This document shows, piece by piece, positions 1 to 64,000 of a DNA stretch of 64,000 nucleotides. Both the position numbers and the translations under genes were made by a program. The stretch comes from Psammoneis japonica (lineage: Eukaryota), in the NCBI GenBank assembly GCA_008632985.1, contig QPGO01000163.1, positions 62,001 through 126,000 of the forward strand. Reading direction: 5' to 3'. The notes under the pieces are model-generated. The model ran no database searches and was not told the DNA's origin. It saw only the letters and a list, made by a program, of their open reading frames with translations. Each line of letters opens with the position of its first letter. Positions within the stretch are counted from its first letter, which is position 1.

Positions 1-1066
1 TTCGTGTGTTTTTTTGTTGAAAAGGAGAGGGCAGTTCACTGCTGTCAAGAGCCAGACATGCACCACAGCTCAAGTTGACCATGGGAGGAATGGCTGCGCA
101 CCAACGGGTGTGCCTTCGATTCCCTTGGAGGTGATTTCAACTCATGTTGTCAGGTGACAAACAAAATCCAAGCCGATGTCATTGGGATTTCTGAAACTTG
201 TTTGGACATGTCCCAACCTCAGATTGCTCAGACATGTCAATCAGTGGTCCAAAACACATTGCACTGCAGTCGTGTTGCCTTCTCAGCATCGTCACCAGTG
301 TTCACAACTCCCTGCAAACCAGGAGGCACAGTCATCACATCCTGAAACTCCATTGCTTCCCGGTTTCACACAAAGAGTGAGGACTCACCAGGCAGATGGT
401 CAACTCAGATGTTCAACGGGAAACAGGGAAAACAGGTGATGTTCATTTCTTGCTGTTGTGTGTGCCGGAACAATTCTTCCACCGCGGGAAAAACTGCCGC
501 TTGTGCCCAACAAGTCAATTTGCTCCAACAGCAAGGTCGCGCACAACCTGAGCCAAGGCGGGCCTTTTGTTCTGATCTTTCCCACATCCTGGAAGCTTTT
601 CTGGACCATCCTCACTGTGAAGTTGTTCTCTTTGGAGATTTTAGTGCAGATTTTTGTCTCATGACACTGACCCATTGGCTTGCATGGCCGCACGTTTCAA
701 CCTGTCTGATGTTGTGTTCCAACAGATGCAAGAAATGGATTTTGCAGCTTGTCTCTGAGGATCTTGTCATCTTGACCACGTGTTGGCGACTCCAGGGGAA
801 CTTAATTTGGTGTTGCAATGTGGTTGCAAACCGTTTGGATGCCGCGTCTCTTCCGATCACCTCGCGTGTTTTGTGGATTTCGATGCGGAAAAGCTTTTTG
901 GCAACTTGCAGCTAGACACTCCAAAACCCACTCAGCAAACTCTCCAAACGAATTCTCCACAACAAGTTGCAACACATTTGGATGCCATTGGTCCCGTGTT
1001 AGAGAGTGGGAATGTTCTTCAGTGTAGCATGTTGCTTCTTGAGGCCACAACCCCCGATCATCTTTT

Positions 1067-1462
1067 GGCGCGTTCCAGCTCTAGGTGGGACCTCGCACTG
1101 CTGAACTGTGACACAATTATTTTTTATCATCCGTCGCATGTTTCGCACGTACATTTCTACGTGTTCCATTGTAAAAAATTGTTCCACACTGCCTGTTTTG
1201 CGAAGCCAAAGGCTTTCTGTTATCTAAATTTATGACAATAAAAATGCGCTGGGTGTGTTCTTTAATGTCTGAAGAACACACCCGGGCATGCTGTAAAGAA
1301 TGTACTTCAAGTGTGGAGGAGGAGATACGTTCGCAAAATTGCCTCTTTTTCTGTTGGCGATAATTCATGTATTCATTGCTTGACAATTTTACTGCAGAGC
1401 TCGCACGTAGAATTCTACGGGCCCAATGTCACAAAAAGTCCCACCCAGGACTGGAACCCGTC
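1067..1462 (+). mobile_element. MITE, GAC-terminus family, subfamily A copy 1 (396 bp)
   Basis: Imperfect ~26-bp TIRs (GGCGCGTTCCAGCTCTAGGTGGGAC / GTCCCACCCAGGACTGGAACCCGTC); 4-bp TSD TTTT at 1063-1066 and 1463-1466; homologous to 2324-2720. Confidence 0.9.
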
Positions 1463-2323
1463 TTTTAGCGGAACGCTTGGATCGTGACATGACAAAGTTT
1501 TGTGTCTCTGCTGCCAAACAATGCCGACAGCATCATGAAGCTGCTTGGTCCCTCAAGTTGGCTGATCTGCGGAAGAAAGTCTTTGTTCTGTCTCGACTGC
1601 TGTCCATGTGCAAAAACCGAGTGCACACTTCATGGCACCGATTGTTCGAGAATGATGCAGAGTGCGAGAGTCTTTCACGCTGCTGTCTGCTCAAGCAGAT
1701 TGTCAATCGGCTCTCTGTCAAGCTCAGTTGGAATGCAAACAAATGGCTTGTGAGAGCCTGATGCACAGGGAAAAAGAAAGAGACAAATGCATCGCAGCAC
1801 CAGATTTGGAGAACACACCGGAAGCCGCCAAAGAGTCCAAGATCCTGCGGAATCTCAGGTGCGCTGAAGAAATGACCTGAGTGTTCTGCAAAACAAATGC
1901 CTTTGCAGACAAAGACAACTCCAGCGCAAGCAACATCCAGGTCCCTGCTGATCCTTCTGAAAATCCTAAAACCTGTGACTCCTGGGTGACAGTTGACTGC
2001 CCGGCTGATGTCACTTCGGCCCTCATTGCACAAAACAAGAAGCACTTTGGCCAAGCTCACAGGACCCTGCTCACAGTGCCTCCCTTGGCACTTGGACTCG
2101 GACATGCAGGAAATGCGGTCATGGCAGAATTGACACTCGATGGTGATTGCGACACCTTTGGTTTGTCTGAAGCCACGGCTTTGCTGTCAACACACCTCCG
2201 TCGCTGCTCTCCTGTCTCTGTTTCAAATTTCCTCACTGCAGAAGACTTGCATGGGAAATTCAAATTGTGGTCTGAACTCACCTCAATGTCTCTCAAGTCT
2301 GGCTTGCATCTCGGACATTGGAA

Positions 2324-2720
2324 GACGCGTTCCAGCTCCAGGTGGGACCTCGCACCACTGCACTGTGACATCAACAGTTTTTTGGATCGCGTCGCATGTC
2401 GCGCGCGCACATTTCTACGTGTCATGTTCTACGAAATTGTTTCATGCTCCCTGTTTTGCAAAGCCAAAGGCTTTCTATTTTCAACATTTGTGAGAACAAA
2501 AATGTGCTGGGTACATTCTTTAATGTCTGAAGAACACACCCGGGCAAACTGTCAATGATGTGCTCCAAGCATGAAGGAGGAGATGCGTTCGTAAAATTGC
2601 CTCTTTTTCTGTTGGCAATCGTTTGTATTTTCATTGCAGCATAAATTTACTACGGAGCTCACACGCAGAATTCTACGGGCCCAATGTCACACGGAGTCCC
2701 ACCCAGGACTGGAACCCGTC
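2324..2720 (+). mobile_element. MITE, GAC-terminus family, subfamily A copy 2 (397 bp)
   Basis: Termini GACGCGTTCCAG...CTGGAACCCGTC; 4-bp TSD GGAA at 2320-2323 and 2721-2724. Confidence 0.92.
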
Positions 2721-2891
2721 GGAAGGCCATGCATGCTGACCATCTCCATTCCAAGGCTTGTGACAAACAATCACAGGAAACGAGATCAACCCATGTTGCA
2801 CGACGTGATGGGGGAGTGAAATCGACATGTTGGGTGTCCCCTGTCATGCGCTCCACACGATTTCACCATGAACGCATCTTGGGGGGTTTGC

Positions 2892-2950
2892 GTGCATGCA
2901 GAGGGAGTGCATGTCACGTGACCCCCCACATGCACTCCCCTTGCATGCAC
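2892..2950. repeat. Inverted repeat, 23-bp arms with 13-nt spacer, possibly the core of a decayed foldback element
   Basis: GTGCATGCAGAGGGAGTGCATGT (2892-2914) versus ACATGCACTCCCCTTGCATGCAC (2928-2950), 2 mismatches. Confidence 0.65.
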
Positions 2951-3359
2951 CTGTCCACGTCATGCCCACGTCATCATGAACACCTCCAAGGTGCTTTGCA
3001 TTGTCACAACTGCGTCATCCTCTCCCACGTCATCCTGACATCATAACGTTTTAATGTTTGTGACCATCAAAACAACTGCTCCACGTCACCAATTGCAGCA
3101 CACCACCTTTTAAACACAGGCTCTTTTTAGAATGCATGCATGGTGGGATTTTTCCCGATGCTGGCAACGACAGAAGCCGACGCCCCTTTTCTACAGCAGG
3201 TTCTACAACAGCCAGTCATTGCGCAACAGTTTCTTTGTTCATTTTAACCACAACAAAGAGCACTGTGGAGCATCATTGCATTTGGCAGAAATGTTGAACT
3301 GCCCAAACTAACAACTGTCATGCCACACATCACTGATGAAACAAGCTGCCGCATTGACC

Positions 3360-4526
3360 TCAGTTGCTTTGCCTCGACTTGCGACCACGCCCTTCCACAG
3401 GCACAGCCTGCTCAAAACATTCACCTGCACAATGCACCATTCCACAACAACCGTGATTTTTTCCATCACACAACCACGCTTTTTTCTTGTCATTCTTTTC
3501 CCACTTGTGATTGCGCCCGGCTTTCTTGCCCACCAAACCTGCAACTTCCCACCAACTCTCACACAGATGGAAATGATCCTGGCTTTTTTGATCATGGCAA
3601 TTGCACTTCAAATTGTTTTTAATTGCAAGTCGTTGCAAGTCATTGCTGCAATCCCAACAAAACATTTTGTTGTTCTCATCTGCCAACGAACAGGTTGCGT
3701 GCACGGACGCAGCACACAAATGACACTTCAACTTGTTTGACACAGTCGTGTTGCAGACCAGGCACTTGGGTTCAACCGGCTTGGATTGGGGCTTTGGTTT
3801 GGCCTTGGGGGCTTTTGCTGATGGTGCTGCTTTAGACTTAGAACGCTTGGTTCCTGTTTTGGCACGCTTGGTGCTCACGTTCAAACCCCTGGTTAAATTT
3901 GGCAGCACACCAGATGCCTGTTGCTGTGCCAGTTGCCTTGCCAAGTCAATCTGATCAGTTGTGTCTGTTTCAACCTTTCCATTTTTGCGCTCTTTTCTGG
4001 CTCTGTCTCCCAGTGCTCGATGATTGTTTTTTGCCACCTGCTGTTCCAATGAAAAACAGGTTGGCACGGTGCCAACCGCTGATGTGTTGCCGCACCCGTC
4101 TTGACTTGCCTTTTTGATTCTTTCACGCTGTTCCATCAACTTGGCCTCATCACCACGTTGCTGCATTCTTGCTGCGTACAAGTTCATGCCCTGCAAAACT
4201 TCATCACTTGGATTCCTCTGATCCATTGCATGAGCATTGGTGCTCCATGTGGCTTTGCCATTTTCGTCACTTGCTCTCATGTTTGCTGCACAAGCACCTT
4301 GCAATCCCACGTCGTTGTGTGCATGGCACCGTTCAATGCAGCCAGTCCATGGCTGTGCTGTCATTCTCTTGGATCTCTTGCCAAAACGTCTCCTGGCTTT
4401 CTTCTGCACTTGTTGTGGTTGCATAACGTCCGCAGAGATCTGCAGGCTGTTGCGTTCCAGTTGCAGCTGCAGAGTGCTTGTTGTGGCAAACATTCTCCTT
4501 TTTTCTGGACAATTTTTGTGCTTCAT
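3360..4526 (-). pseudogene. Transposon-associated ORF with PHD-type zinc finger and a second Cys cluster
   Basis: CLVC...CHLCAASVHATC...FCWDC fits C4HC3 PHD spacing; its C-terminal CDGKNHGCCGMV segment recurs near 46040-46140; TpA-depleted. Confidence 0.55.
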
Positions 4527-4529
4527 GCA

Positions 4530-6050
4530 ATGATGTCTTCAATTGTGTGATGTCACCATCAGACCAAGCCATGGACTTCAACCAATCTGGCACAGGTTGA
4601 TCTGTGGGTTCTTGTCTGGATCCCATCTGAGAGCCCAACAGACAGGATGCACAAGCTTTGGAAGCAACATGTTGTCATTGCAGTGCTGGAGCTTTTTGTT
4701 TGCGATGGACATGCCACTCTTGTCATTCTTGTCTGCACGAAAAAGGACCACAAGATGGCCGTTGATTTCTGCAGGGCAGGTGTTTGTAGATGTTGGCTGG
4801 TGAAAATCCAGAATTTCAACAGCCAAGATGCCATCGGGACAACTCTCAACAGGAAGCTCCTCCTTGGTGAGACCAGCAACCACAACATGTGGAGGCGCCA
4901 TCAAGCCACCAGCTGCGTGAGCAAAGGTGAGCCCCACTCAAAGGCCACCCCACTCAAAGGATTGTTGTCAACCTTGCACCTTGAGTGCACCCCAGCCTCC
5001 TCCTTTGGATCAATGAGTTTCCAGCTCCATTTGCCCTTTTCCTTGGCTCCTTCAAAAGCAAAAACAGCGCAGCATCATTGGTCAACAGCAGAAGATTGGG
5101 GTTGACAGGAAATGTTTTCTCTGCACTCCATGCTTTTTTCACATGATCAACAGTTTCCTTTGTGCCATCACTGAGCTCAGACTTGTCACAATGCTCCCAT
5201 CCTCTCTGGGGTTTGGGCCACTCAATGAAGTGCATGTCAAGGACCACATTTTGATGTGTCAATGCTGCTTGAATTGAGCTCACACTGACAAAGTGCATCT
5301 CCATCTGACTTGCTGTTTTCCTGTCTGTCAACAAGCACTGTGCACCCTTTCTCATGGCATGTGAAATCAATTGAAGTTTGGCAGCATCATTTGAGACTTC
5401 AACACCGCTTTGCTCTTCCATCACTTCTTTTGCTTCAGGAAGGCCAAACATTTTTCCACCAGTGGCTTTAACCTTCTTAATGAAAAGCACTTGAGCAGTG
5501 GCATGGCTTGTCAGGTGGGGCCAACCAACACGTCCTGAGGGTCCCTTCCTTGGCAGATTGCAGACATTTGAGATGTCAGAGCATGGACACCACTTTGACT
5601 GAAAAGCACACTGAATGGCCTTCCTTCTTTCTTTGCTCTCTTTTGGGAGGCAAGCAATGTGCTCGTAGAGCTCTTGCTTTGTCCAACCAATGGATCTGTT
5701 GATGGGGTCAAGGACAGGTGGACCAGAGTTGATGTCGTTTGGTGGTGTTGCAAGCTTTGCCCTTTTTGATCATCTCACTTCAACATTTGGATCCTTTTCT
5801 TTCAAAGCTGTTGCCTTCTTCACACTCTTGGGTGCTCTCATGAAAGACTTTGGCTGCCAAAGAGGGTCCAGGGGCGGATTGTCATGACACTCCTCAGCTT
5901 TTGCTGAATCACATGGCTTTGACAAACATTTCACAGTTGAGAGTTTGCCAACCTGCTTGCATCCCTTGGAACACATCTTCTCAGAAGTCTCCGCCAACAC
6001 ACCTGGTTTTTTGCAAGAGGCTTCTAGATTTAGCCAACTCAGCTTCATTT
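4530..6050 (-). mobile_element. Decayed putative DDE (pogo/Tc1-like) transposase
   Basis: Fragmented frames with LLLTND, TFAHAAGGLMAPPHVVVAG and AWSDGD resemble the DDE_1-type core (AxGxxxPPxII; DG). Family call is by eye only. Confidence 0.4.
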
Positions 6051-6479
6051 TTCAATTCCTTTGCCACAGTTTTAATGTTCTTGACTTGATCAAGTAACTC
6101 TGGCATCTCTCATGCGCCTTGAGCATGTTGTGTGTCAACAACATGTTTCCTGTTTTGTGGTTTCTCACTTCTGCCACCATTGCCTCTTCCATTGGCATGG
6201 AAGCCATCATGTTGAGACTCTCTCATGTTGTGACAAACATCATCATGAAACCACCTTGCGCCTGTCACCCTCATGTTTGAATTCAAACAAGTGGGTTTGA
6301 ATTTTAGTTCTGAATCATTGAAGCACTTTGCGCCAAAGAATGAAACAAAAAGCATCAACAATTGCAAGAACGAGACCAACCGCCAAGTGACAACAGAGAG
6401 ATGCACACAGCACCTCCTTTTTTAAAACACATTTCTGATGTGGTGTCAAGGCACCACAACAGGTCATGACACGTGCAGT

Positions 6480-9190
6480 GCACAGTTAATTTGGTGTCTT
6501 GCAAGTGGCGGCAATCAATTGGCCATTGTCACAGGTGAGAAGATTGTTTGAAGATCAATTGCAAAAGCAAAAACTCTTCTGTTTGCGCTTCCCCGCACAC
6601 AAAAATGTGGCCAATTTGTCAATGTGGTCAATTTTCTGCATGACTGGCTGGGACTGGAACTTGTCCGGTGTGCTTTGTGATGCCTGTGGTGGAGTTTCCC
6701 TTTCAAAGGAAGTGCGCTGGGCACTCTGGTTGGGTGTCACAGAAAACTGCACAGACAATCCCACCTGAGTCTGGGAGGCCCATCATTCACAAGGACGTGT
6801 GGGCTCTCACCAAGGATGACTTGAATGCTGACACAATGAGCAACCGTTTGGAACTTCTAGATGCTGCACTTTCTGTCAAACTGGGTCAGGATGCAACCAA
6901 GAATGATGAGTCCCTGCCAAATCCACCAGAAGATCTCTTCACCAATGATGAAAAGAATGTGGGGCCATTTGACTCTGACTCATCACACCCCAAGGTGGAT
7001 GAACATGCACCCAAGGAGATGGATGAACATCCCATGGCAGAGGTGTTGTTGCCTGGGGGTGGTGAACTTAAACATGCAAAGGTCACAAGCCCTGAAATGC
7101 AGTGTGGACAGAGTGGAGTTGCCAGACAGATCCACTGATGCTTTCACGGCCAACGCAATTGCTGAGAATGTCTTCTCCCAAGCAGATGATGGAGGCAGGA
7201 CGCACCAGATTGTGAAGGAGATTGTGGGTCACCAAAGTGACGCACGCATCATTGGCAAGGACGATGGGTGTTGCACCACCCGCACAAGCACTTGAAGACC
7301 CAGATGGACCACTGTCAGATGGGACCTGCAGATCAAATGGAAGGGCAGAACATCCAACTGGATGCCTCTCTCTGAAGTCAAGGAATCGTTCCGGACACAA
7401 GTGGCTGAGCATGCAGTTGCCAACAAGATTGCAAGAGAGACAGCATTCAACTGGTGGGTGCAGGACGTCCTGCATTGCTGTTCCAGGATGGTCATGAAAG
7501 TCAAGACTGGGTGCTGGAAGCACATGTGCAAATTTGGGATCAAGCTCCCAAAGACTGTGTCACAGGCACTTGAGATTGACCAAAAGACAGGACTGGACCT
7601 TTGGATGGAGGCAATCAAGAATGAGATGAAGAGTGTCATGCCTGCATTTGAATTCTCTGAGGATGATGAGATGCCATTTGGGTGCAAACAGGTCCAGTGT
7701 CATGTGGTGTTTGACATCAAGACATGCCTCACCCGGAAGGCCCGTTGTGTTGCAGGGGATCATCCGACAGAACCACCCAAGGAGTTGAATTGCTCCAGTG
7801 CAGTCTCTCATGACAGTGTCAGGACAGCCTCAACTGTCGCCACACTTGATGATCTTGACATCATGTGCACAGACACACAAAACACTTGCCTTGATGCAAA
7901 GACCAAGGAATGGTGTTGTGCTGCTGCTGGCCTGGAATTTGGGAAGCAAAACAAGAACAGACCCATCAAGATTGTTGGGGCACTTCATGGTCTCAAGAGA
8001 TCTGGAACTGCACTCTGCCACCACATGGCTGCCACATTTCATGAAGCAGGGCTCCACTCTAGCAAAGGGGGTCCCAATGTTTGGATGTGCAAGGCAGTGA
8101 AGCCAGGTGGCTTCTCAAGTGTTGGGAACATGCACTTGCATGTGGACTCCATGGCTTCCCGCTGTGTCCTCAAGGAAGGAAGTGTCATGGAGCCAGAAGA
8201 GTGCCTTGGCGCACAGATCTGAAAGCACCAATTGCCTGAGTCAGATGGCAAGATGCATTGTCCTCTGATTTGCACGTCAAAAGGGCAATTGCTGACATTG
8301 AATTTGAGCTCTGCCAGGCTGGCAGAAGCCTCAAGTCCAAGGCTTCAACCCCCTTGAGATCTGGGCACAGACCGGAACTTGACAGTTCCCTGGGAACTGG
8401 GTGCCTGGAGGGCAAGCCACTGCCAGGGACTCATTGGGGCATTGTGCTGGATGGTGGAACAGGGGTGCATTGACATCATTGTGGCCGTTTCACTCATGTC
8501 ACCACATCCAGCCGCCCCGAGGGTGGGTCATTTGGACAAAGTGCTGCACACATTTGCACATTTGAAAGCACATGCAAAGTCACTCTGTGATGGTGTTTGA
8601 TGACGCTGAGCCTGCTTTTGATCAGTCTTGTTTTCAAAAGTGTGACTGGTCTGAGTGTCATCCTGAAGCAGCCAAAGAGCTGTTCCAATGGACACTCCCA
8701 AAGCATGGGGGATTCGGGTCACTGCCACTTGTTTTGTCAATGCGAGTCATGCTTGCTGTTGTGTGACTTGAAGATCTCACACTGGAACAACAATTTTCAT
8801 GCAATGGGCATCAATCTTGTGGTGCTCTAAATGGCAGAACACTGCAGAGTCATCAACTTTTGGGTTAGAATTTGTTGCGATGAAAACTGTGGTCAAGCAG
8901 ATCAAGGCCTTGCATCACAAGCTTTGGATGCTTGGGATCCCAGTGGAGGGGGTGCCGACCAATGTCTTTTGTGATGACAAGGCCATGTTCAAGAATTTGA
9001 CTTGACCAGAGTCAATGCTTGAGAAGAAACACAGTGCCATTGCCTGTCACCGGAGCTGCAAAGGTGCAAGCAGCGGGTGTTGTGTCACCTGGGATGATGG
9101 ATGCACAAATCCAGTGGATGTGCTCACCAAGCTCATGCCCGGACAAAAGCTGTGATTGGCTCATTCGTCACATGCTGTGGTGAACAGATT
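6480..9190 (+). mobile_element. Decayed Ty1/copia (CoDi-like) pol: integrase C-terminus, RT and RNase H
   Basis: CHVVFDIKTCLTRKARCVAG, ALHGLKRSG, CQGLIGALCW and WCSKWQNTAESSTFGLEFVAMK...NVFCDD match copia RT/RNase H motifs, with Tyr replaced by Cys/His. No LTR identified. Confidence 0.9.
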
Positions 9191-10720
9191 CATCCAAAAT
9201 GGACAAACCAGGATTTTCTCCTCCAAAATGGAGGGGTTTTGCCCACCCCACATGAAGAAGCAATTCCCTGGAATGGGGCGGCAATGCAGAAGGTGCAGGT
9301 TGTGTCGAGCTGACCCGACTGGGACCACTGATGCCAGCTCATGGGGACTGAGCAATTCCAGCCATGCCATCGTCAAATGAGTGCCAGGACCATTTGGCAA
9401 AGAACACCACTGTTGCTCAAACATTGGGTGGTGCAGAGTGACCCTCACATTTTTTTAGAATCCTGTTGATTGCTGCACAGCACTTTTCTGTCGCATCTTG
9501 TCAATTTCTTAGCGGCTGTGGCATGATTTGCTCATTTCTTCAAACTTGCCCTGATTTTCTAGACTCAATCCAATGTTGTTGTAAATTGATGCCGTGCTGA
9601 GATGATTTGGGCCCAAGATGACTTCACAAACTGCAAGACACTTGCAACGTTCCACCAACGCAGCATTGCATTCTCCAATTTCCTTGCAAATTGTCCCAAC
9701 ATTGCAGGCCGTTCAAGCAATCTTGAGTTGCTCTCCATTTGTGGAATCACTCCATCCCAAATTTCCTCAGATTCGTGAGGCTCTGTTTTAGAGCACCAGT
9801 CAGGTTGCTGTCTTTTCAGAAGAGTGCAAACTTCAAAGTGTGCCGTGCACCGCAAATTGAACTTTGAGTTTTGGCTCCCTCTCTGTTCTGCTTTTTTTCC
9901 TGCTTTGATCATCCCCCACAGTCTGCAAGGAGAGTGCAAATGATTGTCATCTTTGTCCACAAGCTTGTCCTCAAACACCTGCACAAGCACTGTTGCATGC
10001 ATCTCATTGTTGCATTTGCACACATTCGGAATGGTTTTTTTTGCGCATCCACGACAACGGGGTCATTCACATCAAGTGGTTTTTGGCATGCCACTGCATT
10101 TTTGGGGTGAAGCACGGACTCGTTGGAGGTGCAGTGATTGACCTTGTGCTCCATGAAGCCACATCACAAAGCAATGACTTTTGCATTTTTTTTTCACACA
10201 CAGAAAACATTGGCATGGTGGGATTGCGGATCTTCAAAAAAAGAGCAGTCACCCACTCCAAAAAGTGGCGCTGTCTTGAGAGCGACACTTTGTTCCACAG
10301 GCTGCACTGGTGTTGCTCCAGTGCATGCAGTGCCGGCTGGCTTGACAGCAGCAAAATTGAAAGTGGCTTGGTGTTCCTCAGCACATCATGTGAAAGTGTC
10401 AGGGTTGAATTTTCTCCCACGAACACACCACGTTCTGCTCCCATCAGCCCACGTCCTGCACAGATGCAAGAGGGGTGCATTGACACCATCAGAGTGCACA
10501 ACATTGCAATGTCTGCACACATGATAAAAACATGTTGCCACATTGTAAAATCTTCTTATCTGCGTACGATGGTCTTTGTTGTGTGTTCAATTGTTGGTCT
10601 CATGCCATTCTTCATGTTGGAACACGGATCGTTTTAAATTTTATGCTGCACCTTTTTCACAACAACAAACGACATTTGTCAACAAGGCAAACATTGCAAT
10701 TGCATGCAACACCATTTTCA

Positions 10721-11194
10721 TCATGCAAAGTGTGCACCAATCATTTGATCAATTGCTGTGCTCCAATTTGCCCAGTCGTCCATCTTGTCCTCTTCGTTCC
10801 ATGTCTCTTGTCCGCTGTCTTGCATGAATTTCAGATGCGCCGCCGCCACGTTGGATGTTTCCTTGTCACCATTCCAAAATGGCCACATTGCACTTCTTGC
10901 ATTTGGGTGAACAAAATCTAGAGGAAGAGGTCCCTCAAAACGCCAAATGCACCACGGCGCATCGCTGCTCCCCTGCTGTTGATGGTTTGTCGTCGATGTC
11001 TTTTCCTCTTTCTTTCTTTTTTCTCCTGTCCTCTTTTTCTCTTCCTTCTTTGCTGTGGCGCTGCCTGTTTTTGCCGTCTCCGGTGTCTTTCCATCCGAAT
11101 CCTTCTTTTTCGTTGTTCCTGTTGCCCTTGCCTTCATCATCTCTTGTTGTTGTTGTTGTTTTTTCTTTTGTGTGTCACTGTGTTTTGGATCCAT
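10721..11194 (-). pseudogene. Lys/Gln-rich accessory ORF at the left end of the Plavaka-like element (homologue ~33620-34110)
   Basis: Poly-Q and Lys-rich tract followed by a Trp-rich segment, conserved between copies A and B. Confidence 0.4.
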
Positions 11195-11569
11195 GTTTCT
11201 GACTTCTCCCTGTGCTGTCTACATTTTCAAATGTTTCTTTGTGATTGTTGGTGCACGTCACTTGGGGGCACCCACGTGTTCATCAAGAGCTGTAACGCGC
11301 ATGTAGAAATCCATGTTGTTTTCCAGCACATGCACCCCTCTCCTGCTGGTGTTCCTCACAATGTTTTCTTCCGTCAATTCTGCACACCGCACTGCCCTTT
11401 CCCGGCATAAACTCGCGTGGGATTTTTCCGTGGGAGAAGTTGCACACGCGTCTGGCAGGTTTTTGTGCTTTTTTCTCCTGATCCTGCCAGGCGCGTGTGT
11501 GCCTTCTCCCATGCGCCACTCTGGCACATTTCTACAGAAACCAGAACATTGGGTGTTGGAACAGCAACC

Positions 11570-14500
11570 ATGGCGCCGCGTGACCCATCGGTCACCGGTC
11601 TGTTGCAAGACAACAATGATTCTGACCTCAAGGAGGCCGCATTTGAATCTCTCTTTACCAACGGTTTTGGAGTGATTGATCGCAACGAGCGCAGCCGTGT
11701 CAAAGCGACAATCGAGATGGTGAAATCCAAGGTTCAGTTTCACCGGGATTCCACTTATGACCCCTCTCCGAATTGGATCGCGCTTGCCTGCGTGTGGCAA
11801 AAGCGCAAGGGCAGACCTCATTTTTTTGTAGAGCTGGTGGCTGTGAACCGCATTGTTGCAAAGGAACTTGGGTGCAAGAGCTTGCTGCACTTTCTTTCCT
11901 CAAAAGGATGGAGTCATTCCAGTCAAGGCGCCAAATTTCCTCATGCGTTGGAGCACCGCCGTGCTCCCAAAGCAGAGGATGTGAAAGTTGTCAGCGACAA
12001 AGCAAAATCAACAGACATCACTACGAACAAGATGGCCAAGATTTCCATGTTGTGCAAGCTTCTCCATGATCCCGGATTGTGCGACCCAAAGGGAGAGCCA
12101 CTTGTGAAGCACATCAAGCTGAGAAGTTTTGAAGGCAAGGTTTTGCATTTCGCACAATGCCTTCACATTGGTTTTTTGATTCTTTGTGACAAGATTCTAC
12201 TGCACGCACCTGAAAGGAATGGTGACTACGATCATTGGCTTTGCTCCCTGTTTGGCGAATGTGACAAGACATCGACTTACATCAACTTTTTGGAGAATTT
12301 CCTGGCTCTTGGTCACTGCGAGACAACCAAAGACGAAAGCCCCATGTCCTTCCCTGAGTTCGTAAAGTCGTTGTTCCGCCAACACAAAAGCTCTTGGGAA
12401 AAGCCTCTGCGACTGGCGATGCTCAATGTCGAGCGCGAACAAATGTGTGCAAGACATGTTGATGAGACTCTTTTACGATGTGTGAAAATCCATCGTGTGG
12501 TTTCCGTCGCTGACGATTCCGGCAAAAGCAAGGCTGCAAGGGATTGGTTTGAGCCCATGTGGAAAGCCAGGCTTCATGACTTTGCCACTCAGCACAAGAA
12601 GAAAGAAATCGGCAATGCAATTCCCTCTGCCATGAAAAATGCTGGGAAACGAAAAAATGAGAATGGCATGGATCCATCACATTGTTTGATTGATTGTTTG
12701 TCCTCCTCCTCTTGTCTCTAATTCTTTGATTCTTCTTGCCACCTCTTTGGCCGCCTCCCTTTGCTCCTCAAGCCCCAGTCTCAAAAACCCCAAACATGGC
12801 GCACCTTCTGACATTTCTCAGAACAAATCGCTGATTCTCCAAGATGCGCCGACTGTCGAGGAACAAACAGAACATTCCCGAACCAAGTGGCCGACCCTCG
12901 GCACCAGTGATCAGTCACCTCCTCCTCTGCCAGACAATTTCACAAAAGAAGAGCTTGATCAATTGTTTCCTGAACCTTCTCCATTCGCGATTCCGGGCGA
13001 GGCAAAGGCACAACATTCTCGCCTTTTTGCATTTGAGCAAACACCCGCTTCCGGTTCCTTTGAGGGGAACTGTGCTGAGCACCAGTTGTTCCACAGCATC
13101 TCCGAGTTCCACTTGGTGAACCACCTCCACAAGTTTTTGCATGGATTTGAAAACGGCATGTCTCCCAATGATCCGACGCAAGAATCGATGGTTGCAATTG
13201 CTCACCCGACCCAGTCGACCTCTCATTTTTCCGAAGCGGTCACTCATTTGTGCTGCACAGACAAGATTTGTCAGAAATGCTTTTTTGGATTGTGATTCAG
13301 TGTGTCGTCGACAGTCCGTCATGTGTTGGAACATGGCAAGGCAGATCACTCAAGGGATGGACCAGGATGCAAATTGCCCTGTCGGATGTGTTTTGGTTGT
13401 TGTGGCCAGAATTTTGAAGTCACAGAGGGTGAGTTAGCTGAAGTTGGACCTGCTCACAGGCCTGGTGCTGCATTTGGCAGGGATGATTGGGAGAAAATTC
13501 CCAAGGTTGTGCAGCCAATGATTGCCTCAATCTTGGATGCCGTGCAACTGTGCGAGGACGAAATGAATCTTGTTGCTCTGAAACTGATGCATTCCTTCCA
13601 TGACCCGTGCCGTGACAGTCTTTTCACGGCCGAGCTCCGTAAGATGGTTGGAGCCAAGCATTTTAGAAGGGAAGGCGTGGAAATTCAAGTGAAGTGCATC
13701 TCCTCGTCCGGTGGAAAAGCCGTGGATCCGAACACCGAGGCACACATTGACCAAGAGAATTGTGACAAGGATGGGTGCACTGCAACTTGTGCTCTTTGCA
13801 CCACACTCTGAGATGCTGTTGGTTGCTCTTGGTCGATGAAGGTTGTCTCCGCATCCAAAGGCAAGGCTGGCAACTGCGTCAATTCGGTGCATGCACATGC
13901 CGAGTTCCGATCGCGTGTGCAAGGGCATTTTGCAAAACTTGATCTGTCACATGCAGCAGAAATGATGAGTTGCCGTGGCCCTTGTCGTCCTCCCTGTGGA
14001 AAGCCAACCCACAGAAACATCAAAGATTGTTCCCAAACCAAGTGGCCGACCCTTGGTGCCAGTGATCAGTCACCTTCTCCTCTGCCAGACAATTTCACAA
14101 AAGATGATCTTGATCAATTGTTTCCTGAACCTTCTCCATTTGCAATTCCGGGTGAGGTGAAGGCACAACATTCTCACCTGGTTGCATTTGAGCAAACACC
14201 TGCTTCCGGTTCCTTTGAGGGGAACTGTGTTGAGCACCAGTCATTCCACAGCATCTCCGAATTCTACTTGGTGAATCACCTCCACAAGTTTTTGCATGGA
14301 TTTGAAAACGGCAGAGCTCCCAATGATCCGACGCAAGAATTGATGGTTGCGATTGCTCACCCGACCCAGTCGACCTCTCATTTTTCCGACGCGGTCACTT
14401 GTTTGCACTGCACGGACAAGATTTGTCAGAAATGCTTTTTTGGATTGCGATTCAGTGTGTCGTTGACAGTCCGTCATGTGTTGGAACATGGCAAGGCAGA

Positions 14501-17148
14501 CAACTCAAGGGATGGACCAGGATGCAAATTGCCCTGTCGGATCCGTTTTGGTTGTTGTGGCCAGAATTTCGAAGTCATGGAGGGTGAGTTAGCTGAAGTT
14601 GGACCTGCTCACAGGCCTGGTGCTGCATTTGGCAGGGATGATTGGGAGAAAATTCCCAAGGTTGTGCAGCTCATGATTGCCTCAATCTTGGATGCCATGC
14701 AACTGTGCGAGGATGAAATCAATCTTGTTGCTCTGAAACTGATGCGTTCCTTCCATGACCCGTGCCGTGACAGTCTTTTCGCGGCCGAGCTCTGTAAGAT
14801 GGTTGGAGCCGAGCATTTTAGAAGGGAAGGCGTGGAAATTTAAGTCAAGTGCAAGTGCATCTCCTCGTCCAGCGAAAAAGCCGTGAATCCAAACACCGAG
14901 GTGCACATTGACCAAGAGAATTGTGACTTGGATGGGTGCACCACGACTTGTGCTCTTTGCACCACACTGGGAGATGCTGTTGGTCACTCTTGGTCGATGA
15001 AGGTTATCTCCGCATCCAAAGGCAAGGCTGGCAACTGTGTCAATTCGGCACATGGGCATGCCGAGTTCCGATCGCGTGTGCATGGGCATTTCGCAAAACT
15101 TGATCTGTCACATGCCGCAGAAATGATGAGTTACCGTGGCCCTTGTTGTCCTCCGTGTGGGAAGCCAACCCACAAAAACATCAAAGATTTTTTCCTTGAC
15201 CCTCACTCTGTGTGGGTTCAAGAGAAAATTGGCAAGCCAAATCTTCCATCCGACACAGCCAAGCATCCCGTCATCGTCATGCGGAGGAAACGTCTTCCAT
15301 TTGCCATTGTGAAAGACTTCAATTTCTCGTGCGGTTGTTCGGCCATCATTGACAACCTCGATGAGGTTGGTGTGCATGATTGCTTTTGTTGCGCCGTTGT
15401 GGGTGGGTGTCAAACCGGATTCTCCCGTTTTCACCACTTGTTGTGCAACACAGATGGTGTGAAACGTCCTTTTGAGGCTGGCGATCGTGTCCCACATTAC
15501 TTCAGAGAAGCCACTGGGCTTTTTGGCAGCATTGTGGGGGATCGCAATGACCGACGCATGCAGAGCCCGGGACTCGATTTCAAGGAGGTTCATGTGGCAG
15601 AGTGCGGGACGAAACTTAATGGTGTGATGGACTTGATTGTCGGCGGACTGGTTGCCATCATTGACTGGATCAATGACAATGTGGGAAAGCCCGCGTTTGA
15701 CCACAAGGCAATCAAGGATGTGTTCAAAACCGTGGTCCAAACATGGGATCATGCGGGTGCTGATTGTGGAGAGTTCAGATGCATGAACTCAATGCAGATG
15801 TTGATGCTGTGTGGCACAGGGATCCATCCTCACCCTGACCTTTGTAATCTTGTCTATCCGGCAGCCAAGTTGGGAGCGGCAAAGCAAATGGAGGAAATGA
15901 AGGTCCCGGTGGAGGAGCGCGATTTACTCTTGGAACGGACAGAGGGTGATTTTGATTTGCAAGACTGTGGAAAGAATGGTCCGGAGTCTTTGCCATGCGA
16001 CCTGAGTGCAGCTTGTGAAAAGATGGGAATCTGCAATGTCTTTTGGATCAGCGCAATTTACTCTTGGAATGGACACAGGGTGATTTTGATTTGCAAGACT
16101 GTGGAAAGAATGGTCCAGAGTCTTTGCTCTGTGACCTGAGTGCAGCTCGTGAAAAGATGGGAATCTGCAACGTCTTTTGTTGCGGACAGCATCCATTGCT
16201 CCTGTTCTCTGATGGGCAAACAATGATCAAGCGGTTTGGAATGTAAGAATGGGAGCCAGTCCCACTCGTGTCGATTGATGAAGTTCGACACAAACTTGAA
16301 CGGCAAAGGTTGAAGAGGACTCAAGCGAGTTAGGAGATTGCATCGCAAGTGATGAAACTTGCGGGGAAACACACAATGCACTGTGGTTGGGGATGACACG
16401 TCCGCTCAATGCAAGGCAGCCATCTTCTCAAGAATTGTGCTCTGAGAGGGGGGTGGCCTTAGTGTCGTCCGACCAACAGAGGCGAGACGAGGCACGCGCC
16501 ATGGCATTTGAGGAATCTGACAAAACGGTTGAAAATGTTGTTCTGACTGTTTCTCTCCAAGACAGCCATCCAGATCTGCACTTAAATTGCAATGTGAAAG
16601 CAAGAGATTTCATCAAGAGAGTCAAGCGGCACTTTGAGAAAATTGTTGATTTCGACAATCATGGGTTTGACCAAATCATGTTGGACTGCTGCTGGATGCC
16701 AGATGGAGAGTGGCGCGACACTCGTTTTGGGAATGCTCAATTTTTCCAGAATCTGATGGACCTTCGTGGCTTGCTCTCAAAAAAGAAAGAAGGGGGGGAT
16801 GTGGTGATTCCCTTTGCTCTTGTAACCTTCTTGCAGGTTGTCAAACAATGGGAGAAATTGTCTGCGGTGTTCAACATTTGCACAATGAACAGTGATGTTG
16901 CAAAGGACAACGCAAGTCTGTTCTTTACAAGTGACCTCATTGCCCAAGAACAACGAGAACGGTGGTTGGGAAAGCCTTCTGATCAGGAAGAAGCTCATCT
17001 TGGAGTTTCAGAAGAAGACATCAGAATGAAAGCAGCAGAAAGTGTTCGCACGGCACTGCTTCACGTGTGCCGCAACGAGTTGTGCAATTCAGACAGGATC
17101 AAATTCTTCATGTTTGACACAAAAGAGTTGGGAAATCACTGTGAGTGA
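11570..17148 (+). pseudogene. Large cargo ORF(s) of copy A with TET/JBP-like HxD, HhH-like and SAM-methyltransferase-like segments
   Basis: Chain of long ORFs (11417, 12690, 13302, 13836, 14883, 16387) homologous to copy B; motifs HIDQENCDKDG, GEFRCMNSMQM...YPAAKLGA, FDQIMLDCCWMP. Confidence 0.6.
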
Positions 17149-17169
17149 ATGTCAGAATGACACACGAGT

Positions 17170-19130
17170 CCCATTTTAGAAACAAATCTGACCAACACTT
17201 CCTTCTGTCCTGTGTGGCCCAAACAAATGTGGCCTTTTCTTGCGCTTCCACTGCTCCTGGATGTTCTTCATAAACCAAATCATTGTCACCAATTGCTTCG
17301 ACAGGGACCACCCGTAACTTGGGTGAGTGCTGGGTGTTGTCAGGCATAGAAAGCCAGTTGTTTCGTTTGTGATCAAGCTGCCAGCGACTGACCAGCTCTG
17401 TGTGCTGAAACCTTTGCCTCACAGTTCTTTGGTCAGCCTGACAAGCACTTGGATGGACCACTGCAAAAATTGATCCTGTGTCTTCCTGTTGGATGAAACA
17501 CAGCAAAAGGGAGGGAAACTGTTGATCGCCCTTTCGTGTCTCAAAGGACACACAGGCACAGTCATGCCATGGGCCTTCGCTTTTGTAATCTGGGTGTGCA
17601 TGGTGTGCATCCCTCCCGTTTGCATTGTAAGATACGTTGTGTTGCTTAAAGTGATGCAAGATGCCCAACCATTGTCATCGTTGGCCTTGGTTTGCACTTG
17701 TTGGATGTCAAGTCCACGGATAAACTCGCATTCAATCCATGGGTTGTCAAGTTTGTTGAAACCAGTGAGGCAAAAACGACAGCAACGTTGATGACAATTG
17801 TGACCTCCGCATCGTCCTACGAGGCAGTCAGTCGCCGCTTTTTGCATCTCCTGTGATCAGAAAGATCATTGGGATTACGCGGAGGTGTCGCATCTCATCA
17901 CCTCATCGCACGCATGTTTTCATGCTGCCTTTTCTCATTGCTTCCAAAAGTGGATCCAAAACAACACACGCAAGCAAGTGTGGCAGTCTCTTGACAAGCG
18001 TCCCTTCTCCGCCTTGCGATTGTTTGAGAGACTCTTTGCCGCCGCCGACAAAATCTTTTCCAAATCAGGCAGATGACCAATTGGTTTCCAGACACTCTTG
18101 TCTGACCATTTGTTGAAGGCAACATGCGCAGAGATCATGATCGCTGGTTCTCCGCAATGTGATCCCATCCTTTGTGTCCACCGGTCTTGTCAACGTAAAT
18201 GACAAGACACTCAAGAAATTGTTTCTCCAGGTCAGTCATCCGTTCTTTGCAACTACGCCTGTGCCACTCACCCACCAAAATGCACTTGTCATCTGGTCCC
18301 TTCACTTTGCACTTCCCAAAAGGATTGTCTGGATTGGCCAGATTCTCTCTGCTGCACCACAGGTGAGGATCGAGCAAATGCTGTTCCCAAACCTTTGTGA
18401 AATCCCATCTTGGCACTGACACTCGACAGGAATAGACTCGCTGGGTGGGAGAGGGAAATGCTTAGACATCAACTCTTTTCTCCTTGGCAGAACTGCACCA
18501 AGCTTGATGTTGCTGTTCCCAGTGTGCCTCTCAATGAAATCAACAATGCAGTTGCACAACTCCAGGGGAGCACCACGTGTGTCCATGAGCTTCTTGCACA
18601 ACTCTGCGCAAGCTCCGTCAACATTGGTCAAAGAGGGAGTGGAAGCCAAGGCCTCATCACCTGGAGCGTGATGCCCAGACCCCAAACGTTGGTCGTCATC
18701 GACAATGTCCTCTTCCTCCAGCATTGTCACGTCCAACACTGCAGCAAAGGATTGAGCACCGGCAACATCCAAATCGTTCATTGCTAAAAATTCATCTCCA
18801 TTCACACTGTGGTTTGATGAAACAGAGGACAGGTCATCCATTCCATGCGGTTTGTCATTCGGGGAGGGGAACAAGGGGCTGCTGCTCCGGCCACTCATTG
18901 CAGTTCTTGGGAATCCACTACAAGCAGAGCGCCTCGGATGGGATTTGTCGTCATCAGAGGACGATGAGGAAGAACTGCTGCTTTCTTCAAGTGGCCCCTC
19001 TGTTGTGCCTGGAATGTCGCTTGGATCTGGGATTGGATCTTGTGTTTGCAACTCTTGGGTGACTGAGCAACACGTTGGTGAGAATCTCCAATGGCAGGAC
19101 ATTCGTAAAAAACTTTTGCCACACCCGGGA
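17170..19130 (-). pseudogene. Plavaka-like transposase of copy A, deleted internally
   Basis: Homologous to 38710-41955; LVIYVDKTG, DCLVGRCGGH...CCRFC, HAHPDYKSEGPWHD. Confidence 0.75.
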
Positions 19131-19605
19131 CAGAGAAGAGTGTTTCCATCAATTGTTGATCTCTGACATTGACAGGGCCTTCATCCAGACTCATGCTCGT
19201 CGTCCTTGTCTTGTGCATGAGAAGGAAAAAGAAGAACTGCACACAAAAAATGGCGGGAAATTGGCAAACATCACACAATCTTCCAGATTGGCATGATTGT
19301 CATGGGAATGACGTGTCTGTAGTTTGACTTTTTAATCTGGCACTCACAATGAATGTTGCACTTCTGAATTGCCATTGAAATGCAGGATGTTGCCTCCATT
19401 GAAAAGCAATGACAGCCGCATCAAAAAGCAAGTTTGACCATTTGTTGTTTTGTGTGCACACATTTTCAAATTTCAATGTCACTGACAACAATTTGTGCAA
19501 TGTCACAGAGAAAAATAGAGTGGCTGTATGTCTCGACACGACCCAAACGACGGTTGCACACTCAAACAGCAACACTCCTCTCATTGTTGCCGTGAAAAGA
19601 TCAAG

Positions 19606-20895
19606 ATGTCGTCCCCAGCACCGCCGGCAAAGAAGAGAAAGAAAAATGAGGCCATCAAGCCGATGAGCCCGAGGCTTCAGGCAGTGTTGAAGAGAACAGG
19701 CACGCAGGCAGCGCATGGTGCAATGAAATCAGAAGTAGAGAAGGTGGCCAGAAATGATCTCTTTCCGCAGGTGAAGTTTCTCAGTCCGTCAGAATTGGCA
19801 AGCAATGGGGACGTCTCAATGTTTGTCAAGAAACAGATTGCTGGTGGCAATGTGGACACCACAAATTGGTCAGGAACGTGGGAGGAATGGGCAAAAAAGG
19901 CGGTAAACAGGCAAATTAACAATTGCAGAAACACGGTGTGTTTGGCTGTTGGGGTGGAGGCAATGGCCCGTAAGTTAAGTGAAAAACATGTGTGAGTCAA
20001 GAGTTGCATGCATCTCACAAGAACATGACTGTGATGCTTTATCTTCAAAGGCATTGTCACTGAGGAAGATGGAAAGGAAAAAGAAAAGAAACTTAAGACG
20101 GCAAGGAGGAGAAAGCAAGGCAGGAAAAAGTCGAGACGTGACAAGAATGAAGAAGAAGATGTCCTGTTTGTGCCGACATGGGATCCGTTCAGCCTGGAGA
20201 CTGTCACCGGCGGTAAACAAAGGAACAAGCAGGCGTGCAAGTGGTTCTGTGATCACATCCTGCCTCACACCAAGCAAAAGCAGGCATGGAGCAGTGCCAT
20301 CAAAACTGGGAATGCAGAGGTCGCACAGTTGTTTACGGTCAGTGATGAAGCTTTGGTGCCAACAGCCATGGAGAATTGTTGGCAGGTGTGGGTGCACAGG
20401 AACAAGGAGGAGGCGGTGGAAGAATTGGGTGAGGAAATGGATCCCGAAGAAGAAAAACCTGCCCTTCAACACACGAAGCCAAACAAACAACGAGTGTCTT
20501 GGGGAGACAAAGGGATCAAAAAGTTCAACGAATTCCACCAAGAGGTGACAAAAGACAGAGACTCCAAGGAGGGCAAGGAGTTTGAAAAGTGGTGTGCGGA
20601 GATCAAAAAAAGCAAGTGCGACAAGTCCAGAGAAGCAAAGAAGAAGAAGAAAGCACCGACTGGTGGCACGGAGAAGGCAAAGGCATTGAACAGCCTGACG
20701 GTGGAGAGCAGCAGCAACAACAACAGTGACGAAGAGGAAGGCGCAAAAGGCAAAACGAACGACAGAGGAGAAGAGACCGACAAAACCGAGTCCGATGATG
20801 ATCCTCAGCTTAGTTTTAGAGAGTTGTGGGAAGAAAATGTGCATGTGGTCAACACAGCACTCGGTCATTGCACTACAAATGTAACAAGGGATTGA
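19606..20895 (+). pseudogene. Accessory ORF3 of copy A, two exons (19606-19969, 20051-20895)
   Basis: GTAAGT donor at 19970 and AG acceptor at 20049-20050 join ORFs 19528 and 20170 in frame; motifs LFPQVKFL and FTVSDEAL...MENCW. Confidence 0.65.
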
Positions 20896-21654
20896 CTTGG
20901 CCAATGAAGTGCTTTTCTCTTTTGAAATGATGTTTGCGAAAATGACAAACCAAGGATTGTGTCGCAATGCAATCACGTTTTGGCACATGGCAACAAGGTG
21001 GAGGCAGACATGGTGATGTGGATGTGGTGAAAAACAGCACGCACAATTGTCAATGAATTGTTGCCACACAGGCACAGCAAACTTGTGACCAGAGGCAGGC
21101 CAGTCACCACATGATGAAAATTTGTCATCACATGTCAGTCAATTGTCATTAAATAAATCTGCACATTGTCAACATTTCATGCACTCTGATGTTGCACTTT
21201 GACCCCCCAAACCATGTTCCCCTGCAGGTGCTTGTGAGGGTTTGATTCTTCTTTCATTGTGGTGCTTGGCTTTTTCATGAAAATGTCGACGATTGAAAAT
21301 CTGGCTCGGCCAAGCTGAGTCCCAGCAGAATTTGCACTGAAGTCAACGGCCCACCAGAAATTGCACGCAAACATTTGGCCAGCACCTCAAGTGCACAGCA
21401 AACGAGACTTCACGGAAATGCATGGAACAAGCCATTTTTCTCACATTCCGCTGAACTGTTCTGCAAGAAATGCGAGGCCATTTTTGCATGTTTCGTGGAG
21501 GACCATTTTCACGGAAGGAGATGCTCAAGGAACGTGAAAAGCATGTTCCGTGTGACAATCATTCTCTTTGCATTCCATGATGACAAACGCAATGCACTGA
21601 CCCACATTTGAACACTGTCAGCATTCCGTCACATGTGCATCAGCAGCGTGGAGT

Positions 21655-22045
21655 GATGTGTTCCAGCTCCAGGTGGGACCTCGTGCTGCTGAACTGTGAC
21701 ATCGACAGTTTTTTTGGATTGCACTGCATGTCGTGCACACACATTTCTACGTGACTTTGGTGTGATTTTGCATCATTTTGTGGTGCACTCATTGAGCGAT
21801 CTGTCCAACAACTTTTGACATTGTTTGTTGCAGCGCAATTCCATGAGGTCTTAAGAATTGCGCAGGGCAGGCGCATTTGCGAAAACGTCAATGCGCAATG
21901 GGCACAGTTGCACCACAAACTTGGTCATGTGTTTGATGTTGAAGACAAAAATGTGCATTAATTGAATTCTCATGCTGCAGAGCTTGCACGTAGAATTCTG
22001 CAGGCCCAATGTCACAAAAAGTCCCACCTGGGACTGGAACCCATC
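21655..22045 (+). mobile_element. MITE, GAC-terminus family, subfamily B copy 3 (flanks do not match)
   Basis: Decayed termini GATGTGTTCCAG...CTGGAACCCATC; interior matches the reverse complement of 24181-24569; flanks GAGT / TGCC. Confidence 0.85.
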
Positions 22046-23124
22046 TGCCACTGCATTCGCAGTGGTTGCCATTCCTGTGGAGCCAAATGTTGAGTTCGGC
22101 ATGGCACGGGAAGAAACCTTCGGCATGCAAGCAATTGGCAAAGCGCTCATGCCACCTGAGGCCAGAGCTGCAGAGTCCGCACAAAGCCTTGTGGATGACA
22201 AGGATGTGTCCCTCCAACTCGCCAAATTCGGGGCCTGCAATGATGTGCTGGTGGCTTCAAGACAGGTGTTCCCAGTGTCAGTCACCCAGGTCTCCAGGTC
22301 ATTGAGTTCTGCCAGGAAGATCATCATTTGCAGGCCACAGACAGACACTGCTCCAGAATGGACACCATCAATGGGTGCATCTGTGAGGTGTCCATTGGCA
22401 ACAAGTTGTGATTTGTGCCATCCATCATGTTTGACATCATGGACGAGATGCACTCTGATCTTCTCATGTCCTGGTGGGGTGCCACAGTCCTTGTGATGTC
22501 TGCAGTCATGGAAGACCTCACACTCATCAAGTTTGGTCATCTCAAGGTCCATTGCATCTCCCCACTTGCAGCTGCCATTGTGCTCATTGAGGGCCAAGGC
22601 ATGCTCACAGTCCCGGGGTGCTTCGAACCCGCACTTGTGTTGCAGCGCAGCACAAAAGGAGTGCAACTTGGCTTGGTTGGCCATGCGGAACAGCTTCTTT
22701 TGGCACAGAGCTGCAGTCTGGAAGCATTTCCAGCTGTCGGCTCATGTGCATGAATGACGCAAGTGACGAGATTGTCCTTGGCAATGATGTCAAGGGGTTT
22801 AGATGTGATCTCCCCATTCTCCCATTCAAGCATGACATTGTGGCTTGAGCCTTTCCATGAGAAGTCATGGGGTCTCAATGGTCCTTCATGTGAGACAATG
22901 CATTGGAACTTCCAGAGGGCAGAATCCTTGTCTTCTTGCTCAATGCGGTGCATGATGTCATTGCAGGCAAGGACCTCCTTGCATTCATCATTGTTGACAG
23001 AGTCTCCTGTTTTCCTGTGTCATGGTCTTCAACGGCTTTGATGATGCGGGCTCTGTGGCACTGTCCATCCTCTTGTGGCTTCATGAAAGAGGTGTGTCCG
23101 ATGATGTCCTCAGGGTCAAACACC
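22046..23124 (-). mobile_element. Decayed Ty1/copia (CoDi-like) pol fragment
   Basis: WKGSSHNVMLEWENGEIT, KIRVHLVHDVKHDGWHKSQLVANGHLT, DTGNTCLEA, KALCGLCSSG. Confidence 0.9.
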
Positions 23125-23985
23125 TCACAGTTGTTTGCGGTCAGTGACGAAGCTTTGGCGCCATTGGCCATGGAGAATTGTTGGCAGGTGTGGGCGCACA
23201 GGAACAAGGAGGAGGCGGTGGAAGAATTGGGTGAGGAAATGGATCCCGAAGAAGAAAAACCTGCCCCTCAATGCACGAAGCCAAACAAACAACGAGTGTC
23301 TTGGGGAGACAAAGGGATCAAAAAGTTCAACGAGTTCTGCCAAGAGGTGACAAAAGACAGAGACTCCAAGGAGGGCAAGGAGTTTGAAAAGTGGCATGCG
23401 GAGATCAAAAAAAGCAAGTACGACAAGTCTGGAGAAGCAAAGAAGAAGAAGAAGAAAGCACCGACCGGTGGTGCGGAGAAGGCAAAGGCATTGAACAGCC
23501 TGACGGTGGAGAGCAACAGCAACGAAGAGGAAGGCGCAAAAGGTGTGACGAACAATGAAGGAGAAGAGACAGACAAAACCGAGTCAGATGATGATCCTTG
23601 GCTCAGTTTAAGAGAGATGTGGGAAGAAAATGTGTGTGCAGTTAACATGGCACTCGGTCATTGCACTGCAAATGTGACAAGGGTTTGACTCAACCGATGA
23701 AATGCTTTTCTCTTTTGAAATGATGTTTGTGAAAATTGACAAACCAAGGATTGTGTCGCAATGCAATCACGTTTTGGCACATGGCAACAAGGTGGAGGCA
23801 GACATGGTGATGTGGATGCAGTGAAAAACAGCACACACAATTGTCAACAAATTGTTGCCACACAGGCACAGCAAACTTGCAACCAGAGGCAGGCCTGTCA
23901 CCATGTGATAAAAATTTATTGTCATGTGTCAATTGATTGTCATCAAACAAATCTGGACATTGTTGACATTTCGTGCACTCTGATG
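23125..23985. mobile_element. Right-end fragment of a third Plavaka-like copy
   Basis: Homologous to 20325-21191 and 43230-44107; ends in TIR GTGCACTCTGATG, followed by AC. Confidence 0.88.
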
Positions 23986-24180
23986 ACTTGGGAGAATGGA
24001 TGCGCCATCCTTCAACATCATCCACACCCATGCTGGCACCCTCCACACCATGCTTTTCCATGATGTGGTTTGTTGTTGTGCATCACAATTTTGTTCTCCT
24101 GCAATTGCTTTTGTTTCACACTTTTCCTTTCTGTGCAAGAGTGCATTTTCACAAGGGTTCGCCACCTTTCTCTTGCTGAC

Positions 24181-24569
24181 GACGGGTTCCAGTCCCAGGT
24201 GGGACTTTTTGTGACATTTGCCCCGCAGAATTCTGCGTGCGAGCTCTGCAGTTCGTACTCTGGTTGGTGGGTGCATTTGTCTTCGACATGAAATAAATGG
24301 CCAAGTTTGCAGCACATGCACCTCTGTTCGTACTCAAAGTTTTGGACAGTGCGCCTGCCCTGCGCCATTCTTAAGACACTCGAGAATGGCGCAGAACAAA
24401 AAAATGTTAAAAGTTGTTGAATGGATCACCTGATGATTGCACCATAAAATGACGCAAAATTTCACCAAAATCATGTAGAAATGTACGTGCGCGACATACG
24501 ACGCGATTCAAAAAACTGTCGATGTCACAGTTCAGCAGCACGAGGTCCCACCTGGACCTGGAACGCGTC
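24181..24569 (-). mobile_element. MITE, GAC-terminus family, subfamily B copy 4 (389 bp, inverted)
   Basis: GACGGGTTCCAG...CTGGAACGCGTC with 4-bp TSD TGAC at 24177-24180 and 24570-24573. Confidence 0.92.
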
Positions 24570-25193
24570 TGACATCTGCTCTGGCAAGTCAAAAGAAACC
24601 CCTTGCCATTGCACTCAGAGTGGCTCGCCGCCTTTGCCTTGTGATCTCCACTTGACTGGCTGGTCGCGCTCGGCTCTTGGTTGCGCATGCAGCCACGCAG
24701 AGCTCCAGCACTCTTGAGCTGTTGTCGATTGAGTCTCTCCAAGTCAATTGATTCTCAGTCCTGAACTTGCACTTTTTTCGCAACAGGGCTCCCCATCCTG
24801 CATGCTGTTCTGTGCAGCAGTCATCAGTCAAGTCACCCCACGAAATGAACACGCGACCTGCGTTTCTTCTCCTGTGCGGAACAAATTCTCTCTAAATGAC
24901 TGACACGACCTGGTCGACAAGGATGTTCTCGCGCGGAAAGCTCGCGCGCGCCAAAAATGACACTAGTTACAGTCAACCGTGAAGATTGAAAATAAAAAAA
25001 TCAATTATTGCCTGATCGGAGGAGTCGACATGCAACTCCCGCATGTACAGTACAGCATTAGAATACGGTTACTTTCCGTTGTAAAAGTATATAAACCTTT
25101 AATTATGCAGATAATGATTTGCTGTTACCTTCTCTCTTCCGGCAGTTGTTTTTGTTGACCCTCCCTATCTATCCACCACGCACTCGCAACATT

Positions 25194-26276
25194 ATGCTCA
25201 CCATGATGCTGAAAAAGAAGCACACCGAAAAGCCAGAGCTGACAAAGGAACGTCAATCGAGCACAGCCACAGCCGTTACTGCAACTACTATTGATGATGT
25301 TGAAACTGCTGCAATGGAAGCAATCGAAACAAGCATTGCTGTTATAGCCGGTGACAGCAGCAACAGCACAACAGTATTTTGTACTCAAGTTCCGGTGGGT
25401 AGTGACGAACAACAACATGAAGTTTGTTTGGTGCAAGAACAATACAATGAAAACGAAAGCTTCAATACTCGATGGAGCATCAAGCGACCTCGACAAAAAT
25501 TACTCCTTACTCTTATATTATTGGCACTGGCAGTTGCGTTATCGATTGGAATAGCGGTGGGATTAACAAGAAGAAAACACCGAGACGAGCAAAGCAACAA
25601 TAGCAACAATACCGGTACAAACAGTACTCCGCCTGGTGAGTCTCAACAACAACAAAACAATAATACTACTGCACCAACAATAGCACCATCACCTAAACCA
25701 TCATCCACGTCGTCATCACCACCAACAGCTCCACCACTTTCGGCGGATGCAAAAAATTGGCTCGATGCACACAATTCGCGTCGAAGAGCCTTTTTTGCAA
25801 AACATAATGTCTCAAATGTCGATTTGCAATGGAGTCCCGGCGTGGCTGCCAGTGCCCAAGTGTATGCCAATCGATTAATTGCCATTCCCGACGAGTGCGA
25901 AATACTTCACGGATTGGATGGTGATCGGTACGGTGGTGAGAATCTAGCCATGAATTGGCGTCGTGGCTCTTCCAACAATAGTACCAACCCGCGTTCACGA
26001 GAAGATGTGTTAAAAAGTTGGTATAATGACGAAATCCATTTACAAGATCGAAACAAGATACACTTTTCTCAAGTTGCCTGGCGTGCGACACACTATTTGG
26101 GTTGCGCCGAAGCAACCAAACCCCTTTGGGACGGACACTGCTATATACAAGTATGTCGTTATGTGCGACCCGGAAATTGCAATGTCGATTGGACCAATTG
26201 GACGCATGTGACGCAAAGCATGTTGCGAGAGAAGAGTGCATGCAAACCACACTGTCCACCGGAGGGGTGTGTATAA
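25194..26276 (+). CDS. CAP/SCP/PR-1 superfamily protein with one transmembrane helix and a Pro/Ser/Thr linker
   Basis: WLDAHNSRR, LQWS, YGGENLA, SWYNDE, HFSQVAWRATHYLGCA, VCRYVRPGNC; TM LLLTLILLALAVALSIGIAVGL; normal TpA. First in-frame ATG used. Confidence 0.9.
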   Translation: MLTMMLKKKHTEKPELTKERQSSTATAVTATTIDDVETAAMEAIETSIAVIAGDSSNSTTVFCTQVPVGSDEQQHEVCLVQEQYNENESFNTRWSIKRPRQKLLLTLILLALAVALSIGIAVGLTRRKHRDEQSNNSNNTGTNSTPPGESQQQQNNNTTAPTIAPSPKPSSTSSSPPTAPPLSADAKNWLDAHNSRRRAFFAKHNVSNVDLQWSPGVAASAQVYANRLIAIPDECEILHGLDGDRYGGENLAMNWRRGSSNNSTNPRSREDVLKSWYNDEIHLQDRNKIHFSQVAWRATHYLGCAEATKPLWDGHCYIQVCRYVRPGNCNVDWTNWTHVTQSMLREKSACKPHCPPEGCV

Positions 26277-27136
26277 TGTGATGCTAATACAAGTATGTAG
26301 AGGAGAAGACGGCATTGTCTAAAAAAAGCAACTCTTGGCTTTTGGGAAAAGGAAAATGCGCATTATTTCAAGAATAGACCTGTCTAAAACTTGTAACACT
26401 ACGATAACAAGGCTCGTCTTGGAGTACAGCGACAAGATGAACAGCACGAGTATCCAAGCAAAAGAGAAGTATGTGTGTACCACGGCGAGACTTGGCTACT
26501 AGTAGAGTCCGATGAAGAGAGTTCGTACTCAAGTGATGGTGCACGGCAAGGAGTCGGAATTGAAAGAAAAACTACTTGATGATGTCTCTGCTACAAGATT
26601 TTTTTTCGAATAACTATAGACATTGTTATTTGCGACAAAACACAGTACCGCAATGTAAACCACCCATTCATTGGTTGGTTCTTTCGGATCCCCGACAAGC
26701 CACATAGAAGTAGTAAGTCTCAAGCTAAAGTCTCGCCCTTTGGGGGGATTTGGAGGTTCATGGCGAACCAAGGGACCCACAAGGATGGAGCCACGTTTGG
26801 TTTCTGAATTTGTGAGAAACAAGATAAGCATTATGAAATTGATTGTCGAGCTTATCAAACCCAAACTAAGCTTGTGTGGATTTGCCGAGTGATGCGGTAC
26901 GTGGAGAACGCACTTATTATTGTCCACCTCAGACTCAGCAACAGCGACGCGACGAGCAATTAAATTGAAATCTCTGAAAGGGGGTGAATGGATGAGACGC
27001 AAGGATTCGAATGAGAATGGCGCTTTTCCAAGTTGTCTTGAAATAAGTATCCTGCTATAAGTTTATTAGCATGATGATATATTATGTACAACAAACAGGA
27101 CGAGCACCGCCAACTAAAAAGCCATCACTATTACAA

Positions 27137-30100
27137 TTACACACCCCTCGCTCTCGTCAACCATTTGTCTTTGTTTTCCTTTTTCACCCATGCCCACTGG
27201 CCGTCATGGTGGACAAGGTCCATCTCGTCTTCCCAATCGCGATTGTCCCTCTCGGTTGCGATTTCCTGAATGTCGCGATAAGCCTTGAGTTCGAGCTCCG
27301 TCTTTGTGAGCTTTGCAATCCGATCCAAAACGTCACTGTCGTCATCCGGCGTAGACAGACAATCCTTGAGGCCATCTCTAATGTCCTCAAACGCATCCTC
27401 GTCCAGGAGCATTTTTTCTTCGTAAAACTGCTGGATAAACTCCAACTTGGCATTGTCATCACCACCCGTCATCCAATCCGGCAGCGGAATTGGAAGGCCG
27501 TAGGTTACCGCCACAGCCCGTAGAACAAGCAAGCTAAACTTGAGTACCGGAAGCGATCGCTTTACCCACGTCTTGAGCTGTTTAAGCTTGATATATGAGG
27601 TAATGGGCGACTGGTCGTAGTCACATAAGAACATCAACTTGTACTTTCGAGTAAACGGACGCTTGAGGGAGCTTGGTGCGGGGTATATGATGCACAAGCG
27701 AGGACAGTCTAGCTTGGAAGTCGCCAGGAGAGATATTCCCTGGCCGAAGACTTTCTTAACAGATTCGAATCCAAGTCGGCACTCCCTGACAATTCGATTG
27801 ATGTCATCATTCGTGACGTGAGTCTTCCTTCGTTGATCGGCGGCTACAATAGCGTTGGCCCATCCATAAGTCGGAATCAACTTGTAGAGACTTGTAGCGA
27901 CAAAAAAGCACCCGCCGCAAGTAATTTTCCCACACAGAACACCCTTTCGAGAGCAGTCTGAGCAAGAGGTACATGGGCAAGGAAACTGGTTGGCTCCCAA
28001 GTTAGACCGAGCTAGATCGGTCAAACACTGCCTGCAAATGAAGTGGTTCAAGTCGCAGCATTTTCCCCGATGAGAATGACCTTTGCACTTTGAACATTTT
28101 CTACTCTGTGCAAGACGTTTCTCGTTGAGAGATGCGACGGATCCGGCTACAAGGGTAGACTCGTATTGCGTCACTGTGGTGCGCTGAGCCGGGGTAAGCG
28201 GCAGTCTATTTTCCAGTTCAACGCACAAGTCCTCGAGAGCAAAGTAGAGCTCGTCCATGGAATATCGATCATTTGGCGCAGTGGCGGTACACTTCAAAGC
28301 AATCTCGAGGAGTTTGCCTGAGGTAGAGTCATCCTTCCAGTTAGTCCTCGTCGCTTTCACTCGCGATAGCAGTTCGAACTTGTAGGCTCTTCTTGCCTCG
28401 TCTGTTGTGAGTGATTTTTCAATCGGTACAAAGTATACATCGGACAAGATCATTACGATCATCAGCACTCCAACAGAGTATACTTCACTCTTCTCGGTAA
28501 AATGAGGGCTTGCGGACCGGTATTCGGGCGCCATGAATGCTGGGGTTCCGGGGTTCGAGGTTAGAGTGCCACCAGGATTGGTTTGGTCGACAACTTGCGC
28601 AATACCAAAATCAATCAATTTGGCGCTCGGGGCGTCCTCCCATTCCGTCTCGAGACAGATGTTGCTTGGCTTGATATCTCGATGATGAATGCCGTGGAGG
28701 TGTAGGTGCCTCAACGCACCAACGGCATCAAGAGTAATCTTGGCAACGTGCCGGGGACTGAGCTTGGAGTTTTCAACTCCATCGCGAAGAACATCGTCCA
28801 CTGTTCCATCTACGAAATACTCCACAACCAAATAATACTGGTTTTTTGTAGGTACCTCCACAAACGAGTAGACTTGAACAACATTTTGATGCTGGATTTT
28901 TGACAAGTTCTAATCATACGTGTATAAGAAAGTAAACATAATTTAGTAGACTTGAGTGTCGAATAGAAGAAGAAGAACATGGTACGACAACTTACCTTGA
29001 GCTCTTTCTGGAATTCCTCCTCGGGATTTCGCAGTTGGGAAGTATCGAATTTCTTCACAGCGAAAACCAGGTCGCGGTCGTTACCACGACAAACCGTACC
29101 GAATCGGCCATTTCCAATTTCCGAATTGAAATCATTGGTTGTTTTTGCCAAGTACGACAAGGTCAACGGCTCCATGTCGTCCCCGCTTGAACCTTCTTCC
29201 ATTGCCTTCTTCAATATCGCCCTGCATTTCTCCAATTCCGCGTTGCTTGGTGCATTCACTGATCCGTAGAGCTCTTTCCAATCCTTTTTTTCTGCCTCGA
29301 GCTGCTTTTCGCGTTTTTCCAATTCTCTCTTAATCCTAGCAGAAGCTTCCCGTTTACCACTGTCGGTTGCATCAATGAACGCCGTATTCAGCTCGTTAAC
29401 TTTTGTTTCAACGGAAGTCCGAGTTAACAAGGAATCCTTGTTTTCATTGTAATACTTCATCAGCTTTTCTCTTCTTTCCTTTTTCAACTCGTAGTCTTTG
29501 CGTGCTTGTTGAACAGCCTTGGATGTAAAGCTGCTCGCTCGCTTCACAGTGTCACGGGCTGTGGCGATCTCCTGATCCAAAGTATGAATCTCCCAGTCCA
29601 GCCGCGTCCGCGTCACAGGCAATGTATCATCGCCCTTCTTCTTTCCCGGTTTTGGCGTCGACTTGTGTGCTTCCAAAATCGAAACTACTTGGGAATGACC
29701 GTTTCGTTGGGCCATGTCCAGCGCACTCTGTTTGCGAAAGAGGCCTACTTTAAGATCGGCATTAGCCCCATGATCCAAAAGAAGCTGGACGATCTCACCG
29801 TGTCCATTCTTGGATGCAGCCATGAGAGGCGTCTTTCCACCTTTGCAACTAGCGTTTGCTTTGGCACCGCGGTCCATCAAGATTCTTGCAGCATCCACTT
29901 GTCCTTGTTTGCTAGCGTGGTAAAGCGCAGTCGAGCCGTCACTGTCGACTGCCTCCACATTTACAGCATCATCAAGGAGTCCTGCTAGCGATTCCCAGTC
30001 GCCATTACGAGCAACAATGGGTAAACTCTTTTCTGCGCATTCTTCTCCTACAAACAAGAGATACAAAATAAAAAATAGGTCGCGTGAGAGACAACATCTG

Positions 30101-31093
30101 CATTCTCATGCTTCTTCTACAAAATCACACGATGCAGCCAACGGTGCAACCGAAAAACGTACGAGTCAATTTTGGCCGAGGCGGCGGATTTCGAGTCTTG
30201 TTCTCGTTTTTTTTTTCCAATGCCTGGATTTCACTTTTCAAAGTATCGGAAATGCCCTCGTTGTTGCCCAAGCTCAAGAGCGTCAAACTCCCATTGTGTT
30301 GTTGTAGGGTTTGCAGCAACGCTTTTCCACCGTCGACACCAATTTGGTTGTTGTAAAGACAGAGCTCTTTCAATGCGGAGTTGGTTGCCAGTGCCGTTGC
30401 GAGTGCTTCTGCACCGTCATCACCAATTTGGTTGCCATAAAGATGGAGCTCTTTCAATGTGGAGTTGGTTGCAAGTGCCGTTGCGAGTGCTTTTGCACCG
30501 TCGTCACCAATTTTGTAGTTACCAAGATCGAGCACTTGCAATGTGGAGTTGGTTGCGAGTGCTGCTGCGAGCGCCATTGCACCGTTGTCACCAATTTGGT
30601 TGTTGAAAAGACAGAGCTCTGTCAATGTGGTGTTGGTCTTGAGTGCCGTTCCGAGCGCTTTTGCACCGTCGTCACCAATTTTGTTGAAAGAAAGATTGAG
30701 CACTTGCAATGTGGTGTTGGTTGCAAGTGCCGTGGCAAGCGCTGTTGCACCAACGTCACCGATTTGGTTGTTGCAAAGATCGACCATTTTCAATGTGGAG
30801 TTGGTTTTGAGCGCCGTTGCGAGCGCACTTGCACCGGCGTCACCAATTTGGTTGCAGTAAAGATAGAGCTCTGTCAATGTCGAGTTGGTTTTGAGTGCCT
30901 CTGCAAGCACTTCTGCACCGTCATTGCCAATTTGGTTGCTGCCAAGACGGAGCACTTGCAATGTGGTGTTGGTCTTGAGTGCCTCTGCGATCGCTTTTGC
31001 ACCGGCGGCGTCAATTTGGTTGCAGGTAAGATTGAGCTCTGTCAATGTGGGATCATTTTCCCGGAGACGACAGCAGGCTTCGTCGAGTCTCAT
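27137..31093 (-). CDS. LRR-ankyrin-coiled coil-Ser/Thr kinase-Cys-rich protein (~1251 aa); exons 31093-30163, 30047-28996, 28909-27137
   Basis: About nine 28-aa RI-like LRRs; ankyrin repeats (GSTALYHAS, GKTPLMAAS); kinase IGNGRFGTV, FAVKK, HRDIKPSN, DFG, MAPE. Introns 30048-30162 (GTACGT..TAG) and 28910-28995 (GTAAGT..TAG) join all three ORFs in frame. The LRR-ankyrin join is inferred. Confidence 0.8.
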
Positions 31094-31516
31094 GCTGTTG
31101 CAAAATCACGCATGCGACAGCCAAACACGAAATGCAACCAAGCCAAGCACAACAACAACACAAATTGATTGTTTGCAAGTGTGGTTGCTTTTTCTACAAG
31201 AGATTCAATGCAATGCAAGCAACGAAATGACGCACGAATGTGGAGATGGCGACAACAATGTGCAATGTGTTGCAAAAAAAGAACGACAGCTGCTGCGGAG
31301 GAGGTGGGTCATCGATCGATCCGCGACTCTTGATCGTGCTTTTCCAACACAACAACATGTTTGGATTTTTGGATCCAAAAGATCGGAACCACAAGTGTCA
31401 CTTGAAGTTCAGGCCAGCACAACGACATGTTCAAATGGATTCAGGATTCAAAAGGAAGTTCGACATCGTCTGTGCGTGCATCCTGAAGACCGCATCTTCC
31501 GGATTCTTTGACGGAA

Positions 31517-31712
31517 GACGAGTTCCAGTCCGGTCCTGCCACCTGCACACCAGAGCTCTAGTGGTGGGACTCCATGTGACATTTGGCCCGTAGAATTCTA
31601 CGTGCGAGCTCCGCAGTAAATTTGTCAACAGGAATCATTCGAAAATGTCGCAAGAGTCACAATTGGCATTTTACATGAGGAAAAATGCCAAATCGTGTAG
31701 AAATGTACACAA
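31517..31712 (-). mobile_element. Truncated, divergent member of the GAC-terminus MITE family
   Basis: GACGAGTTCCAGTCC, then GGTGGGACT...GTGACATTTGGCCCGTAGAATTCTACGTGCGAGCTC and TGTAGAAATGTAC; second TIR not found. Confidence 0.7.
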
Positions 31713-31741
31713 TGTCATACGAGAGGGTGATTGGGGCTGCT

Positions 31742-31852
31742 AACTTTTCGGGAACTCAATTGAAATGTCATCTGACCAAGGGTGTTTTGATTTAGATGGT
31801 GAAGAGCAGTGCCCTTGGTCAGATGACATTTCAATTGATTTCCCGAGGAGTT
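31742..31852. repeat. Near-perfect hairpin, 41-bp arms with 29-nt loop
   Basis: TCAATTGAAATGTCATCTGACCAAGGG and CCCTTGGTCAGATGACATTTCAATTGA form a perfect 27-bp core, extending to 41 bp with 3 mismatches. Confidence 0.85.
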
Positions 31853-31859
31853 GACATTC

Positions 31860-33390
31860 GAACACGGACGGGTGGACAGACTGATGACAAACATTTCTGG
31901 TGCTCTTCTACACAACTTCTGCGCAATGACTCTGAGAGCCGAATGATTCCTGTTGAAGCAATGAAAACACACCTCCATCCCACTCTCCATCGTGAGTCTA
32001 TGCGTCGACCGATGTCGTGTGCGCTGCGCACACCCGAAGTCTCCTCATGGACTCTCGCGGAAGTGAGACGGACGATGCACCAGAGTCGCACGCAGGTGAT
32101 TTGTTGCCATGCCCTCCTGGCATGTTTCGTGCAGAATTCTCCGCAGAAAAGTTTTTTGTGCATGTAGAAACATGCGGGGATTCCGGAGGCATGGCAACAA
32201 ACCATCCGTCTGACTTCCGCCAGAGTCCATGAGGAGACCTTCGGGTGAGTGCGAGCGAGCGTGAAGAACGGTCGATGCACAGACTCACGATGGAGAGTGC
32301 CTCCATCCTTCACACGAAGCAACTGTAAAAAATGGTCGAGGTTGTTGAGTGAGGATCACTTCAGTGCTTTTGAGGGAAATGCTGGCGAGACTGGTGTGCT
32401 CTCTGCAAAGCAGCTGAGCGAACTGTCCACTGCACAAAACGAGCATCAAATCGTTGCCCACCTGATGCCACATCTCAAAGCACCGTTTTCAGTTCTGAGG
32501 AACACAAATGGATCGAGACCAGCTCCGAGATGACCATTTGCAATGAAAAGCCGGACTTGATTGTCTGTCACCCCGCCCTTGTCGATTTCAAACCACCTTT
32601 CAAGTGTGACAAAGACCAAAGCTGAAAGACATGAAAAGAAGTGAAGACAAATTTGGAGTCCTTCCCAAATGGAAACTTTGTGATTTCATCAGCCTTGCTT
32701 GTAAGGCCAAGCAGTGTATGACGTTTTGGTGAGGTGACAAATTGTGGAAGGCACATTTGCTTCGGAAAAGATGGTGCGTGGCAACAAGGCTGGTCCTCTT
32801 TGACAAAAAGGAGTTCTGGCTGGTTGATTCCGTAAGAGGAACAGTTTCAAATGTTTTGACTTGTGGACTGCAGAGGGGTCCAGGCACCTGCTGCATGATT
32901 TTGTTCGCCAACCCCGATTGGCAAAAGTTTTGTGCAAAGCCAGCAAGTCTTTTCAACTGAAGGTTGGGACAGATTCCTTTTTGGGTGCTGGTGCATTTGG
33001 GTGTGCATTCCGTGCACAGCATCTGGACGGCAGGGAAATTGCTCTGAAAGTTGTGGTGAAGCACGGAACAAATGAAGCCGTGAAGCAACTGGAGTGCAAA
33101 AAAGAAAGAATGACCAAAGCAAAGAAACGGTGTCCAAATCATGTGATGGGCGTGGAGGAGGATGGATTCAAGGAATTCGAAGATGGAGTTGTTTTGCTTT
33201 TGTCGAATGTCGGCAAGCACTGTTCCAAGCTTGCATCGCAAGACATTTTTGACTCTTTTGTTGTCCCACATGACAATGGCATCTTGTGTGGCAACGCATG
33301 CCTGGAAAATGTTGTTTGTGTGGATGGAAAACCTGTCTGGATTGATTTTGCTGAATCTGCTTTGGTGTTTGGGAAAATGAGCAGCAATGA
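31860..33390 (+). pseudogene. Crinkler-like nuclease-fold + kinase pseudogene, split by a MITE and by Plavaka copy B (tail resumes at 44108)
   Basis: KPDLI upstream; kinase FLGAGAFG, IALKVV, decayed HGD loop (ILCGNACLENVV) and WIDFAES; the frame reads on across the excised element (MSSN|EERGLL). Start approximate. Confidence 0.65.
31981..32299. mobile_element. Mutator-like MITE (319 bp) with long TIRs and 9-bp TSD
   Basis: CACTCTCCATCGTGAGTCT...AGACTCACGATGGAGAGTG; inverted homology over ~90-140 bp; TSD CCTCCATCC at 31972-31980 and 32300-32308. Confidence 0.9.
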
Positions 33391-34481
33391 CATCAGAGTG
33401 CACAATGTCGCAATGTCTGCACACATGACAAAAACATGTTGCTGTGTTGTAAAATCTTCTCATCCATGTGCAATGGTCTTTGTCATGTGCTTGATTGTCA
33501 ATCTCATGCTGCTCTTCATGTTTAGATGCAGATCTTTTTAAATTTCAAGCTGTGCCTTTTTCACAATTACAAACGACATTCATCGACAAGCCAAACATTG
33601 CAATCGCATGTGATGCCGTTTTCATCATGTGAAGTGTGCACTAATTGTTCAACCAATTGCTGTGCTCCAATTTTCCCAGTCGTCCGTCTCGTCCTCTACA
33701 TTCCACATCTCTTGTCTTCTGTCTTGCATGGCTTTCAGATGCTCCGCCGCGGCGTCGGATGTTTCCTTGTCACCATTCCAAAATGGCCACATTGCACTTC
33801 TTGCATTTGGGTGAACAAAATCTAGAGGAAGAGGTCCCTCAAAAGGCCGAATGCGCCACAGCGGATCGCTGCTCTCCTGCTGTTGACGGTTTGTGCCGAT
33901 GTCTCTTTCTCTTTCTTTCTTTTTTCTCCTGTCCTCTTTTTCTCTTCCTTCTTTGCTGTGGCCCCGCCTGTTTTTGCCGTCTCCGGTGTCTTTCCATCCA
34001 AGTCCTTCTTTTTTGTCGTTCCCGTTGCCGTCACCTTCATCGTCTGTTGTTGTTGTTGTTGTTGTTGTTGTTTTTTCTTTTGTGTGTCACTGTGTTTTGG
34101 ATTCATGTTTCTGACTTCTCCCCATGCTGTCTTCATTTTTGAATGTTTCTTTGTGATTGTTGGTGCACGTCACTTGAAGGCACCCACGTGTTCATCAAGC
34201 ACTGAAATGCACATGTAGAAATCCATGTTGTTTTCCAGTGTGTGCACCCCTCTCCTGCCAATGTTCCTCACAATGTTTTCTTCCATCAATTCTGCACTCC
34301 ACATTGCCCTTTCCCGGTGTAAACTCGCGTAAAATTTTTCCCTGGGAGAAGTTGCGTGCGCGTCTGGTGGGTTTTTGTGCATTTTTTTCCCAGCCCCACC
34401 AGGCGCGCATGCACCTTCTCCCACGCGCCACTCTGGTGTGTTTCTACAGAAACCAGAACATTGGGTGTTGGAATGGCAACC

Positions 34482-37400
34482 ATGGCGCCAAGTGACCTGT
34501 CGGTCACCGGTCTGTTGCAAGACAACAATGATTCCAACCTCAAGGAGGCCGCATTTGAATCTCTCTTTGCCAATGGTTTTGGAGTGGTTGACCGCAACGA
34601 GCGCAGCCGTGTCAAAGCAACAATTGAGACGGTGAAATCCAAGGTTCAGTTTCACCGGGATTCAACTTATGACCCCTCTCCGAATTGGATCGCGCTTGCC
34701 CATGTGTGGCAAAAGCGCAAGGGCAGACCTCATTTTTTTGTAGAGCTGATGGCTGCGAGCCGCATTGTTGCAAAGGAACTTGGGTGCAGAGCTTGCTGCA
34801 CTTTCTTTCCTCAAAAGGATGGAGTCATTCCAATCAAGGCACCAAATTTCCTCATGCGTTGGAGCACTGCCGTGCTCCCAAAGCAGAGGATGTGAAAGTT
34901 GTTGGCGACAAGGCAAAATCAACAGACATTGCTACGAACATGATGGCCAAGATTTCCATGTTGTACAAGCTTCTCCATGATCCCGGATTGTGCGACCCAA
35001 AGGGAGAGCCACTTGTGAAGCACATCAAGCTGAGAAGTTTTGAAGGTGAGGTTTTGCGTTGCGCTCAATGCCTTCACATTGGTTCTTTGATTCTTCGCGA
35101 CAAGATTCTGCCACACGCACCTGAAAGGAATGGTGACTACACTCATTGGCTTTGCTCCCTGTTTGGCGAATGTGATGAGACATTGACTTGCATCAACTTT
35201 TTGGAGAATTTCCTGGCTCTCGGTCACTGCGAGACAACCAAAGACGAAAGCCCCATGTCCTTCCCTGAGTTCGTAAAGTCGTTGTTCCGCCAACACAAAA
35301 ACTCTTGGGAAAAGCCTCTGCGACTAGCGATGCTCAATGTCGAGCGTGAACAAATGTGTGCAAGACATGTTGATGAGACTCTTTTACGATGTGTGAAAAT
35401 CAATCGTGTGGTTTCTGTCGCTGACGATTCCGGCAAAAGCAAGGCCACAAGGGATCGGTTTGAGTCCATGTGGGAAGCCAGGCTTCGTGACTTTGCCACT
35501 CAGTGCAAGAAGAAAGAAATCGGCAATGCAATTCCCTCTGTTACGAAAAATGCTGGGAAGCAAAAAAACAAGAATGGCATGGATCCATCGCATCGTTTGA
35601 TTGATTGTTTGTCCTCCTCCTCTTGTCTCCAATTCTTTGATTCTTCTTGCCACCTCTTTAGCCGCCTCCCTTTGCTCCTCTAGCCCCAGTCTCAAAAACC
35701 CCAAACACGTTGCACCTTCTGACATTTCTCAGAACAAATCGCTGATTCTCCAAGATGCGCCGACTGTCGAGGAACAAACAGAACATTCCCGAACCAAGTG
35801 GCCGACCCTCGGCACCAGTGATCAGTCACCTCCTCCTCTGCCAGACAATTTCACAAAAGAAGAGCTTGATCAATTGTTTCCTGAACCTTCTCCATTCGCG
35901 ATTCCGGGCGAGGCAAAGGCACAACATTCTCGCCTTTTTGCATTTGAGCAAACACCCGCTTCCGGTTCCTTTGAGGGGAACTGTGCTGAGCACCAGTTGT
36001 TCCACAGCATCTCCGAGTTCCACTTGGTGAACCACCTCCACAAGTTTTTGCATGGATTTGAAAACGGCATGTCTCCCAATGATCCGACGCAAGAATCGAT
36101 GGTTGCAGTTGCTCACCCGACCCAGTCGACCTCTCATTTTTCCGAAGCGGTCACTCATTTGTGCTGCACAGACAAGATTTGTCAGAAATGCTTTTTTGGA
36201 TTGTGATTCAGTGTGTCGTCGACAGTCCGTCATGTGTTGGAACATGGCAAGGCAGATCACTCAAGGGATGGACCAGGATGCAAATTGCCCTGTCGGATGT
36301 GTTTTGGTTGTTGTGGCCAGAATTTTGAAGTCACAGAGGGTGAGTTAGCTGAAGTTGGACCTGCTCACAGGCCTGGTGCTGCATTTGGCAGGGATGATTG
36401 GGAGAAAATTCCCAAGGTTGTGCAGCCAATGATTGCCTCAATCTTGGATGCCGTGCAACTGTGCGAGGACAAAATGAATCTTGTTGCTCTGAAACTGATG
36501 CGTTCCTTCCATGACCCGTGCCGTGACAGTCTTTTCACGGCCGAGCTCCGTAAGATGGTTGGAGCCAAGCATTTTAGAAGGGAAGGCGTGGAAATTCAAG
36601 TGAAGTGCATCTCCTCGTCCGGTGGAAAAGCCGTGGATCCGAACACCGAGGCACACATTGACCAAGAGAATTGTGACAAGGATGGGTGCACTGCAACTTG
36701 TGCTCTTTGCACCACACTCCGAGATGCTGTTGGTTGCTCTTGGTCGATGAAGGTTGTCTCCGCATCCAAAGGCAAGGCTGGCAACTGCGTCAATTCGGTG
36801 CATGCACATGCCGAGTTCCGATCGCGTGTGCAAGGGCATTTTGCAAAACTTGATCTGTCACATGCAGCAGAAATGATGAGTTGCCGTGGCCCTTGTCATC
36901 CTCCCTGTGGAAAGCCAACCCACAGAAACATCAAAGATTTTTTCCTTGACCCTCACTCTGTGTGGGTTCAAGAGGAAATTGGCAAGCCCAATCTTCCGTC
37001 CGACACAGTTGAGCACCCCGTCATTGTCATGCGGAGGAAACGTCTTCCGTTTGCCATTGTGAAGGACTTTAATTTCTCGTGCGGTTGTTCGGCCATCCTT
37101 GATAACCTCGATGAGGTTGGTGCATGTGATTGCTTTTGTTGCGCGGTTGTGGGTGGGTGTCAAACCGGATTCTCCCGTTTTTGCCACTTGTTGTGCAACA
37201 CAGATGGTGTGCAACGTCCTTTTGAGGCTGGCGATCGTGTCCTGCACTGCTTCAGAGAAGCCACTGGGCTGTTTGGCAGCATTACGGGGGATTGCAACAA
37301 CCGATGCATGCAGAGCCCGGGACTCGATTTCGAGGAGGTTCATGTGGCAGAGTGCGGGACGAAACTTGACGGTGTGATGGACTTGATTGTCGGCGGACTG

Positions 37401-38687
37401 GTTGCCATCATCAACTGGATCAATGACAATGTGGGAAAGCCCAAGTTCAACCACAAGGCGATCGAGGATGTGTTTGAAAATGTGGTCCAAACATGGGATC
37501 ATGCCGGCACTGATCATGGAGAGTTCAGATGCATGAACTCAATGCAGATGTTGATGCTGTGTGGCACAGGGATCCATCCTCACCCTGACCTTCGCAATCT
37601 TGTCCATCTGGCGGTTTGGAGCGCATGAATGGGAGCCAGCCCCATTCGTGTCGATTGATGAAGTTCGACATGAACTTGAACGGCAAACAGAGGTCACTTT
37701 TTCATTGCAGTCACCTGCATTCCTTGTCATGTGTTGCTGACATTGTCATGTTGAATTCCCGTTCTAACAGGAAGAAGGCTGCCGGTGATTTGTTGTCATT
37801 CGCAATGAACCAAAGTGACAATTGCGAGGAGGAGTCAAATGACGAGGATTCCAAGGTTGAAGAGGACTCAAGCGAGTTGGGAGATTGTGTTGCAAGTGAC
37901 GAAACTAGCAGGGAAACACACAATGCACTGTGGTTGGGGATGACACGTCCGCTCAATGCAAGGCAGCTATCTTCTCAAGAATTGTGCTCTGAGAAGGGGG
38001 TGGCCTTAGTGTCGTCCGACCAACAGAGGCGAGACGAGGCACGCGCCATGGCATTTGAGGAATCTGACAAAACGGTTGCAAATGCAGTTCTAACAGTTTC
38101 TCTCCAAGACGGCCATCCAGATCTGCATTTAAATTGCAATGTGAAAGCAAGAGATTTCGTCAAGAGAGTCAAGTCGCACTTTGAGAAAATTGTTGATTTC
38201 GACAATCATGGGTTCGACCAAATCATGTTGGGCTGCTGCTGGATGCCAGATGGAGAGTGGTGCGACACTCGTTTTGGGAATGCTCCAGAATCTAATGGAC
38301 ATTCGCGGCTCACTCTCAAAAAAGAAAGAAGGGGGGGACACAGTGATTCCCTTTAATCTTGTGACCTTCATGCAGGTTGTCAAACAATGGGAGAAATTGT
38401 CTGCGGTTTTCGACATTTGCACAATGAACAGTGCTGTTGCAAAGGGCAGCGCAAGTCCATTCTTTGCAAGCAACCTCATTGCCCAAGAACAACGAGAAAG
38501 GTGGTTGGGAAAGCCTTCCGATCAGGAAGAAGCTTGTCTTGGAGTTTCAGAAGAAGACATCAGAACAAAAGCAGCGGAAAGTGTTCGTGTGGCACTGCTT
38601 CACGTGCACCGCAACGAATTGGCCAATTTGGAAAGGATCAAATTCTTCATGTTTGACAAAAAAGAGCCAGGAAATCACTGTGAGTGA
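34482..38687 (+). pseudogene. Large cargo ORF(s) of copy B with TET/JBP-like, HhH-like and methyltransferase-like segments
   Basis: ORFs 34685, 35601, 36213, 37616 and 38181, separated by single stops, frameshifts or probable introns. Confidence 0.6.
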
Positions 38688-38709
38688 ATGTCAGAATGAC
38701 ACACAAATC

Positions 38710-41700
38710 CTGTTTTAGAAACAAATCTGACCAACACTTCCTTCTGTCCTGTGTGGCCCAAACAAATGCAGCCTTTTCTTGCGCTTCTGCCAATCCTGGA
38801 TGTTCTTCATAAACCAAAACATTGTCACCAATTGCTTCGACAGGGACCACCCGCAACTTGGGTGAGTGCTGAGTCTTGTCAGGTGTAGAAAGCCAGTTGT
38901 TTCGTTTGTGATCAAGCTGCCAGCGACTGGCCAGCTCTGTTTGCTGAAACCTTTGCCTCATGGTTCTTTGGTCAGCCTGACAAGCAGTTGGATGCACCGC
39001 TGCAAAAATTGATCCGGTGTCTTCCTGTTGGAAGAAACACAGCAAACGGGAGGGAAACTGTTGATCGCCCTTTTGTGTCTCAAAGGACACACAGGCATGG
39101 TCATGCCATGGGCCTTCGCTTTTGTAATCTGGGTGTGCACGGCACGCATCCCTCCCGTTCGCATTGTAAAACTTGGTCTTACAAGTCAGATGTGTGTTTG
39201 CAATGTCTTCACCAACAAAATCCTCCCACTTTTCTGACATGAAGTTTAGCAACACAGGATGAACTTGGCAACGAGCATGTGAGCTGTTCCACTCAAACGC
39301 AACAGCAGCGCTCCGGCCGTCGCAGGTGAGAGTGAATGCACTTCCTCCGAGCGTGTGATTGTCCATCGTTGCACTGGGTGAATCCTTTTTCCCAGTTGGA
39401 AAAATCCAACTGTTGGCTGAAATTGCAGCGTTGAGCCTCATTTGGTCCTCGATGCGCGACACCACCTGATTCAGAAAACTTTCAAGGTTGCGCAGTTGTG
39501 CGGCAGATGATGGCAGCTTGAAAAAGTCTTTCAAGAGACATTCTCCCAAGCCTGCATCGAAGTTCATTGCATGTCAGCAACAACACAGAAACACTGGGAG
39601 ATGGAGTGTTTCATGAAGCTTTTGAAGCTTCCATCCGTGTCCTTCTGTTCGCGGGACAAATTGCACCATCCGGGCAATGAGGAAACGGATTTTCTTGTTT
39701 GTTCTCTGAACAGATGAACTGGGAGTTTTGCTGGTGATGGGTGGATCACCTGGCCTGTGCCATGAGTGGAAGACAAGCAGATCCTCGAGCAATTGAATGA
39801 ATTGCCGGACGCTGCAGTTGAGTGTTTTTCCCTTGCATTTTTTCTTGTTTTGGTTCTCGTCGCCATCCTCATTTTCGTCCTCGTAACCCTCTTCGGACAC
39901 CTCCGAACTGTCATCGTCAGAGTCAAAGTGCTCACCAGGTTGGCAGCAACTGTCAAAGTTTGCTTTGGGCATGTGTCGAATCTCTGGAACAATGGGTTCA
40001 TCTGCGTTGTCGTCAAGGAAGCATGACTCACACACCTTTCATCCCTCGCTGGTCAACAAGAGAAGGTAGAACACAAAAGCCATTCCCGCCCAGTGGTGAG
40101 AGTTGAGGAAGGTAAGCGACGTTGCTCCTCCTTTGAAGTCAGTTCGCAAAAAGGACGCTTTGCAAGTTGACCTGTGATTGCTGAAAATCCTTTCCACTGT
40201 GCTGTCCACCTCAGTTGCGACCAAAGGTGTCATGCTGTCTACGAATGAATTGATTGCCCTTTTCAGGGTGCCGCATTCAAACAGATGCATCATGTTGCTT
40301 GCTGTGGCAAGGGCAACGCCACATGGCTGTGCGCCAAAGTCGGCCTCCAAAAGACAGTTTGCAGGTGCGTTGTGTTGCTCAAGATGATGCAAGATGCCCA
40401 ACCAGTGCTTCCTTTCTTTGTCTGATCTCTTGTCGTTGTTGGCCTCAGTTTGCACTTGTTGGATGTCAAGTCCATGGACAGACTCACATTCAATCCATGG
40501 GTTGTCGAGTTTGTTGAAACCAGTGAGGCAAAACCGACAGCAACGTTGATGACAATTGTGACCTCCGCATCGGCCGACGAGACAGTCGCCGCTTTTTGCG
40601 TCTCCTGTGATCAGAAGGATCATTGGGATTACGAGGAGGTGGCGCATCTCATCCCCTCGTCACACGCATGTTTTCATGCCGCCTTTTCTCATTGCTTCCA
40701 AAAGTGGATCCAAAATGACACGCAAGCAAGTGTGGCAGTCTCTTGACGAGCGTCCCTTCTCCGCCTTGCGATTGTTTGAGAGACTCTTTGCAGCCAAAGA
40801 CGACATCTTTTCCAAATCAGGCAGACAACCAACTGGTTTCCAGACACTCTTGTCCGACCATTTGTTGAAGGCAACATGCGCAGAGATCATGATTGCTGGT
40901 TCTCTGCAATGTGATCCCATCCCTTGTGTCCTGCCGGTCTTGTCGACGTAAATGACAAGACACTCGAGAAATTGTTTCTCCGGGTCAGTTGTCCATTCTT
41001 CGCAACTACGCCTGCACCACTCACCCGCCAAAACGCACCTGTCATCCAGTCCCTTCGCTTTGTACTTCCCGAAAGGATTGTCTGGATAGGCGAGATTCTC
41101 TCTGCTGCACCACAGGTGAGGATCGAGCAAGCACTGTTCCCAAACCTTTGTGAAATCCCATCTTGGCACTGACACTCGTTTTGGCAAACCGGTTTTGAAA
41201 TTTTTGGTCTCCAGAGTGACAGGAATGGACTCGCTGGGTGGGAGAGGGAAATGATTGGATAAGGCATGCATCAACTCTTTTCTCCTTGGCAGAACTGCAC
41301 CAAGCTTGATGTTGCTGTTCCCAGTGTGCCTCTCAATGAAATCAACAATGTGATCGTACAATTCCAGGGGAGCACCACGGGTGTCCATGAGTTTCTTGCA
41401 CAACTCTGCGCACGCTCCGTCAACATTGGTCAAAGAGGGAGTAGAAGCCAAGGCCTCATCACGTGGAGCATGATGCCTGGAGCCCAAATGTTGGTCCTCA
41501 TCGTCAATGTCCTCTTCCTCCTCCATTGTCACGTCCAACACTGCAGCAAAGGATTGACCACCACCAACATCCAAATCGTTCATTGCCAAATGTTCATCTC
41601 CATTCGCACTGTGGTTTGATGAAATGGAGGAAAGGTCGTCCATTCCATGCGGCTCGTCATTCGGGTGGGGGAACAAGGGGCTGCCACTCCGATGACTCAT

Positions 41701-41955
41701 TGTAGATCTTGGGAATCTGCTGCGAGTGGAGCGCCTCGGACAGGATTCGTCATCGTCAGAGGACGATGAGGAAGAACCACCGCTTTTTTTGAGTGGCACC
41801 TCCATTGTGCTGGGAATGTTGCTTGGATCTGGGATCAGATCTTGGGTTTGCAACTCTTGGGCGACTGAGTGACACGTTGGTGAGAATCTCCAATGGCAGG
41901 CCATTCGCAAAAAACTTTTGCCACACCTGGGACAAAGAAGAGGGTTTCCATCCAT
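38710..41955 (-). pseudogene. Plavaka-like (CACTA/EnSpm-related) transposase of copy B
   Basis: LVIYVDKTG...EP, WKPVGCLPDL, ITGDAKSGDCLVGR...CCRFC, MMHLFECG, KLQKLHETLH, NFDAGLGE, RAHPDYKSEGPWHD; motif order matches Plavaka-type transposases as recalled. Confidence 0.78.
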
Positions 41956-42407
41956 TGTTGATCTCTGATGTTGACAGGGCCTTCATCCGGACTCATGCTC
42001 GTCATCCTTGTCTTGTGGATGAGAAGGAAAAAGAAGAACCACACACAAAAAATGGCGGGAAATTGGCAAACATCACATGATCTTCCAGATTGGTGTGATC
42101 ACCACAGGTGCGACGTGTCTGCAGTTTGATTTTTTTGTCTGGCACTCACAATGAACATTGTGCTTCTGAATCACTGTCGAAATGCAGGATGTTGCCTCCG
42201 TTGAAAAGCAATGACAGACACATCAAAAAGCAAGTTTGACCATTCATTGTTTTGCACACGTACATTTTCAAATTTCAAGGTCACTGACATTTCTTTGTGC
42301 AATGTTGTGGAGAAAAACAGAGTGGCTGGATGTCTCGACATGACCCAAACGACGGTTGCACACTCGAACAGCAACACTCCTCTCATTGTTGCCATGAAAA
42401 GATCAAG

Positions 42408-43733
42408 ATGTCGTCTCCAGCACCACCGGCAAAGAAGAGAAAGAAAAATGAGGCTGTCAAGCCGATGAGCCCGAGGCTTCAGGCAGTGTTGAAGAGAACA
42501 GGCACGCAGGCCACGCATGGTGCAATGAAATCAGAAGTAGAGAAGGTGGCTAGAAATGATCTCTTTCCGCAGGTGAAGTTTCTCAGTCCATCAGAATTGG
42601 CAAGCAATGGGGACGTCTCAATGTTTGTCAAGAAACAGATTGCTGGTGGCAATGTGGACACTGCAAATTGGTCAGGAACTTGGGAGGAATGGGCCAAAAA
42701 GGCGGTTAACAGGCAAATCAACAATTGCAGAAACACGGTGTGTTCGGCTGTTGGGGCGGAGGCAATGGCCCGCAAGTCAAGTGAACAACATGTGTGAGTC
42801 GAGAGTTGCGTGCATCTCACAAGAATGTGACTGTGATGCTTTGTCTTCACAGGCGTTGTCACTGAGAAAGAGGGAAAGGAAAAAGAAAAGAAACTCAAGG
42901 CGGCAAGGAGGAGAAAGCAAGGCAGCAGGACATGACTGTGATGCTTTATCTTCAAAGGCATTGTCACTGAGGAAGAGGGAAAGGAAAAAGAAAAGAAACT
43001 TAAGACGGCAAGGAGGAGAAAGCAAGGCAGGAAAAAGTCGAGCCGTGACAAGAATGAAGAAGAAGACATCCTGTTTGTGCCGACATGGGATCCGTTTGGC
43101 CCAGAGACCATCGCCGGCGGCAAACAAAGGAACAAGAAGGCATGCAAGTGGTTCTGTGATCACATCCTGCCTCATGCCAAGCAAAAGCAGGCATGGAGCA
43201 GCACCATCAAAACTGGGAATGCACAGGTGTCACAGTTGTTTGCGGTCGGTGACAAAGCTTTGGCGCTGTCAGCCATGGAGAATTGTTGGCAGGTGTGGGC
43301 GTGCAGGAATGAGGAGGAGGCGGTGAAAGAGTTGGGTGAGGAAATGGATCCCAAAGTAAAAAGGCCCAGGACACCTCAATGCATGAAGCCGAACAAACAA
43401 CGAGTGTCTTGGGGAGACAAAGGGATCAAAAAGTTCAATGAGTTCCACCAAGAGGTGACAAAAGATGGAGACTCCAAGGAGGGCAAGGAGTTTGAAAAGT
43501 GGCATGCGGAGATCAAAAAAAGCAAGTGCGACAAGTCCGGAGAAGCAAAGAAGAAGAAGAAGAAAGCACCGACCAGTGGCACGGAGAAGGTGAAGGCATT
43601 GAACAGCCCAACGGTGGAGAGCAACAGCAATGACAATGGTGACGAAGAGGAAGGCGCAAAAGGTGCAACGAATGATGAAGGAGAAGAGACTGACGAAACC
43701 AATTCTGATGATGATCCTTGGCTCAGTTTTTAA
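42408..43733 (+). pseudogene. Accessory ORF3 of copy B (splice donor mutated; ~100-bp tandem duplication near 42826-43030)
   Basis: Homologous to 19606-20895; the GTAAGT donor appears as GCAAGT at 42772. Confidence 0.65.
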
Positions 43734-45939
43734 GAGAGTTGTAGGAAGAAAATGTGTGTGTGGTTGACATGGCACTCAGTCATTGCACTACAAACATAAC
43801 AAGGGTTTGACTCAACCGAAGAAATGCTTTTCTCTTTTGGAACGATGTTTACAAAAATTGACAAACCGAGGATTGTGTCGCAATGCAATCATGTTTTGGC
43901 ACATGGCAATGAGGTGGAGGCAGGTGCAGTGATGTGGACACAGTGAAAAATGGCACACATGATTGTTGACAAATTGTTGCCACATGGGTGCAGCAAACTT
44001 GCAACCAGAGGTGGGCCAGTCACAATGTGACAAAAATTTGTCATCACATGTCAATTGACTGTCATTAAATAAATCCGGACATTGTTGACATTTCATGCCC
44101 TCTGATGGAGGAGCGAGGCCTTCTGTCGCAAGGCACTCAACAGAGTTCAGTTGCACACCAAATGTGTGGGCAATTTCTCCAAAAAACTGTTGAGCAGTGT
44201 AAAGGCAACATTTCTTCTGCTTCCTTCAATGAGTCTGCACTCTCATGCATCTGAACGCATTGTTTGAAATTCGAGAGACAACATTGGATCCAAAGAAGAA
44301 GGCTGACTGCTGACTCAACAGTCACAAAATTAAACATGGCATGTGGCGGGATCTTGAAGCTTGGTGTTCCTGTGAAATGTTCAAATCCTGCCTTGCGTGC
44401 ATCGCCCACTCATCCTTAAAACTTGGCGCACCCATGGCTGCCTGCCATCTCTCACAAGAACTGCATCCCAGGTTTTGCTTGACAAGACCGCAGCATCTGT
44501 TTGTTGTCCTGTAAAAAGAAGAGAACTTCTCATTGAACACATGTTTCATGCACAGGTAACATGTGGTGTTTACATCACTTTGCTTCATGTTTGCATCATA
44601 TTTTTTCAAGGAATTCCATCCATTCGAACCCTTTTATTTGCAGGGAACCCAGGCATGCACTTGTTCAGTGGTGTGGTGCACACCATTTGTGGTGTGATGA
44701 ATTTTTGGCTTGTGCGACACACCCACCAACCTTGTGGCAATCGGGGCATGGCTCAACCACTTTGCTCAAACCACACTGGTGACATCAACGTGGGGACGTG
44801 GGGCTCTTGTCTTTTTGGGGAATTGACAAAAGAAATGAACAGCGAGCTTCTGGGAGCTGCTGACAATTGTCAGCATGCGACACACTCATTTTCCCCCACC
44901 CAAGGGTGAAGGTGGAAAGAGGTTTTTAACATTTTCTGTGATCCAGTCACAGGACCAACCAGGAACTGCCAGCCTCTGGAAGCAGTTGGCAAAATTTGCA
45001 ATTGGCTCAAAGCGTGTCTCCACAAAATTTGTGTTTTGGCTCAGAAGTGTGATGGGATGTGAGGTTCTGGCAAATGGTCTCCATCTTGTTGCTCTGCTTT
45101 CAGCACAGGCAGCAAGAAAAAGGAGGCTTGAGAGAGGAGCAAAGCAAAGCTGCAGAAATGAAAGTGACAAATGAGAAGTCAGAAGCAGAGCTTGGGTTTG
45201 CTCCTCTGGCTCCTTTCAATGAACGCAAGCAATCTACAAAATGTGACTTCAATTTAACCACAGCCACAGCTGGAGGACATCTTGATGGATCAGTCAGCAG
45301 AGCTCCTCAGTTCAAAGATTTTGCAACAAGTCTAGAGGACTTGCAGAAAGGAACGGAGCCCTTGATTTCACAACTCACACAAGCGGCATTGTGCTCAGCT
45401 CTCCTGAGCAAGCATTCAACAAGCACAAGCTGGTTTTGGAGACATTGCGGGAGCTTTGCATTCTCAAGAGCAATGTGGAAAAAGCAGAGAAAAGGATGAG
45501 CATCTGAGCACTTTCTGTGGAGCCATGTCTGAGGAATTTTTTTGTCTTTGAGCAAAAAGTCTGCCAAATCTGATGCCACCACCTGATCTCACACCACTGT
45601 GTCCAAAGACATCATCAGATTTCCTCTGAATCACAAATTGGAAGAGGTGTCAGACAACAAGTGCCAAAGGGTTGCCAAGGCTCCTGCAGCAAAGAATGCC
45701 ACGAGCACCAACACAAACAACATGACAGCAACAACAGAATGCAAGGCATCAATGCATAAAAACAAGTGTCACTTTTCACAGCAACAACTGACTGTTGTGT
45801 CACTCACAATGTCAAACTGCAACTCCAAGGCTTTTGTGGTGATCAACAAAACACTTTTGTGCTGTCTGCACAAATGCTGCAATGATGCTGGTGGCGAGCT
45901 CACTGCTTTGCTTGACAGCTTTTTCTGCAGGTGACCAAA

Positions 45940-47036
45940 ACAATTTAGAATGGACCAGCACTGCTCCAATTGTTGTTGATTCTTGCTTCTTGATTTTCTG
46001 CTCCTTCTTTCCTCTGGCAACATGCACACACAACATTCAGTTGCACAGCACACCATTCCACAACAACCTTGATTTTTCCCATCACACAAGTGCGCCAATT
46101 TCTTGTCATTTTCCTTCCATTTTTAACTGCGCTCATCTTGTTTGCACATTGTGCCCAACGCATCCTCCCAGCACAGATGGACAGCAAAAGAGATCTTTTG
46201 ATGATGGTGTGATGGCATGGGAGGAGAACGCAAGATGCAAAATTCATGGTGCGTGTGTGACAAAAAAAGAGCATTCTTGCACTGACATGATGACAAATGA
46301 ATGACGTGTGAACAGGCATGTTGTCACAAACAAGTCTGCATGCTTGACATCTCCTGTGGCTCCCCAAGCCATCTAGAAAATTTGCTGGGTGGGGCAAGGG
46401 CCCATGGCATCTAGACATGGCTGCACTTTGTTGACACAAGAGCCCACACAATGGCGGATGCTCCCTCAGCTTGGCCACTGTCTCATTTGACAAGCTGCAC
46501 TTTCTGAGGTCATGCTGCACTTCTCTCCAGCCATGGCACAAGAGCAGCCACACTGCAGAAATTTGCTGCCTTTCTGCCTTTTCCCAAAACTTTTTCTGCA
46601 GGCATCTGCGCCTGCTTTTTGTTTTCAAATGTGCCTGCATGCTCTTGAGCTCATGTCCAAAGCTTGCTTGAAGTTCATTTTGGCACCCCAAATCCACCCT
46701 CTCTTTGACTCGGACATTTTGTAGTTCATTGTGAGCATGGCAAGAGACTGCAGAGCAAGCAGCTGTGTGCAAAACTTGCTGTGGCTCTTGTTGTGGTGCA
46801 AGGCACTCAAGTGCATTTTTTCTTTTTGGATTTTGCACAGCTGCTGCGTTGTGTTGGGTGGAAGTGTCGAGATGAGGTCTCAGAAGAGTGTGTGTTGATG
46901 AGTTGATGGTTTCATTGTTTGTCTGTCATGTTGCGTCGCCCGGTTTTTTTTTTGCTTGCTTTGAGTGAGAGTCTGTCGAACAGCAAAATCACCACGAAGT
47001 CTGTCCGTGCCTCACCTGGTGCGGAGGGACGCACCA
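45940..47036 (-). mobile_element. Relic related to the PHD-bearing element at 3360-4526
   Basis: 46040-46135 aligns with 3418-3516 (CDGKNQGCCGMV vs CDGKNHGCCGMV); ends in a 56-bp motif shared with 54423-54478. Confidence 0.5.
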
Positions 47037-47216
47037 TTGACTGTAACAACGACGATTTTGGAGATTGGGAGCCGCTCTTATGGTGTACAATGTACAAAAA
47101 ATCAATGGCTACGGTTACGAAGGTGGATAAACCACAAGCCTCGAAAATTCTCTCTCATTCTTCCCCCCTTTCTGTACGAACAGAGTCTCTTCCCAACCAC
47201 CGCAGCCAAATTGAGC

Positions 47217-48815
47217 ATGGTATTTTCTCCGGCAGCGCGACTGTCGGGTCTCATCCCGACAGTTGAGTACAGCGATGAGGTCAACGCTGCATACGTCAGT
47301 TTACCTTCATCCGTCCAACAAGAAATATCCAAAGTTGATTTGCAGCAGATACTTGATTCAACAGATAGGAGGGAAGAAACTCTCGATCAATTGAAGAAGG
47401 GAGGTGGGGCGGCATATTTTGCAAGAGTCAGTGCCAAGAACGAGGCTCTGTCGAAGCTACAAACACTTTCGAAACAAACCATCAGTCCACGAGATACGGA
47501 CCTTCTTCTTGCACGCTTCCTCTTTCAAGAACAATACGAGACCCCGAGATCATTGGACCCATCCGGCTATGCTACCAATGGTATCGAGCAGTCCTATGAA
47601 ACGCTTGCAACAAACGCTTTGTTTAGTACAAGAACCAAAAATGAGTTGGACGGTGATTCCGTTCACTTTATGATGTTCAGCCACGGTGAAACAAAAATTC
47701 AATGCCAACGATTCTCGTTCGGAGACAATCCGCTCATGTCTGGGGTGCGTCGTTGTCAGGGGGATCCATGCCTCGTCGACGAAAAGTTCTGCCAACTCCT
47801 CGATGTTCCGCGTGACAAACTTGTCGACCACCCCCTGCGACTGGAGATGATACAGCATGTGCTAAGAAGCAACATCTTCATGGAGTTAGAGGTTCAAGCC
47901 CTGTTTTTGCATTGGTGGGGTGGCCTTGTTCAAGAGTTAGAAGGGCCTGAAAGTGATATGAGAGTTTGTGATGTGGTGGGTATGAACGCCGTCAGTGTCG
48001 TGGTTGAAGTGTGCAATGAATACCTGCGTGCAGCCGGCAAACCTGAGAATTCTGGAGGAACTGGCATCTCGCGTCAGCTTGCGATAAAAAGCGATGCCGT
48101 CGTCTGCCACAAATCTTTCGTCGACGATTCAAATCAGGCCTTTCTTCGTTGCGCGTATCATGTAGAAATGAAGGAGGCAGGGAAATTGAAAAATTCAGCG
48201 ATGGACTGTAAATCACAGCTTATGGCCGAGTCACTTGCCAAGTCGCTGGCACTCCTACGAAAGAACAAAGAGCTTCCTCAAGTACTTTATTCTGTACTGT
48301 GTGACGGTCTATGCCTTCACGTTTTGATACATTTTCCGAGAGAGAGCATGGCCTATCTTTCCCATCGTGAGATTGAACCTGGACGGATGACGTGTATTAT
48401 GGCATGGCTACACAAACTGTCCGCCAATTGCGACCTGACCGAAGAAGAATTTCTGGCCACTGGTGTTCGTATTGGTGATCCATTAGAATCTGAAGTTCAA
48501 AACTTTGTAAACAAAAAGCGCACTCGCGAACGCTCTGCAGGGGTGGGGAAGGGGGGGGAAGCCAAGCCCAATGCAAAAGAGCCCATCCTTGGAACAAAGC
48601 GAACATCTATGGTGATTGATACAGCCGCAGAGGACGAGCGATCCCAACAAGAGGAACTCAACAAGAGTCTTGCTACCTTCTCCAGTGTTCAGAACTATTA
48701 TCGATACAACGATCCATTGCCTTTGACTGAGACAGTATTGGGGACTGTTCATGGCGATCAACCCCTATCAATGGAAGACAGACTCCAACGGGTTGGATTT
48801 ACTATGTTCCAATGA
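47217..48815 (+). CDS. PD-(D/E)xK nuclease-fold protein, Crinkler/REase-effector-like (532 aa)
   Basis: Intact ORF with normal TpA; KSDAVV...HVEMK...SQLMAE...YSVLCDG matches the D..ExK..Q..xxDG pattern of restriction-endonuclease-fold effectors. Confidence 0.65.
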   Translation: MVFSPAARLSGLIPTVEYSDEVNAAYVSLPSSVQQEISKVDLQQILDSTDRREETLDQLKKGGGAAYFARVSAKNEALSKLQTLSKQTISPRDTDLLLARFLFQEQYETPRSLDPSGYATNGIEQSYETLATNALFSTRTKNELDGDSVHFMMFSHGETKIQCQRFSFGDNPLMSGVRRCQGDPCLVDEKFCQLLDVPRDKLVDHPLRLEMIQHVLRSNIFMELEVQALFLHWWGGLVQELEGPESDMRVCDVVGMNAVSVVVEVCNEYLRAAGKPENSGGTGISRQLAIKSDAVVCHKSFVDDSNQAFLRCAYHVEMKEAGKLKNSAMDCKSQLMAESLAKSLALLRKNKELPQVLYSVLCDGLCLHVLIHFPRESMAYLSHREIEPGRMTCIMAWLHKLSANCDLTEEEFLATGVRIGDPLESEVQNFVNKKRTRERSAGVGKGGEAKPNAKEPILGTKRTSMVIDTAAEDERSQQEELNKSLATFSSVQNYYRYNDPLPLTETVLGTVHGDQPLSMEDRLQRVGFTMFQ

Positions 48816-51800
48816 TGAATTCATGCTTTTTCCTCTACTGGGCATGGAGTAGAACGAGGAGGAAGGATTGCACAAACATCTTAGAGAATCAGATATTCCG
48901 TGATCGGCACTGGTACAAAAGTCAAATTTAAGACCTGGTGCCAATTGAAGATTAATTATCATCCACACCCACATCTGGAAGTCGCCTCAAACACGTTGAA
49001 AGCACGGAGGTCATCATCCTGCGCGTGACAGCGCAAACTTTATTCGTGATGTGTGACTTATTTACATTCTGAAATTTGGTGTTGCCATCTAATGCATGTT
49101 GGCAGTCATCATCCAACGGACGTCTCAAAAATGTTGAAAGTTAAAATGGGTCCTGTCCCCACCTGCATGATGTCCCCCCTGTCGGTGACTCGGGTGCACC
49201 CTGCCCGACCAGCGCTCACTCCTTGCACAACTGTCTGACGGAATTTCTGGTGGCTTTTCTGTTGTAACCATGTGCACAAGAGCATGCCAGTGTTCAACAT
49301 TCACGCTGTGAATGTTGATGCTCCTCCAACTGTCATTTTGATTTTGTGTGCTGAGACAAGCCATTCAGAATTTCACGGATGACAACTCGACGACAAGTTC
49401 TTCCTTTCCATTGCTGCAGCAATGCTTGTGCCAAGATGCACTGCTTTGCTGCACATGTGCTTTTGTCATGACTCTCTCAATGCTGCTTGTGTGACCATGA
49501 GTCTTCTTGTGGTTTTGCAGTGTGGTTGCAACTGCTCATTGGATGCATCACCCCCATTTTCTCACCTCGCTTTTTGTTGTGACACTGTTCTCATTCGTCA
49601 TTCAGCAGTGCATGATGAAGGGAAAATGCGGCACTTTGCAATCAGTTGTTTGCTCTGCCAGTGAGTTCTCTCTTTTTTTGGTCTCACTGCCGCCAATTGC
49701 TGAGCATTCATTGTTTCTCTGCTTCTGCATCACAGACTGTTTTTTTTTTTTTGCAATGCTGCAATGTCTCGCCAGTTGGACAGCTCTGCTGCCACTGCAG
49801 CAAACAAGCTTTGCTTGTCCTGCTCTGCCTCCCTTTGTCCTTTTTTGGTTGCTGCTCCAAACGTTTGCTTCTTGAGGATGTCCACCTCTGATCTGGTGCC
49901 AACCGGAGGGGTGTTGTCAAAGGTCCAGGCAGATTGTGGCTGTTTTGTTGGTGGGTTGCTGGGGGTTTGGATTCCAGTGTTGATTTGGCTCTCATGTCAA
50001 CAGATGGCTCTGCTGCCAGAGATGCAGATTTTTGTTTCTTGCAGAGGAAGAGGTCCGTGGTTGTGGCCTCTCTTGATCAGGTTGTGCTCCCTGTTGGAAA
50101 AAAGATTGCCATGTCTTCTGTTTCACATCTGCTGGCGATTCCCAGCCTTTTGGTGCAACAGAAGTGGTTGCTTCTGTTGCTGCTCATGTGAGCCACAATG
50201 AGAAGGAGGCTGCCAAGCCTTGGTGTGCCAAGTCAGATTCAGTGGCAGGTTCAGCAGCAAAGTTGGTGGTGAAGAAGCTGGCAGACAATGCAACGGTGGT
50301 GGACTCTTTTTGCAATGACAACTCTTGGCCGCTTTTCTCTGTTGTGGCAAAGGACCAATCTTTGGATGCCCTGGGTGTCACTCATGAGATGCCACGTGAT
50401 GAGCCCAAGCATGCCAAAGTGGAGCAGAAGTGCTCTGAAGGCATGTTGTTGCATGGTCATTGGAAGTTGTACTCTGCGGTTCATTTCATTTTTCCAGACT
50501 TGGACAATGGCCAAGGGTGCACCACCTCTCATGCCTCCATGCCTCGCTGTCAAGTTTCATGCTCAGAGACAAATGCAAACACACATGAGAGAACATGAGG
50601 CATGGCCAGCACTGATGAATTGTGGTGCACAAACCAAAAGGTCAGGAGGGAGGCTGCAGACAGCAAAGTGAGGTCTCGTCAGAGGGAAATTTCCTGCCAA
50701 GCTCAGAATTTCCTGCCAATGCTGAGTGCCATTGCAGAAACCATCATTGCAACACATTTTTGACAGTTCGAACAGTTGGTTTCTAGAGAAACTTTGTTTT
50801 GCATTGGTGGGAAAATTTAGAACCCAGCTGCCTGAACAGACTGCAATTTGGTGAGGAGCTCTAAAGCAGAAAACCAATGAATTGGCACATCAGGCAATTG
50901 CATTTGGAGACTGCTGGCGCTGTTGAATGTGTGTGCAGGGCCAGTGCCAGGCACCATGTGATCTTTGCAAGATGAGACCCAAAAAAACACAACAGCTGTT
51001 GCAATGGCTTTGTCGCCACTGCAACAATCAACAGAGCACACTTGTTTGCATTGGAGACACTCAAGTGTGACATCAGAAAACATGCACAGTTGGTTGTGCT
51101 GCAAGATGCACATCACTGCACATGAAATGGTGATGATGGAGGTCTTGCCAGTGCTGTCGTGTCTGTGTGCAGAAACATTGCCACACCCCACGCAAAAACA
51201 TTGGCTGCAAAAACAAAAAAATGTGCAAGTGGTGTGCAATGATTTTGAGGCCACTGCAATTGATCCGGGCCCTTTTAACATGTTGAAAGCACCAAGGGGG
51301 GGGGGCATCAAAATGAGTGCACAAAGAAGATTTTGTTGCATTGGGGGGTTTCAGAGATGCCGTGCAATGGGTGAGATCATCACAGGCTCACAACCTCAGA
51401 ATGACTCCAGTGTGGCAGGAGTGACCTCCACACCAAAAGACACAGTGCAGTCTGCTTGCTTTGACATGCGCTTTTCAACACATGTGCCGGACAAAGGTCA
51501 GTCTTTGCTGCTGGCAGACAGGTGGACAGACTGACAGAACATGTCACGAGTCCATGATGCAACTCTAGTTTGAGGTCATGAAATCATCAAGACTGCACTT
51601 GCAACAACTTCAAACACCCTTGTTGACAATCCCTTGCCTCCAAGAAGTGGTCCTGGGCTTCTTTGTGGCAGGACCACACAATTGATGGAGGAGGGGCTCC
51701 TTTGTGAGGTGCCAAATTTGTGCTCATGAAGCTGTGCAGAGAGGGAAAGAATGCAAGGTCATGAGTTTGTTCAAGAATTGCAGTGGCGGCCATGCAAACA

Positions 51801-52537
51801 TGGCACAAAAGCATCGTGAGTCATGAGGGAGAAGCACAAGATTTCAAACTGTGCAAATCCTTGCACTGATTCTGCGCACATGGCAAACATGTGCAGTTTT
51901 GTGCCAGGAAGGACATCACACACCCTCTCCACAACATGTGCTGAAATGCCACACATGTGCCCCCCAATGTGTTTTGAGGTGGTGCAGGAACAAAAGTGGG
52001 CCAGATTCCATGCATGCAGAGCTTGGCATGTTTTCCTGTTGCACCAGTGGCATGTGTGGCAGCACCATCCACTTTGGAGCCACAAGGATGAGCAGCTTGG
52101 GACACATTTTGGGTCAGATCTCACCACACACAAAATCCAAGACACCCAGAAGGCTTCCAACATTTCAGCGTGGCAATTGCAGAAAAGGGAAAAATTGGAG
52201 GAGTTGTTTTTTATGACAATGGAAGCAGCAAGAGCCCACAGCATCTTCTCAAGGAAGTTGAGTTGGAACAGTCCTTTGAGTTTCCATTGTCCGGGAGAGG
52301 GTTCAAGTTGGCAAGGGGGTGGTTGTCATTGACACTTGAAAATGACTGGCTGTTGGCACCACATTTGTTGCATTGCTCAGCATCACATCAACTTTCATGA
52401 ACAACATCAAATCTGCCAGAGCAAAATCAAAAACCACAACAAATGCATGGAGAGTGGATTTTTAAAAGACAAAAAATGATGGGCCATTGCAAGCGCCAGC
52501 TGTTGGCATGCAAAAAACATCACCCACAACCAACAAT

Positions 52538-52538
52538 C

Positions 52539-52573
<35 letters not shown>
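52538..52573. repeat. (CAA)12 microsatellite
   Basis: Read directly. Confidence 0.95.
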
Positions 52574-52574
<1 letters not shown>

Positions 52575-52714
52575 CCATTGTGCTTGCAAACTCCCTTGAC
52601 AAAAACAATTCCTGCACTGTCACCATTGAATGACTCACATTGTCACACTCACTGCTTGATGCAGTCATCTCTCCCACTGTCATTTTGCTTGTGTGGTTTT
52701 TCTGAGAGCGTGCT

Positions 52715-52931
52715 CCTGTGGTGCCGAGATGTGCCATGGGTGATGGGTGCATGATGACGGACATTGTTTGTGTGTTGTGTGTTTGTTGGTGTCATTTCAC
52801 AGATGAGCGTGCCTGGCCCTGACCCTGATCCTGGCGCAACCTGTGGTGCCAAGACGTGCCATGGGTGATGGGTGCATGATGACGGACATTGTTTGTGTGT
52901 TGCACATTTGTTGGTCATTTCACAGATGAGC
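52715..52931. repeat. Direct repeat of ~93 bp (52715-52808 and 52840-52931)
   Basis: CCTGTGGTGCC...GGGTGATGGGTGCATGATGACGGACATTGTTTGTGTGTTG...CATTTCACAGATGAGC occurs twice. Confidence 0.9.
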
Positions 52932-54756
52932 ATGAACAAAACACCACCACAATTTCAAAGTTGAAATTGCCCAAACAGGATGACTCATGTTTCAGCAGAT
53001 TTTGCTGAAACATGCATTGTGCAGAAACATGAGTCCCATTTGCATGTTTCAGCAAATGGCGGTGTTTCAATCAAGCATGGCTCAAAGCACGAATCAGGCA
53101 ACATCAATTTAACAGCACAAAAGGGTCTTTTTAAGATGTTTCATGCAGACTGTGGTGCCATGCAATGCATGTTGTCAGTTGCGAGCAAGAAGTCTGTGCA
53201 TCACACATGCACGTGATCACAAACATGACATCATGTGTCATGCTTTGAGAGAGGAATCCATCCTCTGGCTGTTCCGGGTTTCCAAGGAGATTGTTCACGC
53301 ACAACACTGCACTTGGCTGGAGGTGGCATGACGCATGCCTGCATGCATGTCATCGGGGTGGTGATTTGCGTGCACACCGGCAGATGACAGAGTTTGAATT
53401 TAATCCATGCATTGAGCTTTGAATGATTCTTCAAATTTGGAGATGCATTTGTTCCAGTTTCTCTGAATCTTTTGTCGAGACACCACGTGTTTTTGCCGTG
53501 CTTTGAGTTTTTTTGTCTTGGTGCTGTGGTGAAATCATCAAACAATGTGATTCAAAAGGGAGATGACTGCAACGTGAACAGCCATGCTGCAGCATCAAAA
53601 GGAGTGTCTCTCGCACCAGTTGATTGTTGGAACAAAAGATGTCAGGAGCACCGGCATGCTCTCTGCATGAGCTCAGCTCTGTTTTCTGTCACTTTCTTCT
53701 GGATGTGTTTTTGACTGGTTGCTCCTTGATGAATGATTTTGACTGGTTGCGCATTTCAGACGATGGCACAAATTCAGCTCCATTTGTGCTGACACTTTCT
53801 CCAAAACCAATGATTTGAGCAGCTGCATCTTCTTGACGATGACATGAGAATTTGGCTCTGTTTGTGCTGTCACTTTCTGCTCAACAAATGATTTTGACTG
53901 TTGGCATCTTTTGGAGCATCCTCTGCTGCTTTGCTGCTGATGGAATTGTGATTGACAAACTTGTGCCATGTCACCGGCGCGACTTTCCGAGCTGCAGTTT
54001 TTTTTTAGAACTTGCAGGGCAGCATGCGTGCCTCTGTCTTCAACAACTCCCAACCTGCAACACAAGCTGCAGGACTGGCATCCTTTTCTTCTTCTTCTTG
54101 GATTTTCGAAATGGCACCCTCACTTTCTCCACCGCGATGAATCCCCTGCAACTGCACTGCATCCTGTGTCCTTTCTTCTTCAAACTCCAGCGCCAGCTGG
54201 ATTGCGCCACGGTCGTCCAATCTTTCTCCACCAACTGAGTCATCCTGGAAGTGATTGCAGCAGTGGACATTGTGAGCAACAAATGACTCTAGATCAAACA
54301 ACACTTGATTCGACAAACAACGGGGCAGCTTGGTGTCTTGGTGTTCATTGTTGATTGTCCGTGGTGGCGGTGCGCGTGCGTGTTGAGAAAGAGCGAAGTC
54401 TGTGCGTCACACACGCGTGATCCAGCAAAATCGCCACGATGTCTGTCCGTGCCCCACCTGGTCCGGAGGAATGCACCATACGGTACAGTACGTAGGGCCC
54501 TACATACGGTACATACCGCCCGGTATGACGTGTTCGAATCATCAAAAGACTCTTCATCCATCATCATCATCGGCCATCGGTGCGGTGTGCGGCCGCCGAT
54601 GGACCGCTGTTTTTGGGTTTGCTTGCACAACACATACCCTATCATTGCGTTGAATGATTCTTCTCTCGGGGTTGCTCGTCTGTTTTTCCATTATATAGTT
54701 TTCTTGTTTTGTGCATTGCATATTATCAACCAGTTGAACATTATATTGTTACAATC

Positions 54757-56319
54757 ATGACGACAATGATGAGATTTTCTGGACGTCAATACTTGTCTCG
54801 CTTTTTGGTGAGGAGGCGTTGTTTGCCCATGACACAATCACAACGGAGCACCACCGCTGTAGTGTCGTTATCCTGTGCAACAGCAGCAGCAGCAGCAGTT
54901 GCATTCAAGCCGCTGACGTGGTCGTCGTGTGAACAACAAACTACAGAGGATTTGTACAAGGAATGGGATGATTTTTATGCCAAATCTGTCAAGCCGGGAG
55001 AAGAAGATGATGAAGACGAGGAGGAGGATGAAGATGAGGACGAGGAGGAGGAGAATGAAGCAGACGATGAGGAGAACGAAGCAGATGAGACGGGAGAGCA
55101 AGTCACTGAGATGCCTACCGAAGTCAAAAAGGACATGATTGAAGAAGAAGAAGAAGAAGCAGCACCTGAATCTAAGGCAGCTGAGGGAAAGATCGAGAGG
55201 GACTTGGAAGCGGAAGCTGCTGAGCAGAAGAGCGTTACCAACGAATCGCACGTTACTGCAGAGGAGGTGGTAGAACAGACAAAAGAGGCCAGCAACAAAG
55301 TGCCGCTTGAGGAGGAACCGGTGGCTAATGAGGGAGATGAGGCAGCACCTTATGTTGCAACCAAGATGAAAGAACCGACTGCAGCAGCAGCTGAATCTAT
55401 GGATGACGACGACGACAAGTACGAAAACTTACCAGATGAGGATGAGCCCACGTCGTGCTCCATTTGTCGTATTAATCGCAAGGGGCCTTGCCGATTTTTG
55501 TGGCGCAAGTTTGAAGCCTGCATGAAGGACAACATGACCAACAACAAGCAAAACACAAACGAAAGCAGTGTTTCTTCTCCAAATCCAGCCATTGCGGAAC
55601 GGTGTGACAGGTACATGATGCCTTGGATCACGTGCTTTCAGGAATACCGCAATTTCTATACACTTGCCACCAATGAGTTGTATCGAAAAGACTTTCTCGA
55701 TGAAGCAGAAGCGGCTGTTCCAAAAGAACACTGCCGATCCTTGGAGGATCCCGATATTGATTGGACGGCATTTCTCCAATTTCTACAAGATGAAGAAATG
55801 ACGATCACCGACATGGCCATGGCCAAGACAGCCATTGACGTTGGACCGAATCAATCTGAACGGCTGGACGTTTTGCGCCATTCCATGAGGAAGGCAGGCT
55901 TGGAATTTCAGGATAAGGTCCTTGTGATCGATGAGGACAATCCGCAATTCTTGTGTGACTGTCAAGCACGCATATCGCTCAAGGAACCTAATGCAAGCCA
56001 CGAACTTCCCATTGAAGTTGCCTATGCGCGAGATCAAGACGGAAACATTTTGGGTTTTGACATGTTTACCAGTGCCAAGGAAGCAAAAGGCAATAAGGAG
56101 CAAGAGTCGGGCGTTTTGAATTTTCACATTCGCTTTGGATCGACGCTGGCTATACAGATTTGTTCCATTTACCAAGAGGTGGATCCAAAGGACGGGACGG
56201 TGGTGGAGAGGCGCTTGTATCAGAGTGATTTGATTCCAGTCACCCAACCAGCACGAAAGGCGGGACTCTTTAAGGACGAAAAGCCTATTTCCTTTCCTAC
56301 GAATATTATGAAGAAGTAG
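54757..56319 (+). CDS. GCK / twin-CX9C domain protein, probably mitochondrial, with acidic linker (520 aa)
   Basis: Arg-rich N-terminal presequence plus Ala stretch; CSIC...GPCRFLWRKFEAC (CX9C) and CDRYMMPWITC (CX9C). Confidence 0.75.
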   Translation: MTTMMRFSGRQYLSRFLVRRRCLPMTQSQRSTTAVVSLSCATAAAAAVAFKPLTWSSCEQQTTEDLYKEWDDFYAKSVKPGEEDDEDEEEDEDEDEEEENEADDEENEADETGEQVTEMPTEVKKDMIEEEEEEAAPESKAAEGKIERDLEAEAAEQKSVTNESHVTAEEVVEQTKEASNKVPLEEEPVANEGDEAAPYVATKMKEPTAAAAESMDDDDDKYENLPDEDEPTSCSICRINRKGPCRFLWRKFEACMKDNMTNNKQNTNESSVSSPNPAIAERCDRYMMPWITCFQEYRNFYTLATNELYRKDFLDEAEAAVPKEHCRSLEDPDIDWTAFLQFLQDEEMTITDMAMAKTAIDVGPNQSERLDVLRHSMRKAGLEFQDKVLVIDEDNPQFLCDCQARISLKEPNASHELPIEVAYARDQDGNILGFDMFTSAKEAKGNKEQESGVLNFHIRFGSTLAIQICSIYQEVDPKDGTVVERRLYQSDLIPVTQPARKAGLFKDEKPISFPTNIMKK

Positions 56320-57114
56320 GGCTAACTATTGTTGGAAGCAACCGTGCTTACTAGAGATAAGGTAGTCACCCTTATAGTAACAGTTCAGCGATTCTAAATC
56401 CTATCAAAGTTAAGCATTGCCAGACTGATATATATCTACTCCTTTGCCATTCCTTGTTTTCTTTTTCATACGAAACATGCAAGAAATATGGAGACGTCGC
56501 TCGCGCCTCGACGACTCGTCGTTCCTTTTTTGAAACACAAGTGGTGGCCCCAATACATAAAGGGAAACCCATTTCCTTCCCTACGAATAGGAAGAAGTAG
56601 GGCTAACTACTCTTGGAAAGCAACCGTGCTTACTCTAGAGAGATAGGTTAGTCACGCGTATAGTATTTCAGCGTTTCAAAATACTATCAACGTTAATCTT
56701 GCCAGACTGATGCATATTCACTTCTTTCCCACTTCTCGACGACTCGTCGTTCCTTTTTTAACCCCAAGCCGTGCAGAGGCGTTTGTATCAGAGTGATTTG
56801 ATTCCAGACTCCCGACCAGTGCGAGAGGCGGGACTCTTCAAGGACGAAAAGCCCATTTCGTTGCCGACGAATATGAACAAGTAGGGCTTAAAACTACTTT
56901 TGGAAAGCAACCGCGCTGTCTAGAGTGAGAGGGTTGTCATGCGTATAATAACATTTCAGCGATTCGAAATACTACCGTATCAAAGTTAAACATTGCCAGA
57001 CTGATATATATCTAGGTACTCCTTTCCCGTTCCTTTTCCTCTTTTTCACACGAACCATGCAAGTAATGTAAGAGTCGTTGCTCACGCCTCAACGACTCGT
57101 CGTTCCTTTTTTTT
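56206..57114 (+). repeat. Tandem triplication of the last codons and 3' UTR of the GCK gene
   Basis: Units ~56206-56531, 56565-56759 and 56776-57114 share AAGTAGGGCT, GCAACCG, TGCCAGACTGAT and CGACTCGTCGTTCCTTTTT. Confidence 0.9.
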
Positions 57115-57167
57115 TCCAAGGTGCCATCTCTGCAAGAACACATAGGATTGACGCAACTGACTTGCCT

Positions 57168-58932
57168 CTACATGCAGTAGCTGCACCTACCATTTACAAT
57201 ACCAACACCATCCACATCATTACACTGGTTCTCGGGTACTGTAAAATGAGAACACCCAAGACAGCAAGCCTCGCAATTGCAGCTATTGGGTCCAATGGTG
57301 GCATTGACCAATCCAACACAAGCCTTTTCACCACTACACGACAAATCCTTGATTGTTGATCCCATCTGATGTTTACAACAGTTCTTTGCATTACAGCTCT
57401 TGGCGTGGATGGTGGTATTGATGAGTTTGGCACACGAAAAGTGTCGATTGCAAGATCTCGGCCCAATCATGGAATCCTTTTGAAAGCGACACGAATTATC
57501 CCCATTGCAGCTACGGACACCAATGGTCGTACCGTCGAGACGCATACAAGACTCTCGGAAATTGCAAGAACCATTGTTTACCACGGAATTGACTTGATGA
57601 ACACAAGAACGACTGCGGAGATCTAAAATATATACAAAAGCAGCAAAACAAAAAAGACACACAAGGCTTGAGCATTGAAATCTATATTCTCGGGGGCAGA
57701 GTGAAGCTCATGCTACACTTACGTCGTTTACCACCGCAACTCTTGTTTTTGATCAACGTATTGGTAATGTTGGTACAAGCATTAAAACCATTGCAAGAGG
57801 CATTGTAAATCATGGAATTGGTAGCATTGGCACATGACAGAGCCAAGTTGCAACTTGCATCTTGTACAGTTGTATTGATGAGACCGGAACAAGAGTCCCA
57901 TGCATTGCAGCTATCATCACGAACGTTGCTATCCGACATGCCAGGACACGCATGGACATAGTTGCAGCTGTCGTCCTTGACTGTGCTACTTTCCATATCC
58001 GAACAAGCTCCAACGTAATTACAGGAATCGTTTCCGATCGTAATGTCTTTTCCATTTAAACAAGATCGTTCCACATTGCAGCTATTATGTCCAATCTCAC
58101 TCAAACAAAATTCGCATCGGATCGTGGTCATGCCATTGCATTGATTCTTGGGTACAGTCACGTGTGAACAAAACGCACAGCATCCATCGCAGTTGCAACT
58201 GTTGGCCTCAATGGTTGTATCCGCAATGGCTTGGCAGGCATATTTTCCATTACACGATCCAATTTGAACCTCTGAATTGATTTGAGATTCACAACTATAT
58301 TCTTCATTGCAGCTGTTGTTTTTGACAAATCCAGTGTCGATATGGGAACAAGCGTTTTCTGCATTGCACGAACCACTTTTCACCTTGGTTGCCACGACAT
58401 TGTCACAAGCAAAATACGCGTTACAGCTATCGTCACCCACGGTTGTATTGGAAAGAAACGAACAAGCCCGAAAGTCGTTGCACGAGCCACGGCGAACCTT
58501 GGATTCCTCGCTGAGTTCACACGCACTGTCGTGATTGCATGCTTCCTTGTTAATCGTGGACCTTACCAAACGTGAACACGCTCCCCATCCATTACAGGCA
58601 TGGTCTTTGACGGTACTACCGGAAATGGCTCGACAAGCATATCGTCCGTTGCAGCTACCGTCTCCAATGGCGGCATGTAAGAACCGAGAACAGTCATCCC
58701 ATCTCGTGCAGGCGCATGCATAATTACCATTACACGATTTGTTGCCCACGGTAGCCTTTTTGGCATCCAGACACGCGGTCGAAACGTTGCAACTGTCCAT
58801 TCCTGCCACAATCGTATTGTTGTTGTCATTATTATCTATGAGCTCCTGACTCCAACTCAATTGGAGGAGCAACCACAAGGGCAACAGCACAATGTAGTAG
58901 TAGCGGCGTAGTGAGATACGACGACAAGCCAT
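57168..58932 (-). CDS. Secreted Cys-rich repeat protein (~17-aa SCN-x3-AC repeats); probable intron 57623-57722
   Basis: Signal peptide, >20 repeats, normal TpA; a GTAAGT donor and TTTTAG acceptor join ORFs 57682 and 57168 in frame. Confidence 0.8.
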
Positions 58933-59289
58933 TGTTGTTGCATGTAAAAAAGTGTCACTGTCTCTTTGTTTTTCTAGTGCTTCTTCTTGGTTGATATGAT
59001 TGATGTGGGCTCTTCACTCTCTTCATCCGCGAATCAATCAATCATCAAAGATCAAAAGACAACAACAACAATAAGTGTTTGTGATTTGTGATCGCGTCAC
59101 GTGTGTCACGTCAGAGTTCTCGTTTTGGCCTTCCAGTGTAGTCGCGCGTCAATTGCGCGATCATGTCTCGGCGTGTTGTGCGACGAGTGCGTCGTGGTGC
59201 AAATTCATAAAATGTGATGATCCTACGGTGTACGATTTTGCGTTGTGTGTGAAATTTTTTAACACCTTCTAGCTAGCTAGCCAGAAAAG

Positions 59290-61850
59290 TGTGAGACATG
59301 TGTGATTCTGCAACATGATGTGTGCAATTACAGCACGTTTCAAAAACTCCTCACAGCAGAGAAAAACACACACAAAGCGCTCGCAAAAAAGGAACTTTTG
59401 TTTGCCCGCACGTTTTTGTCAGCATCACTCATCAACAATTTTGTGGTGCTCCTCCTGGCACGGCCGTCCCACTGAGACTGCAAAAACTTGCTGGTGCTGC
59501 ATGCAGGATGCTGATGCAGGTTGCTGATGTGCCACACATTGCTGTGTCTTTGCTCTCTTGACTCATGTCCGCACACAACTGCGCGCAAGCACAAAAGAAG
59601 CCAAGGGCACTTTTTGAGCGTGCGCAAGCAAAAAAAAAAAAGACCGCACCCCCTCTTTGTGTGTGTGGAAATGATGCTTGCAATTTTTGTGGCTTGCACC
59701 TCATTTTTGGGGGGCTCTTTTGGGGCCAGGCCTTTTTGCCCATTCAAAAGTGCTTTCAAAACTGGTGTGTGTGTGTGCATCTCTGGGCAAGTTTTTTTTT
59801 TCAATTGCACCCATGATTTGATTTGTGCGTGAAGGGCTCCTCTGTGCTTGCAAAAAAGCACAGCCAAGCAAAGCAGCGCTGTCAAGACACCATGTGACTG
59901 GCTCACAGGAATTTAAAAAAAGAGTGGCCCCATTGACAACAAGCTGCTGCAGGGGATGAGATTGATCCATTGCTTTTGAAGTTGATGCTCCTTTTCAAGG
60001 TGCAACGGCTGTTGCTTTGGAACCAGAATGAGGCCTGCAAATCATCATGTGTCCTGTGTCTGCAAACTTGTCTTGCCCAAAACTGTGCAGATCTTGCCTC
60101 ACCAGACAGCTGGACAGAGCAACCATTGGTGCTGGCAGCACAGAGTGAGATGATGTTGTTTTTCATTTTGCTTGCAATCACTCACACCTCCAATGCTGGA
60201 CTCTGCAGGTTGTCTGCAGTGTCTCCTGGGTCAAATGTCAACACAGCACCATCATGTCCACTGTCAACTGGAGAGAGATCATGCATGACCTGTGTGTCCC
60301 CAAGGCACACAAGCTGAAATTGGTCACTCAAAAAAGTTTGCCACAATGAGAAAAAACAGAAAGTTTGAACAACTCAATCTCTGTCATCATGCCCCCAAGG
60401 CATGTGTTCAGAGAGCAGGTTCTGCCCCCCAAGGGTGCAGTGTGGCACTCAACTGAGCATGGTCACATTCTTCATTCAGGATCAACCCAGGGGGCTGCAG
60501 CACATGTGCATCATTTCCTCCTCTCATGAACCTGGGACCTCAGTGCAATGCCAACAGCACCCATTTCAAAACATTTCACACACACCAGACCCCAAAAACA
60601 TTGCACATTTTTTTTTTTAACAGAGAAATGCAGAAACCAAGTGAAAGGTTTTTGACAATGGGCAAAAGCACCCAAAAGAAGATGCTTTGTGTGTTTTCAG
60701 CACCCATTTTTTGTGTGGCCCCACCAACAAAATTTCTAAAGAGACTCTTCAGGTGGCTGTTGCTTGTGCTTGGCATTTCAAATTGACGCTGCTGTGCAGC
60801 CATTCCCCCCATTCTTGTCAACTTGAGCTGTGGTGCGTGTCTGGCTTTTCTTGACAGCGGTGCACTGCTCTCTCCTTTTCAACAAAAAAACAAATGTCGT
60901 CAAATCAATGTGAGGACTTTGAACTGCTGCACCCCAGTGTGTCTGTCTTGGCTCCATTTTTCAGCACAGTCATCATCAACAAATGTGCTGCAGCTCCAGA
61001 CTGTCATTGCTGGGTGGAAAGTGCTGCTTTGTTTGACAAGTTCACTGAGGCACCGAGGCCCCAAAATGCTGTCTTGATGAGAAAGCAGCATTGTCTCCAT
61101 TGGAAAGAGAAGAACTCAAAACACAAGAAAAATGTGTGGCACTGGCGTGGGCAGTGCAATGGACATTGGGAAAAGACCCAATGTCTGGAAAAACTTAAAT
61201 CAACGCAGGCCAGTTGGCACAGAACAGATGCCAAATTGCTGAGTTGAGCAATGCTTGGCACTGCAGGCAGTGATGCAGAAATGCAGCTCATTTGGTTGCA
61301 CATGTCATCAACCCAAAAACCATCAGTTGACTGATGTTCTTTTTTTTTCTTGCCTTTTTTTTTTCATCACACCATGGCAGCTGCAACTTGTTGGGCACAC
61401 TGAAAATCACTTGCGATGCAGGCTGTCCATTCCTGAGACTCCCACGCCAATGGCAAGAGGCGCCACATGATTTTGAGCCATCAGAGGCCAAGCATCTTTT
61501 CCTGATGGTTGGCTGCACTGATGTTGCCCATGCCAATGACCCACACAAGAGATGCTCTGCTGCTGCCACTGTGGGATGTGCACATGCACTTGCTGGTGCA
61601 GCGAGCTCTTCTCACCTTTGCAACATGGACGCACAGAGGTTCACAGCTGCAAGTTGGACAGAGACCAAATTTCTTCAAGTTTTTGCTGGGTCGAGGAATG
61701 TTCTCTGCCTGCAATCTGTGCTGGAGGAGTTGGGCATTCCCCACCAGCCAGGGCCAAATCCCTTTCTCATTGACAGCTCATCTGCAATTAAGATGACAAA
61801 TCAATTGGTCCCAGCAGAGGGATTGCGGCACATTGACAGGGATTCCAAAC
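59290..61850 (+). mobile_element. TpA-depleted block ending in a Ty1/copia RNase H relic
   Basis: GCTDVAHAND...RCS and TETKF...LQSVLEELG...LIDSSSAIKM...LRHID at ~61500-61840; the upstream part is not classifiable. Confidence 0.65.
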
Positions 61851-62750
61851 CTTTGAAGCTCACAGCAAAATGCTTTTTTTGCTCTGCTGCAGTTTTCATT
61901 GCAACAAATTCTGACCCGCCAAGAAGTTGAGGACTGCAAGGGACTTCTTTTTCTCATTTCTGTGAATTCTTTTGTCGCAAGAAATGTGCTGCCAGCTCTT
62001 TTCACCTTTGCAACATGGACGCACAGAGGTTCACAGCTGCAAGTTGGACAGAGAACAAATTTCTTGAAGTTTTTGCTGGGTCGAAGAATGTTCTCTACCT
62101 GCAATCTGCGCTGGAGGAATTGGGTGTTCCCCAGCCAGGGCCAAATCCCTTTCTGATTGACAGCTCATCTGCAATTAAGATGACAAATCAATTGGTCCCA
62201 GCAGAGGGATTGCGGCACATTGACAGGGATTCCAAACCTTTGAAGCTCACAGCAAAATGCTTTTTTTGCTCTGCTGCAGTTTTCATTGCAACAAATTCTG
62301 ACCCGCCAAGAAGTTGAGGACTGCAAGGGACTTCTTTTTCTCATTTCTGTGAATTCTTTTGTCGCAAGCAATGTGCTGCCAGCTCTTTTCACCTTTGCAA
62401 CATGGACGCACAGAGGTTCACAGCTGCAAGTTGGACAGAGAACAAATTTCTTGAAGTTTTTGCTGGGTCGAAGAATGTTCTCTACCTGCAATCTGCGCTG
62501 GAGGAATTGGGTGTTCCCCAGCCAGGGCCAAATCCCTTTCTGATTGACAGCTCATCTGCAATTAAGATGACAAATCAATTGGTCCCAGCAGAGGGATTGC
62601 GGCACATTGACAGGGATTCCAAACCTTTGAAGCTCACAGCAAAATGCTTTTTTTGCTCTGCTGCAGTTTTCATTGCAACAAATTCTGACCCGCCAAGAAG
62701 TTGAGGACTGCAAGGGACTTCTTTTTCTCATTTCTGTGAATTCTTTTGTC
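61604..62750. repeat. Three tandem copies of a 387-bp unit (first is 390 bp) containing the copia RNase H end
   Basis: Identical ORFs at 62015 and 62402 (period 387); units 2 and 3 are essentially identical. Confidence 0.95.
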
Positions 62751-62833
62751 GTAATTAACTTAAGCAATGTGCTGCAGCATTTAAGGAAATCCAGGTGTCT
62801 TGAAGAACACCCCGCACTATGCTGCTTGCATGC

Positions 62834-64000
62834 TCATTGCAGCTGACCGTCCAAACTACTTACTCGCGGATTTCCCACTAGTGTTACGGTAGGCCTGGCT
62901 TCATTTCTGAGTTCATTGGAAAGAGCCATCAAAATGTCCTTTGCTTCTTCATCTTTCTCCCCTCGTCGGAGAGCGAATTGGGGTTCAAGCACCATTGGCA
63001 CTCCAATGTTCGCACGAATATAAGGATGTGACGCCATAACCTCACTAACCGCTGCTCCACCAGATGTAAGCTTGACAAAAGCATCAGTTACCCCAAAAGA
63101 ATCATCGTCCGGGATGCGAATAATACAAGCCACAGGTTTATTTCCAATGACTTTTTCGGCCAAACACCCATTAAAAGCATAGTCCTCATCGGTAGACGAC
63201 GTTGGCGATCCAAATACAATGAGGAGACACAACGCCTGCGTACAGCCACTCTCGGTAGCCCTGTCCAACATCTTTTCGCATTCTTGTTTCGCTCGCTTCG
63301 GTGAAAAATAGTGATGTGATTTGATGGAAATGAAAAGCGGTGCAAAGGATATCTCACTCGTGATTGAACTGTAAATTCGGATGGCACCTGCCATATCAAT
63401 TAAAGGGCAGCCTCCAAAAACATAAAAAGCGGTAGCGGATTCGTATACGTACTTCAAGAAGCCTTGGTCCTTCAAACCCTCCCAACTGACTCCGTAAGAA
63501 CGAAGGTAGTTGCGGCAGACTTGAATGAAGTTTACCGTCACCTTGGTATTTGAAGAAGGCACAACGGGATTTTTGGGGTGCCCTCCGCACTGCAAAGTAC
63601 CAAGCCAATCGTCCAAGGAAACAGAGAACGTTTCTTCTCGCATGGGTCGACGTAACTCATCCCCACAGAGCAACAAGTAAAAGGCAACCATCACTTCACC
63701 AAAATCACCCTTCTCGGGAATACAGATACCCCGAGAGAATAATTTAGCCATCTTCCCGACCCACCACTGTGGTTTCTTCCCATTGAATAGCCCGCATGCG
63801 AACTCTGGATCCATCAAGCGCATAGCAAGACGGGCGCACACGGGATCGGTCATAAAGCACATTCTGGCAGAACCCGATGAGACCGAGGTAAGGTTTGCAT
63901 ATCCGTTGGCAACGAGATCGGAAGCGATTGAAAAGGTCGTTTGGCCCATTTGCACCCTAGTAGCAAGAACACTGAGACATGCGGGCAAGCTGTTCTCCCA
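62834..64000 (-). CDS. Crinkler-like NTPase/REase-type protein, C-terminal part (5' end outside window)
   Basis: Open frame to the window edge; EKGDFGEVMVAFYLLLCGD, VNFIQV, CPLIDM...FISIK resemble CR-REase motifs; normal TpA. Confidence 0.65.
   Translation of the reverse strand, partial: WENSLPACLSVLATRVQMGQTTFSIASDLVANGYANLTSVSSGSARMCFMTDPVCARLAMRLMDPEFACGLFNGKKPQWWVGKMAKLFSRGICIPEKGDFGEVMVAFYLLLCGDELRRPMREETFSVSLDDWLGTLQCGGHPKNPVVPSSNTKVTVNFIQVCRNYLRSYGVSWEGLKDQGFLKYVYESATAFYVFGGCPLIDMAGAIRIYSSITSEISFAPLFISIKSHHYFSPKRAKQECEKMLDRATESGCTQALCLLIVFGSPTSSTDEDYAFNGCLAEKVIGNKPVACIIRIPDDDSFGVTDAFVKLTSGGAAVSEVMASHPYIRANIGVPMVLEPQFALRRGEKDEEAKDILMALSNELRNEARPTVTLVGNPRVSSLDGQLQ

Follow-up and report, generated by a model that had tools for sequence, protein, structure and literature searches.

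The repeat blocks in a 64,000-nucleotide stretch of Psammoneis japonica DNA (contig QPGO01000163.1, positions 62,001–126,000; hereafter the window) are depleted of the dinucleotide TA to an extreme degree. They are most probably old transposable-element (TE) DNA that was hypermutated in situ by a strand-symmetric, likely enzymatic A:T to G:C process confined to TpA, the same host process as in the alga Bigelowiella natans. Dinucleotide counts over the whole window gave 880 TA (observed/expected, o/e, 0.20), with TG and CA at o/e 1.53 and 1.56. Pooled TA density is 6.1/kb (o/e 0.09) over the 49,671 bp of repeat blocks and 42.3/kb (o/e 0.59) over the 13,294 bp of gene islands, with per-kb TA o/e of about 0.02–0.20 in the four blocks, block 1 reaching 0.31, and 0.42–0.81 in the islands; the first kb of the window holds 3 TA and the kinase ORF (1,773 bp) holds 67. 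An earlier note on this DNA had described four TA-poor, TG/CA-rich blocks, and our window maps and TA positions place their borders where it did: block 1 (1–24,900; mostly at or below 0.2), block 2 (31,100–47,040), block 3 (49,070–54,478; CpG o/e also low, 0.17–0.45) and block 4 (59,290–62,750, with a threefold 387-bp tandem array at 61,596–62,751). On a 250-bp map refined by single TA positions the borders fall at ~24,893, 47,044, 49,063–49,090, 54,479, 59,278–59,329 and 62,752. The gene islands comprise 25,000–30,200, used as a control (CAP-domain ORF on the plus strand, kinase and ankyrin ORFs on the minus strand; TA o/e 0.55–0.64), 47,040–49,070 (plus strand; 616-aa ORF with homologues at most 73% identical; 0.49), 54,480–59,290 (553-aa ORF; DUF7640 paralogues) and 62,750–64,000 (minus strand; 388-aa open-ended ORF; 0.62).

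Relative to the islands, the blocks have gained 55.0 TG+CA per kb, which matches the sum of a TA loss of 36.1/kb and a CpG loss of 23.9/kb (CpG o/e 0.49 versus 0.96). No other A-containing dinucleotide is depleted in blocks compared with islands (AA o/e is 1.28 versus 1.10), and TG and CA are balanced between strands (105.2 and 99.1/kb). With CpG decay as a clock, TA depletion increases with element age: TA o/e and CpG o/e are correlated over 47 one-kb block windows (rho 0.69, p 1e-7).

The blocks are old TE DNA, containing two copia families, a MITE-like element with terminal inverted repeats (TIR), a 10.7-kb repeat and further elements. Self-comparison located two plus-strand copies of the 10.7-kb element, whose class is unassigned: copy A (10,487–21,191), with a 436-aa ORF matching no known family (11,411–12,721) and, internally, a stretch of 1.16 kb duplicated in tandem (12,875–14,034 and 14,030–15,195), and copy B (33,391–44,107), 87–93% identical to it. 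Their alignment has 8,006 dinucleotide columns, and what most often distinguishes the copies is a doublet, CA in one and TG in the other (n=155; the next doublet type has n=14); the remaining counts are TA|TA 29, TA|TG 25, TA|CA 29, CG|CG 185, CG|TG 79 and CG|CA 84. A binomial model with CpG loss of 0.31 per copy predicts ~18 CA|TG doublets, and the residual ~137 need an ancestral TA lost with a probability of ~0.91 per copy from ~357 sites, or 44.6/kb, which is the TA density of the gene islands. In the same DNA, transitions at TpA run at ~180 times the rate of other transitions, about two orders of magnitude above them, and at ~6.5 times that of CpG decay. Where just one of the two copies has TA, the partner is TG or CA in 54 of 68 cases and AA, TT, GA or GG in the other 14. 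Conserved TA|TA sites number 29 where a homogeneous model predicts ~3, an excess which implies that part of the sites resist change or have formed anew. The 3' end of the element also exists in a third, partial copy (23,126–23,985, plus strand), which allowed three-way polarisation; at 37 split TG/CA sites this copy has CG at five and TA at two, as expected from survival of 0.69 and 0.09, respectively. The choice between TG and CA along copy A is random (79 runs versus 77.6 +/- 6.1 expected): both strands are hit, and the hits form no tracts.

The direction of change, TA to TG or CA, is also evident in the copia reverse transcriptases (RT). RT fragment 1 (22,235–22,741, minus strand) is of the RVT_2 type according to its 1,885 HMMER hits, with RVT_2 in five of the five hits scanned, while its mutated ORF itself has no Pfam match; RT fragment 2 (7,458–8,159, plus strand) belongs to another family. 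When the two are aligned by HMM with 150 database relatives, fragment 1 carries His or Cys at all five conserved-Tyr columns that it covers, and fragment 2 carries Cys or His at five of six and Ala at one. Together this makes Cys/His at 10 of 11 columns and Tyr at none; the 742 cells of the relatives, by comparison, include 579 with Tyr and 78 with Cys/His. Tyr became Cys six times and His four times, again as hits on both strands would produce. A metagenomic set of 80 related copia loci (423 kb) is not equally TA-poor: it spans TA o/e 0.36–1.15, and the loci with decayed CpG (0.22) still retain 0.48–0.66. Six of the 150 relatives are nearly Tyr-free (Tyr 0–1.4%, Cys+His raised to 8.2–14.4%); they are just 33–47% identical to one another and come from ENA, JGI and Logan assemblies.

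TA loss also follows a flank rule. The preference for the mutated A is 5'-TAT > TAC > TAG > TAA, and survival of NTAN sites extends from 0.006 (ATAT) to 0.51 (TTAA). Treating survival as multiplicative and per strand gives a fit of R2 0.96–0.97 against two baselines, the survival factor being 0.08 for T 3' of the hit A, 0.28 for C, 0.4–0.5 for G and 0.73–0.79 for A. The A/B pair alone gives the same order.

The depletion is sharply confined to TE bodies. It ends 0–7 bp from a 57-bp TE terminus present in two plus-strand copies: beyond the first (46,981–47,037), TA-normal unique DNA begins after 7 bp, and at the second (54,423–54,479) the first TA is the junction itself (54,479). The MITE-like 395-bp element, with imperfect TIRs, is hit in graded fashion, from its least mutated copy (1,069–1,462, plus strand; TA o/e 0.62, CpG 0.95) through copies at 2,326–2,720 (plus; 0.40, 0.95) and 24,181–24,564 (minus; 0.34, 0.92) to the most mutated at 21,660–22,045 (plus; 0.15, 0.57). 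The TA-normal islets within block 1 are the first three of these copies. Outside the blocks, an intact LRR_6 exon of 84-bp tandem units in an LRR-ankyrin-kinase gene (30,128–31,105, minus strand) has 10 TA where 45.1 +/- 5.3 are expected, a 4.5-fold depletion at synonymous and junction sites, with CpG o/e 0.95. Conversely, a local repeat of ~285 bp and ~80% identity (56,203–57,112) lies in the TA-densest part of the window (per-kb o/e 0.62–0.81), within the 54,480–59,290 island. The exon and this local repeat give conflicting hints on the role of repetition. The suggestion of repeat-restricted mutation finds no support in the sense of a RIP-like trigger: the local repeat is TA-rich, the MITE-like copies are only partly depleted and a host exon is depleted. 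TE or silent chromatin plus time fits better than repetition as the trigger.

Such a process, of which the earlier note knew no description, has been reported once before, in the unrelated alga B. natans. According to a 2026 bioRxiv preprint (10.64898/2026.01.13.699255), mutation-accumulation lines had 231 mutations in two integrated viral regions, all but one (230) being A to G or T to C, and the GC-biased mutations all lay on TpA, at ~6e-7 per site per generation; the work used Illumina data and concerned resident chromosomal DNA. There mutation of integrated viral DNA was seen in real time. The window is not from B. natans, and the named sequences closest to it are diatom proteins. We read it as a second lineage with the B. 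natans process, saturated on TEs. The elements would first have become resident in the chromosome and then acquired A:T to G:C transitions at TpA only, so that some nine in ten TA steps became TG or CA while TA stayed normal in host genes only a few bases distant. Targeting may rely on a mark of silenced, CpG-methylated TE chromatin, and the elements would be inactivated by missense changes, Tyr to Cys/His among them, and by the loss of signals that contain TA, such as TATA boxes and AATAAA. The defence function proposed in the earlier note is a hypothesis, and so are the chemistries it offers, adenine deamination, Pol eta action and oxidised thymine. The reaction is most likely, in our view, enzymatic: adenine in transiently unpaired DNA would be deaminated to hypoxanthine, which replication reads as G. 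ADAR prefers a 3' G, fungal mRNA editing targets UAG and the tRNA A34 deaminase has its own substrates; the 3' T preference here is unlike all of these, so the deaminase idea is weakly grounded.

A process in situ but without a dedicated enzyme, concentrated in heterochromatin, is unlikely. It could consist of Pol eta-type repair errors at WA motifs or of a mispairing modified base such as oxidised thymine or 5hmU. Pol eta errors do favour A in WA/TA motifs, depletion co-locates with CpG-methylated DNA, and because the context is symmetric, T-based chemistry (5'-ATA > GTA > CTA > TTA) fits as well as A-based. Pol eta also hits AA, however, and makes many transversions, whereas here a T before the mutated A appears to be an absolute requirement, AA is not depleted, and where just one copy keeps TA the partners are mostly TG/CA (54/68). 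Mutation of ~91% of sites is near-saturation, and at ~180 times the rate of other transitions it exceeds any repair bias known to us. We regard as improbable that RNA, cDNA or excised DNA was hypermutated before or during integration by an ADAR- or APOBEC-like restriction, so that copies landed TA-poor. Untouched flanks would follow from this too, and the sharp TE termini are equally expected; copies A and B, mutated independently from a TA-normal ancestor, could likewise be edited copies of a TA-rich master. But a single-stranded intermediate should give one-sided hits, and the strands are hit equally and interleave randomly, as the runs and the Tyr replacements show. Several element classes are affected, as the earlier note had it, among them, in graded fashion, the TIR element of cut-and-paste type, which speaks for a host process at the DNA level rather than for errors of reverse transcription. 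TA loss moreover follows CpG decay, an intact host exon is depleted, and to our knowledge ADAR occurs in animals only. The B. natans process works on resident chromosomal DNA (10.64898/2026.01.13.699255).

An artefact has very little probability: a modified base at the TpA sites of TE DNA would have to lead the basecaller or polisher of long reads to call TG or CA there. Nanopore assemblies do show motif-specific miscalls at modified bases, and the runs X1–X3 share the window's sample, their library types not being on record. Yet independently assembled Logan contigs of run X1 (same sample, platform not on record), at even depth of ~51–65, repeat 5.7 kb of the TA-poor sequence, matching 4,575–10,256 with 0–4 differences per 0.9–1.5 kb. 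Paralogues differ deterministically, CA versus TG, at the same site, and six unrelated records from other assemblies hold copia ORFs free of Tyr; the B. natans finding came from Illumina data (10.64898/2026.01.13.699255). Least credible of all is that no special process exists, the elements being intrinsically TA-poor through foreign origin or codon habit, or shaped by CpG decay with GC-biased gene conversion. Most genomes have slightly less TA than expected, and low CpG in the same blocks is a source of TG/CA. This reading is already contradicted: related copia elements have TA o/e 0.36–1.15 even with CpG at 0.22, conserved Tyr codons are replaced in the RT fragments, CpG decay covers only ~18 of 155 doublets and 23.9 of the 55.0/kb gain in TG+CA, and gene conversion has neither TpA specificity nor a flank rule.

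Two identifications in the earlier note, a LINE and a kinase pseudogene, were not reproduced. The window has 279 ORFs of at least 90 aa, and for the 238 in TA-poor blocks Pfam scans at E <= 0.01 gave no domain of a transposon or kinase (one subset was scanned at E <= 0.001 only); a tblastn search with the kinase of the window as query yielded no second copy. The note's sequence examples that were checked are all present: KYDK (23,416) opposite KCDK (20,614; 43,524), SYRG (15,129) opposite SCRG (13,968; 36,879), LYK opposite LCK, GTAAGTTAAG opposite GCAAGTCAAG, and the motifs LVHDVK, RDCEH, KALCG, NTCL and ALHG. The pair TCTCTACC and TCTCTGCC lies within the 387-bp array.

Depletion of the TA dinucleotide in the window is real. 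The whole window holds 880 TA, an observed/expected ratio (o/e) of 0.20, with TG at an o/e of 1.53 and CA at 1.56. Calculated per kb, TA o/e is 0.02–0.20 in four blocks of repeat DNA (1–24,900, 31,100–47,040, 49,070–54,478 and 59,290–62,750), which make up 78% of the window, and 0.42–0.81 in the gene islands between them. Pooled, this amounts to 6.1 TA per kb (o/e 0.09) over 49,671 bp of blocks versus 42.3 per kb (o/e 0.59) over 13,294 bp of gene islands. CpG density also differs, at 28.1 per kb in the blocks (o/e 0.49) versus 52.1 per kb in the gene islands, and the gain of TG and CA in the blocks (55.0 per kb) is approximately the loss of TA (36.1) plus that of CpG (23.9). TA is the sole A-containing dinucleotide that is depleted in the blocks; AA, for example, stands at an o/e of 1.28 versus 1.10 in the gene islands. 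The block borders given in an earlier note on this DNA agree with per-kb, 250-bp and single-TA maps. The limits are sharp to the base. A transposable element (TE) terminus of 57 bp is common to two blocks (46,981–47,037 and 54,423–54,479) with unrelated DNA directly beyond it, and the first TA past this terminus lies at 7 bp and 0 bp, respectively, with TA dense thereafter. A weak tblastn similarity (36 residues, 56% identity) between 46,981–47,087 and 54,423–54,532 runs past the terminus into TA-normal DNA upstream of a 616-aa and a 553-aa ORF; the DNA alignment shows little there.

The genes of the islands look ordinary and intron-poor, with a GC content of 46–48%. Scanned against Pfam, the window's 279 stop-to-stop ORFs of 90 aa or more (11 of them also at E up to 10) include a CAP-domain ORF and a minus-strand LRR_6-ankyrin-kinase gene. 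The islands also carry two adjacent DUF7640 ORFs (57,171–59,013, minus strand), which are tandem paralogues with repeats ~30–34% identical, and three ORFs with no family assignment. One of these three, the 616-aa ORF, has counterparts at up to 73% identity in ENA contigs of 0.8–1.4 Mb; the best matches of the kinase and DUF7640 ORFs in named proteomes reach only 29–32% identity. Among named relatives, diatom proteins come closest, from Cyclotella cryptica for DUF7640 and from Fistulifera solaris for copia.

Of the 279 ORFs, 238 lie in the TA-poor blocks. None of these matched a transposon Pfam family, and element class was therefore taken from HMMER searches against 1.84 billion proteins. ORF 21,854–22,741 (minus strand) has 1885 matches (best E 6.5e-47, 53% identity); RVT_2 is present in all five of the five matches scanned, one of which is a Fistulifera solaris copia-type protein, and Pfam does not recognise the window's own copia reverse-transcriptase (RT) ORFs. 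Judged by these relatives, the region of this ORF and 7,458–8,159 (plus strand) are classed as Ty1/copia (RVT_2) fragments, the latter being a second RT, different from the first, recovered by alignment with relatives. A 10.7-kb element is present as two copies in direct orientation that are 87–93% identical (copy A, 10,487–21,191; copy B, 33,391–44,107), together with a third fragment of its 3' end at 23,126–23,985; this separate fragment suggests that 5'-truncated copies exist. The 436-aa ORF of the element (11,411–12,721) has neither a Pfam family nor a usable ESM Atlas match. Summed Logan contig depth across copy A is 2,800–6,100 versus ~55–65 for single-copy contigs, a 45–100x excess that is not itself a copy number and that hints at tens of copies. 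A stretch of ~1.5 kb (12,900–14,500 versus 35,800–36,945) is ~99.4% identical between A and B, versus 87–93% elsewhere, and has the look of a recent gene conversion, or of partial re-copying, between elements; copy A contains a 1.16-kb tandem duplication of it. A 395-bp, MITE-like element occurs in four copies with imperfect terminal inverted repeats of ~23 nt, judged by eye in the alignment, for which the repeat tool returned a subterminal inverted pair only. At 61,596–62,751, within a TA-poor block, a 387-bp unit is repeated three times at 97% identity; one TA/TG site and one TG|CA doublet (TG in one unit, CA in another) are among the differences. Two assignments in the earlier note were not reproduced: candidate regions for its LINE (346–912 and 1,881–2,555) have no PDB sequence match at E ≤ 1 and no Pfam match, and tblastn with the window's kinase gave no second kinase copy that could be the proposed pseudogene.

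Three independent tests, using proteins, paralogues and relatives, agree that the polarity of change is TA to TG/CA. For the protein test, RT fragment 1 (22,235–22,741, minus strand) and RT fragment 2 (7,458–8,159, plus strand) were aligned by HMM with 150 database relatives, and the seven columns with at least 60% Tyr were read. A TAY codon changed to TGY encodes Cys and one changed to CAY encodes His. Fragment 1 carries H, C, H, H and C at the five conserved-Tyr columns it covers and fragment 2 carries C, A, C, C, C and H at six, i.e. Cys/His at 10 of 11 positions and Tyr at none. Of the 742 cells of the relatives, in contrast, 579 hold Tyr and 78 hold Cys/His. A first-pass protein alignment had given Cys/His at 6 of 6 Tyr sites.

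The paralogue test uses 8,006 dinucleotide columns aligned between copies A and B, with the near-identical stretch at ~12,900–14,500 left out. The most frequent difference is the doublet CA|TG (CA in one copy, TG in the other), which occurs 155 times; the runner-up, AC|GT, occurs 14 times. The remaining counts are TA|TA 29, TA|TG 25, TA|CA 29, CG|CG 185, CG|TG 79 and CG|CA 84. A CA|TG doublet implies an ancestral TA or CG that was struck in both copies in opposite senses. The CG counts give a CpG loss of ~0.31 per copy, which predicts ~18 of the 155 doublets; a CG-only origin would demand an impossible CpG density. The ~137 doublets that remain imply ancestral TA lost with a probability of ~0.91 per copy at ~357 sites, or 44.6 per kb, which is the TA density of the gene islands. 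In a three-copy set there are 37 split TG/CA sites, at which the third copy holds CG five times and TA twice, equal to the prediction from survival of 0.69 for CG versus 0.09 for TA with nearly all split sites being former TA. The doublet and three-copy counts thus mean that the 10.7-kb element was TA-normal when A and B split and that TA was then lost independently in each copy. The paralogous pairs cited in the earlier note for this polarity were correct in every case checked. Among relatives, 80 related copia loci (423 kb of metagenome contigs) have a TA o/e of 0.36–1.15; these are the best 80 of 438 confirmed, matched to unmutated queries, and so serve as a composition control rather than as a census of mutated copies. 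Copia loci with strongly decayed CpG (0.22–0.24) keep a TA o/e of 0.48–0.66.

Both strands are struck alike, with TG at 105.2 and CA at 99.1 per kb in the blocks and with six Tyr to Cys and four Tyr to His changes. Along copy A the TG and CA outcomes fall into 79 runs, versus 77.6 ± 6.1 in permutations, which rules out strand tracts of the kind seen in kataegis-like clustering. Survival of TA relative to the gene islands depends steeply on the flanking bases: it is lowest in ATAT (0.006), ATAC (0.024), ATAG (0.036), GTAC (0.084) and ATAA (0.12), followed by CTAC (0.17), GTAA (0.21), CTAG (0.28), CTAA (0.40) and TTAA (0.51). A model of independent hits on each strand, governed by the base that follows the mutated A on its 3' side, reaches an R2 of 0.97 on the gene-island baseline and 0.96 when the 80 metagenome loci are the baseline, with survival factors of 0.08 for T, 0.28 for C, 0.4–0.5 for G and 0.73–0.79 for A. 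The flank preference for a mutated A is, then, 5'-TAT > TAC > TAG > TAA. The A/B pair shows this order too: doublet, single and retained sites number 48, 8 and 0 for ATAT, ATAC, ATAG and GTAC together, and 45, 32 and 21 for CTAA, CTAC, GTAA and TTAA. Written for a mutated T on the other strand the same rule reads 5'-ATA > GTA > CTA > TTA, so that the sequence alone does not tell which base is attacked.

The hazard per copy is ~2.4 per TA (1.2 per base), 0.37 per CpG and ~0.0066 per site for other transitions, the last taken from 105 such changes in 8,006 columns over the two copies. On these A/B divergence figures the TA rate is ~6.5 times that of CpG decay and ~180 times that of other transitions. 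Of the 68 sites at which TA survives in one copy only, 54 have TG or CA in the other copy and 14 have AA, TT, GA or GG. The four 395-bp copies have TA o/e of 0.62, 0.40, 0.34 and 0.15 with CpG o/e of 0.95, 0.95, 0.92 and 0.57, respectively, and TA and CpG o/e correlate over 47 one-kb block windows (Spearman 0.69, p 1e-7).

The footprint is also present in other assembled data. Logan contigs of run X1, of even depth ~51–65, match 4,575–10,256 with 0–4 differences per 0.9–1.5-kb contig; X1 to X3, the only three sequencing runs listed with this DNA and none of them an RNA run, are of one sample, which is probably the assembly source, and they do not amount to an independent platform. Paralogous X1 contigs repeat the TG/CA doublets, for example at 6,690/6,691, 11,072/11,073 and 11,586/11,587 (among 40 of 993 differing places). 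Six of the 150 copia relatives (P0144, P0159, P0201, P0219, P0220 and P0259, from ENA, JGI/IMG and Logan records) form discrete outliers with 0–1.4% Tyr and 8.2–14.4% Cys plus His, i.e. Y/(Y+C+H) ≤ 0.14 versus a median of 0.44. They are 33–47% identical to each other and to the window's copia RT, and through them the Tyr to Cys/His signature exists in other public assemblies.

The earlier note described the TA loss as restricted to repeats. The TE repeats are indeed TA-poor and the high-copy elements are struck, but three observations do not follow that rule. The LRR_6 exon of the LRR-ankyrin-kinase gene, at 30,128–31,105 (minus strand), is intact, matches Pfam at 188 bits and consists of 84-bp tandem units. 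It contains 10 TA, versus 45.1 ± 5.3 expected (minimum 29 in 500 trials) when its amino-acid sequence is simulated with the codon usage of neighbouring ORFs. This 4.5-fold depletion, at a CpG o/e of 0.95, makes it the exception among host genes to the confinement of TA loss; in the other seven ORFs the ratio of actual to simulated TA is 0.68–1.02. Four of the seven LRR units carry Y, C, H and C at one variable position. Conversely, a local repeat at 56,203–57,112, directly downstream of the 553-aa ORF, consists of three copies of ~285 bp that are ~80% identical and sits where TA is densest in the window (14–24 TA per 250 bp; per-kb o/e 0.62–0.81), so repetition alone does not bring TA loss. 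The MITE-like 395-bp copies, finally, are struck only partly. The LRR_6 exon borders on a TE block, so a chromatin state that spread into it is no less likely, and no more, than recognition of repeats.

The same note knew of no description of the process. This no longer holds, because a preprint now reports TpA-specific A:T to G:C hypermutation of integrated viral DNA in the rhizarian alga Bigelowiella natans (Mettrop et al., bioRxiv 2026, 10.64898/2026.01.13.699255); in full-text literature searches it was the one description found, and no diatom paper on such hypermutation was retrieved. According to that preprint, 231 of 302 nuclear mutations in mutation-accumulation lines fell in integrated NCLDV and virophage DNA, 230 of these 231 were A to G or T to C with the GC-biased ones reported all at TpA, and the rate was ~6e-7 per site per generation, with 11 of 15 lines affected. 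It further reports 124 genomic clusters of TpA-poor, CpA+TpG-rich windows and an enrichment of RT and DDE domains among TpA-poor CDS. Its authors propose an ADAT2-like adenine deaminase as the agent; DNA editing by amphioxus ADAT2 and the preference of ADAR for U before the edited A are also cited there (10.64898/2026.01.13.699255). In its main text there is no mention of diatoms, flanking context or trinucleotides, and in a paper on diatom DNA methyltransferases (PMC9998398) the text consulted mentions RIP only via DNMT4.

As far as the preprint's text allows comparison, the two cases share exclusive TpA to TpG/CpA change on both strands, an effect on foreign or mobile DNA with adjoining host genes normal (here except for the LRR_6 exon), a rate orders of magnitude over background (here the ~180-fold from A/B divergence) and long-term loss of TpA with gain of CpA and TpG. 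They differ in host: with best matches of only 29–32% identity for its kinase and DUF7640 ORFs, the window is not the sequenced B. natans, and its nearest named protein relatives are diatom. They also differ in target and extent: the B. natans NCLDV insert has an o/e of 0.45, whereas here TEs of several classes are near saturation at 0.09. In the window CpG decay runs in parallel, and a 3'-flank rule is measured that the preprint's main text does not contain. Activity was demonstrated in real time in B. natans, whereas the evidence in the window is a sequence footprint. New in the window are the saturated state of the TEs, the flank rule, CpG decay alongside and limits sharp to the base. These comparisons support the view that the window would represent the same recently described process in a second, distant lineage, and we consider it probable that the process acts on resident chromosomal DNA and is that of B. 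natans. The core reading of the earlier note, namely that a host process turns A:T into G:C at TpA within silenced mobile DNA, is supported.

Fungal RIP is the nearest parallel in kind, being a mutagenic, dinucleotide-specific, both-strand inactivation of repeated or mobile chromosomal DNA with a diagnostic dinucleotide index, but its direction is opposite. RIP converts C:G to T:A (CpA to TpA), enriches TA and creates stop codons; the window displays no such change or enrichment, and instead loses TA, gains CA and TG, and has TAA and TAG removed and its ORFs inflated. Decay of 5-methyl-CpG by deamination also yields TG and CA and is indeed present in the blocks, where CG|TG or CG|CA accounts for 163 A/B sites, as a second, slower process; it cannot remove TA and does not account for the TA loss, and its per-copy loss is 0.31 versus 0.91 for TA. 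ADAR hyper-editing and APOBEC3 editing in animals resemble the window in leaving deaminase-type clusters of transitions in mobile elements. The substrates of these enzymes are single-stranded or RNA intermediates and their signatures are one-sided, whereas here TG and CA are equal and interleaved, the strands are equally struck and an element with terminal inverted repeats is affected. ADAR moreover has a mild 5' preference and a 3' preference for G, unlike the obligatory 5' T and preferred 3' T of the window.

With regard to the outcome, the footprint demonstrates A:T to G:C change at TpA on both TE strands, with a flank rule, near saturation, sharp limits and growth with age, as read from the DNA itself. 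The agent is tentatively, and more weakly, taken to be an adenine deaminase. ADAT2/ADAT3, of the TadA family, naturally act on A34 preceded by U33, a UpA step that matches the obligatory 5' T, and engineered TadA deaminates DNA adenine; natural A34 substrates are followed by G, C or A, which differs from the preferred 3' T, and we know of no adenosine deaminase preference that matches it. Thymine-based chemistry or a repair-polymerase bias is a possible alternative to such a deaminase, and the flank rule provides a biochemical fingerprint by which candidate enzymes can be judged. More speculatively, stramenopile and rhizarian algae might share an old, dedicated, both-strand TpA A:T to G:C DNA-editing defence with an intrinsic TAT > TAC > TAG > TAA preference, aimed with base-pair-sharp limits at silenced TE and viral chromatin and saturating over evolutionary time. 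If so, the enzyme behind it would be a natural double-strand A-to-G 'base editor', the mirror image of fungal RIP, and transposon ORFs devoid of Tyr would be its trace in public data.

The process was previously known from one 2026 preprint and one rhizarian alga (10.64898/2026.01.13.699255); its presence at saturation in another host that is only distantly related, and is probably a diatom, would mean that it is not a one-strain curiosity, and would permit comparative genomics of genes shared by footprint-bearing hosts and absent elsewhere. It also raises the GC content of TEs against the usual AT bias, which is relevant to models of genome composition. At the coding level the consequences are missense changes (Tyr to Cys/His, ATA Ile to Met/Thr and TTA Leu to Ser), and TATA-like and AATAAA-like signals would be erased. 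Spurious ORFs, together with mutated TE proteins that escape Pfam, lead to such regions being mis-annotated as genes of unknown function. TAA and TAG occur at 2.6 and 1.5 per kb per strand in the blocks versus 9.3 and 8.0 in the gene islands, and with TGA left as the sole frame stop, long spurious ORFs arise in all six frames of the TA-poor blocks; ORFs of at least 90 aa number 4.8 per kb in TA-poor DNA (238 in 49.7 kb) versus 2.7 per kb in the gene islands.

What the first reader, a model, noticed from the sequence alone, without database searches (positions are those of the whole stretch)
600..9800. Surviving TpA sites are mostly YTAR: a context signature
Seen: in the most decayed DNA (excluding the young MITEs) the remaining TA sites are mostly TTAA, TTAG, CTAG or CTAA (e.g. 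641, 803, 913, 3832, 6024, 6487, 6858, 7069, 8060, 9560). RTA and TAY are nearly gone, and their products TGCA, TGTG, CACA and CATG dominate. YTAY sites resolve either way (TTAC->TTGC, CTAC->CCAC). Inference: a 5' purine or a 3' pyrimidine promotes mutation, as expected of a sequence-selective enzyme and not of GC-biased gene conversion.
Basis: partly seen in the sequence, partly recalled or inferred. Interest (0 to 1): 0.7.

Follow-up and report, generated by a model that had tools for sequence, protein, structure and literature searches.

The report
Sequence fingerprint of diatom TpA mutator
In this diatom's dead mobile DNA almost every TA step has been rewritten to TG or CA, fastest when the A is followed by T or C and slowest inside runs of T or A, which gives a sequence fingerprint for a still unidentified A-to-G genome mutator.

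Summary
Observation confirmed. Outside two MITEs, 600-9800 keeps 42 TA steps; 32 are YTAR against 24% expected (p 2e-12). Copy comparisons show the cause: a repeat-directed TpA>TpG/CpA process, acting after insertion on both strands. In one MITE subfamily A>G hit 601 of 2639 TpA adenines and 43 of 6443 others. A model on 182 sites in 104 copies puts the main signal on the base 3' of the mutated A (T 3.5, C 2.9, G 1.2, A 1). The '5' purine' effect is mostly its mirror on the other strand. T at -2 and A at +2 also protect. YTAY sites do not go either way: 83 of 98 favour the TAY strand. The signature rules out RIP, Pol eta-type WA, ApT-6mA, ADAR-type UAG and GC-biased conversion. I found no strand clustering or hairpin effect. 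A DNA adenine deaminase fits best, but no enzyme is identified. TpA hypermutation is known from one preprint on Bigelowiella natans, whose main text gives no flanking context and no diatom. This scan has noted the same signature on other pieces of this genome.

The parts
600..9800 (.). TpA-erased block of decayed mobile DNA; 42 TA steps left outside the MITEs, 32 of them YTAR
1068..1462 (+). MITE, subfamily B (about 396 bp, GAC...GTC ends, 4-bp target duplication in relatives); 19 TA left against 33-34 in the youngest copies
2323..2722 (+). MITE, subfamily A; 11 TA left, flanked by a GGAA duplication
3250..6420 (-). Decayed repeat with relatives elsewhere; copies differ at TG/CA steps, and 11 of 12 TA steps shared between copies are TTAG or TTAA
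6644..9200 (+). Decayed retrotransposon coding remnant (Copia-like label recalled from motifs; no Pfam hit); TA observed/expected 0.02 over 7100-9200
912..915 (+). Surviving CTAG that reads CTGG in run X1
8337..8340 (+). CCAA in the window that reads CTAA in run X1
12500..17650 (+). Part of a large repeated element of unknown class (second copy 33391-42925); 30 genomic copies gave 116 TA-type columns
24964..30160 (.). TA-rich gene block (protein kinase and others) used as unmutated comparison, with 47044-49142, 54479-59329 and 62752-64000

Best explanation
A repeat-directed point-mutation process turns TpA into TpG (CpA on the other strand) in mobile DNA after it inserts, one site at a time and on both strands. 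The rate follows a motif on the strand of the mutated adenine: strict T at -1; T or C at +1; not A at +2; A favoured and T disfavoured further upstream (fastest near ATAT/ATAC, slowest in TTTA/TAAA). A TA step survives only if both strands are poor substrates, which gives YTAR inside T/A runs. Shown: specificity, direction, context, independence among copies, lack of strand clustering. Inferred: the chemistry is A-to-hypoxanthine deamination of genomic DNA by a sequence-selective deaminase brought to silenced repeats, fixed as G at replication, the same kind of process as in Bigelowiella natans.
For: MITE subfamily B, 39 copies against the youngest copies: A>G 601 of 2639 at TpA, 43 of 6443 elsewhere; TAT 272/893, TAC 206/698, TAG 55/426, TAA 68/622. 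Only 2 of 1313 scored TA sites became CG, so the first hit removes the target. Copies run from 34 TA to 0 while other substitutions do not track TA loss (rho 0.20, p 0.22). Model on 182 sites, 104 copies: +1 T 3.5 [2.7-5.5], C 2.9 [2.4-4.3], G 1.2 [0.9-1.8]; +2 non-A 1.8-2.2; -1 before T: C 0.74, G 0.58, T 0.52; -2 T 0.52 (A=1; 90% range of 60 site bootstraps). The model, trained outside the tested stretch, gives the 42 survivors lower rates than gene TAs (p 6.5e-16), also within YTAR alone (p 2e-4). Run X1 differs from the window at 2 of 34 TA sites and 1 of 6643 other non-CpG bases, a TG/CA double difference set aside (p 7.5e-5). B. natans precedent: 230 of 231 viral-region mutations A>G/T>C, all at TpA. 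The genome holds intact ADAT2-like, TadA-like and two ADAT1/ADAR-family genes.
Against: No enzyme is tied to the process. The ADAT2-like and TadA-like genes look like ordinary single housekeeping genes, and the second ADAR-family gene has relatives across diatoms, where no TpA erasure is reported in my searches. The one natural DNA-editing ADAT2 prefers GAA/TCG and hairpin loops (PMC10354150); here GAA changed 3 of 699 times and hairpin scores add nothing. No strand clustering, unlike processive single-strand deaminases. Sequence alone cannot tell an A lesion from a T lesion on the other strand. The +/-2 terms gain only 24 units out of sample and worsen the fit of one of three families; +/-3 terms do not generalise.
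Confidence: 0.55

Rival explanations
1. Same process and motif, but the lesion is on thymine (5'-R-T*-A-3'): a T modification that pairs with G, made by a base-flipping enzyme at silenced repeats, for example a diverged RID/DNMT4-like methyltransferase or a thymine oxidase.
For: The motif reads equally well from the T. The genome has at least three intact DNMT4-like genes, one with motif VI ENV changed to EMV as in its four closest relatives. Diatom DNMT4 is related to RID (PMC9998398). TA loss tracks CpG loss per copy (rho 0.76).
Against: No Tet_JBP match (weak, the control rang only below cut-off). The DNMT4-like proteins keep the PC and motif-VI Glu used for cytosine (role recalled). PMC9998398 found no DNMT4 outside diatoms in MMETSP, which would leave B. 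natans without it. I know no T-to-C chemistry for this family.
Confidence: 0.17
2. Error-prone synthesis or biased repair in methylated or late-copied repeat chromatin inserts G opposite T after a T; DNA shape (stiff A-tracts) sets the flank effects.
For: Single, unclustered, strand-symmetric hits; T/A runs protect; both CpG and TpA end as TG/CA.
Against: Pol eta-type WA (recalled) predicts AA hits: 13 of 2913 against 601 of 2639 at TA. Transversions stay rare (A>C 5, A>T 20 in 9082). Presence of CpG within 8 bases does not raise the rate (coef -0.21 +/- 0.22).
Confidence: 0.18
3. Adenine methylation at TpA (or ApT) followed by deamination or miscoding.
For: TAT, which contains ApT, is the fastest class.
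Against: ApT without a 5' T changed 16 of 1672 times against TAT 272 of 893, and TAC is nearly as fast.
Confidence: 0.06
4. GC-biased gene conversion, composition, stop-codon effects or a sequencing artefact.
For: Net change is A:T to G:C; TAA/TAG are scarce in coding comparison blocks, which inflates low/high ratios.
Against: Non-TpA adenines are hardly touched; the test against local Y..R frequency needs no coding baseline; independent contigs of run X1 carry the same TA-poor sequence with 11 differences in 6965 bases; survivors are shared between copies.
Confidence: 0.02

Closest known systems
TpA hypermutation of integrated NCLDV and virophage DNA in Bigelowiella natans (Mettrop et al., bioRxiv 10.64898/2026.01.13.699255)
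   Same: A>G/T>C limited to TpA, giving TpG and CpA; regional; aimed at foreign or mobile DNA; enzyme unknown, adenosine deaminase proposed.
   Different: Here a diatom; MITEs, retroelements and pseudogene copies across the genome; near saturation (TA o/e 0.02-0.1 against 0.45 for the NCLDV region); joined by CpG decay; flanking preference measured. The preprint's main text has no 'diatom', 'trinucleotide', 'flanking' or 'context'. Its Table S2 was not available.
Repeat-induced point mutation (RIP; RID/DNMT4) of fungi
   Same: Repeat-directed, dinucleotide-specific transitions at a YpA step; DNMT4-like genes are present.
   Different: Opposite direction; C>T at CpA is 7 of 1865 here; copies hold intermediate loads with no strand clustering.
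TadA/ADAT2 adenosine deaminases and TadA-derived editors
   Same: 5'-T(U) preference (rABE 68.8% U at -1); TadA-8e can mutate both strands in vivo; a TAY/YAC leaning is recalled, not confirmed in any paper I read.
   Different: TpA dependence here is near absolute; no hairpin effect; BjADAT2 prefers GAA.
ADAR family
   Same: 5' U preferred; a deaminase-domain gene of this family beyond one expected ADAT1 is present.
   Different: ADAR hot spot is UAG (PMC10661471), whereas TAG is slow here; the substrate includes MITEs and both strands are hit equally.

Membership tests
B. natans-type TpA hypermutation | A:T>G:C transitions confined to TpA | tested here: met
   601 of 2639 at TpA, 43 of 6443 elsewhere
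B. natans-type TpA hypermutation | Both products, TpG and CpA | tested here: met
   116 columns: TG 1435, CA 1343; no strand term
B. natans-type TpA hypermutation | Regional, on foreign or mobile DNA and not on working genes | tested here: met
   TA-poor and TA-rich blocks; decayed methyltransferase duplicates TA-poor, intact genes TA-rich
B. natans-type TpA hypermutation | About 1000-fold rate per generation, active in some lines only | not testable with these tools
   No pedigree data; run X1 gives only 2 of 34 against 1 of 6643
B. natans-type TpA hypermutation | Acts on single-copy, silent DNA | not tested
   All rate data come from multi-copy families; no RNA holder listed
B. natans-type TpA hypermutation | Same flanking preference and same enzyme | not testable with these tools
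   Preprint supplement closed; enzyme unknown in both
Fungal RIP | C>T at CpA, G:C to A:T | tested here: not met
   7 of 1865
TadA/ADAT2 DNA deamination | 5' T preferred | tested here: met
   rABE passage
TadA/ADAT2 DNA deamination | Hairpin-loop substrate and GAA motif (BjADAT2) | tested here: not met
   hairpin coef -0.008 +/- 0.032, unpaired 0.18 +/- 0.25 on 145 sites; GAA 3 of 699
TadA/ADAT2 DNA deamination | Enzyme with Asn at the D108N/N113 position | tested here: inconclusive
   L208 reads GCRNDRFGG, L205 has Asp (position assigned by recalled motif); the Asn is common in ADAT2s that do not edit DNA
Processive single-strand deaminases (APOBEC-like clusters) | Strand-coordinated neighbouring hits | tested here: not met
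   z between -1.3 and 1.2 in 8 distance bins, 116 columns, 30 copies
ADAR editing | UAG hot spot | tested here: not met
   +1 G 1.2 against T 3.5, C 2.9; motif
Pol eta WA signature (recalled) | A>G at AA as well as TA | tested here: not met
   13 of 2913 at AA
TET/JBP thymine oxidation | Tet_JBP gene in the genome | tested here: inconclusive
   0 matches; control rang in 1 of 14, below cut-off
ApT 6mA-linked mutation | All ApT adenines affected | tested here: not met
   16 of 1672 without 5' T
GC-biased gene conversion | Context-free A:T>G:C bias | tested here: not met

The most novel reading that the evidence does not exclude
This diatom has a dedicated natural DNA adenine deaminase for genome defence that edits TpA in double-stranded, silenced repeats one site at a time with a TAY preference and A-tract avoidance. 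A lead is the intact ADAR/ADAT1-family deaminase gene without RNA-binding domains at G000:C79, with relatives across diatoms. It would be the first programmed A-to-G counterpart of RIP, shared in kind between diatoms and chlorarachniophytes.
Probability: 0.35. Interest if true: 0.88.

Novelty: new variant of a known kind. Interest (0 to 1): 0.62.

Why it matters
A>G editing of genomic DNA as a defence has one direct measurement so far, without a motif or an enzyme. A strand-resolved motif makes the enzyme hunt testable: a candidate must give strict TpA, TAT>=TAC>>TAG~TAA, and no clusters. The same motif can test whether B. natans and diatoms share one mechanism. It also warns that repeat ages and GC-equilibrium estimates in this genome are distorted. 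A natural DNA adenine deaminase would interest base-editing work.

Tried and rejected
Paper searches (on TpA/diatom/hypermutation; 41, 44, 49 on TadA/ADAT; 60 on diatom DNMTs) found no report of TpA erasure in diatoms or of its flanking context; most subscription papers are outside the library. Passages of PMC13101598, PMC11662623, PMC13384257, PMC7884421 and PMC12455791 gave nothing usable, so the TadA 3' preference stays recalled. Strand clustering, hairpin or unpaired state, distal GC, nearby CpG and strand asymmetry gave no effect. TA loss in MITE copies does not track TA density of 300-bp flanks (rho 0.18, p 0.40, 24 copies). +/-3 and +/-4 terms overfit. Pfam named 3 of 17 window ORFs scanned, one below cut-off, and none of the repeat ORFs above it. 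Tet_JBP and MT-A70 searches were blank; the MT-A70 control rang nowhere, so it shows nothing. 18 metagenome relatives of a retroelement frame had TA o/e 0.49-0.91, but exact peptide patterns favour intact copies, so this does not show absence in other diatoms; they give an unmutated baseline of 798 of 4132 YTAR. No RNA holder listed. Back-mutation as the source of survivors was rejected because survivors are shared among copies.
Full report
Observation. The window is 48% GC and falls into TA-poor and TA-rich blocks: TA observed/expected is 0.02-0.3 per kb over 1-10000 and 0.66-0.69 over 25001-29000. A two-state segmentation gave 49,643 TA-poor bases and 13,395 bases in four long TA-rich blocks. 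In 600-9800 there are 72 TA steps, 30 in two MITEs and 42 outside. Of the 42, 32 are YTAR, 7 RTAR, 2 YTAY and 1 RTAY. Local Y..R frequency is 24.2%, so p is 2e-12. The ten cited sites are right within one base. TGCA and CATG are the two most enriched tetramers, TGTG/CACA ninth and tenth.

The pattern holds elsewhere. In 706 TA-poor tiles from other fetched loci (roughly de-duplicated, and drawn from related repeat families, so not independent), TA/(TA+TG+CA) was TTAA 0.055, CTAA/TTAG 0.034, GTAA/TTAC 0.022, CTAG 0.019, CTAC/GTAG 0.018, ATAA 0.0085, ATAG 0.0068, GTAC 0.0033, ATAC 0.0008, ATAT 0.0005; YTAR was 659 of 1229 survivors against 377 of 2155 in 89 TA-rich tiles. YTAR is therefore a fair summary for the most decayed DNA but not a sharp class.

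Host and material. The genome is 91.4 Mb in 597 contigs. Named eukaryotic relatives of two of its genes are diatoms. The MITE end pattern occurs 366 times. Copies carry 4-bp target duplications and range from 34 TA to 0. Young copies with 27-33 TA sit in flanks with 1-5 TA per kb, so loss happens after insertion and takes time.

Spectrum. From 100 full-length MITE hits I kept the 39 with at most 9 transversions to one intact copy (subfamily B); most came from a similarity search that favours lightly mutated copies, and a few substitutions are shared by 3-8 copies. Against the youngest copies: A>G 601 of 2639 at TpA and 43 of 6443 elsewhere; C>T 59 of 1399 at CpG and 29 of 4809 elsewhere; 53 transversions. 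AA gave 13 of 2913, ApT without 5' T 16 of 1672, GAA 3 of 699, C>T at CpA 7 of 1865. Only 2 of 1313 scored TA sites read CG. TA loss tracks CpG loss (rho 0.76) but not other changes (rho 0.20). In the large element at 12500-17650, 116 columns in 30 copies hold TA 336, TG 1435, CA 1343, CG 15 (columns were chosen with at most one CG, and one-sided columns are missed). Copies are mostly independent (mean residual correlation -0.04; three pairs at 0.41-0.75).

Context. I fitted per-strand rates with a dose per copy on 182 sites: 34 in 39 MITE-B copies, 113 in 27 of 30 large-element copies (window copy and one of each of two close pairs dropped), 35 in 38 of 39 MITE-A copies (window copy dropped). 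Base 3' of the A: T 3.5, C 2.9, G 1.2, A 1. Next base: C 2.2, T 1.9, G 1.8, A 1. Base before the T: A 1, C 0.74, G 0.58, T 0.52. One further: T 0.52. All three families agree that T and C at +1 are fast. Leaving one family out, the +1 base gains about 400 log-likelihood units, the -1 base 16 alone and 58 on top, +/-2 a further 24 (one family worse), and +/-3 loses. So +1 is firm, -1 and +/-2 moderate, +/-3 unproven. Direction agrees: CTAC>CTGC 79%, TTAC>TTGC 76%, TAY strand ahead at 83 of 98 sites, p 1.4e-12. The model ranks the 42 survivors as slow sites (median 1.44 against 4.77 for gene TAs, p 6.5e-16), also within YTAR (1.27 against 1.91, p 2e-4). In TA-poor window DNA outside the training element, T at -2 and A at +2 are 2.1-fold enriched around 117 survivors. 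In the finding's own element at 3250-6420, six relatives differ from it at 148 TG/CA steps against 20 control swaps, and 11 of 12 shared TA steps are TTAG or TTAA.

Mode. Neighbouring sites in one copy show no strand coordination in 8 distance bins. Hairpin strength, unpaired probability, distal GC, nearby CpG and a strand term add nothing on 145 sites. Eight long contigs of run X1 cover 6965 bases of the stretch with 11 substitutions: 2 at TA sites (both YTAR, 913-914 and 8338-8339), 6 at CpG, a TG/CA double and one transversion. The process is thus recent enough to differ between the two data sets, and the TA-poor sequence is not peculiar to this assembly. X1 may be the same sample, the direction of these changes is not polarised, and n is small.

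Mechanism. Shown: a TpA-strict, two-strand, unclustered, post-insertion A:T>G:C process with a TAY motif. Excluded by counts: gene conversion, RIP, Pol eta-type WA (motif recalled), ApT-6mA, ADAR-type UAG. Inferred: deamination of dA in silenced repeats (0.55). A T-centred lesion (0.17) or error-prone synthesis (0.18) cannot be excluded from sequence. Candidates: PF00383 gave 10 matches, which I read by recalled motifs as dCMP deaminase, bacterial-type TadA, ADAT2, RibD and guanine-deaminase-like genes plus one decayed copy; PF14437 added none. PF02137 gave 4 matches in two intact genes; the C79 gene matches ADAR1/2 structures (best E 2.6e-11), and its 120 listed relatives carry only PF02137 and include many diatoms. 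Which of the two is the tRNA ADAT1 was not tested. PF00145 gave 29 matches, including intact DNMT4-like genes and TA-erased duplicates. None is tied to the process.

Known work. Mettrop et al. (bioRxiv 10.64898/2026.01.13.699255; I read abstract, Results and Discussion and ran a term search; Methods and supplements not seen) measured TpA-only A>G/T>C hypermutation in integrated viral DNA of B. natans and proposed ADAT2. Its Table S2 bears directly on whether the context matches. I saw passages only of PMC10354150 (BjADAT2: GAA/TCG, hairpins), PMC10661471 (ADAR UAG), 10.1101/2022.09.06.506853 (rABE, U at -1), PMC9998398 (diatom DNMT4 related to RID) and PMC10250238 (TadA-8e hits both strands). 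Searches found no diatom report. I reached the preprint through this scan's earlier notes, which describe the same signature on other pieces of this genome; I checked the preprint and the motif myself.

Verdict. Real feature. It works like the B. natans process and meets its testable sequence features; shared enzyme and context are untested. Novelty: new variant of a known kind. Interest 0.62.

Noticed in passing
L283:1114-2827 (G000:C79, about 344200-345900): Second intact ADAT1/ADAR-family deaminase gene besides the one at C40 (L284); relatives in many diatoms, no RNA-binding domain listed. Lead for the mutator.
   Followed up: partly
L250:211-2469, L249:1453-3573, L256: Several intact DNMT4-like C5 methyltransferase genes; L250 and its four closest relatives have EMV in place of ENV.
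   Followed up: partly
L253, L254, L255, L259, L262: Duplicated methyltransferase genes that are themselves TpA-erased (0-7 TA per 500 bp) while intact paralogues keep about 9-27.
   Followed up: no
window 30125-31105: Leucine-rich-repeat gene with an open 326-aa frame and internal repeats is TA-poor (2-3 per 250 bp) next to TA-rich genes; internal repetition alone may attract the process.
   Followed up: no
window 32828-33541: TA-poor kinase-like remnant (label recalled; no Pfam hit).
   Followed up: no
window 10487-21191 and 33391-44107: Two copies (87-93% identical) of a roughly 10-kb element of unknown class; none of its ORFs scanned had a Pfam hit above cut-off.
   Followed up: partly
window 1068-1462, 2323-2722, about 21660-22045, 24181-24570: MITE family with several subfamilies, 4-bp target duplications and near-identical young copies, so probably still mobile.
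   Followed up: partly
window 346-1067 and 1500-2320: Remnants resembling non-LTR retrotransposon endonuclease and reverse transcriptase (recalled motifs; no Pfam hit).
   Followed up: no
window 56203-57112 versus 61596-62775: A tandem repeat at 56-57 kb (about 80% identity) keeps its TA steps, while tandem repeats at 61.6-62.8 kb (96%) lack them; repetition alone may not be enough.
   Followed up: no
L212 (G000:C151): Decayed, TA-poor copy of a deaminase-like gene.
   Followed up: no
window 4001-9000: CpG is as low as 0.13-0.35 o/e here against 0.5-0.75 in the 11-20 kb element, which suggests an older or more methylated block.
   Followed up: no
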